Source: a virus. Taken from it: a DNA stretch of 29,840 nucleotides. Where the stretch lies: the IMG/VR virus record IMGVR_UViG_3300017755_000056; one strand, written 5' to 3'. The notes beneath the pieces were generated by a model. The model was given only the letters and a program-made list of their open reading frames with translations, was not told the origin of the DNA and made no database searches. Positions 1 through 29,840 of this stretch are shown here, piece by piece; positions within the stretch are counted from its first letter, which is position 1, and each line of letters opens with the position of its first letter. Both the position numbers and the translations under genes were made by a program.

Positions 1-123
1 AAAATACATCATTTACCCTTACTGATGCTGATGCTTCAAGAAATGCAACAGGTGGGGAATATATCTATTACGCTGTTAAATGATGGATGACGGAATGAAA
101 ATATTTGGACTTTACTCGGCAAA
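1..123. repeat. Terminal direct repeat, left copy (identical to 29718..29840). Circular-assembly overlap or terminal redundancy.
   Basis: Read directly: aaaatacatcatttaccctt...ctttactcggcaaa occurs at both window ends. The match runs to the window edge, so its true extent is unknown. Bases 1..83 are the 3' end of the fibre gene (..YYAVK, TGA 81..83). Confidence 0.92.
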
Positions 124-238
124 CATATTTGCTTTAGCTTTTAGTGTGAGTGATATTAATGGATTCCTTCAAATGCTTGTAATGGGTGCAACTTTAACAT
201 TTACAATTATACAAATATATAAAGCATTAAAAAAATGA
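83..238 (+). CDS. Small hydrophobic protein, 51 aa (holin/antiholin-like candidate).
   Basis: Hand-read ORF below the track cutoff: [51 protein letters not shown]. Its ATG overlaps the fibre-gene TGA (TGATG) and its TGA overlaps the next ATG (ATGA). It has two hydrophobic stretches and heads the lysis cassette. Confidence 0.5.
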
Positions 239-645
239 AGATGCCTACCAATGGAGTTGCTAAAGACATAAGGCACTACATAGGTGCTTTAGTTGTGTTT
301 TTTCTTGTAGTAGTTATTTTGTTTTACTTAACAAGATACAAGATTCCAAATGAAAATGCACAGATAGTAAATACTATTATAGGTATGATTGTAGCTTCAT
401 TAGCTATGGTTATAAGTTCAATAACAGGTCGTAATCCTGATGACCTTGAAGCTGCTAAGAAAAAAATTAGTAATTTAGAAATGAAAATAGAAATGTTAGT
501 AGCTTCTAAAGATATGCTTGAAGGCATGGTAATAAAACTACAAGACGATACAATAGACAGACTACTGCTAAACAACACACTTAATTATGATGACTGCAAA
601 AGCGGTAAGTGTGGATGTAAAAACGAATGTAGTAATGAATCTTAA
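235..645 (+). CDS. Membrane protein with two N-terminal TM segments, a coiled-coil and a Cys-rich C-terminus. Lysis accessory (holin/spanin-like candidate).
   Basis: Track ORF. Hydrophobic segments [19 protein letters not shown] and [20 protein letters not shown], a heptad-like [29 protein letters not shown], and a C-terminal [12 protein letters not shown]. Translationally coupled to both neighbours. Confidence 0.65.
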
Positions 646-994
646 ACACTTTTCAATTAATGAATTTGATTCGCCCGACTTACCTAATAGTGGTCTTAAC
701 ATGGATAATGATTTTTTACAGATGCTCGACATTGCACGTGAAATTGCCAATATACCCTTTAAAATCAATTCAGGGTACCGAACAAAAGAACACAATAAAA
801 AGGTTGGAGGAAAATCGGATTCGAGCCATCTTGTGGGAAAAGCAGTCGACATCGCATATTCAAACTCAAGGGATAGATGGATTATTATTACAGCACTACA
901 AGAAGCAGGATTTAATAGACTTGGCATTGCAAAAACCTTCGTACATACAGATAATGACCAAACCAAATCCCCAGACGTTATCTGGACTTACTAG
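635..994 (+). CDS. Endolysin, peptidase M15 family (zinc D-Ala-D-Ala carboxypeptidase/L-Ala-D-Glu peptidase-like).
   Basis: Motifs [24 protein letters not shown] and FVHTD match the M15 H-x-D...H zinc-site pattern. Start set at ATG 635 ([11 protein letters not shown]), which overlaps the upstream stop. The track start at 587 lies inside the upstream ORF. Confidence 0.85.
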
Positions 995-1017
995 AACGGT
1001 AGGTAATACTTTAGTTG

Positions 1018-1431
1018 ATGTCAAATAAAAAGAAATTTAAAGATACAGCGGTAGGTTCTTTCTTACTTCAAAAGATACCAAAAGTTGTGAGTGCTATTGC
1101 ACAAGACACACCCGTAGGTAATGTTATAGAAGCAATTATTGGAGGTAGTGATATGTCCCAAGAAGATAAGGATATTGCACTGGAAAAACTACGTTTAGAA
1201 CGTGCGGAAATGGATGGTGTAACCCGTAGATGGGTTGCGGATAGTCGTAGCGGATGGCTCGCGCAAAACGTAAGACCGCTTACTTTATGTTTTTTTACAA
1301 TATCTTATATAATAGGTTGGTATTTAGATTATGATTTAACAACAATTACGGGATTAATGCAAGTTATTTTAGGGGGTTATTTTGGTAGTCGTGGTGTTGA
1401 AAAGGTGTTTGGTAATAAATTACATAAATGA
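1018..1431 (+). CDS. Holin-like protein, resembling the 3-TM GTA-type holin family.
   Basis: N-terminal amphipathic region, then SQEDKDIALEKLRLERAEM...SGWLAQNVRPLTLCFFTISYIIGWYL and a second hydrophobic segment LMQVILGGYFG. The W..RP motif and layout recall Pfam GTA_holin_3TM. ATG at 1018 is preferred to the TTG at 1015. Confidence 0.6.
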   Translation: MSNKKKFKDTAVGSFLLQKIPKVVSAIAQDTPVGNVIEAIIGGSDMSQEDKDIALEKLRLERAEMDGVTRRWVADSRSGWLAQNVRPLTLCFFTISYIIGWYLDYDLTTITGLMQVILGGYFGSRGVEKVFGNKLHK

Positions 1432-1489
1432 TTTGTCCACATTGCGTAGCGGTTTGTTTAGTTGGTTGTGTATTAATAACTAAAAAATT

Positions 1490-1627
1490 ATGGCAAAACA
1501 AATAATAGCTAATTATTACAAAAAGCCAAAAAAAAGGCGTAAAGGCATACACGCTAAAAGTAAAACAAGTATGCTAAAATCAAGTAAATTTTACAAAAAG
1601 AAATATAAAGGGCAAGGTAAAAAGTAG
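1490..1627 (+). CDS. Very basic 45-aa protein (Lys/Arg-rich).
   Basis: Hand-read ORF: MAKQIIANYYKKPKKRRKGIHAKSKTSMLKSSKFYKKKYKGQGKK, stop TAG 1625..1627. It has an A-rich upstream context like other starts here. It fills an otherwise empty 290-nt gap. Confidence 0.4.
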   Translation: MAKQIIANYYKKPKKRRKGIHAKSKTSMLKSSKFYKKKYKGQGKK

Positions 1628-1655
1628 GAGTTACTAACTAACACTTACAATTGTC

Positions 1656-1686
1656 AAAAAAAAACACTACCTTTGGTGGGTTAGTG
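1656..1686 (-). terminator. Hairpin followed by U9 when read on the minus strand (antisense-oriented intrinsic-terminator-like element).
   Basis: Plus strand reads A9 (1656..1664), then cactacc-tttggtg-ggttagtg (5+2 bp stem with one bulge). On the minus strand this is a hairpin plus a T9 tract. No minus-strand gene is apparent. Confidence 0.3.
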
Positions 1687-1721
1687 GGATATAATGTTTA
1701 ACTATTAATAATTATTTTACT

Positions 1722-1964
1722 ATGAATGAAGATTTAACTATAAGAAATTTAGCACAAAAAATTGCTAAAGATTTTGCACTAAGTATTAAAGAACGGACCG
1801 ATTTATTACTTGAACTAGATGCAAATCAATATACTAATTTAGGTATTGATTCTACAAAAACCGAAAAAACTAAGGTTAAGTCTGATAGTAAATTTTTGTA
1901 TAAGCAAATAAAAGGTATAGATGAACGTACGGGTAAAATGCTATTAAATCACATGGACGTATAA
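1722..1964 (+). CDS. Hypothetical protein, 80 aa.
   Basis: Track ORF with no overlap with other + ORFs. No motif recognised. Confidence 0.6.
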   Translation: MNEDLTIRNLAQKIAKDFALSIKERTDLLLELDANQYTNLGIDSTKTEKTKVKSDSKFLYKQIKGIDERTGKMLLNHMDV

Positions 1965-1968
1965 TTAA

Positions 1969-2361
1969 ATGCCTAAAACTGCAAAAAAACTAACACGTAG
2001 TAAATTAATTAAAAAGCTAGACGTAGTATTTAGTCAATATATAAGATTAAGTAATGCGGATAGTAAAGGTATGTGTATGTGTGTTACTTGCAATAAACAA
2101 TTTCATTGGAAAAACATACAAGCGGGTCATTTTATGTCACGTAAACACTATTCGACTAGGTGGAACGAAAACAATGTAAAACCACAGTGTGTTGGTTGCA
2201 ATATGTTTAAAAGCGGTGAGCAATATAAATATTCACTTTTTCTTGGTTCAGAACTTGCAAATGATTTATATTTGAAAAGTAAGGAATTAGTTAAGTTTTC
2301 AAGTCAAGATATACAGGATATGATTGACAATTATAATTCTAAACTAAAATTACTTATTTGA
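1969..2361 (+). CDS. ninG: NinG/Rap-like recombination-associated protein.
   Basis: CVTCNKQF...AGHFMSRKHYSTRWNENNVKPQCVGCNMFKSGEQYKY matches the lambda NinG-family pattern C..C...GH...R....N..QC..CN...G. It lies next to the Erf/SSB-like genes. Confidence 0.7.
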   Translation: MPKTAKKLTRSKLIKKLDVVFSQYIRLSNADSKGMCMCVTCNKQFHWKNIQAGHFMSRKHYSTRWNENNVKPQCVGCNMFKSGEQYKYSLFLGSELANDLYLKSKELVKFSSQDIQDMIDNYNSKLKLLI

Positions 2362-2385
2362 AGTTTTATTGTTTTATGTGTGTGA

Positions 2386-2411
2386 AGGGTGGTTTCGGCT
2401 ACCCTTTTTTT
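2386..2411 (+). terminator. Rho-independent terminator.
   Basis: agggtgg-tttcgg-ctaccct stem (7 bp including one G-U) followed by a T7 run, directly after the NinG-like gene. Confidence 0.75.
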
Positions 2412-2440
2412 GTTTAATATTTTTTTATTAACTTAGTTGC

Positions 2441-2560
2441 ATGAAACATAATACAATAGTAGAACTTCAAGGCGAGGTCTTGGAACTACAAGAGGAAAAT
2501 AGACAACTTAAAAATCAATTAAACATTCAAAACGGAATATATTATGTCAAAGACAGGTAG
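2441..2560 (+). CDS. Possible 39-aa coiled-coil peptide.
   Basis: Hand-read: MKHNTIVELQGEVLELQEENRQLKNQLNIQNGIYYVKDR. It overlaps the Erf start by 17 nt. Only length and position support it. Confidence 0.3.
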   Translation: MKHNTIVELQGEVLELQEENRQLKNQLNIQNGIYYVKDR

Positions 2561-3071
2561 TAACATTTATAACAAGCTCTTTAAATTACAGCAGGAAATA
2601 GGTGCAGTAAGCAAAGATGCTAATAACCCATTTTACAAATCAAAGTATTTTGATATAAATTCATTAATTAAACAACTAAACCCGTTATTAGCTAAACATA
2701 AATTATTATTAGTTCAACCTATAATGGATAATATGATTACAAGCAGAATTATTTGCATTGAAAATGGGGGTAGTGTTGATAGCAGTCTTACTTTACCAAA
2801 CATTAATGACCCACAAAAATTAGGGTCTGCTATTACTTACTATCGTAGATATACACTTGCAAGTTTATTAGGTTTACAAGCTATTGATGACGATGGAAAT
2901 TTAGCAAGTAACAAATCTACTATTCCAGATGATAAAAGATGGTTAAATCAAAACACACCTGAATACAACAAGGCTATTGAGTATTTAAAAGGGGGAGGAA
3001 ATTTAGAAAGTATACTATATAAATATAACGTTAATAAAAAAGTAGAACAAGAATTAAATAAAATAAATTAA
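2544..3071 (+). CDS. erf: Erf-family single-strand annealing protein (recombinase).
   Basis: NIYNKLFKLQQEIGAVSKDANNPFYKSKYFDINSLIKQLNPLLAKHKL and GSAITYYRRYTLASLLGLQAIDDDGN parallel P22 Erf (YARLAEIQ...FGKYKYRS...VKPLL; TSSYARKYCLNGLFGIDD). Confidence 0.85.
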   Translation: MSKTGSNIYNKLFKLQQEIGAVSKDANNPFYKSKYFDINSLIKQLNPLLAKHKLLLVQPIMDNMITSRIICIENGGSVDSSLTLPNINDPQKLGSAITYYRRYTLASLLGLQAIDDDGNLASNKSTIPDDKRWLNQNTPEYNKAIEYLKGGGNLESILYKYNVNKKVEQELNKIN

Positions 3072-3074
3072 GAT

Positions 3075-3404
3075 ATGGATTTACAAGGAACTATTAAACA
3101 CATTATTGACCCCGTAAAAGTAAGCGACAAGCTAACTAAACAGCAAATGGTATTGACGATTGACGAAGATACGAAATACCCGCAAAACATTGCAATAGAA
3201 TTTTTAAACGATAAAATAGATATACTTAAAAAGTTTAAGGTAAATGAAAAAGTATCGGTAGGTGTTAATTTAAGGGGTAATGAATACAACGGTAAATATT
3301 ATAATAATATAGTTGGTTGGAAAGTTGCACAAATATTAAACAATGAAGTAACGAACTTGCAACAAAACCCTGAAAGAGAAACAACGGTTGATTTACCATT
3401 TTAA
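3075..3404 (+). CDS. DUF3127-family protein (putative OB-fold ssDNA-binding protein).
   Basis: MDLQGTIKHII...KQQMVLTIDEDTKYPQNIAIEFLNDKIDILKKFKVNEKVSVGVNLRGNEYNGKYYNNIVGWKV matches the DUF3127 pattern (M.i.G.i....YPq.i.f.f...........G..v.v.f.l.gre..gr.fn.i.aWk). Position after Erf. The SSB role is inference. Confidence 0.75.
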   Translation: MDLQGTIKHIIDPVKVSDKLTKQQMVLTIDEDTKYPQNIAIEFLNDKIDILKKFKVNEKVSVGVNLRGNEYNGKYYNNIVGWKVAQILNNEVTNLQQNPERETTVDLPF

Positions 3405-3408
3405 TTAA

Positions 3409-3433
3409 GAGGGGGTTTCGGCCCCTTTTTTTT
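3409..3433 (+). terminator. Rho-independent terminator.
   Basis: gggg-tttcgg-cccc hairpin (extendable by A-U/G-U pairs) followed by a T8 run. It has the same GGTTTCGGC loop context as the terminator at 2386. Confidence 0.75.
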
Positions 3434-3439
3434 ATATTT

Positions 3440-3595
3440 ATGTCTTTAAAAAAACTAAAGGAGGGTGAAAAATTTCCTTCAGACTTTTGGAATTATAATA
3501 TAAATCCTATATTGGGTTATGAATATAAAGAAGAAATACGTAATATACCAAAAGAAAAAATTAAATACGAACTAAACATAAACGAAATTAGGTGA
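3440..3595 (+). CDS. Hypothetical 51-aa protein.
   Basis: Hand-read: MSLKKLKEGEKFPSDFWNYNINPILGYEYKEEIRNIPKEKIKYELNINEIR. Its TGA overlaps the GTG start of the helicase gene (GTGA), implying translational coupling. Confidence 0.45.
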   Translation: MSLKKLKEGEKFPSDFWNYNINPILGYEYKEEIRNIPKEKIKYELNINEIR

Positions 3596-4506
3596 TAGCA
3601 CAAAGCAATAAAATAAAAAACAGAATATTTGACATTAAACACGGTCGGGTAAAAGAAGGTTTAAAAATAGGAATTCCCGAAATAGACGAATATTTAAGAT
3701 TAAAATATAGTGAAGGAAGTTTAAATTTAGCGATTGGACATAGTAACGTAGGTAAGACTACCGTCTTAGTTTATTTGTTTACATTATGGGCAATAAAACA
3801 TAATCTTAGGTTTTTAATATTTAGTAGTGAAAACACACCGCAAAGTATTGTGCGTAAAATAATAGAATTTAAAATGGGTAAGCCAATACACACGGCAAGC
3901 GAAGATTTAATAACTAAATCAATTAGTTGGGCGGATAATCATTTTAAAATAATTGATGCTGACAAAATATATACTTATGTTGAATTATTAAAAGAAGCTA
4001 AAGCAATAAAAGACGCATGGGATTATCAAGGTTTACTTATAGACCCATATAATAGTTTAGCTAGGGATTCAAGATTGGCGAAACAATACAACGGTTACGA
4101 ATATAATTACTATTGCCTTACCGAACTTAGATTATTTTCAAGACAAGAAAAAATTGCAATATGGGTAAATTGTCACGGTGTAACGGATGCGATGCGTAAG
4201 GTGTATGCAAGTGGACATGATTACGAGGGAATGGTAAGACCTTTAAATATGTCAGATGTTGAAGGAGGTGGTGCGTTTGGTAACCGAGCCGACGATGTGG
4301 TTTGTATTCACAGGATGACAAGCCACCCAAATGAATGGATGTTTAGCCATATAAACGTATTAAAGATAAAAGAAACCGAAACGGGCGGTCGATGTACGCC
4401 TTACGAACAACCAATTAAATTACGAATGGCATTAAATAATGTTGGGTTTGAATTTATGGGTAAAGACATAATACATGAAAAACCTTTAGAAAAAATTAAA
4501 TTTTAA
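3592..4506 (+). CDS. DnaB C-terminal-domain-type (RecA-fold) replicative helicase.
   Basis: Walker A GHSNVGKTT, FSSENTPQSIVRKII (compare DnaB FSLEMS..QL..R), Walker B GLLIDPYNSL, and arginine-finger-like GGGAFGNRADDVVCIHR (compare SG.IEQDAD.V..L.R). GTG start. No DnaB N-terminal domain. Confidence 0.75.
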   Translation: MIAQSNKIKNRIFDIKHGRVKEGLKIGIPEIDEYLRLKYSEGSLNLAIGHSNVGKTTVLVYLFTLWAIKHNLRFLIFSSENTPQSIVRKIIEFKMGKPIHTASEDLITKSISWADNHFKIIDADKIYTYVELLKEAKAIKDAWDYQGLLIDPYNSLARDSRLAKQYNGYEYNYYCLTELRLFSRQEKIAIWVNCHGVTDAMRKVYASGHDYEGMVRPLNMSDVEGGGAFGNRADDVVCIHRMTSHPNEWMFSHINVLKIKETETGGRCTPYEQPIKLRMALNNVGFEFMGKDIIHEKPLEKIKF

Positions 4507-4766
4507 TGGACGCAACTTTATTCTTATCACACCCTATTATACAAATATTTACTATGCTCATGCTTTTAGGCTTTTTATTTGTTATAATAGGTTTATCGGT
4601 AAACGCTGAAATAATATTAAGCCCAATTAAAGGATTTATGGCGGGCGCCTTAGTACACAACGAAACATACATAAACGAAGAAAATGAGGAGGTAACAGAA
4701 TATACGTTACAATGTTTAATCTTTTTTATTAGCGTTAATGTATTGTGGGAGAAGCGGAGTGGTTAA
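4506..4766 (+). CDS. Small membrane protein, 86 aa.
   Basis: Track ORF. Hydrophobic IIQIFTMLMLLGFLFVIIGL and a second hydrophobic C-terminal stretch. TAATG overlap with the helicase stop. Confidence 0.55.
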   Translation: MDATLFLSHPIIQIFTMLMLLGFLFVIIGLSVNAEIILSPIKGFMAGALVHNETYINEENEEVTEYTLQCLIFFISVNVLWEKRSG

Positions 4767-5290
4767 GTAAGGTGGCTAAACGGCATAAAGAATGGGTACA
4801 AATTGTTCGTTCATTTGGCGAATATGATTATGCTGAAGATATAGTACAACAGATGTACGAGGTTTTATATAAGTATGCTAATGAAACAAAAATTATTAAT
4901 AATGGTGTTGTTAGTCGGGGGTATGTTTATTTTACTTTACGTAGTATTTTTTTACAATATTGTAACGCTAAAAATAAAGTCAAAAAGGTTAGACTTGATG
5001 ACGAAGAAGATTACACGCAAATTGCAGACGATTCGGAAATGGATGAACAAATAGGATACAATAAAATATCTACATTAATAGATGACCATATAGACAAATG
5101 GCGATGGTATGATAAAACACTTTTTAGATTGTATAGGGATACGGATATGAGTATTAGAAAAATAGCCGAAGAAACTAACATAAGTTGGGTAAGTATATTT
5201 AACACATTAAAAAAGTGTAAACAAGAATTAAAAGAATTATTTAAAGAAGATTACGAGGATTTTAAAAACAATGATTATGACAGAATTTAA
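4745..5290 (+). CDS. ECF/sigma-70-family-like RNA polymerase sigma factor.
   Basis: Region-2-like YAEDIVQQMYEVLYKY...YFTLRSIFLQYCN and region-4 HTH-like LFRLYRDTDMSIRKIAEETNISWVSIFNTLKKCKQELKELF. The start is uncertain: GTG 4745 (track) or GTG 4772 just after the upstream stop. Confidence 0.6.
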   Translation: MGEAEWLSKVAKRHKEWVQIVRSFGEYDYAEDIVQQMYEVLYKYANETKIINNGVVSRGYVYFTLRSIFLQYCNAKNKVKKVRLDDEEDYTQIADDSEMDEQIGYNKISTLIDDHIDKWRWYDKTLFRLYRDTDMSIRKIAEETNISWVSIFNTLKKCKQELKELFKEDYEDFKNNDYDRI

Positions 5291-5693
5291 AGGGGACAAA
5301 AGAAGCAAAGAGTATAAGGCATGGAAAAAGAATTATGATAAAGCAAGTAAAGGTGTCGGCGATACGGTTGAAAAAATAACCAAGGCAACGGGAATTAAAA
5401 AAGCGGTTAAGTTTTTAGCAGGTGAAGATTGCGGCTGTGACGAACGTAAAGACAAGCTGAATTACTTATTTCCTTACGAAAGACCTTTATGCTTAACGGA
5501 AAATGAATTTAATTATTTATCAAAAATATTTAAAAGTAAAAAGAATCAAATTACACCTATCGAACAAACCGAATTATTAGATATCTACAATAGGGTATTT
5601 AAAGACAAAAGGGAATTAACAAGTTGCGGGTCATGTTTTTTAAATGGAGTGTTTAAAAGGTTGGAACGTATTTATAAAGAATATAATGAATAA
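5271..5693 (+). CDS. Hypothetical protein with Cys motifs, 140 aa.
   Basis: Track ORF. GVGDTVEKITKATGIKKAVKFLAGEDCGCDERKDKLN is a motif I recall from small conserved marine-phage proteins of unknown function. Second Cys pair CGSC. Confidence 0.6.
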   Translation: MIMTEFKGDKRSKEYKAWKKNYDKASKGVGDTVEKITKATGIKKAVKFLAGEDCGCDERKDKLNYLFPYERPLCLTENEFNYLSKIFKSKKNQITPIEQTELLDIYNRVFKDKRELTSCGSCFLNGVFKRLERIYKEYNE

Positions 5694-6000
5694 AAAAACA
5701 CACAACTTAAAACATATAAACTACCTTAATAACTTTGACATAATAGCTAATACTTTGCTAAAATGGCAAAAGAAAAAGCAAACCGATGTTGTTAATGATT
5801 TAATGGGTACGCTTATAGATATTAATTATTACGTTACGGAAATATACACAAATGAATTATATTTTAATCATACGGTCAACGAATATCGTGCAGACAAACT
5901 TCGAGCAATCCAAAGAGCAATTAACGCTGAAAATAAGATTAAAGAACTAGAAAAAGAAATACTTAAATTAAAAAATAAAATAAAAGTTTATGGGGGATAG
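5686..6000 (+). CDS. Hypothetical protein with a C-terminal coiled-coil, 104 aa.
   Basis: Track ORF trimmed to ATG 5686 (MNKKTHNL), which overlaps the upstream stop (ATGAATAA). C-terminal AENKIKELEKEILKLKNKIK. Confidence 0.55.
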   Translation: MNKKTHNLKHINYLNNFDIIANTLLKWQKKKQTDVVNDLMGTLIDINYYVTEIYTNELYFNHTVNEYRADKLRAIQRAINAENKIKELEKEILKLKNKIKVYGG

Positions 6001-6178
6001 TGTAAGTAAATATTACGAAAATTTAGATAGATATACAACAACAACTACTAATATGAAAGAAAGTAAATTAATTAAAATGCAAAACGATTTAAAGATTGCA
6101 CAACAAGCTTTAGTGGTTGCATTAGACAAAATTGAAAAGCTGGAACAAAAAGTTTTTGCAAAAGAAGATGTTAATTAA
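5990..6178 (+). CDS. Hypothetical coiled-coil protein, 62 aa.
   Basis: Track ORF that overlaps the previous stop. No motif recognised. Confidence 0.5.
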   Translation: MGDSVSKYYENLDRYTTTTTNMKESKLIKMQNDLKIAQQALVVALDKIEKLEQKVFAKEDVN

Positions 6179-6217
6179 ATATTAATAAGTATATTCGTAA
6201 CATAAAACAATATATAT

Positions 6218-6385
6218 ATGCACAGTTACGAAGAGCTTTTTTATAAAAGTTACACAACACAAGAATTAATTAATATTTTATCTAATCCAAAACATTTAAA
6301 TTCATTTAGGGCAAGGTGTAAAATTGAGCTTGACCGGAGGCAAAATAATGAAGGAAATGAATCAACAGAAATTATTGGGATATGA
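6218..6385 (+). CDS. Hypothetical 55-aa protein.
   Basis: Hand-read: MHSYEELFYKSYTTQELINILSNPKHLNSFRARCKIELDRRQNNEGNESTEIIGI. ATGA overlap with the next gene. Confidence 0.45.
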   Translation: MHSYEELFYKSYTTQELINILSNPKHLNSFRARCKIELDRRQNNEGNESTEIIGI

Positions 6386-6645
6386 ATATTTTAGAAGAAG
6401 CAAATAAAATTATTAATTTTCGCGCGGAAGAAAAAGAAAGGCAGTATGGGAAATTTAATGATTCAATGGCTAAAGCTGCTAAAATTGCTACCGAGTTATG
6501 TAATAAAAAAATTACTCCAGAAGATTTTTATAAGTGTATGATTGCTTTAAAAATTAGTAGAATGGCCTACAATAAAAAAGAAGATACTTTTTTAGATGCA
6601 GTGGCATATATAGCTGCATTAAATAATTACAATAATGATAAGTAA
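6382..6645 (+). CDS. Small conserved phage protein (resembles the DUF6378-type family seen in nucleotide-metabolism clusters).
   Basis: EKERQYGKFNDSMAKAAKIA...ITPEDFYKCMIALKISRMAY...DTFLDAVAYIA fits the pattern R..YG...sf..ia....t..d....m..lK..R.....D...D..gY. The family assignment is from memory only. Confidence 0.45.
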   Translation: MNILEEANKIINFRAEEKERQYGKFNDSMAKAAKIATELCNKKITPEDFYKCMIALKISRMAYNKKEDTFLDAVAYIAALNNYNNDK

Positions 6646-7393
6646 AGCTGAAAAAAAATATAAAAAGCTTTTATTAAAAGTTTTACAAAAAGGAGAAAAA
6701 ACTACAAATAGAACTCCAGTTAAAACAATTAAGTTATTTAATGAGTCGTTAAATATAAATTTACAAAAAGGCTTTCCAATAATTACTAGTAAAAAAATAT
6801 TTTTTACAAAAGCATTAGCTGAATTTAGGTGGATGTATGAGGGACGAACAGATTTACAATATTTAAATAATAATAAAGTAAACTGGTGGAATGAATTTGC
6901 TATAAATAATGCTTTAGGAAAAGTTTATGGATATCAAATAAAAAATTTTAATGGGACATATAATCAAATAGAATATTGCATTAAAGAAATAAAAAACAAT
7001 TCAAGAAGAGCAATAATAACATTGTGGAACCCTTGCGATTTAGATGAACAGGCTTTACCATGTTGCTTTACCCAAATGAATTTTGTAAGAAGTAATAATA
7101 AACTAAATCTTAGTGTTCATTTTAGAAGTTCGGATTTATTTTTAGGGTTGCCTTATGATATAATTGTAGCGGCCCTTTTTTTACACACAATAGCAAATAA
7201 AGTAAACTTAATCCCTTATAAGCTAGGATTAAATTTAGCGGACGGACATATTTATTTAAATCATTTAAAAAATGTAAATATATATTTAAAAAACAAAAGT
7301 TATGCACTTCCTATATTACAAGGAGGATATAACAATTATACTATAAAAAATTATATTTCAGAACAATATTTAAAAACACCTTTAATTAAATAA
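6635..7393 (+). CDS. Thymidylate-synthase-fold pyrimidine C5 methyl/hydroxymethyl-transferase. Asp at the Asn177-equivalent position suggests dCMP specificity.
   Basis: Full-length collinearity with ThyA: NRT, FPIITSKK, AEFRWM, LGKVYGYQ, NNSRRAIITLWN, ALPCCF (Cys144, 7064..7066), HFRSSDLFLGLPYDIIVAAL, DGHIYLNH, C-terminal LKTPLIK. PFN(177)IAS is replaced by PYD(175)IIV (GAT 7157..7159). Confidence 0.8.
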   Translation: MISKAEKKYKKLLLKVLQKGEKTTNRTPVKTIKLFNESLNINLQKGFPIITSKKIFFTKALAEFRWMYEGRTDLQYLNNNKVNWWNEFAINNALGKVYGYQIKNFNGTYNQIEYCIKEIKNNSRRAIITLWNPCDLDEQALPCCFTQMNFVRSNNKLNLSVHFRSSDLFLGLPYDIIVAALFLHTIANKVNLIPYKLGLNLADGHIYLNHLKNVNIYLKNKSYALPILQGGYNNYTIKNYISEQYLKTPLIK

Positions 7394-7397
7394 AATT

Positions 7398-7700
7398 ATG
7401 AATTTAAAAGTAGAATTCCAACCAATTAGAGATTGGGCAGATAGCAAAGGTATTTATGATAGTGGGGACCCGAAAACACAAGTAATAAAATTATTAGAAG
7501 AAGTAGGTGAACTATCTAAAGCAATATTAGAAAAGGATAAAGAGGGCATAGCAGATGCCATCGGGGATAGTGTTATAGTTTTAACTAGTTTAGCCCATTT
7601 ATGTAATATGACAATTGAACAATGTATTGAAGATGCGTATTATGAAATAAAGGATAGACAAGGTGAAATGAAAAATGGAACTTTTATAAAGAACAAATAA
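7398..7700 (+). CDS. MazG-type all-alpha nucleoside-triphosphate pyrophosphohydrolase.
   Basis: LLEEVGELSKAILEKDKEGIADAIGDSVIVLTSLA carries the EExxE...D metal-binding signature of MazG-like NTP-PPases. About 100 aa, the typical phage MazG size. Confidence 0.75.
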   Translation: MNLKVEFQPIRDWADSKGIYDSGDPKTQVIKLLEEVGELSKAILEKDKEGIADAIGDSVIVLTSLAHLCNMTIEQCIEDAYYEIKDRQGEMKNGTFIKNK

Positions 7701-8731
7701 TGAGAATAATAAGAAAAAAAGAAACTTGGAGACATATTACATTTCCTATAGACAAAATAGAATTTTTAAATTGGGCAAAAAAAGGTGTTCAAATTATATT
7801 AGAAGATAATAATAGCTACGATTTTGTAGAAAAAGAAGCAATAAAAGCATTGCATTTAAATATAAACCAATCTTATAATGGGCCCGGCTCCTGTTATATT
7901 GAAGTTCCTGTTATAAAGTCAATATTTATAAAAACGAAAAGAAAAGAAACAATACAGTTATTAAATGGTACTACTTATGATAAAATAGAATTACTTAATA
8001 AAATGTATGATGATTCTTTTTATTATGGAGAATTAGGCAAATATGCTTTAAGTTCTAGTGCAATTAAAAATTTAATAGATTCCCCTAAACAGTATGCGCG
8101 GTCACTAAATTATAAAACTGACACTTCTGTTTTTAAAACAGGAAGATTAATACATTTAGCAGCTTTAGAGCCAGACAAGCTTGAAACCTTATGCCATGTA
8201 GTTGAAGTGCAGTCGGCAGTTACTAAAAAATATAAAGATAAGGTAAAAGAAATTGGGGACGCAAGTTTTATATTTACTAGGAAAGAATATGATAAGGCCA
8301 TGTATACTGTTGATGCGTTATTACAAAATGATGTATGGCAAGAAATGACGCGCGGTGCTAAATTTGAACAGCCGGGATTTGATATAATAAAAGGGTATCC
8401 TTTTCGGGCGAAAGCAGACGTGCTAGGGACAAACTACATAGCTGATTTAAAAACAACTTCGGATTTAAAAAATTTTGAATGGAATGCTAAAAAGTATTCT
8501 TATGATGTGCAATTGTATATATATTGCAATGTGTTTAAAATAGATTACCAAGATTTTAGTTTTTTTGCAATAGATAAAGCAACAGGGGATTTAGGAATTT
8601 ATGATGTTACTAAAAACTTTTTTGATTCTGGTAAACAAAAATTTGAAAGAGGCTTGGAAATATATGAAAAGTTTTTTGTAAAACAAGAAGAGGAATTAAA
8701 CTCTTACGTTATAAAAGGAATTCTTAATTAG
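7700..8731 (+). CDS. PD-(D/E)XK exonuclease (RecE/exonuclease VIII-like PDDEXK domain) with an N-terminal region of about 110 aa of unknown function.
   Basis: FRAKADVLGTNYIADLKTTSDLKNFEWNAKKYSYDVQLYIY gives the D...(D/E)LK...Y..Q..Y pattern of DUF3799/Cas4-RecE-like nucleases. A plausible partner of the Erf annealase. Confidence 0.65.
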   Translation: MRIIRKKETWRHITFPIDKIEFLNWAKKGVQIILEDNNSYDFVEKEAIKALHLNINQSYNGPGSCYIEVPVIKSIFIKTKRKETIQLLNGTTYDKIELLNKMYDDSFYYGELGKYALSSSAIKNLIDSPKQYARSLNYKTDTSVFKTGRLIHLAALEPDKLETLCHVVEVQSAVTKKYKDKVKEIGDASFIFTRKEYDKAMYTVDALLQNDVWQEMTRGAKFEQPGFDIIKGYPFRAKADVLGTNYIADLKTTSDLKNFEWNAKKYSYDVQLYIYCNVFKIDYQDFSFFAIDKATGDLGIYDVTKNFFDSGKQKFERGLEIYEKFFVKQEEELNSYVIKGILN

Positions 8732-8904
8732 TGAATAAACGAATAGTAAAAGAATTTTATTTACTTGCACTTATAGATTTTCAACATGGTGTAAGTATGC
8801 AAGAAATGAAAGAAACGTTAAGAATGTACGAAGATATAGAAGATTATGAAGCGTGTCAAGGAATACAAAAAGCAATAAAAGAATATGAAAATTCAAGAAA
8901 TTAA
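8731..8904 (+). CDS. Possible 57-aa protein (GTG start).
   Basis: Hand-read: VNKRIVKEFYLLALIDFQHGVSMQEMKETLRMYEDIEDYEACQGIQKAIKEYENSRN. The GTG overlaps the upstream TAG by 1 nt and the 3' end overlaps the next gene by 20 nt. The EDYEAC..I.KAI motif is UVR-motif-like. Confidence 0.3.
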   Translation: MNKRIVKEFYLLALIDFQHGVSMQEMKETLRMYEDIEDYEACQGIQKAIKEYENSRN

Positions 8905-9307
8905 AAATTTAATAGAAGAAAAAACTAAACTTAAATTAAATACAAATAGTAGATTACAACATTTAGTTTATACAAGGGCGATATTATTTGCATTGTGTAA
9001 GAAATACACAACGTCAACATTATACGAAATAGGTAAAATAGTAGGACGTGACCATGCTTCCGTATTACACGGAATAAAACTTTACAACGAAGTATTAATA
9101 AGATACGACGACCAATATAAAGAACTATATAACGACATAGAATTTAAAATAAGAATCAACTTAAAACTAACACTTAAACATAAAGACCTAAATTACTACA
9201 AACATAAATTTGGTAAGATATTAGTAGAACATAGACAAGCGTTACTAGAAAACCGAACCTTATATAATTACATAAATAAGAACTTACAAGAAAAGGTAAA
9301 TGTATAA
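8885..9307 (+). CDS. DnaA-domain-IV-like helix-turn-helix DNA-binding protein (replication initiation or regulator candidate).
   Basis: LVYTRAILFALCKKYTTSTLYEIGKIVGRDHASVLHGIKLYNEVL parallels the DnaA C-terminal domain (R.iAMYL.r.lT..Sl..IG..FGgRDHTTVlHA..ki). Confidence 0.6.
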   Translation: MKIQEIKNLIEEKTKLKLNTNSRLQHLVYTRAILFALCKKYTTSTLYEIGKIVGRDHASVLHGIKLYNEVLIRYDDQYKELYNDIEFKIRINLKLTLKHKDLNYYKHKFGKILVEHRQALLENRTLYNYINKNLQEKVNV

Positions 9308-9373
9308 ACCTTTTGTAGATGTCTGAAGTATTTGCATTTATATATATTGTTGGTATTGTTACCTTATTAATAG

Positions 9374-9404
9374 CTTTGTTTTTTAACAAAGAATAGTTTT
9401 TTTT
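9374..9404 (+). terminator. Weak AT-rich hairpin plus T8 (possible terminator between the early and packaging operons).
   Basis: ctttgtt-tttt-aacaaag perfect 7-bp stem (9374..9391), then aatag and T8 (9397..9404). The AT-only stem makes it weak. Confidence 0.35.
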
Positions 9405-9415
9405 ATTGTATATAT
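9403..9415 (+). promoter_or_regulatory. TTATTGTATATAT element (candidate late promoter), 21 nt upstream of the terS-like ATG.
   Basis: The exact 13-mer is also present at 20999..21011 and 23270..23282. It lies in the 129-nt gap before the packaging genes. Confidence 0.45.
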
Positions 9416-9436
9416 GAATAATCAAGTTTTATCAAG

Positions 9437-9667
9437 ATGAAACACGGTGGCAAAAGAAAAGGGGCGGGGCGTAAATCTAAAGCCGACGAAATAAACCTAA
9501 TAGAGAAATTATCGCCATTAGAAGATTCCGCATTCATGGCATTAAAAGACGGTGTTGAAAAAGGCGATTTTAAATACGTACAATTATTTTACAATTACTA
9601 CGCAGGAAAACCAAGGGAAACAAGGGATATTACAATCAACGAGGACATTCCGTTGTTTGTAGATTAG
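9437..9667 (+). CDS. terS: Putative small terminase subunit / DNA-binding protein.
   Basis: N-terminal MKHGGKRKGAGRKSK (the GG.R.GAGRK motif is common in TerS-like proteins). 76 aa, immediately upstream of TerL with a 1-nt gap. Confidence 0.55.
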   Translation: MKHGGKRKGAGRKSKADEINLIEKLSPLEDSAFMALKDGVEKGDFKYVQLFYNYYAGKPRETRDITINEDIPLFVD

Positions 9668-9668
9668 T

Positions 9669-10835
9669 ATGCACGTAAAAAAAACAAAAGCACTTACTAC
9701 ATTACGGCAATTAAAGAACCGAACACGTATAGTACGTGGCGGCACATCAGCGGGTAAGACTATTTGTATTCTTACAATATTAATAGATTATGCAATTATA
9801 AATGAAGGTAAGGAAGTAAGCGTAGTATCCGAAAGCATACCACACTTGCGTAGAGGTGCTTTAAAAGACTTCTTAGGTATCTTAAAGGGTTTGCATAGGT
9901 ATAAGGATAGTCAATTCAATAAAAGCACCTTAAAGTACACCTTTACAAACGGAAGTTATATTGAGTTCTTTAGTACAGACCAACCTGATAAACTAAGAGG
10001 TGCTAGGCGGACCGATATATTTATTAATGAGTGTAACAATATACCCTTTGATTCTTATCAACAATTAGCAATAAGAACATCGGGAAATATATGGTTAGAC
10101 TATAATCCTACTAATTTGTTTTGGGTAGATAAAGAACTAATAGGACAACCCGACACGGATTTTGTTACACTTACTTATAAAGACAACGATAGCTTACCAC
10201 AAAGCATAGTAAAGGAATTACTAAAAGCAAGGGACAAAGGAAAGACATCTACCTATTGGAGGAATTGGTGCCGTGTTTACCTTGATGGGGAAATTGGAAG
10301 TTTAGAGGGGGTGTGTATACCCGATTGGAAAGAAATAGATACAATACCACAAGATGCAAGAATATTATCTTATGGCATGGACTTCGGATATGTTGACCCT
10401 CATGTAATTATTTCACTTTACAAATGGAATGATGCTTATATATTCGATGAAGTGTTTTATAAATCGAATGTAGTGTTAAGGGATGTGAGTTTATTTTTAA
10501 AACAAAACAACATAAAAGAAAATATAATTGCCGATAGTGCTGAACCCAAATCAATAGAAAAATTAAGACGTGATGGACATAATATATACCCATGTGCAAA
10601 AGGTCGTGATAGTGTAAACTTTGGAATCAACCTAATAAATCAAAACGAAATATACATTACGAGTAAAAGCCGAAACCTAAAAAGGGAATTACAAGGATAT
10701 GTGTGGGCAAAGGATAAGGATGGTAACACATTACCAAAACCAAGTGGTGAACATCCCGATTGTATAGATGCTTGTCGATATGTATTAACCGATACACTAG
10801 ATAATCAACATAGGGGCGAATATCATATTTATTAA
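9669..10835 (+). CDS. terL: Terminase large subunit (Terminase_3/PBSX XtmB-like).
   Basis: Walker A VRGGTSAGKT, Walker B-like DIFINECNNI. C-terminal RNaseH-like nuclease acidic residues in MDFGYVDPHV, IIADSAEPKSI and HPDCIDACRYV. Confidence 0.85.
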   Translation: MHVKKTKALTTLRQLKNRTRIVRGGTSAGKTICILTILIDYAIINEGKEVSVVSESIPHLRRGALKDFLGILKGLHRYKDSQFNKSTLKYTFTNGSYIEFFSTDQPDKLRGARRTDIFINECNNIPFDSYQQLAIRTSGNIWLDYNPTNLFWVDKELIGQPDTDFVTLTYKDNDSLPQSIVKELLKARDKGKTSTYWRNWCRVYLDGEIGSLEGVCIPDWKEIDTIPQDARILSYGMDFGYVDPHVIISLYKWNDAYIFDEVFYKSNVVLRDVSLFLKQNNIKENIIADSAEPKSIEKLRRDGHNIYPCAKGRDSVNFGINLINQNEIYITSKSRNLKRELQGYVWAKDKDGNTLPKPSGEHPDCIDACRYVLTDTLDNQHRGEYHIY

Positions 10836-10909
10836 AAATATTTTGTTTATTATTTGTTAATTAAAAAAAAAGTTGTATATTTACATCATAAACATTAAAA
10901 CAATAAAAA

Positions 10910-11047
10910 ATGAAAGAATACAATTTGCTTTACACAAAGTTTCAAAATGGAACAATAACAAAGGCACAACAAAAAAGATTATTTGATTTAGCTTTTGGTG
11001 TAGAATTTATGGAAAATAAAAATCCAAATAAAAAATGGAGAGAATAA
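10910..11047 (+). CDS. Hypothetical 45-aa protein in a terminator-bounded mini-cassette.
   Basis: Hand-read: MKEYNLLYTKFQNGTITKAQQKRLFDLAFGVEFMENKNPNKKWRE. It is followed 8 nt later by a strong terminator. Confidence 0.4.
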   Translation: MKEYNLLYTKFQNGTITKAQQKRLFDLAFGVEFMENKNPNKKWRE

Positions 11048-11055
11048 AAACAAGA

Positions 11056-11077
11056 GGGGTAGCAATACCCCTTTTTT
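11056..11077 (+). terminator. Rho-independent terminator.
   Basis: ggggta-gcaa-tacccc perfect 6-bp stem with a GNRA-type loop, then T6. Confidence 0.8.
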
Positions 11078-11094
11078 AATTTAAAACACAAAAC

Positions 11095-11250
11095 ATGAAA
11101 AAAGACTTTATAATTATTTGGAAAGATATATCCGCAAAGGATAATCGCAAAACAATACTAAAAGTTGCAAAAGACTTTAGTTTATTTCTAATGTGTATAT
11201 ACATAGGTATTTTTGCATTTATTAAGGTATTATTTTGGATATGGTATTAA
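11095..11250 (+). CDS. Small membrane protein, 51 aa.
   Basis: Hand-read: MKKDFIIIWKDISAKDNRKTILKVAKDFSLFLMCIYIGIFAFIKVLFWIWY, with a C-terminal TM segment. It overlaps the next ORF. Confidence 0.45.
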   Translation: MKKDFIIIWKDISAKDNRKTILKVAKDFSLFLMCIYIGIFAFIKVLFWIWY

Positions 11251-11486
11251 ATAAAGAATTTGTAGAACATTATATTAGAAGAAAGTGGTGTTGGGATAAT
11301 AACATATTTATATACCCGCACGTTTTAGAACGCAAAGCTAAATCTAATATTAAAATAGAAATAGACATTGACGGAAACAAGCAGTTAGGCGAAGAAGTAT
11401 ATAAACAAAATAAATCGGGGCAATTAAAATATTCAAAAAAAGTACATGAATTATATGATTATTTGTATATTGCATTAAAGAAATAA
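11241..11486 (+). CDS. Hypothetical protein, 81 aa.
   Basis: Track ORF. ATG 11241 is preferred to the TTG at 11235. No motif recognised. A terminator follows. Confidence 0.55.
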   Translation: MVLNKEFVEHYIRRKWCWDNNIFIYPHVLERKAKSNIKIEIDIDGNKQLGEEVYKQNKSGQLKYSKKVHELYDYLYIALKK

Positions 11487-11511
11487 TTTTTCGTTTGATT
11501 GTTTGGTTAAG

Positions 11512-11537
11512 GGGTAGCAGAGATGTTACCCTTTTTT
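11512..11537 (+). terminator. Rho-independent terminator.
   Basis: gggtagc-agagat-gttaccc stem (7 bp including one G-U), then T6. Confidence 0.7.
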
Positions 11538-11559
11538 GTTATACATAATCTAATAAATT

Positions 11560-11572
11560 TTATTGTATTAAT
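11560..11572 (+). promoter_or_regulatory. TTATTGTATTAAT element abutting ATG 11573 (TATTG-N7-ATG).
   Basis: Read directly. TATTG lies at -12..-8 relative to the ATG, the same spacing as at 18717, 23271 and 26143. A TTTG sits 19 nt upstream of the 8-mer TTTTATTG. Confidence 0.45.
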
Positions 11573-12235
11573 ATGAAAGTAAACATTTACGTACCCGAAA
11601 GCTTATCGGATATTACATTAGAACAATATCAAAAGTTTGCAAAGTTAAACACGGAGGAAAACAGCAACAGTAATTTCCTTTTGCATAAGATGGTAGAGAT
11701 ATTTTGCAACCTTGATTTAAAGGATATTGCAAGAATCAAATTTACGGACGTACAAGCCATTATAAATGACCTTAACGGGATGTTTAATCAAAAGACACCC
11801 CTTATACCCATCTTTAAATTAAAGGGCATAGAATACGGCTTTATACCAAAGCTTGACGATATTAGTTTAGGCGAATATATAGACCTTGATAATACGTTGT
11901 CCGATTGGGAAACAATGCATAAGGCGATGAGTGTTCTTTATAGACCGATTACAATACAAAAGAACCATAGGTATCAAATAGAAGATTACACCAACCAAGA
12001 CAAAGCCGACACGTTTAAAGATATGCCTTTAGATGTTGTCATGGGTAGTCTTGTTTTTTTTTGGAATTTAAGCAACGAATTACTACAAACTACCCTGAAT
12101 TATTTGAGCAAAGAGATGGGGGAGAACCTGACTACGGAGCAACGGCTAATTTTGGAACAAAGTGGGGTTGGTATCAGTCAATTTACGGAATCGCTAAAGG
12201 GGATATTACCAAGTTCGATGAGGTTACCAACTTAA
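11573..12235 (+). CDS. Tail-assembly-chaperone-like protein, zero-frame (G-like) product, 220 aa.
   Basis: Track ORF. Two similar halves (ITLEQYQKFAKL... / ISLGEYIDLDN...HKAMSVLYRPI). It contains a T9 run where the overlapping -1 ORF opens. The chaperone call rests mainly on this G/GT-like architecture. Confidence 0.6.
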   Translation: MKVNIYVPESLSDITLEQYQKFAKLNTEENSNSNFLLHKMVEIFCNLDLKDIARIKFTDVQAIINDLNGMFNQKTPLIPIFKLKGIEYGFIPKLDDISLGEYIDLDNTLSDWETMHKAMSVLYRPITIQKNHRYQIEDYTNQDKADTFKDMPLDVVMGSLVFFWNLSNELLQTTLNYLSKEMGENLTTEQRLILEQSGVGISQFTESLKGILPSSMRLPT

Positions 12236-12315
12236 ACATACATAAGTCTTTGATGTTTTTAGCATTTGAAAAAGAAAAGTTAGAACTAGAAAAAAAACTA
12301 ATTAAAAGGAAATGA
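11573..12315 (+). CDS. Predicted -1 frameshift fusion (GT-like) product, about 247 aa. Frame 0 to 12061, then the -1 frame 12061..12315.
   Basis: The -1 frame has a TAG at 12046..12048 and opens at 12049. The slippery T TTT TTT lies at 12055..12061 in frame 0 (GTT TTT TTT TGG). The -1 ORF (..LEFKQRITTNYPELFEQRDGGEPDYGATANFGTKWGWYQSIYGIAKGDITKFDEV..) ends with an ATGA overlap onto the next gene. Confidence 0.5.
12054..12062 (+). other. T9 homopolymer, candidate -1 programmed ribosomal frameshift slippery site.
   Basis: Read directly: cttg ttttttttt ggaa. The X XXY YYZ heptamer is satisfied in the zero frame. Confidence 0.55.
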
Positions 12316-12770
12316 AAGGGTTTTATAACGTAACGGATAAATTAAAAACAAAACTACAAGAAGAACCTTTTGTTAATACGGTTTCTTTCGGTTCAATAGA
12401 CGATGTTGATTTAGATAAACAAAGCATATTCCCGCTCGCTCATGTGATAGTAAACAACGCTATTGTAGGAACTAAAACAACAACATTTAATATATCTATT
12501 CTTGCAATGGACATAGTTGATATATCTAACGATAAGGTCACCGATGTGTTTGTAGGAAACGACAACGAACAAGACGTATTAAATACACAATTAGCTTTAC
12601 TTACAAGGGTAATAAACGATTTACAAAGGGGAGACTTATATACGGAAATGTATCAAGTGCAATCCGACGTAAGTTGTGAGCCGTTTGTGGATAGGTTCGA
12701 AAACAAACTAGCGGGTTGGACTGCGTCCTTTGATGTAGTAATACAAAACGATATGACAATTTGCGACTAA
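12312..12770 (+). CDS. Virion protein, possible head-tail connector/neck component, 152 aa.
   Basis: Track ORF. ATGA-coupled to the frameshift ORF and TAATG-coupled to the gp10-like gene. The assignment is by position only. Confidence 0.35.
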   Translation: MKGFYNVTDKLKTKLQEEPFVNTVSFGSIDDVDLDKQSIFPLAHVIVNNAIVGTKTTTFNISILAMDIVDISNDKVTDVFVGNDNEQDVLNTQLALLTRVINDLQRGDLYTEMYQVQSDVSCEPFVDRFENKLAGWTASFDVVIQNDMTICD

Positions 12771-13282
12771 TGACATTTGAACAAACAAAACAAGCTTTAG
12801 AAATATTTGCTAAATCCGTTATTAAGCAATCAAAGGGTAACTTACGTAGACACCGAAACAATAAGTTTATTACGGGTTCGTCTAGTGGGGACTTAGAGGG
12901 AAGCTTAGGATATGATTTAAACGTAAGTCCAAATAGTTTTAGCTTAGAATTTTATATGGCAGATTACGGTATTTATCAAGACGAAGGTGTTAAGGGGGCG
13001 GAAAGCACTTACGATAAAAGTCGCAATAGTAGATTCCAATATAAAAAGATGCCACTTAATACACAAGCTAAAGGGTCGATACAAAAGTGGATAAAAGAAA
13101 AAGGATTAAAAGGAAATATAAATAGTCTTACTTATGTGATTGCAAGAAGTATATATAGAAAAGGATTAAGAGCTAGTTTCTTTTTTACTAAACCGTTTGA
13201 AGATAATTACTTAAAAATGCCTGATGAACTTATAGAAAAGTTTGCATTAGATATTGATAACTTTTTAGATTATACAACGTGA
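12770..13282 (+). CDS. HK97 gp10-like tail-completion/head-tail joining protein.
   Basis: ALEIFAKSVIKQSKGNLRR...TGSSSGDLEGSLGYDL...EFYMADYGIYQDEGV resembles the HK97 gp10 family pattern (..a....TG.L..Si......v.v.....Ya.y.E.G). ATG 12770 (TAATG overlap) is preferred to the TTG at 12761. Confidence 0.5.
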   Translation: MTFEQTKQALEIFAKSVIKQSKGNLRRHRNNKFITGSSSGDLEGSLGYDLNVSPNSFSLEFYMADYGIYQDEGVKGAESTYDKSRNSRFQYKKMPLNTQAKGSIQKWIKEKGLKGNINSLTYVIARSIYRKGLRASFFFTKPFEDNYLKMPDELIEKFALDIDNFLDYTT

Positions 13283-13827
13283 TAAGAGCAAGAAGCCCTT
13301 TTTTTATAGAACATGAGGAATCGTCAGCACCTACGGTACTACCAAGGTTTACTTGCGCGGATACTTCTATCACGGGATTGTCGATTGCAGCAAACGGAAC
13401 TATAACAAACCCATCCGTAAGTGTTGGAACATTACATAGCGTAGAACCAACAAGCTTTGGCACCGTAAGCACCGCAACTATAAGGAACGTGTTGGTTTAT
13501 GTAACATACGATTCAAGTAACTTTAGACCCCCAACCGATTCAAGTAATCAAATAGCTTGTCCCGTTCAATTTACACAACCAGCGACAACCGTAACAGCAT
13601 CACAGAAAAACTTTAGAGTAACAAACAATAGCACAACCCAAACGGCTTTTTTACAATACACAGCTTTTGATGGTAGTGTTCAAATTAATCACACTATGCA
13701 ACCTTCGGAAACCGTTGATATATGTGTTGCACCATTTGATTCGGAGACCGCAGGTTATCCAACGGTAATTGGTGATGCTACATATTTCGATTTAGTACAA
13801 GGATGCACAACAGATACACTTAGTTAA
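13279..13827 (+). CDS. Structural protein with a T/S/V-rich beta-domain paralogous to repeats in ORF 19763..20974.
   Basis: GTG start in a GTGA overlap. N-terminus MIRARSPFFIEHEE. Domain FTCADTSITGLSIAANGTITNPSVSVGTLHSVEPTSFGTVSTATIRN...ACPVQFTQP. Confidence 0.6.
   Translation: MIRARSPFFIEHEESSAPTVLPRFTCADTSITGLSIAANGTITNPSVSVGTLHSVEPTSFGTVSTATIRNVLVYVTYDSSNFRPPTDSSNQIACPVQFTQPATTVTASQKNFRVTNNSTTQTAFLQYTAFDGSVQINHTMQPSETVDICVAPFDSETAGYPTVIGDATYFDLVQGCTTDTLS
13288..13305 (+). repeat. GCAAGAAGCCC + T-run, copy 1 (encodes ARSPFF).
   Basis: The exact 11-mer gcaagaagccc at 13288..13298 plus T7 repeats at 13842..13852 (plus g and T8). Confidence 0.8.
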
Positions 13828-13829
13828 TT

Positions 13830-13880
13830 ATGAGAATATACGCAAGAAGCCCGTTTTTTTTACAATTTAATAGCACTTAA
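13830..13880 (+). other. Orphan 16-codon mini-ORF MRIYARSPFFLQFNST, duplicating the N-terminus of ORF 13279.
   Basis: Hand-read in the 55-nt gap before ATG 13883. It shares ARSPFF and the 11-mer gcaagaagccc with 13279..13305. Confidence 0.35.
13842..13861 (+). repeat. GCAAGAAGCCC + T-run, copy 2.
   Basis: gcaagaagccc g tttttttt, read directly. Partner at 13288..13305. Confidence 0.8.
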
Positions 13881-13882
13881 TT

Positions 13883-14872
13883 ATGCCCGTACTAGATAGA
13901 GCCGAATTACAATTATATATTTACGATGGAACGTCGGGGGCTTATGCCACAACTGACCTTAAATATACATTATCAAAGTCAAGAATTTCGTCGCAAGACA
14001 ATATCCTATTTGAGATAAGCGAACTTGTAAGAGATTATATTGACCAAACTTTTAACAATGACTATTTAAGCAAAACTAAATGGGTGTCCGCAATAACTAG
14101 ATTATACGATTCAGATGGAACGGAGTTTGCTACGGGTAGCCCTGTAACAAATCACTATTTAGCTTTAGATGGTTATGGGTATTTTGAAGATGGTATAAAC
14201 CCGCAACTATCCGATAACCTATTAATGAGTAATACACGTATATACTTACCCGAAAACACGGCGGGTAAATTACCGATTCTTGTAGCGGGAGTTGGGAAGG
14301 TTATAATAGATAGTGCAACAACACAAGTTACTGATAATGGTAATTCAAATCAAAAAATACAATATCTTACAATCCCTGCTAATAGTAATACAATACTAGT
14401 TTACGATACGGACGACGCTACTTTACTTGCAACGGTAAATGTTGAAAACGTATGCGAACCGAAATTTACACCCTATAAGGTTACTTTCGTAAATAAGCAC
14501 GGGGCTTACCAAGACGTTTATATGTTTAAAAAGAGTGTTGAGAATATGAATGTAAGCGACGAAGTTTATAAAGCTAATATTATAAACGCATCTTCACTTA
14601 CTTACGCAACATATAAAGGGCAACAAGAAAGATACAATGTAAGTGCAACTAAATCTTTACAAATGAATACGGGGTTTGTAAATGAGGATTTTAATCAAGC
14701 TATTGAAGAACTTTTACTTTCCGAAAACGTTTGGATTCGATGGGAAGGTAAAACACTACCCGTGCTTGTTAAAACTAAAGACATGACTTACAAAACTTCA
14801 TTAAACGACAAATTAATAAATCATACGTTACAGTTTGAATTTGCATTTAGCAAAATTAACAATATTAAATAA
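13883..14872 (+). CDS. Tail/baseplate structural protein (distal-tail-protein-like candidate), 329 aa.
   Basis: Track ORF. TAATG-coupled to the 713-aa tail protein gene. Assignment by size and position only. Confidence 0.4.
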   Translation: MPVLDRAELQLYIYDGTSGAYATTDLKYTLSKSRISSQDNILFEISELVRDYIDQTFNNDYLSKTKWVSAITRLYDSDGTEFATGSPVTNHYLALDGYGYFEDGINPQLSDNLLMSNTRIYLPENTAGKLPILVAGVGKVIIDSATTQVTDNGNSNQKIQYLTIPANSNTILVYDTDDATLLATVNVENVCEPKFTPYKVTFVNKHGAYQDVYMFKKSVENMNVSDEVYKANIINASSLTYATYKGQQERYNVSATKSLQMNTGFVNEDFNQAIEELLLSENVWIRWEGKTLPVLVKTKDMTYKTSLNDKLINHTLQFEFAFSKINNIK

Positions 14873-17013
14873 TGCTAAACCTACAACTTTACATAGAGGG
14901 TACGGAAGTAGAATTATTTAAGGATGAAAGCGTAAGCCTTACCCAAACACTTCAAAATGTAAAAGACATTAGTAAGATATTTACGGATTTTACTAAAACC
15001 TTTAACGTACCCGCAAGTAAAACCAACAACATTCTATTTAAACACTTTTACAATTACGATATTGAGGGGTATGTATCGGGAACTAAAAAGACCGCAGAGT
15101 TGTTTTTAAACCATCAAGTATTTAAGAAAGGTAAGATAAGACTTGAGGGCGTAAGTGTAAAACAAGGTAAAGCACACACATATAGATTAACCTTTATAGG
15201 CGACACGGTAAACATGAAAGACTTACTTGGCGAAAGTAAGCTAGGGGCGTTGGATAACATTTATGGAATAGAGTTCCAATATAATGCCGACAATGTTGTT
15301 ACCTATATGCAAGACGGATTAGACGCAACGGTTGATGGTGTTACATATACGGATGCTATTGTTATGCCTTTAATTACACATACACAAAGGCTATATTATA
15401 ACAGTACGGCACCCGTAGCACAAAGCGGTAATATTGCTTATGACGGTTCAACTATTCAAGGGGTTAAATACGAACAATTAAAACCCGCAATTAGGGTTTA
15501 CGCTTTAATTAAGGCAATAGAAGATAAGTATAACCTAGAATTTAGTGGCGACTTTTTTAATAAAACAAACCCAACGTTTTACAATCTTTATTTATGGTTA
15601 CATAGAAAGGAAGGTGGTATCTTAGAAGAAAGTGCAATAAGGGCAAAGACTAACTTGTGTTGCATGACGGGCTATGCCCCTGATAAAAACTTATGGAGAC
15701 CTTTTATTAAAGGCGACCATTTTATATTTAGACAACCCGATAATACGGATAACGTTAGATTACAATATAGAATAGACATTAAAACTAACGCACAAAACTA
15801 TACGGTAATAGTAGAAAGGGACGGTGAAGAAAGGGAAAAGCACGAAGGTGTAAACGGAAACTTAACACTAGGGGGGATTGATAAAAACCACAGATTTCCC
15901 GCTGGTACTTATAGAATATTCTTTGAGAGTGAATCGGCAGCAAGTTTTGAACTTGATATATACTTAAACGAATTTGTTAAAAAGTTCTTAGGTGGTAGTA
16001 ATCAAAAAGTACAAATCCAAGGAACCGCAAGTGTTGAAACAATAGCCGATGTTAATGCTGCCCTACAATTACCCGACATTAAAATAATGGACTTTATTAC
16101 GGGGATATTTAAGATGTTCAATCTGACGGCTTTTCAAGATACAAACGGGGTTGTACAAGTTAAACCATTAAACGAATTTTACGAACAAAGTAAAAACACT
16201 TACGATATTACCGAGTTTTTAGATACAACACAATCTTCGGTTGATGCCTTAATGCCTTACAAAAGAATCAAGTTTGGTTATAAAGGAACGGAAAGCTTTT
16301 TTAGTGAAAGTCACAAAGAACTATTTAACGTAACATGGGCGGAAGAAAACTATGAGGACTTTTACAATACCGAAGGAAGTACGTTTGAATTACAAATACC
16401 TTTTGAACACCACAAGTTTGAAAGACTAAGAGATAATAACGGTACACCAACAACCGCACAATGGGGTTGGTCGGTCGATATAAAACAAGAAACGTATTTA
16501 GGCGACCCATTATTATTCTATGCAAAAAAGATAACAAGTGGGACACAAATAAGCGTTATGAAAAGTTCATCGGTACGGGTAGGTATTACGGATTACTATA
16601 TCCCGTCTAATAGTATCGATATTACCGATAGTCAAAACTTAAACTTTAAAGCGGAATTTAATGAGTATTCGGGTACGGTGTTTGAACAAACATTATTTGA
16701 AACGTTTTATAGTAATTACATAAGCGATACGTTTGACCAAAAAAGAAGGTTGAGTAAATTTAAAGCTTATTTACCTATAAGGATATTGCTTAATTTGACG
16801 TTAGCGGATAGGCTTGTAATATTCGATAGGCTTTACAAAATAAATCAAATAACCACAAACCTTGCAACGGGTTTAAGTGATTTAGAATTAATAAACGAAG
16901 TAAAAGACTTTGTGATTGAAAACCAAGATAAGTTCTTTGCGGAATCGGTAGACCAAAGATTTATTACTTGTGATAATACGAATGTAACAGTAGATTGGAA
17001 CGGAACGGTATGA
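14872..17013 (+). CDS. Large tail/baseplate structural protein (tail-tip/hub-like candidate), 713 aa.
   Basis: Track ORF. The N-terminus MLNLQLYIEGTEVELFKDESVSLTQTLQNVKDISKIFTDFTKTFNVPASKTNN resembles N-termini of tail-tip proteins I recall from Bacteroidota phages. No enzymatic motif recognised. Confidence 0.45.
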   Translation: MLNLQLYIEGTEVELFKDESVSLTQTLQNVKDISKIFTDFTKTFNVPASKTNNILFKHFYNYDIEGYVSGTKKTAELFLNHQVFKKGKIRLEGVSVKQGKAHTYRLTFIGDTVNMKDLLGESKLGALDNIYGIEFQYNADNVVTYMQDGLDATVDGVTYTDAIVMPLITHTQRLYYNSTAPVAQSGNIAYDGSTIQGVKYEQLKPAIRVYALIKAIEDKYNLEFSGDFFNKTNPTFYNLYLWLHRKEGGILEESAIRAKTNLCCMTGYAPDKNLWRPFIKGDHFIFRQPDNTDNVRLQYRIDIKTNAQNYTVIVERDGEEREKHEGVNGNLTLGGIDKNHRFPAGTYRIFFESESAASFELDIYLNEFVKKFLGGSNQKVQIQGTASVETIADVNAALQLPDIKIMDFITGIFKMFNLTAFQDTNGVVQVKPLNEFYEQSKNTYDITEFLDTTQSSVDALMPYKRIKFGYKGTESFFSESHKELFNVTWAEENYEDFYNTEGSTFELQIPFEHHKFERLRDNNGTPTTAQWGWSVDIKQETYLGDPLLFYAKKITSGTQISVMKSSSVRVGITDYYIPSNSIDITDSQNLNFKAEFNEYSGTVFEQTLFETFYSNYISDTFDQKRRLSKFKAYLPIRILLNLTLADRLVIFDRLYKINQITTNLATGLSDLELINEVKDFVIENQDKFFAESVDQRFITCDNTNVTVDWNGTV

Positions 17014-17165
17014 TAGAAAATATATTAAACTTATTAGAGATAGCAAAAAAGACTAAACAAACGGGGGAATTTACATCCATAGCATTAGGCAAAAACAAAT
17101 TACCCAATAGTTTAAAAGAAGCGTATCACATATTTAAGCAAGAGTTATGGCAAGAAAAGAAGTAG
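17010..17165 (+). CDS. Hypothetical 51-aa protein.
   Basis: Hand-read: MIENILNLLEIAKKTKQTGEFTSIALGKNKLPNSLKEAYHIFKQELWQEKK. ATGA overlap with the upstream stop. It overlaps the tape-measure-like start by 19 nt. Confidence 0.45.
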   Translation: MIENILNLLEIAKKTKQTGEFTSIALGKNKLPNSLKEAYHIFKQELWQEKK

Positions 17166-18697
17166 TATTAGAGTTAAAGGCGGAAACGGGTGCAACCAAA
17201 AAGGATTTAAAAGAAGTAGCAAACGGTTTAGAAAAAGTACAAGACGCTGCGGAAGAAACATCTGAAGAAACAAAAAAGTTAAGCAATGACTTTTCGGAAA
17301 TGGGTGGACAACTTGACACCGTTACGGGCGGTGCTATAACTAAATTTAAAGGTTTACTAGGCGGTGTTAAAAATGTAACAAAAGGATTTAGAACATTAAA
17401 AGGTGCAATTTTATCAACGGGGATTGGTGCTTTAGTTATCGCTATTGGTTCTTTAACGGCAGCATTTACGTCAAGTGAAGCGGGTCAAGATAGGTTCCAA
17501 AAGATACTAAGTCAACTTGGTGTCATAGCGGGTAACGTTGGCGATATATTTACAAGTTTAGGGAATGTTATTTTAGAAACGTTAAGCGGTAACTTTGATG
17601 CCGCGGGCGATGCCTTTGACCTTTTAAAAGAAAGGGTTGTAAACTTTGGACAAGAAACGAGAAGGGAGTTTGCACTTGCGGGCGATTTAGCGGACAAAAC
17701 ATCGAAAGCTAATAAACTAGAAAGGACATTAATAGTTGACCGCATGAAGGCTAACATTAAAATTAATCAATTAAAAACAAAAGCTGCCGAAGTTGATAAA
17801 TTCACTAATGCCGAAAGAATAAAGTTCTTACAAGAAGCGGCGGCGGAAGAAGATAAGATAACGGGTCGTGAAGTTAATCTTGCAAAGTTAAGACGGGATA
17901 TTAAGATTGAACAAAACACGTTAAGCGAATCAACTAGGGAAGACTTAGAACAAGAAGCACAGCTTACCGCAAATGTTTTACAACTTGAAGAACAAAGAAT
18001 ATTAAAAAACAAAGAATTACTTGGAGTTGCTGCAGGATTGCGAAAAATGGAAGCGGATGCAAAAGTAGCGGAAAGAGCAGCGGAATTAGCAGCGATACAA
18101 AAGCAAAGCGATGACACAAACCTAATACAGGCCAAGGGGATTGAAGAACAAAAAATACAAGTTGCCGATTTAAGTCTATTAAAAAAGAAAGCAGCTAAAG
18201 AAGATGTAGAGGTTGATAAGCTTACGACAGGTCAAAAGCTAGATTTAGCATCTAATGCTATGGGGAATTTAGCAAGTATGTTAGGCGAAGAAAGTAAAGC
18301 GGGTAAGGCAGCAGCGATAGCACAAACAACAATAGAAACATATAAAGGTGCTACTTCAGCATTTGCTTCTTTAGCAGGTATTCCAATAGTTGGTCCCGTT
18401 CTTGGTGCTATTGCTGCGGCGGCTGCGGTTTCAGCAGGTATTGCTAATGTTAAAAGAATAACGAGTACAGGACCAGCGGTTTCGGGAGGTAGCAGTAGTG
18501 CGGGGAGTAGAGGCGCGTCCGTACCGTCAACACCAACACCACCAGCATTTAACGTTGTAGGTGCTGCCCCCGAAAGTCAACTTGCACAAACGATTGGGGA
18601 AAAAGAAGATAAACCCGTTAAAGCTTTTGTAGTAAGTAACGATGTAACAACCGCACAAAGTTTAGATAGAAACATTATTGAAAGTGCGTCAATATAA
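17147..18697 (+). CDS. Tape-measure-like protein, 516 aa.
   Basis: Long alpha-helical/coiled-coil, Ala/Lys/Glu-rich sequence, with hydrophobic Gly/Ala segments (LSTGIGALVIAIGSLTAAF; LAGIPIVGPVLGAIAAAAAVSAGIANV). It is the only ORF with tape-measure character. Confidence 0.55.
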   Translation: MARKEVVLELKAETGATKKDLKEVANGLEKVQDAAEETSEETKKLSNDFSEMGGQLDTVTGGAITKFKGLLGGVKNVTKGFRTLKGAILSTGIGALVIAIGSLTAAFTSSEAGQDRFQKILSQLGVIAGNVGDIFTSLGNVILETLSGNFDAAGDAFDLLKERVVNFGQETRREFALAGDLADKTSKANKLERTLIVDRMKANIKINQLKTKAAEVDKFTNAERIKFLQEAAAEEDKITGREVNLAKLRRDIKIEQNTLSESTREDLEQEAQLTANVLQLEEQRILKNKELLGVAAGLRKMEADAKVAERAAELAAIQKQSDDTNLIQAKGIEEQKIQVADLSLLKKKAAKEDVEVDKLTTGQKLDLASNAMGNLASMLGEESKAGKAAAIAQTTIETYKGATSAFASLAGIPIVGPVLGAIAAAAAVSAGIANVKRITSTGPAVSGGSSSAGSRGASVPSTPTPPAFNVVGAAPESQLAQTIGEKEDKPVKAFVVSNDVTTAQSLDRNIIESASI

Positions 18698-18716
18698 AAC
18701 AAAAAGTAAAAATTAA

Positions 18717-18728
18717 TATTGTTATAAT
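18717..18728 (+). promoter_or_regulatory. TATTGTTATAAT element abutting ATG 18729 (TATTG-N7-ATG).
   Basis: Read directly. Same spacing as at 11561, 23271 and 26143. Confidence 0.4.
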
Positions 18729-19766
18729 ATGAATATAGTAGAACTTGTTATAGACGAAGATGAGGACATTTCGGGAATCGAAGCAATTAGCGTTGTTGAA
18801 AACCCCGCCATCGAAGAAGATTTTATTGCATTAAAAAACCAAGAGTTTAAACTTGCAGAAGTAGATAAGGAAAAGCGTATCCTAATGGGTGCTGCTTTAG
18901 TTCCTAACAAACCTATTTATAGACGGAGTGGCGAATCGGAATATTATATATACTTTTCCCGAGATACTGTACGTAAAGCAAGTGAATTGTTTTTTATAAA
19001 TGGTAATCAAAATAACTCCACATTAGAACACAACATACCACTAACGGGAATGTCGGCGGTTGAAAGTTGGATAGTAGAAAGTGAACAAGATAAAAGTCGT
19101 ATGTACGATTTAAATGTGCCTATGGGTACTTGGATGGTTTCAATGAAAGTATTAAACGACGATATTTGGAAAAAAGTCAAAGACGGCGAACTAAAAGGCT
19201 TTTCTATTGAAGGCTATTTTGCGGATAAGTTGGAAAGACCACAAGACAAGTCTATAAAAGACGACCTTGCAAAAATAGAAGAAGAAGAAGCGGAATACTT
19301 ATTAAAAGAAGTGCGTGCTATTATAAAAAAAGACAAAAGGGCTAAAGGCGATAAAAGGATTGAAATGGAATCGTATTCCGATTATCCCGATGCGGTTTCT
19401 AATAACGCAAAAAAAGGAATAGAACTAAACAAAAAAGTAAACAATAAATGTGCAACACAAGTTGGCAAAGTACGGGCATCACAATTGGCACAAGGCAAAC
19501 CAATAAGTGTTGAAACTATAAAAAGGATGTTTAGTTACTTATCAAGGGCTGGCGAATACTACGACGAGGGTAATAACGAAGCTTGCGGAACTATATCTTA
19601 CTTATTATGGGGTGGTAAAGCTGGGCTTAGATGGTCGGGTGCAAAACTTAAAGAACTTGACTTGTTAGAAGCTAGTCTTAAAAAACCATGTACTGCTGGT
19701 TATGAAATGATAGGTTTTAAAATGAAAAACGGTAGAAGAGTACCTAATTGCGTGCCAATTAAATGA
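18729..19766 (+). CDS. XkdF-like prohead serine protease domain fused to a conserved C-terminal domain.
   Basis: The N-terminal half (ISVVENPAIEEDFIALK...ILMGAALVPNKPIY...FSRDTVRKASELF...LEHN...ESWIVE...GTWMVSMKVLNDDIWKKVKDGELKGFSIEG) matches the XkdF/Peptidase_S78_2 pattern. C-terminal half: KRMFSYLSRAGEYY...LLWGGKAGLRWSGAKL, ending CTAGYEMIGFKMKNGRRVPNCVP. Confidence 0.6.
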   Translation: MNIVELVIDEDEDISGIEAISVVENPAIEEDFIALKNQEFKLAEVDKEKRILMGAALVPNKPIYRRSGESEYYIYFSRDTVRKASELFFINGNQNNSTLEHNIPLTGMSAVESWIVESEQDKSRMYDLNVPMGTWMVSMKVLNDDIWKKVKDGELKGFSIEGYFADKLERPQDKSIKDDLAKIEEEEAEYLLKEVRAIIKKDKRAKGDKRIEMESYSDYPDAVSNNAKKGIELNKKVNNKCATQVGKVRASQLAQGKPISVETIKRMFSYLSRAGEYYDEGNNEACGTISYLLWGGKAGLRWSGAKLKELDLLEASLKKPCTAGYEMIGFKMKNGRRVPNCVPIK

Positions 19767-20974
19767 GGGATTACAAAGACAGATATGCGGTTCCCCAAGA
19801 CGATAGTCGGGGTTGCTTATGTTGGGATAGTAATACTTATTCTAGGGAGTGTTGCGATGACGATTACCATGCACAAGGTATTGGTAATATAACGGGTCTA
19901 GCATTAAGTCAAAGTTTAGTAACTATTTCAAGTTTAAGTGTATCACAGGGTGGGGGTGTTTCAACGCCAACCGCAAACTATAAAGGTGCTGACTTAGGCA
20001 CGGTTACGGTTACCCCAACAACATTTGCACCCGTAGTAACGGACACACCTAGGTCTATAACATCTAGTTTAGTAGTGCCCGAAAGTGTTGTTGTAAATTC
20101 GGAAGAGGTTAAGTTTTCTAACAAAGGGGATACGGTAAGCAAAACGGAAACAATCACACAACCCGCAAATGTATCGGTTGCCCTTTCGTGTTCGGATATT
20201 ACCTTTACGAGTTTTGCGGTTTCACAAGCGGGTGTAATTACACAACCAACAATAGACATAGGAACTATATCAACCACAACACCATTAAGTTTTGCTTTAG
20301 TAAGTACCGAAACAACTAGAACATTAAATGTAAATATAACTGTCCCATCGGGTTACACAAATGCGGGTGCAACATTAGCTTGTACAACAACCGCAACACA
20401 ACCGATTGCAACATTATCAAACCCCGTTACAACCAACCCATATAAGTATGCGTTTACGGGTTACCCTACGGAAATCGTTATTTATAGATTTGCTTATAAT
20501 ACTGCGGGCGATTTCATAGACATAAAGGGAATAAAAGGCGAACTAGGTCAATCGTCGGGTATAACTATTTCATCTTTTAGTAAACCCGAAATAGTAGACG
20601 GAAACACAAGCGGTTTAACTATGACCGAAACCGAAGATGCATCTTTAGCTTTAGTGGGGGCGGTAATGGCAAATAGTGGAAACGATATACAATACTTTTC
20701 TAGTTCATTATTTACAACACAACAAACGGGTACGCCTAATGTAAGCACGGTTTCTTATACTAACAACGCAAATAACGTTGCAAGTAATTACGGATTATAT
20801 GATGCAACTAATAGCATTGGAATAGGCGTTTACACAAATACACTTGCAAGTATACCGGTTAGTGATGCGACTTTACTTAATCAAGCATTAGCCGACGGAT
20901 ACTATACGGGATACAACAATACAAAACAAGTAAGAATTGAAGATGGTGTAATACAAGAAGTATTAGACATTTAA
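19763..20974 (+). CDS. T/S/V-rich repeat-domain protein with a Cys-rich N-terminus (head-module insert; decoration/virion protein candidate).
   Basis: Track ORF with ATGA overlap. N-terminal GCLCWDSNTYSRECCDDDYH. Repeats at residues 77..134 and 142..214 (SCSDITFTSFAVSQAGVITQPTIDIGTISTTTPLSFALVSTETTRTLNVNITVP...ACTTTATQP) are similar to ORF 13279. Confidence 0.6.
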   Translation: MRDYKDRYAVPQDDSRGCLCWDSNTYSRECCDDDYHAQGIGNITGLALSQSLVTISSLSVSQGGGVSTPTANYKGADLGTVTVTPTTFAPVVTDTPRSITSSLVVPESVVVNSEEVKFSNKGDTVSKTETITQPANVSVALSCSDITFTSFAVSQAGVITQPTIDIGTISTTTPLSFALVSTETTRTLNVNITVPSGYTNAGATLACTTTATQPIATLSNPVTTNPYKYAFTGYPTEIVIYRFAYNTAGDFIDIKGIKGELGQSSGITISSFSKPEIVDGNTSGLTMTETEDASLALVGAVMANSGNDIQYFSSSLFTTQQTGTPNVSTVSYTNNANNVASNYGLYDATNSIGIGVYTNTLASIPVSDATLLNQALADGYYTGYNNTKQVRIEDGVIQEVLDI

Positions 20975-20998
20975 AAATATAACAAACGATATTAATAA

Positions 20999-21011
20999 TT
21001 ATTGTATATAT
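20999..21011 (+). promoter_or_regulatory. TTATTGTATATAT element, 13 nt upstream of ATG 21025.
   Basis: Exact 13-mer shared with 9403..9415 and 23270..23282. Confidence 0.45.
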
Positions 21012-21024
21012 ATAAATTAAATTT

Positions 21025-21612
21025 ATGAAAGCGACAGATATGTTAAACAAAGTAAAAGAACTTGTCGGGGTAGAAGCATCCGAGGAAGTAAAATTAGCAC
21101 AAGCGACTTTGGAGAACGGTGCTGTTATAGAAAGTGAGGATTTCGCTGCTGGTAGTGAAGTGTTTATTGTAACAGACGACGAAAAGGTGGCACTACCTGT
21201 TGGCGAGTATACTTTAGAGGATGGCGAAACTCTTGTAGTTGAAGAAGAGGGCATTATTGCATCAATCGGAAAACAAGAAGAAGCACCCGCTGAAGAAGAA
21301 GCGTCAAAGGAAGAAAATCTTGAAGAAGAAGAAATGGCTTACGCTACAAAAGAAGAACTTGCCGAGGTTAAAACTATGATTGAAGAAATCAAGGCAATGA
21401 TTGAAAAGAAAAAACAAATGTCGGAAGAAGTTGAAGAAGTAAAAGAAGACGTTAAGGAAGAACTTTCAAAGGTTGAGGAAAAAGTTGAACTTGAAAAAGT
21501 AACACACAACCCCGAAGCTGAACCAAAAAAAGAAATGAAATTATACGGACAGAAAAGACCTGAAACAACAATGGATAGGGTATTTTCTAAAATTGCTAAT
21601 ATTAAAAAATAA
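21025..21612 (+). CDS. Acidic coiled-coil protein, scaffold-like.
   Basis: Glu-rich (EEEASKEENLEEEEM, SEEVEEVKEDVKEELSKVEEKVELEK). Positioned between the protease and the major capsid gene. Confidence 0.5.
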   Translation: MKATDMLNKVKELVGVEASEEVKLAQATLENGAVIESEDFAAGSEVFIVTDDEKVALPVGEYTLEDGETLVVEEEGIIASIGKQEEAPAEEEASKEENLEEEEMAYATKEELAEVKTMIEEIKAMIEKKKQMSEEVEEVKEDVKEELSKVEEKVELEKVTHNPEAEPKKEMKLYGQKRPETTMDRVFSKIANIKK

Positions 21613-21619
21613 ATAAAAA

Positions 21620-22573
21620 ATGGCTACTACAACAAGTATTACAAGCACATACGCTGGCGAATTTGCGGGGGAATACATTTCCGCAGCTTTACTTAGCGGT
21701 GCAACTATTGACAACGGTGGGATAACTGTAAAACCTAACGTTAAATTTAAAGAAGTAATTAAAAAGATTGCAACGGACGGAATCGTGAAGGATGCCACCT
21801 GTGATTTCTCGGCTACTTCTACAATTACACTTACTGAAAAAATATTACAACCTGAATTACAGCAAGTTAACTTACAACTTTGTAAAAAAGACTTTGTATC
21901 GGATTGGGAAGCGATTCAAATGGGAATGTCGGCACACCATGACCTACCATCAAGCTTTAGCGATTTCCTTATAGGGCACGTTGCTGCAAAGGTTGCACAA
22001 AAAACCGAGCAAAGCATTTGGGATGGTAATACAAGTAACAATGGACAGTTTGACGGTTTATCAAAACTAGTATCTTTGGACGCTTCTTTACCATCGGCAC
22101 AAGAAGTTGCGGGTACTACGGTAGATTCATCAAATGTTATTGCACAGCTTGGTTCCATTGTTGATGCGATTCCATCAGCACTTTACGGTAGTGAAGATTT
22201 ATTTATCTACGTTTCGCAAAACATTGCAAGAGCTTATGTGAGAGCATTAGGAGGATTTGGGGCAAGTGGTTTAGGTGCTGCGGGTACAAACGCACAAGGT
22301 ACACAATGGTGGAATAACGGAAGCTTATCATTTGATGGCGTAAAGATATTTGTCGCTAATGGTCTTGCTGACAATAAAGCAATAGCCGCTGAAAAATCAA
22401 ACTTATTCTTTGGAACGGGCCTACTAGCGGACCACAACGAAGTTAAAGTTTTGGATATGTCAGACCTTGACGGCTCGGACAACGTAAGAGTTGTGATGAG
22501 ATTTAGTGCTGGGGTACAATATGGGATTATCGAGGATATAACTACCTACGGTATCACAAACTCCGCTAACTAA
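21620..22573 (+). CDS. Major capsid protein (HK97-fold candidate), 317 aa.
   Basis: Position after the protease and scaffold-like genes, typical size, and a strong terminator immediately downstream. The N-terminus ATTTSITSTYAGEFAGEYISAALLSGATID resembles capsid proteins I recall from Bacteroidota phages. Confidence 0.65.
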   Translation: MATTTSITSTYAGEFAGEYISAALLSGATIDNGGITVKPNVKFKEVIKKIATDGIVKDATCDFSATSTITLTEKILQPELQQVNLQLCKKDFVSDWEAIQMGMSAHHDLPSSFSDFLIGHVAAKVAQKTEQSIWDGNTSNNGQFDGLSKLVSLDASLPSAQEVAGTTVDSSNVIAQLGSIVDAIPSALYGSEDLFIYVSQNIARAYVRALGGFGASGLGAAGTNAQGTQWWNNGSLSFDGVKIFVANGLADNKAIAAEKSNLFFGTGLLADHNEVKVLDMSDLDGSDNVRVVMRFSAGVQYGIIEDITTYGITNSAN

Positions 22574-22595
22574 GAATTAATTAAATAACATAAAG

Positions 22596-22629
22596 GGGTG
22601 GGTGGTTTATTATCTACCTGCCCTTTTTT
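22596..22629 (+). terminator. Rho-independent terminator after the capsid gene.
   Basis: gggtgggtgg-tttattat-ctacctgccc 10-bp stem (three G-U pairs), then T6. Confidence 0.7.
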
Positions 22630-22642
22630 AATATAAAAAAAG

Positions 22643-23191
22643 ATGGCGTGTAACTTAACAGCGGGTAGAAAAGAACCATGTAAGGACGTAGTTGGAGGAA
22701 TTAGAAAAGTCTATTTTACTGACTTCGGCGGTTACGGAACGGTAACACAAACTAACGACGAGATTACTGACATGAGTGGTACTTTTACTGCCTTTGAATA
22801 TGAACTAAAAGGGACAAGTAGCTTTGAGCAAACTATCACTTCATCAAGGGAAAATGGAACAACTTTCTTTGAACAAACTTTAAATATTACACTTAAAAAA
22901 CTAACTAAAGAAGATAACAAAGAATTGAAACTTCTAGCTTATGGAAGACCACACGTTGCGGTTGAAGATTACAACGGTAATGTCTTTGTTATGGGATTAG
23001 AACATGGAGCGGACGTGAGTGGCGGTACTATTGTGACAGGGTCAGGGCTTGCAGAACTTTCGGGTTATACCTTAACGCTAACATCGCAGGAGGTGATGCC
23101 CGCAAATTTTGTATCAGCACCAACCGCTGCCAATCCATTTGGTGGTATGTCAAGTGCAACGGTAACAGTAACTGAAGGAACTAATTCGTAA
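22643..23191 (+). CDS. Major tail (tube) protein, 182 aa.
   Basis: GGIRKVYFTDF...FTAFEYELKGTSSFEQTITSSRENGTTFFEQTLNITLKKL...LLAYGRPHVAVEDYNGNVFVMGLEHGADVSGG...LSGYTLTLTSQE follows the pattern of siphovirus tail-tube proteins. It is bracketed by terminators. Confidence 0.65.
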   Translation: MACNLTAGRKEPCKDVVGGIRKVYFTDFGGYGTVTQTNDEITDMSGTFTAFEYELKGTSSFEQTITSSRENGTTFFEQTLNITLKKLTKEDNKELKLLAYGRPHVAVEDYNGNVFVMGLEHGADVSGGTIVTGSGLAELSGYTLTLTSQEVMPANFVSAPTAANPFGGMSSATVTVTEGTNS

Positions 23192-23215
23192 TTAGTAATG
23201 TTGATTGATTGGGAA

Positions 23216-23240
23216 GGGTGGCATTTGCTGCCCTTTTTTT
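23216..23240 (+). terminator. Rho-independent terminator after the tail-tube gene.
   Basis: gggtggc-attt-gctgccc stem (including G-U pairs), then T7. Confidence 0.75.
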
Positions 23241-23269
23241 GCTTTATAAATAACAAAATTTAAGTTTTC

Positions 23270-23282
23270 TTATTGTATATAT
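23270..23282 (+). promoter_or_regulatory. TTATTGTATATAT element abutting ATG 23283 (TATTG-N7-ATG).
   Basis: Exact 13-mer shared with 9403 and 20999. It lies 30 nt after the terminator T-run. Confidence 0.45.
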
Positions 23283-23624
23283 ATGACAATATTACAAGAA
23301 AGTGCGTCGGCACAAAACTTAGATTTTATCCCAAGAAGTTTTACAAGCGGAAACACGTATAATGTTACAATAGTAAACGAACAAACTAATACGGAAATCT
23401 ATAATCAAGACGTTACATCTATTAGCGAAAACTTATATTACAATAGACTAAATGCTATCTTTGGCGTAAAGCAAGATAACTTTTACATGGTTACGGTTAA
23501 ATCGGGTACTAATGTAGTATTTAAGGACAAGATATTTTGCACAAATCAAACTATTGCCGATTACACGATTAACAATAGTCAATATACGGAACAAAGTTCT
23601 ACAAATGAATTTATATTTATATAA
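23283..23624 (+). CDS. Hypothetical virion-module protein, 113 aa.
   Basis: Track ORF. TAATG-coupled to the portal gene. Confidence 0.55.
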   Translation: MTILQESASAQNLDFIPRSFTSGNTYNVTIVNEQTNTEIYNQDVTSISENLYYNRLNAIFGVKQDNFYMVTVKSGTNVVFKDKIFCTNQTIADYTINNSQYTEQSSTNEFIFI

Positions 23625-25549
23625 TGGATAACTTACATATAGTTAACTTATCGTCTTATAACAGACCTAAAATTAAAGAAGATAAAAAGCGTGATTGGGT
23701 AAACTACGGGGACGACAACAATTTTTATAGTTACTTAATAGACCTTTACATTGAATCGACAACTAACAACGCAATTATTAATGGTGTAAGTCAAATGATT
23801 TATGGTAAGGGACTAGATGCTTTAGATAGTTCAACAAAAACAAACGAATACGCAGCACTTAGAGGTATATTTAACGATTCTTGTCTTAGAAAAATAAGTT
23901 TTGATTTAAAATTACTAGGCGAAGCAAGTTTTCAAGTGCTTTACAAAGATGGTAGGGTTGCCAAAGCCGAACACTTCCCACGTCAAACATTAAGGGCGGA
24001 AAAAACAAACGAAGATGGTAAAATAGAAGCTTACTATTATTTTCATGATTGGTCAAAAATAAAACCAAAAGATAAACCATTACGTATCGCAGCGTTTGGA
24101 TGTGGTAACGGTAGCGAACCCGAAATTAAAATAGTAAAAAGGTATTTATCGGGTTACGACTATTATTGTCCACCCGACTACATGGGGGGTATTGCTTATG
24201 CGGAATTAGAAAGCGAAGTGGCGGATTACTTAATTAACGATGTACAAAACGGATTTAGCGGAACTAAAGTAGTAAACTTCAATAACGGAGTGCCTGACCG
24301 AGAGAAACAACTACAAATTAAATCTGATGTAATGCGTAAGCTCACGGGTTCAAGGGGCGAAAAAGTAATTATAGCTTTTAATAATAACGCTGAAAGCAAA
24401 ACAACGGTTGATGATATACCGCTGACCGATGCCCCACAACATTACGAATACTTATCAAATGAATGTATTGGTAAGTTAATGGTAGCACATAGGATTACAT
24501 CGCCCTTACTATTAGGCATTAGGGATAGCAATAATGGACTTGGTAATAACGCGGACGAAATAAAAACCGCTTCCTTACTATTTCACAACACAACTATAAG
24601 ACCATACCAAGATTTAATCATTGACGCAATGGATGATATTTTAGCGGTAAATGGGATTGCATTAAAGCTTTATTTTAAGACCCTACAACCGCTTGAATTT
24701 ATCGAAACGAACAATGCTATAACTAACGAAGCGAGGGAGGAAGAAACGGGCGTTAAAATGGCTTCACAAGTAATAAATAACGAAACCGCAATAATAGACG
24801 ATAGGCTAGCTTATTCAACACAAGAAAAAGCAGAAGAAATGGCTAAAGATTTAGGTTGTAAAGGTTATCACACCCATGACTTAGATGGCAATACTTGGTA
24901 TATGCCTTGTGAAGAACATAAGTTATCTAAACAAGCACCCGAATTTGACGATAACAAGATGTTTGATTTATTAGATGAATTTGGCGAAGATGAAAATTTA
25001 GACGAATGGGAACTTGTTGACGAACGTCAAGTGGATTATGAACAAGAAGACGCTTTAGATAAAATGATAGGTTTGGCAAGTACGGGAAGTGCAAAACCAA
25101 AAGCGGGTAGTGAACAAGATGGCGAAAATAAAGATGGCGTACAATTTAAAGTAAGATACCAATACGCTCCTTTAAAAACACAATCGAATAGTAGGGAGTT
25201 TTGTAAAAAAATGGTAAGTGCTAAAAAGATTTACCGTAAAGAAGATATTTTATCTATGGGCAATAGAGCGGTTAATGCGGGTTGGGGATTAAATGGTGCC
25301 GACACTTACAATATTTGGTTAAGTAAAAATTTTCATAAACTTTACAAAGGCGGGGGTGCTTGTCATCACTTTTGGATGCGTAAGACGTATAAAGCAAAAG
25401 CCGAGAAAATTAACCCCGATGTTGGAAACCCTAATGCTGAAGTAAGTGTAAACCAGGCGAAAAAAGACGGTTTTAAACCCGAAACAAACGACAAAAAAGT
25501 GGCTATGCGACCAAAGGATATGCCAAATCAAGGATTCGTAAACAAATAA
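23624..25549 (+). CDS. Portal protein fused to a C-terminal minor-head (MuF/SPP1 gp7-like) Cys-motif region.
   Basis: 641 aa. N-terminal RDWVNYGDDNNFYSYLIDLYIESTTNNAIINGVSQMIYGKGL resembles portal N-termini. An acidic linker follows. C-terminal SREFCKKMVSAKKIYRKEDI...YKGGGACHHFW resembles the Cys motif of MuF-like minor head proteins that usually follow portals as a separate gene. Confidence 0.6.
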   Translation: MDNLHIVNLSSYNRPKIKEDKKRDWVNYGDDNNFYSYLIDLYIESTTNNAIINGVSQMIYGKGLDALDSSTKTNEYAALRGIFNDSCLRKISFDLKLLGEASFQVLYKDGRVAKAEHFPRQTLRAEKTNEDGKIEAYYYFHDWSKIKPKDKPLRIAAFGCGNGSEPEIKIVKRYLSGYDYYCPPDYMGGIAYAELESEVADYLINDVQNGFSGTKVVNFNNGVPDREKQLQIKSDVMRKLTGSRGEKVIIAFNNNAESKTTVDDIPLTDAPQHYEYLSNECIGKLMVAHRITSPLLLGIRDSNNGLGNNADEIKTASLLFHNTTIRPYQDLIIDAMDDILAVNGIALKLYFKTLQPLEFIETNNAITNEAREEETGVKMASQVINNETAIIDDRLAYSTQEKAEEMAKDLGCKGYHTHDLDGNTWYMPCEEHKLSKQAPEFDDNKMFDLLDEFGEDENLDEWELVDERQVDYEQEDALDKMIGLASTGSAKPKAGSEQDGENKDGVQFKVRYQYAPLKTQSNSREFCKKMVSAKKIYRKEDILSMGNRAVNAGWGLNGADTYNIWLSKNFHKLYKGGGACHHFWMRKTYKAKAEKINPDVGNPNAEVSVNQAKKDGFKPETNDKKVAMRPKDMPNQGFVNK

Positions 25550-25552
25550 CAA

Positions 25553-26056
25553 ATGGCTGAAGGATTATTTATTACACGAAAAGATTTAGTTAAGTTTACT
25601 TCCGTAAATGGAAACGTAGATAGTGACAAGTTTTTACAATACATAAAGATTGCTCAAGATATACACGTAAGGAACTATTTAGGTTCAGACTTGTTTAACA
25701 AGATACAAGACGATATAGAAGCAAGTACCTTGACGGGGGATTACCTTACACTTGTTACGGATTACGTAAAACCTATGATTATACATTGGGCAATGGTTGA
25801 ATATTTACCTTTTGCAGCTTATACGATAGCAAACAAAGGTGTGTTTAAACATGGTAGCGAAAATGCCTCTAATGTAGAAAAAGAAGAAGTTGATTTTTTA
25901 ATAGAAAAGGAACGGGATATTGCACAATATTATACGGATAGATTTATAGATTATATGTCTTTTAACGCTAGTAGTAAGTACCCCGAATATTATAGTAATT
26001 CGAACGACGATGTGTACCCTGACAAAAACGCAAATTTCGAAGGATGGGTTTTGTAA
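25553..26056 (+). CDS. Head-tail connector/adaptor (gp6-like, Phage_connect_1-type) protein.
   Basis: ITRKDLVKFTSVNGNVDSDKFLQYIKIAQDIHVRNYLGSDLFNKIQ...YLTLVTDYVKPMIIHWAMVEYLPF fits the head-tail adaptor pattern (d.l..yi..A...i...lG..Ly..l......L....i.p.l...a). It lies directly after the portal. Confidence 0.55.
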   Translation: MAEGLFITRKDLVKFTSVNGNVDSDKFLQYIKIAQDIHVRNYLGSDLFNKIQDDIEASTLTGDYLTLVTDYVKPMIIHWAMVEYLPFAAYTIANKGVFKHGSENASNVEKEEVDFLIEKERDIAQYYTDRFIDYMSFNASSKYPEYYSNSNDDVYPDKNANFEGWVL

Positions 26057-26142
26057 GAAACGACTATAAACCAAAAAAAGTAAACATAGAAAGGTTAAAA
26101 CAATATTTGCAAAAAGCATATATAACAAAAACCAAAAAAAAG

Positions 26143-26154
26143 TATTGATATAAT
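26143..26154 (+). promoter_or_regulatory. TATTGATATAAT element abutting ATG 26155 (TATTG-N7-ATG).
   Basis: Read directly. Same spacing as the three other abutting sites. Confidence 0.4.
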
Positions 26155-26346
26155 ATGGCAAATACAATAAATTGGGGAAAAATATATTGTTCGTCTTATT
26201 GGGGGGACACCGCTAATACAACAGATGCAATTCCCGTGTTTTCCGCACCGCTTTGTTGGACGGAAGATATACTAGAGTTGTCATGTGATAGCACAAGCTT
26301 TAGTGTTGATAGCACTTCAATAACGGTTGACCAAACAAGAATTTAA
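26155..26346 (+). CDS. Hypothetical small protein, 63 aa.
   Basis: Track ORF. INWGKIYCSSYWG motif and an internal DSTSFSVDSTSITVD repeat. Confidence 0.5.
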   Translation: MANTINWGKIYCSSYWGDTANTTDAIPVFSAPLCWTEDILELSCDSTSFSVDSTSITVDQTRI

Positions 26347-26373
26347 AAAAGAATATAAAATAAAATATAAGAA

Positions 26374-26808
26374 ATGGCAAGAATAGCAATAGGAGTAGGT
26401 TCAGCACCGAACGACGGAACGGGAAGTACCCTCCGTGATTCCATGGTATCTATAAATTCAATGACCGCTGACATTTACGGACAAAGTGGAACGGGCGATA
26501 GTTTACGTGGTTCAACCGCACTTACCGCAGCTGCTAACGTTGATGTAAACTTTGACGCCGCTGCGGTTTTTACAATGACATCTAGTATTACCGTAGATTT
26601 AAACTTTACAAATGCATCAATAGGCGATGTTAAAGACATTATTGTTACCGATTCCGGTGGAACTTCTGCTTTAACTTTTGACACGGGTTCAAACACCGTT
26701 ACAACAATTGCTGGTAGTTATAGTGCTAGTTCGGGTGCGGTTAACTTTATACAAGTAGTTTGCACCGCTGCAAATACATTTTTCTTATCAATTTCACAAA
26801 GCGTATAA
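26374..26808 (+). CDS. Fibre/virion protein with a conserved fibre-like N-terminus, 144 aa.
   Basis: The N-terminus IGVGSAPNDGTGSTLRDSMVSINSMTADIY resembles the G..ANDGTGD.LR..F.KIN.N...LY motif found at N-termini of many phage fibre-type proteins. Confidence 0.5.
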   Translation: MARIAIGVGSAPNDGTGSTLRDSMVSINSMTADIYGQSGTGDSLRGSTALTAAANVDVNFDAAAVFTMTSSITVDLNFTNASIGDVKDIIVTDSGGTSALTFDTGSNTVTTIAGSYSASSGAVNFIQVVCTAANTFFLSISQSV

Positions 26809-26810
26809 TT

Positions 26811-27374
26811 ATGAAGGCATTAATAGAAAAAGACAAAATAGTTACAATTTACCCAACACTACCTAATAGTTTTAAGGTTGGAACTACTTATATTCTTGGT
26901 GGTTCACAAAACTTATCGGATAAAAAACTTAAAGAATTAGGAATTTACGATGTTTTGCAACCTAGCTATAACCCACAAACACAAAACAAAGGCGGGTTGT
27001 ACTTTGATAAAAAGAAAAAGGTTGTTACTTACGATATTACCGACATTGATTTTTCCAAGACTTATGAAGTGACAGAAGAAAAAGATGGTAAAATAGTTAA
27101 GACAGGGGAAGTAAAAAACGCCTATGATGTTGATGAAAAGAAAACACAACTTATTAAAGCCTTAAAAGGAAATGCTAATAAACTTTTAGCAAGTACAGAT
27201 TGGCAAGTTGTAAGAAAGGCAGAAAGGGATATTGCTATTGATGACGATGTAAAAACTAAAAGAGCTGAAATATTAGCTGAATATGATAAAAAGAAAAAAG
27301 AGGTAAACGCTAAAAAGAAATATGAAAGTCTTTTAAGTTATGATACTACTTTTTTCCCTGTAAAACTTGATTAA
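26811..27374 (+). CDS. Putative fibre-assembly/chaperone-like protein (DUF4376-like C-terminus), 187 aa.
   Basis: Start set at ATG 26811 (MKALIEKDK), just after the upstream stop. C-terminal NKLLASTDWQVVRKAERDIAIDDDVKTKRAEILAEYD resembles the L..tDW.v.r..e.g......yR motif. ATGA-type overlap with the fibre gene. Confidence 0.4.
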   Translation: MKALIEKDKIVTIYPTLPNSFKVGTTYILGGSQNLSDKKLKELGIYDVLQPSYNPQTQNKGGLYFDKKKKVVTYDITDIDFSKTYEVTEEKDGKIVKTGEVKNAYDVDEKKTQLIKALKGNANKLLASTDWQVVRKAERDIAIDDDVKTKRAEILAEYDKKKKEVNAKKKYESLLSYDTTFFPVKLD

Positions 27375-29800
27375 TGGCTTTAGGCAAAAGACTAATACAA
27401 ACAGGAGGGGAAGCAGCTTGTAATACTGAAACAACTGATATATTTGGTGGCTCAACAGGCAAGGCATTATACTCAATGGATTTTGATGCAAGTACTGCTC
27501 CTGATAGTACTGATTATTCAGGCACACCTACTGACGTTGACTTCGGAGTAGCAGGTCAAATAAATACAGGTGCAAGATTTAATGGTAGTAGTAGTCAAAT
27601 ATCTTTACCCACAAGCCTTGTCAATAGTCAAAATACATTTACAGTCAGCTTTTGGGCGAAAACTCAAACAAATACAGATTATTCTTATTTATTTTCTTTT
27701 GGGCAAACTGTTGATACAGATGGCTTTGGTCTTGCAAGAGCGAGTAATTCTGCTATTTCAGGTGGTTTAGATGGAAATGGTTTAGCTGCAAAAGAGTTGT
27801 ATTTAAATACAGGCTCAAGTTTTATTGGTGCAAATTTTACAATAGAGGATGACACTATGTATCACTTTGCAGTTTCTTATACAGGAACTACTGTAAAAAT
27901 ATATGTTAATGGTAATTTAATACAAACATACACTTCTGCACAAAACATTCCTTCTTTAGCTATACCAGCATCAGGAAACAACGCATACATAGGAAGATAT
28001 ATAGGAACTGCATATAATTGGAATGGTACTATTGACCAATTTAGGGTATTTCACTCAATTTTAAGCGATAGTCAAGTATCTACCCTTGCAGCAGAACAAG
28101 CGTGTGTACATACATCTACAACTGATATAGTAGATTTTCCATTAGGAACAACAAACCTTGCATATTACAAATTAGACAATTCAGGAGAAGATAGTAAAGG
28201 AACTAACGATTTAACAGAATCAAATATTGAATATCGTTTTGGTCGATATGGTCAAGCTGGGCTTTTTAATGGAACAAATGGTTATTTATATGCATCTAAT
28301 TCTGTGCAACAACCAACAACAAATTTTAGTGTTTCTGTTTGGGTTTTATTTCATCAAATTAAAACTGCATCAACTGGTGTAATTGGTAATTTTAAAACAG
28401 GAGTAACACCACAAGTAGGTTGGGCAATAGCTCATCAAAACGGAACACCTTTGCAATTTTGGGCAGATGGAACTGCTAACTCAAATGATGGAATGGTTCA
28501 ATCAACTTCATCAATACCAACAAACGAGTGGATTCACGTAGTTGGAACTTATGATGGCACAAATGTTAAGATATATATAAATGGAACTTTAGAAAATACA
28601 AAATCTTACACACAAACACCTAATACAACAGACCAACCTTTAGTGATTGGAAGATGGTATGGAAATTATGATGAATTGTACACTGATGGTCAAATAGACC
28701 AAGTTAGGATATTTTCTACTGCCATAAGCCAAGCAAATGTAACAAGTCTTTACAACGAAAAACCTGAAACAGATACAAGTAATTTTAAGGCTGTATTGTA
28801 TACTGGAAATGGTGCAACACAATATATTTCTAATGTAGGAATGGATTTAGAAACAAGTGGTGGTTTAGTTTGGGTAAAAAATAGAAGTGCAACAGGTAAC
28901 CATTCTTTAATTGATAGCGTAAGGGGTGTAAGCAAACCTATTAATTCAAATGCAACTAATACAGAACAAAATTATCCGAATTTTACTTTAACATCATTTG
29001 AAAAAAATGGATTCTTTGTAACAGATGATTCAAATGGTCTATATGGTTTTAACGGTGCGCCTGGCGGCACTTATGGCGGTACAACAGGTGGGTATGTTGG
29101 CTGGGTTTGGAAAGGTGGTGGTGCGGCTGTTACTATTGCAGTAAATTCTATTACAGGTTCTACTCCATCAAGGGTGTCAAGTGTAAGTGCAAATCCTGCA
29201 GCAGGGTTTAGTATTGTTTCGCTTGATAAACCAAATACCAATACCGATACATACGGACACGGATTATCCTCTGTGCCTGAAATGATAATTTTAAAAAGAA
29301 CTGCAATCGCTGATGATTGGCACGTTTATCATAAAGATTTAGGGAATACAGTTAGAATAAGTTTAAATTCGAATGCTGCAAAAGTAACAGGTACAGGTGT
29401 ATGGGCATCTACTACACCAACTGCAAGTTTATTTACATTACAAAATCAAACAGGTGGTGCTCATATTGCTTATCTTTTCCACAGCGTTGCAGGATATAGT
29501 CGTGTAGGGAGTTATTCAGGTTCAGGTTCAGGTGGAAATGTTCAAACTGTTGGTTTTAGACCAAGTTTGGTTGTTATAAAAAGAACAAATACAGGTGGTG
29601 CTGGTTCAGACCATTGGTTAGCATTTACAAGTAATGTATTAGATGCAAGTGGTAATATTTCGATGATGAGGTGGGATACAAGTGAAACAGAATTTGGTAG
29701 TCAAAGAATAACATTTCAAAATACATCATTTACCCTTACTGATGCTGATGCTTCAAGAAATGCAACAGGTGGGGAATATATCTATTACGCTGTTAAATGA
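27374..29800 (+). CDS. Receptor-binding/tail-fibre protein with two tandem LamG (concanavalin-A-like lectin) domains and a repeated C-terminal beta-domain, 808 aa.
   Basis: LamG-like 1: ARFNGSSSQISLP..FTVSFWAKT..MYHFAVSYTGTTVKIYVNGNL..NWNGTIDQFRVFHSILSDSQV. LamG-like 2: GLFNGTNGYLYASN..FSVSVWV..EWIHVVGTYDGTNVKIYINGTL..LYTDGQIDQVRIFSTAISQANV. C-terminal repeats: LYTGNGATQYISNVGMDLETSGGLVWVKNRS / TYGHGLSSVPEMIILKRT / SGGNVQTVGFRPSLVVIKRT. Confidence 0.75.
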   Translation: MALGKRLIQTGGEAACNTETTDIFGGSTGKALYSMDFDASTAPDSTDYSGTPTDVDFGVAGQINTGARFNGSSSQISLPTSLVNSQNTFTVSFWAKTQTNTDYSYLFSFGQTVDTDGFGLARASNSAISGGLDGNGLAAKELYLNTGSSFIGANFTIEDDTMYHFAVSYTGTTVKIYVNGNLIQTYTSAQNIPSLAIPASGNNAYIGRYIGTAYNWNGTIDQFRVFHSILSDSQVSTLAAEQACVHTSTTDIVDFPLGTTNLAYYKLDNSGEDSKGTNDLTESNIEYRFGRYGQAGLFNGTNGYLYASNSVQQPTTNFSVSVWVLFHQIKTASTGVIGNFKTGVTPQVGWAIAHQNGTPLQFWADGTANSNDGMVQSTSSIPTNEWIHVVGTYDGTNVKIYINGTLENTKSYTQTPNTTDQPLVIGRWYGNYDELYTDGQIDQVRIFSTAISQANVTSLYNEKPETDTSNFKAVLYTGNGATQYISNVGMDLETSGGLVWVKNRSATGNHSLIDSVRGVSKPINSNATNTEQNYPNFTLTSFEKNGFFVTDDSNGLYGFNGAPGGTYGGTTGGYVGWVWKGGGAAVTIAVNSITGSTPSRVSSVSANPAAGFSIVSLDKPNTNTDTYGHGLSSVPEMIILKRTAIADDWHVYHKDLGNTVRISLNSNAAKVTGTGVWASTTPTASLFTLQNQTGGAHIAYLFHSVAGYSRVGSYSGSGSGGNVQTVGFRPSLVVIKRTNTGGAGSDHWLAFTSNVLDASGNISMMRWDTSETEFGSQRITFQNTSFTLTDADASRNATGGEYIYYAVK

Positions 29801-29840
29801 TGGATGACGGAATGAAAATATTTGGACTTTACTCGGCAAA
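29718..29840. repeat. Terminal direct repeat, right copy (identical to 1..123).
   Basis: Same 123 nt as the window start. It contains the fibre-gene stop (29798..29800) and the first 41 nt of the small ORF that is complete at 83..238. Confidence 0.92.

Follow-up and report, generated by a model that had tools for sequence, protein, structure and literature searches.

The window, that is, the whole 29,840-nt (~29.8-kb) stretch of marine phage DNA analysed (IMG/VR record IMGVR_UViG_3300017755_000056), carries a compact block of genes whose features are listed in Table 1. Blastn of the whole window against a sibling phage, L144, showed flanks 91-95% identical (positions 3222-6327 and 8732-20654) and, between them, a slot without counterpart in L144. 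The slot contains the 3′-terminal part of a 55-aa ORF and the genes for a DUF6378 protein, an Asp-type thymidylate synthase (TS) homologue, a MazG-type pyrophosphatase and a PDDEXK exonuclease. A preliminary description of this DNA did not recognise the block in its entirety as a swapped-in module.

Table 1. Features of the variable slot and of the TS homologue (residue numbers of E. coli ThyA are given as Ec)
Feature	Position	Strand	Basis or remarks
Swapped-in variable slot	6328..8731	+	Blastn against sibling L144
DUF6378 protein (87 aa)	6382..6645	+	Pfam PF19905, 5.4e-16; 11-nt overlap with the start of the TS homologue
TS homologue (252 aa)	6635..7393	+	ThyA fold; predicted deoxycytidylate C5-methyltransferase (5-methyl-dCMP synthase)
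Active-site strand codons	7055..7069	+	Leu141 (= Ec Leu143), Pro142, Cys143 (= Ec Pro145), Cys144, Phe145; ungapped alignment
Catalytic Cys144 (= Ec Cys146), TGC	7064..7066	+	'alpCCf' ungapped on 'alpPCh'
Specificity segment F163-R-S-S-D167-L-F-L-G-L-P-Y174-D175	7121..7159	+	Alignment to E. coli ThyA
Asp175 (= Ec Asn177), GAT	7157..7159	+	'flglpYDi' ungapped on 'flgvpFNi'
MazG-type all-alpha NTP pyrophosphohydrolase (100 aa)	7398..7700	+	Pfam and PHROG; presumed reaction dCTP to dCMP + PPi
PDDEXK protein, DUF3799, exonuclease VIII-like (343 aa)	7700..8731	+	Pfam DUF3799, 1.1e-20; PHROG 412, 1.6e-26

The TS homologue passed the superfamily threshold of Pfam PF00303 (3.5e-62; 210 bits, cut-off 24.3) and matched E. 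coli ThyA chains at 2.8e-38 in phmmer. Its likeness to ThyA is far above chance, with 34% identity to the E. coli enzyme. Full-length collinearity with ThyA had been proposed in the preliminary description, with structure alignment as a means of checking it, and the full fold was recovered: the AF2 model (pLDDT 94.6, pTM 0.93) superposed on E. coli ThyA in Foldseek with a TM score of 0.92 over 261 columns, covering 261 of the 264 ThyA residues, C-terminus included. The solved structures nearest overall are canonical ThyA. Residue equivalences were taken from HMMER alignments to thymidylate synthases and MAFFT alignments to E. coli ThyA, the reference sequence being identical to PDB 1aob at 264 of 264 positions. 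The ThyA motifs quoted previously all lie where they had been placed, starting at residues 25 (NRT), 62 (AEFRWM), 94 (LGKVYGYQ), 121 (NNSRRAIITLWN), 140 (ALPCCF), 162 (HFRSSDLFLGLP), 171 (GLPYDIIV), 203 (DGHIYLNH) and 246 (LKTPLIK), and the codons of Cys144 and Asp175 are as then given. Equivalents of Arg21, Glu58, Trp80, Tyr94, Arg126/127, Cys146, Arg166, Ser167, Asp169, His207 and Tyr209 are present and invariant in 119-120 of 120 homologues; the phosphate-binding Arg set was scored as Arg21, Arg126′, Arg127′ and Arg166.

The signature of the TS homologue is L-C-C-F/F-R-D/Y-D, versus L-P-C-H/Q-R-D/F-N in E. coli ThyA. Within the specificity segment, Phe163, Arg164, Ser165, Asp167, Tyr174 and Asp175 correspond to Gln165, Arg166, Ser167, Asp169, Phe176 and Asn177, and all six are invariant in 120/120 homologues. 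Phe145 corresponds to His147, a position occupied by Tyr or Phe in 119/120; the catalytic Cys is preceded by a second Cys in 119/120, and position 143 is Leu in 115/120. Asp at position 177 thus co-varies with Gln165 to Phe, Phe176 to Tyr and the loss of His147. In the ThyA structure, Gln165 orients Asn177, which contacts O4/N3 of uracil. HMMER and MAFFT alignments agree on the equivalences of Cys144 with Cys146, Asp175 with Asn177 and Phe145 with His147. Among representatives at 50% identity, the 11 closest full-length sequences all have Asp, and canonical LPCH/QRD/FN sequences appear only from ~1e-43. A neighbour-joining tree placed the TS homologue in a clade with Asp in 19 of 20 members. 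Assignment as a canonical thymidylate synthase (EC 2.1.1.45) is disfavoured, Asn177, Gln165 and His147 all being replaced. In metaviromes, the residues at 177 and 147 discriminate best between contigs with and without modification (PMC8670742), and N177D mutants, according to literature cited in PMC8670742 and PMC13326640, lose the preference for dUMP and methylate dCMP. The Asn-to-Asp switch is real and family-invariant, and is accompanied by other changes that track cytosine-modified phage DNA, at position 147 (MetaGPA, PMC8670742) and in the loss of Gln165. On these residues, the TS homologue is very probably a dCMP-directed enzyme.

Residue rules for the product have been published. Hydroxymethylases are marked by an acidic residue at Leu143 and 5-hydroxy-dCMP synthases by D169N (PMC13326640), and the C-terminal tail of TS, which seals the site for hydride transfer, is absent from T4 dCMP hydroxymethylase (PMC6400193). 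The TS homologue has the non-acidic Leu141 at position 143, retains Asp167 at position 169, and ends in ...LKTPLIK, which aligns with ...IKAPVAI of E. coli as a TS-like tail. Because these three features are kept, 5-methyl-dCMP is predicted rather than 5-hydroxymethyl- or 5-hydroxy-dCMP; the earlier leaning towards methyl over hydroxymethyl is thereby supported, as it is by the full-length superposition on ThyA. The Ser and Arg residues that favour dCMP over CMP (PMC5175136) are also present. Five of seven metavirome Asp-type TS homologues made 5mdC in vivo, as did the Xp12 enzyme, and the other two yielded none (bioRxiv 10.1101/2024.12.05.627091). Identity is only 23-24% to the Xp12 and PaMx74 enzymes; therefore, the assignment derives from residue rules and not from a close tested homologue. 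We infer substrate and product from these rules, together with the tested enzymes in which the same signature occurs. If the enzyme is dCMP-directed, a methyl product is likely. Two other candidates are disfavoured: a T4 gp42-type dCMP hydroxymethylase, in view of Leu141, the tail and an identity to gp42 of only 21% (1e-7), and an RB69 gp48-type 5-hydroxy-dCMP synthase, which needs Asn in place of Asp169 (Asp167 is invariant here).

The next gene encodes a MazG-type protein, as had been proposed, with matches to Pfam PF03819 (1e-5; 26.2 bits, cut-off 22) and PHROG 1992/715 'MazG-like pyrophosphatase' (3e-31 and 1e-28). The protein contains E34-E35-x-x-E38. Its second acidic motif is D53-A-I-G-D57, in which Ala takes the place of the Glu of YpjD/SSO3215, so that the Glu canonical for ExxD is missing there. 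E34, E35, E38 and D53-A-I-G-D57 are invariant in 59 relatives. A small MazG gene lies directly downstream of TS in 79 of 80 related loci and alongside TS in 48 of a set of 51 loci (TS 36-69% identical), two others carrying an unrelated PPase. The pairing persists for TS homologues as distant as 36% identity, across varied backbones and in contigs as long as ~67 kb, and MazG proteins of 64-67% identity occur in hydroxymethylase and glucosyltransferase cassettes as well. The proposed substrate is dCTP. The parallel previously drawn with T4 gp56 holds as a functional analogy and does not extend to sequence, BLASTP giving no meaningful similarity between the two proteins.

DUF6378 lies immediately 5′ of TS in 64 of the 80 related loci, and also 5′ of gp42-like hydroxymethylase cassettes in siblings L191 and L176. 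Its AF2 model has five helices (pLDDT 90.7); a Foldseek search of the PDB with this model gave no significant match. The gene falls within the 6382-7700 region covered by the preliminary description and went unmentioned there; it is a conserved member of the cassette.

The contents of the slot differ among siblings. In L144, it holds an exonuclease, a ParB-like protein and an N6_N4 DNA methyltransferase (Pfam 2.6e-20). In L191, it holds DUF6378, a T4-type DNA alpha-glucosyltransferase (Pfam AGT 1.6e-16; PDB 1xv5 1e-25), a gp42-like TS homologue and the same MazG. This gp42-like enzyme is 32% identical to T4 gp42 (4e-17), has DTPCT and FGFCND motifs, and is short and tailless. L176 has the L191 arrangement without the glucosyltransferase. 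In L218, tblastn matched DUF6378, MazG and a glucosyltransferase 97% identical to that of L191, and a TS homologue is presumed from the same search. A DNA glucosyltransferase makes sense only if DNA contains the modified base. The slot context supports a role in DNA-cytosine modification. The 343-aa exonuclease of the window is 66% identical to that of the hydroxymethylase cassettes and only ~40% identical to that of cassette-less siblings; it travels with the cassette and probably serves recombination, not nucleotide metabolism.

No dNMP kinase, dCMP/dCTP deaminase or DNA polymerase was recognisable in the window or in the 80 related loci (related contigs, ~30-34 kb); the phage has a DnaB-like helicase. 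Where E. coli assays brought modified dC into DNA, they did so with co-expression of a dNMP kinase from a phage (PMC13326640; bioRxiv 10.1101/2024.12.05.627091). The absence of kinase, glucosyltransferase and deaminase had been named earlier as the gap in the model. It holds for the window, and the gap is partly closed by the siblings, where glucosyltransferase and gp42-like genes occur, with a DNA methyltransferase in the slot of the nearest sibling. The objection from the missing kinase is softened because a recognisable kinase or polymerase occurs in none of the siblings; those with the hydroxymethylase and glucosyltransferase lack any P-loop kinase or polymerase.

We therefore propose a mobile three-gene cassette, DUF6378-TS(Asp)-MazG, centred on a folate-dependent ThyA-fold enzyme with a switched pyrimidine substrate. 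MazG would hydrolyse dCTP to dCMP, which would feed the methylase and lower the competing dCTP pool, as gp56 does in T4. The TS homologue would convert dCMP to 5-methyl-dCMP at C5, with CH2-THF as donor of both carbon and hydride. Host nucleotide kinases would then raise 5-methyl-dCMP to 5-methyl-dCTP, and the host replisome would incorporate it, so that 5-methylcytosine would replace some or all of the cytosine in progeny DNA and protect it from restriction. We put the probability of this whole reading, a dCMP methylase and MazG cassette that places 5-methylcytosine in phage DNA, at about 0.6. That the product of the cassette ends up in virion DNA is somewhat favoured; use of host kinases and polymerase, and the presence and extent of virion 5mC, are presumed.

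Restriction-site statistics speak partly for this reading. In the family defined by TerL identity of >=70%, the mean number of strongly avoided 4-bp palindromes per locus was 3.8 without TS (n = 23), 1.7 with methyl-type TS (n = 7) and 0 with hydroxymethylase and glucosyltransferase (n = 2), a gradient based on small numbers of phylogenetically non-independent loci. Carriers of the methyl-type cassette still avoid CATG, CTAG and GATC, and at least one palindrome is strongly avoided in 49 of 66 loci. Fully 5mC Xp12 DNA is not cut by NlaIII, FatI, CviAII or BfaI. Since avoidance persists though these enzymes fail on 5mC DNA, the protection is incomplete, recent or irrelevant to the enzymes of the host.

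The most serious alternative, which we consider a minority possibility, is that the cassette only shapes nucleotide pools: dCTP would pass through dCMP and 5-methyl-dCMP to dTMP by way of a host dCMP deaminase, serving an AT-rich genome (~67% AT; GC of the window 26-39%) with ordinary virion cytosine. That the phage has neither a kinase nor a polymerase by which 5-methyl-dCMP could reach DNA would fit this route, as would the continued avoidance of C-containing sites in cassette carriers, and Xp12-type phages do deaminate part of their 5-methyl-dC pool for dTTP (bioRxiv 10.1101/2024.12.05.627091). However, no deaminase was found in the window or the 80 related loci, and the route would therefore have to rely entirely on host functions; the same could be achieved more simply with a canonical Asn-type TS. 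Loci with the cassette avoid sites less strongly than do siblings without it, and a DUF6378 and MazG frame that elsewhere encloses a hydroxymethylase and a DNA glucosyltransferase, in a slot alternating with a DNA methyltransferase, points to DNA modification instead. A hydroxymethylase of T4 gp42 type, which would give 5-hydroxymethyl-dCMP and hmC DNA, is improbable. The enzyme shares with gp42 the Asp at the Asn177 position, and sibling phages carry a hydroxymethylase and glucosyltransferase cassette; those with the glucosyltransferase (L191, and L218 by tblastn), however, rely on another TS homologue, which is short and gp42-like. The window lacks a glucosyltransferase, and its enzyme has Leu rather than Asp or Glu three residues before the catalytic Cys, keeps the TS-type tail, is closer in identity to ThyA than to gp42, and reaches a TM score of only ~0.7 to gp42-like viral models versus 0.92 to ThyA.

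It is very unlikely that the protein is an ordinary thymidylate synthase (dUMP to dTMP) in which Asp is a tolerated variant. Its homologues and closest phage record are annotated as thymidylate synthase, the MedDCM relative adjoins a 'dCMP deaminase' and a 'dTMP kinase', and the closest solved structures are canonical. Against this, Asn177 occurs in 100 of the top 150 representatives, mostly with the canonical LPCH/QRD/FN pattern, which is absent here; Asp is fixed across the homologues together with the loss of Gln165 and His147, and the reported N177D mutants act on dCMP. The deaminases found beside Asp-type TS prefer 5-methyl-dC nucleotides (bioRxiv 10.1101/2024.12.05.627091). Equally little weight falls on an enzyme that installs another C5 group on dCMP, or uses another pyrimidine nucleotide, a case in which the residue rules would not transfer to this lineage. 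TS homologues making 5-hydroxy-dCMP have recently been found (PMC13326640), Cys-Cys for Pro-Cys and Phe at position 165 fall outside the published rules, and two of the seven assayed Asp-type enzymes gave no 5mdC. However, D169N is absent, the folate-binding residues and methyl-transfer-type tail are intact, and the Ser/Arg selectivity for deoxyribose is kept.

Enzymes of the 5-methyl-dCMP type are already known from Xp12, PaMx74 and MetaGPA metaviromes, and novelty had been overstated: Asp-type TS homologues that make 5-methyl-dCMP have been published and tested (Xp12, metavirome; bioRxiv 10.1101/2024.12.05.627091). The window cassette is unusually minimal. The TS homologues of Xp12 and PaMx74, phages with fully 5mC DNA, share with the window enzyme the ThyA superfamily, Asp177, the R-S-S-D-x-F-x-G-L-P-Y-D segment, a non-acidic residue before the Cys and Asp169, and the predicted reaction is the same. 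They differ in having an insert of ~25 residues, a Pro that follows the Cys and another C-terminus. Instead of DUF6378 and MazG, they are flanked by genes for a deaminase, DHFR, a HAD hydrolase and a DNA polymerase of the phage. The PaMx74 genome shows no palindrome avoidance, unlike the cassette carriers here. The closest relative in a phage record is the TS of uvMED podovirus MedDCM-OCT-S28-C10 (48-51% identity, signature L-C-C-Y/F-R-D/Y-D). Like the Asp-type TS homologues of metaviromes (MetaGPA, eLife 2021; a 2024 preprint on 5mC-selective deaminases), it has the diagnostic residues at 177 and 147 and a PRA-PH/MazG-type pyrophosphatase nearby; however, the partners of TS in those loci are a deaminase, a kinase resembling TMP kinase and a DNA polymerase of family A (Fig. 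1 of the preprint), all of which are missing from the window family, where DUF6378 is present instead. The set of gp56, gp42 and alpha-glucosyltransferase in T4 likewise combines a dCTP-clearing pyrophosphatase with a TS-family dCMP modifier, and T4-like genes lie between DUF6378 and MazG in the siblings (alpha-glucosyltransferase in L191 and L218, gp42-like enzyme in L191 and L176). Unlike T4, the window has a ThyA-like enzyme and neither a gp1-type dNMP kinase nor a phage polymerase. In E. coli ThyA N177D and L. casei TS N229D, a single Asn-to-Asp change gives a dCMP methylase, according to literature cited in PMC8670742; the natural enzyme adds fixed Q165F, H147F/Y, F176Y and P145C, absent from the engineered mutants, which presumably optimise dCMP chemistry.

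The TS type of the window was found in 315 IMG/VR stretches and in many Tara, JGI and ENA contigs. If our reading is right, marine phages of a highly abundant group have fully or partly 5-methylated DNA. This would affect restriction-based and methylation-aware sequencing of marine viromes, host-range prediction (type II versus type IV restriction) and estimates of nucleotide-pool rewiring. The public label 'thymidylate synthase' for these genes is probably wrong at the substrate level. The slot variants form a compact natural experiment on the fewest genes needed for nucleotide-level base replacement. A broader reading has three parts: three small genes suffice to replace C by 5mC in a ~30-kb phage without its own dNMP kinase or polymerase, the slot is a hot-swappable anti-restriction locus (5mC, glucosyl-hmC or DNA methyltransferase) in near-identical genomes, and DUF6378, given its presence in the hydroxymethylase and glucosyltransferase variant too, is a new component of general use in nucleotide-level cytosine modification. 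Held jointly, these parts are speculative and rather doubtful. On this broader reading, DUF6378, flagged here as an uncharacterised partner, might act by redirecting a kinase of the host, by blocking a deaminase of the host or by countering modification-dependent restriction.

Two further features of site distribution were observed. GATC is the sole site totally absent from the window (0 versus 35.6 +/- 5.9). Among 4-bp palindromes, it alone is still cleaved, by MboI and DpnII, when Xp12 DNA is fully 5mC (PMC7653180, Table S3), which speaks for the main reading. Half of the CCGG, GGCC, GCGC and CGCG sites of the window lie within positions 6200-8731, which make up 8.5% of its length.

The locus joining an Asp-type thymidylate synthase (TS) homologue to a MazG-type pyrophosphatase is real. 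All three + strand ORFs of the region were confirmed; the TS motifs listed in the preliminary description each lay at the residue named, and the codon coordinates of Cys144 and Asp175 were correct. The TS ORF is a ThyA homologue, as had been proposed (Pfam Thymidylat_synt, 3.5e-62; E. coli ThyA chains, about 3e-38). The claimed equivalence of Asp175 and E. coli Asn177 was found both in HMMER alignments to thymidylate synthases and by MAFFT against E. coli ThyA (reference identical to PDB 1aob). In the HMMER alignments, FRSSDLFLGLPYDIIV lay gapless on (Q)RSaDvFLGvPFNIAS, and ALPCCF lay gapless on AL(p/a)PCH. MAFFT paired Asp175 with Asn177, Cys144 with Cys146, Phe145 with His147, Phe163 with Gln165, and Leu141 with Leu143. 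An AlphaFold2 model built with 36 homologues as input (pLDDT 94.6, pTM 0.93) matched E. coli ThyA with a TM score of 0.92 over 261 columns; gp42-type viral models reached only about 0.7. The basis of the residue equivalence is a gapless sequence block inside a helix modelled with confidence. The TS shares 34% identity with E. coli ThyA and 21% with T4 gp42. In a near-identical JGI contig (L089:10254-11001), TS was called as two ORFs of 99 and 151 aa, and blastn of its 2.3-kb cassette segment against the window showed 11 gap positions; either a natural frameshift or a fault in the assembly may explain the split. The TS/MazG region of another contig (L090) was broken by 482 N.

Coordinates of features in the window and in two terminase-linked relatives (L144, L191)
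Feature	Position	Strand	Remarks
DUF6378 ORF	6382-6645	+	
TS homologue	6635-7393	+	
TS Cys144 codon	7064-7066	+	TGC
TS Asp175 codon	7157-7159	+	GAT
MazG-type pyrophosphatase	7398-7700	+	100 aa
Window CCGG sites	6334, 7884, 8372, 20855, 26654		
L144 ParB-like protein	L144:4355-5726 region		254 aa, no Pfam match
L144 N6_N4 DNA methyltransferase	L144:4355-5726 region		208 aa, DPPY motif
L191 module	L191:5174-8007		DUF6378, alpha-glucosyltransferase, gp42-like TS, 86-aa protein, MazG

In E. coli ThyA numbering, used from here on, N177D changes the TS substrate from dUMP to dCMP, and positions 177 and 147 best separated cytosine-modified from unmodified metavirome contigs (PMC8670742). Hydroxymethylases are marked by an acidic residue at Leu143, and 5-hydroxy-dCMP synthases by Asn at Asp169 (PMC13326640). 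The C-terminal tail of TS, which T4 dCMP hydroxymethylase lacks, closes the site for hydride transfer (PMC6400193); a Ser/Arg pair makes deoxyribonucleotides preferred over ribonucleotides (PMC5175136). In vivo, 5mdC was formed by the enzyme of Xp12 and by five of seven Asp-type enzymes taken from metaviromes (bioRxiv 10.1101/2024.12.05.627091). The window TS carries Asp177, Leu143, Asp169, the C-terminal tail, and Ser/Arg, and on these residues it reads as a predicted 5-methyl-dCMP synthase, an interpretation that is well supported at the enzyme level. The segment RSSDxFxGLPYD is common to the window TS and the Xp12 and PaMx74 phage enzymes; however, overall identity to these enzymes is only 23-24%, and the claim is therefore limited to a lineage-level signature and does not extend to membership of the Xp12 lineage. 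The window TS belongs to a ThyA-like lineage with a specificity signature as in Xp12/PaMx74.

All 120 homologues with 56-96% identity had Asp177, Phe165, Tyr176, Asp169, and Arg166, 119 had Tyr/Phe at 147, and 119 had Leu/Ile at 143. Asp177 is a fixed, co-varying clade feature and not noise. A search of 1.84 billion representatives gave 279 proteins below 1e-30 to the window TS. The 11 closest full-length representatives all had Asp177 with Tyr147, and in 10 of them residue 165 was not Gln; sequences with the canonical L-P-C-H/Q-R-D/F-N pattern appeared only from about 1e-43. Among the best 150 of the 279, 47 had Asp and 100 had Asn. A rough neighbour-joining tree placed the window TS in a clade with Asp in 19 of 20 members, with the TS of MedDCM-OCT-S28-C10, an uncultured Mediterranean podovirus, as sister; this phage also gave the best match among 50,697 phage records (51%). 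No TS relatives were found in the 185,579 species-representative bacterial and archaeal genomes scanned. The TS of larger phages (L130, L131, L133, L136, L138, L141, L142, and L143; IMG/VR contigs of 38-67 kb) was more ThyA-like, being Asp-type with Gln165 kept (VQRSGDLFLGIPYD) and a C-terminal end of ...KVAI.

MazG lay 3′ of TS in 79, and DUF6378 5′ of TS in 64, of 80 IMG/VR loci that had been fetched via TS. Homologues of the MedDCM-OCT-S28-C10 deaminase, TMP kinase, and DNA polymerase were found in none of these 80 TS-fetched loci. A second set of 51 loci was fetched with a broader Asp-clade profile; 48 had a MazG like that of the window (42-63% identical), with TS 36-69% identical. Their backbones were diverse and included contigs of 47-67 kb, on which the TS-MazG pair adjoins ribonucleotide reductase genes (translated ORFs read by eye). 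Only 2-3 loci of deaminase/kinase-type Asp-TS phages were obtained, which is too few for a contrast group, and they were left out. The window MazG has invariant E34, E35, E38, D53, and D57; its second motif is DAIGD, not ExxD, and its similarity to T4 gp56 was undetectable. In most relatives (L004:6349-7110, L130:10768-11589, and others), MazG forms the C-terminal 100 aa of a protein of 250-310 aa; the window has the short form, the domain alone. A GIY-YIG-like domain was suspected in the N-terminal part of the long form (~155 aa, MKTYYIYRN..KIGCT...), but this part gave no Pfam/PHROG match. By eye, the TS neighbours in L130-type larger phages resembled a primase-helicase, the long MazG form, a second protein (small, with EELMDA), and ribonucleotide reductase.

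The DUF6378 and TS ORFs overlap by 11 nt at the TS start codon. A confident AlphaFold2 model of the DUF6378 protein has five helices (pLDDT 90.7). No PDB entry matched this model below E=0.7 in Foldseek, alignment of the DUF6378 and MazG-family profiles had an hhalign probability of 0.5%, and the sole phmmer match in PDB was a spurious one to a PPR repeat. A permissive Pfam scan of 24 members lent no support to a likeness to DUF1599. In the papers found to name it, DUF6378 occurred as an annotation label only. A Walker-A-like 'ASGCTGKT' in the DUF6378 of L191 was taken as chance because it is absent from the window copy and from that of L176, another related locus.

Comparison of closely related genomes showed that the slot holding the cassette (6328-8731) is exchanged. 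Siblings were collected via the window terminase (32 loci, 74-95% identical, spanning helicase/sigma to terminase), and only 3 of the 32 had the window-type TS. The closest sibling, L144, had 91-95% nucleotide identity on both flanks of the slot; the slot itself was filled by an N6_N4 DNA methyltransferase, a ParB-like protein, and an exonuclease other than that of the window. The L191 module includes a T4-type DNA alpha-glucosyltransferase (Pfam AGT, 1.6e-16; PDB 1xv5, 1e-25) and a short, gp42-like TS homologue (32% to T4 gp42, 4e-17) with Asp three residues before Cys, Asp at 177, and no tail; MazG and the exonuclease follow 3′ as in the window. The L191 ORF just upstream of the module (4585-4854) encodes 89 aa and includes 'EELMDA', a MazG-like motif. 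Locus L218, classified by tblastn alone, had the L191-type glucosyltransferase (97% identical), DUF6378, and MazG. L176 (1423-2632) had the L191 arrangement minus the glucosyltransferase, and likewise neither kinase nor polymerase. Since DUF6378 and MazG occur with both TS types, they act as generic companions to two predicted dCMP modifiers that differ in chemistry. The slot alternates between putative dCMP-modifying cassettes and a DNA methyltransferase.

The window TS might serve purely in dTMP supply, with its product never marking the DNA. PHROG and Pfam searches of 40 window ORFs revealed no polymerase, kinase, deaminase, or glycosyltransferase. A six-frame scan for P-loop and deaminase zinc motifs returned only helicase, terminase, and one spurious 41-aa ORF; among full-length ORFs, a P-loop was present in helicase and terminase alone. 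A dTMP-supply role is countered by L191 and L218, which have a glucosyltransferase without kinase or polymerase. A DNA glucosyltransferase needs hmC in DNA, which argues that host enzymes are enough in the L191/L218-type system, and this weakens the chief argument against 5mC entering the DNA of the window phage. The presence of 5mC in virion DNA is plausible, and the slot comparison strengthens this reading. Asp-type TS homologues had already been described as 5-methyl-dCMP synthases, and their links to MazG/PRA-PH pyrophosphatases and to modified phage DNA had been published too. Less ordinary are a minimal cassette that lacks kinase and polymerase, the DUF6378 gene conserved within it, and the exchange of this cassette, among near-identical genomes, for either a DNA methyltransferase or a glucosyl-hmC module.

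Restriction-site statistics bear on the same question. GATC (0 sites vs 35.6 +/- 5.9 expected) and CCGG (5 vs 33.7 +/- 5.1, ~7-fold low) were the two most depleted of 256 tetramers in the window. GCGC, CGCG, and GGCC were ~3-5-fold low; A/T-only palindromes showed no strong avoidance, the lowest mentioned being AATT with a modest deficit (z -4.7). Of the CCGG, GGCC, GCGC, and CGCG sites, half lay inside 6200-8731, the 2.4-kb swapped block, which marks the block as recently imported. Cassette-bearing relatives avoided CATG, CTAG, or GATC, lineage by lineage; CATG and CTAG were avoided in most siblings, but in neither L144 nor the window, and palindrome avoidance was absent from L130-type larger-phage loci. 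Fully 5mC Xp12 DNA is uncut by NlaIII, FatI, CviAII, BfaI, MspI, and HpaII, while GATC in 5mC DNA is still cut by MboI and DpnII (PMC7653180, Table S3). Because enzymes such as NlaIII, MspI, and HpaII spare 5mC Xp12 DNA, we first read site avoidance as evidence against protective modification. This reading was withdrawn on three results: the backbone pattern is common to cassette-less L144 and hence inherited; among 4-bp palindromes, GATC is precisely the one that stays open to MboI and DpnII despite 5mC; and cassette carriers avoid palindromes less strongly than siblings that lack the cassette. In the family with TerL identity of at least 70%, strongly avoided palindromes per locus averaged 3.8 without TS (n=23), 1.7 with methyl-type TS (n=7; one-sided Mann-Whitney p=0.0035), and 0 with hydroxymethylase plus glucosyltransferase (n=2). 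This gradient across slot classes lends weak support to modification, because the loci are few and phylogenetically non-independent.

The window covers the greater part of a marine phage genome of ~30-34 kb. Against a 29.9-kb Tara Oceans scaffold, identity was 94-97% along most of the alignment and 92% in one segment. The window genes specify NinG, Erf, SSB, a DnaB-like helicase, a sigma-like protein, and a DnaA-C-like HTH protein, together with large terminase, portal, protease, a tape-measure-like protein, and fibre proteins. The nearest cultured phages, P12024S and P12024L of Nonlabens (Flavobacteriia), were linked solely by a portal match of 37%, and TS was absent from both. The host of cassette-bearing phages is probably a marine member of the Flavobacteriia. 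A family-conserved 181-aa protein (window 4745-5290) had weak sigma-factor/HTH matches (PHROG 1740, 1e-4; Pfam UPF0122, 9e-6), and a protein with sigma-70 region 2 occupies the corresponding position in the Nonlabens phage, suggesting that the 181-aa protein is a phage sigma-like transcription factor. A SET-domain gene (92 aa) at 8142-8420 of L088, a ~95% identical Tara scaffold, is absent from the window (9307-9437); it separates the DnaA-C-like gene from a 76-aa ORF 5′ of the large-terminase gene. Where the window encodes Erf recombinase (2535-3021), L088 has an unrelated 107-aa gene (1581-1863). Both differences are further module swapping in the family.

What the first reader, a model, noticed from the sequence alone, without database searches (positions are those of the whole stretch)
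9403..26157. Conserved TATTG-N7-ATG / TTATTGTATATAT element restricted to the heads of late (packaging and structural) operons: candidate phage-specific promoter producing leaderless mRNAs
Read directly:
- The exact 13-mer TTATTGTATATAT occurs three times: 9403..9415 before the terS-like gene, 20999..21011 before the scaffold-like and capsid genes, and 23270..23282 before ORF 23283 and the portal.
- Four starts share an identical geometry, TATTG + 7 A/T nt + ATG: TATTGTATTAATATG (11561..11575), TATTGTTATAATATG (18717..18731), TATTGTATATATATG (23271..23285) and TATTGATATAATATG (26143..26157).
- A looser copy, GTTGTATATTT, lies at about 10872 before the mini-cassette ORF 10910.

All sites lie in the few real intergenic gaps of the late half, several just after terminators. 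I saw no clear copy in the early region 1432..9300.

The G of TATTG sits 7 nt before the A of the ATG. This is about where the Bacteroidota -7 box (TAnnTTTG) places its G relative to the transcription start. If this is a -7-like box, four operons would be transcribed as leaderless mRNAs starting at or next to the ATG, and two (9437, 21025) would have leaders of about 13-22 nt. I could not find a consistent -33 TTTG partner. A properly spaced one (19 nt) occurs only at 11535..11538.
Basis: partly seen in the sequence, partly recalled or inferred. Interest (0 to 1): 0.65.

Follow-up and report, generated by a model that had tools for sequence, protein, structure and literature searches.

The report
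Phage sigma-factor late promoters abutting start codons
Six copies of a conserved two-box DNA signal in this marine flavobacterial phage are most likely late promoters read by the phage's own small (ECF-type) sigma factor. Four of them sit so close to the start codon that the late messages should have no leader, which is a familiar phage strategy in an uncultured but very widespread phage group.

Summary

**The element.** The full signal is bipartite: (T/A)AACAAA, 13 nt, tTATTGTA, then A/T-rich sequence, T, and a purine 12 nt after the T of TATTG. It occurs six times in the window, all on the gene strand:
- before terS/terL
- before the tail block
- before the protease
- before scaffold/capsid
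- before the portal block
- before the fibre/lysis block

None lies in the early region.

**Conservation.** In 160 related IMG/VR loci the two boxes and their 14-nt spacing are conserved while the spacer sequence is not. Hits are almost all on the gene strand: 236 versus 2 around the portal gene, and 105 versus 9 around the terminase gene. The start codon sits 12-13 nt after TATTG in 143 of 241 unique sites.

**The likely reader.** ORF 4745-5290 is an ECF-type sigma factor by family profiles and by fold. It is present in 10 of 10 relatives examined.

**A cultured analogue.** Nonlabens phage P12024S has a homologous sigma and AACAA-N15-CGTTA-N7-ATG sites. That is a canonical ECF AAC/CGT promoter in the same geometry.

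- The element is not a Bacteroidota -7 box.
- The "looser copy" at 10872 is a separate, host-type TTTG-N19-TATATTTA promoter.

**Limits.** No transcript 5' ends could be examined, so the leaderless status is inferred.

**Verdict.** This is a new member of a known kind.

The parts
4745..5290 (+). Phage-encoded ECF-type (group 4) sigma factor, 181 aa. It is the proposed reader of the late promoters.
   Evidence: NCBIfam TIGR02985, TIGR02937 and NF058625 each match 20 of 20 homologues end to end, though below the curated cut-offs. The AF2 model (pLDDT 76) has its top PDB matches all among ECF sigmas: Mtb SigL, Mtb SigH, SigW and RpoE. A homologue is present in 10 of 10 relatives. It is homologous to P12024S gp33 (hhalign probability 94.5%).
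9383..9416 (+). Late promoter P1 before terS-like and terL. The -35 box TAACAAA is at 9384-9390 and the -10 box TATTGT at 9404-9409. The predicted start is G 9416, giving a 21-nt leader to ATG 9437.
   Evidence: Matrix score 17.4. Conserved in TerL loci as TTAACAAA-N13-TATTGTA, always with a leader (ATG 30-44 nt after TATTG).
11540..11575 (+). Late promoter P2 before the tail-gene block. The -35 variant ATACATA is at 11541-11547 and TATTGT at 11561-11566. ATG 11573 is at the predicted start (leaderless).
   Evidence: Matrix score 15.9. Relatives keep TATACAAA/TATACATA-N13-TATTGT with the ATG mostly at 12. Terminator 11509-11534 lies directly upstream.
18696..18731 (+). Late promoter P3 before the prohead protease. 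AAACAAA is at 18697-18703 and TATTGT at 18717-18722. ATG 18729 is at the predicted start.
   Evidence: Matrix score 22.1. Orthologous sites in relatives are listed (MDIVELFIDE genes).
20979..21012 (+). Late promoter P4 before scaffold-like and major capsid genes. TAACAAA is at 20980-20986 and TATTGT at 21000-21005. The predicted start is A 21012, giving a 13-nt leader to ATG 21025.
   Evidence: Matrix score 28.4. In most relatives the same gene (MKATDML...) has its ATG at 13 and would be leaderless. A minority have it at 25, as here.
23250..23285 (+). Late promoter P5 before ORF 23283 and the portal. TAACAAA is at 23251-23257 and TATTGT at 23271-23276. ATG 23283 is at the predicted start.
   Evidence: Matrix score 28.0. 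Terminator 23211-23238 lies directly upstream. The module is present in effectively all 50 unique orthologous upstream regions chosen without reference to the motif.
26122..26157 (+). Late promoter P6 before ORF 26155, the baseplate/fibre genes and, across the window end, the lysis cassette. TAACAAA is at 26123-26129 and TATTGA at 26143-26148. ATG 26155 is at the predicted start.
   Evidence: Matrix score 29.9. Orthologous sites (MANTINWGKIYC genes) are.
11509..11540 (+). Intrinsic terminator ending the upstream unit, immediately before P2.
   Evidence: Stem of 11 pairs plus a T-run.
23211..23245 (+). Intrinsic terminator immediately before P5.
   Evidence: Stem of 12 pairs plus a T-run. Conserved as a terminator-promoter module in relatives.
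10853..10883 (+). This is not part of the late class. It is a host-type (sigmaA-like) promoter before the small cassette ORF 10910: TTTG at 10853-10856, 19 nt, then TATATTTA at 10876-10883.
   Evidence: It is the only intergenic + strand match to TTG-N18-21-TAhhTTT[GA] in the window. TTGTATATTTA occurs 14 times on the gene strand of the related loci and once on the other strand, and the six copies shown downstream of terL carry an upstream TTTG. The matrix score for the late motif is below 8.

Best explanation
The element is a bipartite promoter of the ECF-sigma type: (T/A)AACAAA (-35-like, with the hallmark AAC), a 13-14 nt non-conserved spacer, TATTGT(A) (-10-like, at -12..-7), then A/T-rich sequence ending in T(-1) and a purine at +1.

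**Proposed mechanism (inferred).**
1. The early region is transcribed by the host RNA polymerase, and this yields the phage sigma factor (ORF 4745-5290).
2. That sigma binds host core polymerase and directs it to six late promoters. These head the packaging, tail, protease, scaffold/capsid, portal and fibre/lysis units. Two of them re-start transcription just after intrinsic terminators.
3. At four promoters in this genome (and at most orthologous sites in relatives) the A of the start codon sits where transcription should begin. The mRNA would then start with AUG and be translated as a leaderless message.
4. P1 (terS) and, in this genome, P4 (scaffold) would give leaders of about 21 and 13 nt.

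**What is shown.** The motif, its strand and position specificity, its conservation, its fixed spacings, and the ECF nature and co-occurrence of the sigma gene.

**What is inferred.** That this sigma reads these sites, late timing, and the exact start points.

**My odds.** Promoter about 0.85. Read by the phage sigma about 0.75. Truly leaderless (5' end within 0-2 nt of the AUG) about 0.65.
For: **Non-random occurrence in the window**
- TATTG-W7-ATG occurs 4 times against 0.14 expected.
- AACAA-N14-TATTG occurs 5 times on the + strand against 0.38 expected for both strands.

**Conservation in 80 portal-centred relatives**
- TATTG-W7-ATG: 117 on the gene strand, 1 on the other.
- The AACAA-TATTG spacing is 14 nt in 181 cases, against 22 or fewer at any other spacing.
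- Matrix hits at score 12 or more: 236 versus 2.
- The spacer between the boxes is not conserved.

**Conservation in 80 TerL-centred relatives**
- P1 and P2 are conserved, with 105 versus 9 hits.

**Whole genomes**
- Ten complete or near-complete relatives carry 2-5 exact sites on the gene strand; only two carry a single exact match on the other strand.

**Motif-independent sampling**
- Upstream regions of the pre-portal ORF were chosen without reference to the motif. Effectively all 50 unique regions carry the module.

**The element is independent of the start codon**
- At P1 the boxes keep their spacing while the ATG lies 30-44 nt downstream.

**Start-site signature**
- In 98 sites without an ATG at 12/13, position 11 is T in 83% and position 12 is a purine in 88%.

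**The ATGs are real starts**
- Codons 2-5 vary synonymously or conservatively across relatives.

**Terminators**
- Intrinsic terminators lie directly upstream of P2 and P5.

**The sigma factor**
- ECF family profiles match 20 of 20 homologues.
- The fold matches ECF sigmas.
- It is present in 10 of 10 relatives.

**ECF promoter features from the literature**
- ECF promoters typically have AAC in the -35 region, a group-specific -10 element, and spacers of 14-17 bp (PMC5758882).

**Cultured analogue**
- Nonlabens phage P12024S has AACAA-N14/15-CGTTA-N6/7-ATG at six sites, plus a seventh CGTTA-N7-ATG site whose AACAA box lies further upstream. All precede packaging or structural gene blocks.
- It has a homologous sigma, gp33.
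- The -10 word differs but the geometry to the ATG is the same.
Against: - Logan contig ends near P5 are an assembly break in a T7/T8 run.
- The sigma matches fall below the curated NCBIfam cut-offs (39.4 versus 42.9 bits for TIGR02937).
- The -10 word TATTG is not the usual ECF CGT.
- In phiEco32 the similar word AATGTA is centred at -11.5 (PMC12276001). That register would put the start about 3 nt inside these ORFs. The exact start point is therefore uncertain by a few nucleotides.
- A at -3 and -6 within the A/T-rich stretch also fits the Bacteroidota translation-initiation preference (PMC6847099). Part of the conservation next to the ATG may therefore serve read-through, leadered transcripts.
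- Leaderless mRNAs are a minority in the host phylum: 5.5% in F. psychrophilum (PMC9723704), and 3.7% of 5' UTRs are shorter than 10 nt in B. thetaiotaomicron (PMC7366714).
Confidence: 0.65

Rival explanations
1. The sites are real phage-sigma promoters, but transcription starts a few nucleotides upstream of the ATG, or at variable positions. The late mRNAs would then have very short leaders rather than a 5'-terminal AUG. The tight ATG coupling would reflect compact genome packing or a translation-initiation preference.
For: - The ATG lies at 14, 17 or 18 nt after TATTG in some relatives and at 25 for the scaffold gene in this window.
- A at -3 and -6 fits Bacteroidota initiation signals (PMC6847099).
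- ECF start-site distances vary by 1-2 nt (general knowledge).
Against: - There is a sharp peak at 12-13 nt (94 + 31 of the sites).
- The same -10-to-ATG distance appears in P12024S despite a different -10 word.
- A T(-1)/purine(+1) signature sits at exactly position 11/12 even where no ATG follows.
Confidence: 0.2
2. The two boxes are read by host polymerase with its own primary sigma plus a phage activator bound to the upstream TAACAAA box near -30. This would resemble T4 MotA/AsiA sigma appropriation, or a class II activator. The phage sigma-like protein would have another role.
For: - The upstream box is centred near -29, about where the T4 MotA box lies (general knowledge).
- TATTGT satisfies the minimal TAnnnT.
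Against: - The host sigmaA box in Flavobacteriia needs T-8 T-7 T-6 G-5 (PMC6847099). TATTGTA does not fit that box.
- A conserved ECF-type sigma gene co-occurs with the motif in 10 of 10 relatives.
- The P12024S version is a textbook ECF AAC/CGT promoter.
Confidence: 0.08
3. The conserved sequence acts at the RNA level. It would be a translational operator or processing site overlapping the start codon, as with T4 RegA-type sites, on transcripts that start elsewhere.
For: - The element overlaps or abuts start codons at most sites.
- It is A/U-rich and on the coding strand only.
Against: - The fixed 14-nt spacing to an upstream AACAA box across a non-conserved spacer is typical of protein-DNA recognition by a two-domain sigma.
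- At P1 the element is 20-30 nt from the ATG.
- Two sites follow strong terminators, so a new promoter is needed there.
- There is no Rfam match and no conserved RNA fold.
Confidence: 0.03
4. The repeats are chance or compositional. They would be AT-rich intergenic sequence plus shared ancestry of a few duplicated gene heads, with no function.
For: - The genome is AT-rich (GC 0.25-0.39).
- The 13-mer with up to 2 mismatches is not enriched: 11 observed versus 7.1 expected.
Against: - Exact and bipartite patterns are far above the shuffle controls.
- There is extreme strand bias.
- The boxes are conserved while the spacer and flanks are not, across relatives down to 67% portal identity.
Confidence: 0.01

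Closest known systems
Canonical ECF (group 4) sigma promoters, e.g. B. subtilis SigW/SigX/SigM (AAC in -35, CGT in -10; PMC5758882)
   Same: - A two-domain sigma (sigma2 + sigma4).
- A bipartite promoter with AAC in the upstream box.
- A fixed short spacer: 14 nt between the hexamers TAACAA and TATTGT, within the reported 14-17 bp range.
- High adherence to the consensus and a small regulon.
   Different: - The -10 word is TATTG(T), not CGT.
- The sigma is phage-encoded.
- No motif copy lies anywhere on the gene strand of the early region that holds the sigma gene, so there is no sign of autoregulation, and no anti-sigma was recognised.
- The promoters are fused to start codons.
Nonlabens (Persicivirga) phage P12024S/L: gp33 sigma and AACAA-N15-CGTTA-N7-ATG sites (found here)
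   Same: - Homologous sigma (hhalign probability 94.5%).
- Same -35 word.
- Same distance from the -10 word to the ATG.
- Same placement before packaging and structural gene blocks.
- Related portal (36.6% identity).
- Flavobacteriaceae host.
   Different: - The -10 word is CGTTA instead of TATTG.
- The box spacing is 15 nt rather than 14.
- The phage is cultured, so it is testable.
- As far as the searched literature shows, its promoters have not been described.
Coliphage phiEco32 gp36 (and Salmonella phage 7-11): phage-encoded sigma for middle/late genes, promoter consensus TAATGTATA / AATGTA centred at -11.5 (PMC4331800, PMC12276001)
   Same: - A phage-encoded two-domain sigma redirects host core polymerase to a short, highly conserved phage-specific element before structural genes.
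- The -10 word is nearly identical: TAATGTATA versus TATTGTATA.
   Different: - There is no detectable homology between the sigmas (hhalign probability 5.6%; no tblastn hit in the phage collection).
- The consensus reported for phiEco32 promoters is a single element near -10, whereas here a conserved -35-like box is present.
- If the mRNAs are leaderless, the register to the start site differs by about 2-3 nt.
- The host phylum differs.
- No gp79-like partner was identified.
Bacteroidota primary-sigma promoter, -33 TTTG / -7 TAnnTTTG (PMC6847099, PMC9723704)
   Same: - TA at -12/-11 and T at -7 if the ATG is +1.
- Same host phylum.
- The window does contain one such promoter, at 10853-10883.
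   Different: - TATTG puts G at -8 where the host box has T.
- The host G-5 and the T-8 T-7 T-6 run are absent.
- The upstream box is AACAAA, not TTTG, and lies closer.
- The host box gives leaders with a median of about 24-32 nt.
Leaderless phage transcripts, e.g. lambda cI from PRM and the middle/late transcripts of Thermus phage P23-45 (from my own knowledge; the P23-45 paper could not be opened)
   Same: The promoter is placed so that transcription starts at the A of the AUG.
   Different: - Those use the host primary sigma (with phage modifiers in P23-45).
- Here a phage ECF-type sigma is proposed.
- The host phylum lacks Shine-Dalgarno pairing altogether.

Membership tests
ECF (group 4) sigma factor | Two-domain architecture (sigma2 and sigma4 only) with sequence similarity to ECF profiles. 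| tested here: met
   - TIGR02985, TIGR02937 and NF058625 match 20 of 20 homologues over the whole profile. The E-value is about 1e-10, though the scores fall below the curated cut-offs.
- The model shows two helical domains joined by a disordered linker.
- The top Foldseek PDB hits are all ECF sigmas.
ECF sigma-dependent promoter | [quoted passage not shown] | tested here: met
   (T/A)AACAAA is present at five of six window sites, and ATACATA at P2. Across relatives P2 keeps TATACAAA/TATACATA.
ECF sigma-dependent promoter | Fixed spacer of about 14-17 bp between the -35 and -10 elements. | tested here: met
   AACAA-N14-TATTG occurs in 181 cases, against 22 or fewer at any other spacing. The range is from PMC5758882.
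ECF sigma-dependent promoter | A -10 element with CGT (common in many ECF groups, but group-specific). | tested here: not met
   The -10 word here is TATTG(T). The P12024S analogue does have CGTTA. This feature is typical rather than obligatory (PMC5758882).
ECF sigma-dependent promoter | Transcription from the site depends on the cognate sigma. | not testable with these tools
   This needs in vitro transcription or a reporter assay.
ECF sigma regulon | Autoregulatory promoter upstream of the sigma gene, and/or an adjacent anti-sigma gene. | tested here: not met
   No matrix hit scoring 8 or more lies on the + strand in 1-9300. No anti-sigma was recognised among the neighbours. This is expected for a phage cascade in which host polymerase makes the sigma.
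Bacteroidota sigmaA promoter (-33 TTTG / -7 TAnnTTTG) | TAnnTTTG at -12..-5 with T-8 T-7 T-6 G-5. | tested here: not met
   The sites read TATTGTAw at -12..-5. The host consensus is from PMC6847099 and PMC9723704.
Leaderless mRNA | Primary 5' end at, or within a few nt of, the A of the start codon. | not testable with these tools
Indirect support: the ATG lies 12-13 nt after the T of TATTG in 143 of 241 unique sites, and a T/purine signature sits at 11/12 in the rest.
phiEco32 gp36-type phage sigma system | Sigma homologous to gp36. | tested here: not met
   hhalign probability 5.6%. No tblastn hit in the phage collection.
T4-type late promoter (TATAAATA read by gp55/gp33/clamp) | A single -10 element TATAAATA without an upstream box, and a gp55-like sigma. 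| tested here: not met
   TATAAATA appears only in a subset of sites. With normal geometry the start would fall inside the ORF. An upstream box is conserved, and the sigma is a two-domain ECF type.

The most novel reading that the evidence does not exclude
Phage-encoded ECF-like sigma factors with start-codon-fused (leaderless) late promoters may be a general expression strategy of tailed phages of Bacteroidota. The host phylum lacks Shine-Dalgarno pairing, so a 5'-terminal AUG may give late genes privileged, host-independent translation. In this reading the sigma/-10 pairs diversify between lineages (TATTG here, CGTTA in Nonlabens phage P12024S), while the AAC box and the -10-to-AUG geometry stay fixed. 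That would yield a natural library of orthogonal sigma/promoter switches for Bacteroidota.
Probability: 0.35. Interest if true: 0.65.

Novelty: new member of a known kind. Interest (0 to 1): 0.45.

Why it matters
- **A testable promoter model for an abundant uncultured group.** It gives a concrete consensus, six mapped sites and a candidate sigma for a very abundant group of marine flavobacterial phages.
- **A cultured system to test it.** The same logic appears in Nonlabens phage P12024S, where it can be tested directly.
- **A handle on leaderless translation.** If the leaderless prediction holds, these phages offer a natural system for studying leaderless translation in a phylum that initiates translation without Shine-Dalgarno pairing.
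- **A possible genetic tool.** The sigma/promoter pair could serve as an orthogonal expression switch for Flavobacteriia, where genetic tools are scarce.
- **Better annotation.** The promoter positions fix start codons and operon boundaries in this phage family.

Tried and rejected
1. **Extended -10 reading (TGnTATAAT at 18717 and 26143) and T4-late TATAAATA reading.** Rejected. With normal geometry the start would be about 7 nt inside the ORFs. The ATGs are genuine starts, because codons 2-5 vary synonymously across relatives.
2. **Bacteroidota -7 box reading.** Rejected on register and sequence (PMC6847099, PMC9723704).
3. **A -33 TTTG partner at 11535-11538.** This is the tail of the terminator T-run. 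It is not conserved as a box.
4. **The site at 10872 as a weak copy.** Rejected. It is a host-type TTTG-N19-TATATTTA promoter.
5. **RNA evidence.** Five Logan contigs start 44 nt before ATG 23283, but the break lies in a polymorphic T7/T8 run. That is an assembly artefact, not a 5' end.
6. **Rfam.** No family matched in the window.
7. **RNA folds of the predicted 5' ends.** Unremarkable.
8. **PDB sequence search with the sigma profile.** It gave only spurious antibody hits. The fold search was needed.
9. **Homology to phiEco32 gp36.** Not detected.
10. **Megablast of the late region and tblastn of the sigma against cultured phages.** No hits. Only the portal reaches the Nonlabens phages.
11. 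**Flavobacterium phage 11b and Croceibacter phage P2559S.** They do not carry this motif.
12. **Literature searches.** No description of these promoters was found.
13. **Whole genome of the window.** No whole genome is held for the window.


Full report
**What the window is.** The window is a nearly complete, roughly 30-kb tailed-phage genome. All genes lie on the + strand, GC is 0.25-0.39, and there are no Shine-Dalgarno sequences before genes.
- PHROGs and Pfam identify TerL (9669-10835), a tape-measure-like protein, a prohead protease (18729-19766), a capsid-like protein (21620-22573), the portal (23624-25549) and a fibre gene (27374-29800). A lysis cassette sits at the window start.
- The early block 1432-9300 holds NinG, Erf, DUF3127, a helicase, a thymidylate-synthase homologue and an exonuclease.
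- The portal is 36.6% identical to that of Nonlabens (Persicivirga) phages P12024S/L, which infect Flavobacteriaceae.
- Hundreds of IMG/VR contigs of 30-34 kb are closer relatives.
- The host is therefore almost certainly a marine member of the Flavobacteriia. This is an inference.

**Checking the observation.** The second pattern is expected 0.14 times by chance. The 13-mer allowing two mismatches is not enriched (11 observed versus 7.1 expected), so the signal lies in the exact core and its geometry.

I aligned sites from 80 portal-centred relatives (67-99% portal identity).
- A second conserved box, (T/A)AACAAA, lies 14 nt upstream of TATTG. The sequence between the boxes is not conserved.
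- The spacing AACAA-N14-TATTG occurs 181 times on the gene strand of these loci, against 22 or fewer for any other spacing from 8 to 22 nt.
- In the window this pattern occurs five times on the + strand. The expectation for both strands is 0.38.
- A 34-nt weight matrix built from the relatives gives 236 hits on the gene strand against 2 on the other at score 12 or more.
- In the window the matrix finds exactly six + strand sites: 9383, 11540, 18696, 20979, 23250 and 26122. None on that strand scores 8 or more in the early region. Shuffled windows give 0.025 hits.
- Ten complete or near-complete relatives carry 2-5 exact-anchor sites on the gene strand; two of them also carry a single exact match on the other strand.
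- I also chose upstream regions without reference to the motif, using the ORF that ends at the portal start. Of 50 unique regions, 36 show TATTG at -12/-13. The other 14 are cases where my crude ORF caller picked an ATG inside the terminator loop. The module is therefore essentially universal at that position.

**Geometry.**
- The distance from the T of TATTG to the start codon of the downstream ORF peaks sharply at 12 nt (94 cases) and 13 nt (31 cases), with a minor class at 25 nt.
- Over 241 unique sites from both locus sets, 143 have the ATG at 12 or 13.
- In the other 98, position 11 is T in 83% and position 12 is a purine in 88%. This is the pyrimidine(-1)/purine(+1) pattern of a transcription start, kept even when no ATG follows.
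- The site before terS (P1) is conserved in TerL-centred relatives with the same box spacing, but its ATG lies 30-44 nt after TATTG. The element is therefore not a translation-initiation signal as such.
- The site before the tail block (P2) keeps a variant upstream box, TATACAAA/TATACATA, in relatives.
- The ATGs that abut the element are genuine starts. Codons 2-5 vary synonymously or conservatively between relatives (MTILQ, MIVLQ, MIILQ).
- This excludes any reading in which transcription begins downstream of the ATG. The tempting extended -10 (TGnTATAAT) and T4-late (TATAAATA) readings of the A/T-rich stretch are excluded for that reason.
- With the A of the ATG as +1, TATTGT occupies -12..-7. 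That is the canonical place of a sigma-70-family -10 hexamer and fits TAnnnT. TAACAA occupies -32..-27, leaving a 14-bp spacer.

**Who reads it.**
- ORF 4745-5290 (181 aa) gives only weak Pfam and PHROG hits.
- All 20 aligned homologues match the NCBIfam ECF models TIGR02985, TIGR02937 and NF058625 end to end. The scores are below the curated cut-offs.
- An AlphaFold model (pLDDT 76) shows two helical domains joined by a disordered linker.
- Its best PDB matches are all ECF sigma factors: M. tuberculosis SigL and SigH in initiation complexes, B. subtilis SigW and E. coli RpoE.
- A homologue (54-97% identity) is present in all ten relatives examined.
- ECF promoters characteristically have AAC in the -35 region, a group-specific -10 word, and spacers of 14-17 bp (PMC5758882). 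The element fits that description except that its -10 word is TATTG rather than CGT.

**Independent support from a cultured phage.**
- Nonlabens phage P12024S encodes gp33, annotated with a Sigma-70 region 2 domain. It is homologous over its full length to the window's sigma family (hhalign probability 94.5%).
- Its genome has AACAA-N14/15-CGTTA-N6/7-ATG at six sites on the gene strand. A seventh CGTTA-N7-ATG site, before gp01, has its AACAA box further upstream.
- These sites lie before gp01, gp05 (pre-portal), gp08, gp35, gp41, gp44 and gp45.
- That is a textbook ECF AAC/CGT promoter, and the ATG sits at the same distance from the -10 word as in the window.
- Two lineages with different -10 words but the same -10-to-ATG distance are hard to explain unless that distance is functionally constrained. 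The simplest constraint is that transcription starts at the A of the AUG.

**Operon picture (inferred).**
- P1 (9383-9416) drives terS and terL.
- A host-type promoter and two terminators bracket small cassette ORFs (10853-11534).
- P2 (11540) drives the tail block up to the tape-measure-like gene.
- P3 (18696) drives the protease and the next gene.
- P4 (20979) drives the scaffold and capsid genes. Terminator 22596-22619 follows the capsid gene.
- After terminator 23211-23238, P5 (23250) drives ORF 23283 and the portal.
- P6 (26122) drives the baseplate and fibre genes and, across the window end, the lysis genes.
- Predicted leaders are 0 nt at P2, P3, P5 and P6, 21 nt at P1 and 13 nt at P4.

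**Why it is not the host -7 box.** In F. johnsoniae and F. psychrophilum the primary-sigma box is T-12 A-11 n n T-8 T-7 T-6 G-5 (PMC6847099, PMC9723704). The phage element has G at -8 and lacks T-6/G-5, and its upstream box is AACAAA, not TTTG.

- TTTG lies at 10853-10856, followed by 19 nt and then TATATTTA at 10876-10883. This predicts a leader of about 22 nt to ORF 10910.
- It is the only intergenic + strand match to that pattern in the window.
- The box TTGTATATTTA occurs 14 times on the gene strand of the related loci and once on the other strand. The six copies shown downstream of terL also carry an upstream TTTG.
- It belongs to a separate, host-read class.

**Limits.**
- No RNA evidence could be obtained.
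- The coincident starts of five Logan contigs 44 nt before ATG 23283 fall in a polymorphic T7/T8 run. They are assembly breaks.
- The exact start point is uncertain by a few nucleotides. In phiEco32 the very similar word AATGTA (consensus TAATGTATA) is centred at -11.5 (PMC12276001, PMC4331800). That register would start transcription inside these ORFs. However, the phiEco32 sigma shows no detectable homology to this one.
- A at -3 and -6 in the A/T-rich stretch also matches the Bacteroidota translation preference (PMC6847099). Some conservation next to the ATG may serve read-through transcripts.
- Leaderless mRNAs are a minority in the host phylum: 5.5% in F. psychrophilum, and 3.7% of 5' UTRs are shorter than 10 nt in B. 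thetaiotaomicron (PMC9723704, PMC7366714).

**Comparison and novelty.**
- Phage-encoded sigma factors with cognate middle or late promoters are well known. Examples are phiEco32 gp36 (PMC12276001, PMC4331800), and SPO1 and T4 gp55 from general knowledge.
- Leaderless phage transcripts are also known.
- I found no published description of these promoters for flavobacterial phages.
- Earlier notes of this scan list at least seven other Bacteroidota-phage windows where other agents reached a similar reading with different -10 words. These are unchecked leads and not independent evidence. They do suggest the arrangement is common in this phage world.
- I therefore file this as a new member of a known kind. 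Its interest is moderate and lies mainly in the leaderless geometry and in the availability of a cultured analogue for testing.

Noticed in passing
window 10853-11075: A self-contained small cassette. It has a host-type promoter (TTTG-N19-TATATTTA, 10853-10883), a 45-aa ORF (10910-11047) and an intrinsic terminator (11052-11075). The promoter box recurs on the gene strand of relatives, in six shown cases downstream of terL. It looks like a moron expressed by host polymerase, independently of the late sigma.
   Followed up: partly
window 9409-9436 and L092-L171 upstream of terS: The predicted 20-30 nt leader of the terS mRNA is itself conserved within subgroups of relatives, for example ...TTGAATAAACAATCTTTTTCAA-ATG or ...ATTAATTAATCTATTTTAATT-ATG. 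In the window it contains an 8-codon mini-ORF whose stop overlaps the terS ATG. It may be a translational control of terS. I did not test this.
   Followed up: no
window 1290-1323, minus strand (inside the holin-like ORF 1015-1431): One minus-strand matrix hit, ATACCAACC...TATTGTAAAAAAA, scores 15.8. A similar hit is seen in L051 and L054 at a comparable place downstream of the portal. It could be an antisense late promoter within the lysis region, or conservation imposed by the coding strand.
   Followed up: partly
L100-L103, about 3410-5425, minus strand (downstream of terL): Four relatives share a strong minus-strand match, TAAACCAAA-N12-TATTGTTTTAATA (score 21.3). No ORF follows it. It may be an antisense or non-coding transcript start in the cassette region.
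   Followed up: no
window 23232-23238: The T-run of the terminator before P5 is polymorphic in public assemblies (T7 here, T8 in several JGI contigs). Five Logan assemblies break exactly there.
   Followed up: yes
window 1668-1675: A perfect host -7 box, TACCTTTG, lies in the intergenic region between the lysis cassette and the first early ORFs. It predicts a start near 1680, 42 nt before ATG 1722. It is a candidate early promoter, but the box alone is not statistically distinctive in this AT-rich genome.
   Followed up: partly
L183 (Flavobacterium phage 11b), e.g. before genes at 11242, 12642, 20433, 21116, 30497: Phage 11b carries repeated (G)TTGTATATTTG boxes 15-30 nt before several gene starts. 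These are host-type TAnnTTTG boxes and not the sigma-specific motif seen here.
   Followed up: no
L184 (Croceibacter phage P2559S), before genes at 1516, 2018, 28271, 30691, 35896, 37410: A repeated module, ...AAAGTTTAATTTAGC-N10-14-AACCGAGAGCA-(0-4 nt)-ATG, precedes several mostly early genes. It looks like a conserved promoter-plus-leader unit of another kind.
   Followed up: no
window 11573-12315: P2 heads an ORF with a T9 run and a -1 frame extension. I did not examine it here.
   Followed up: no
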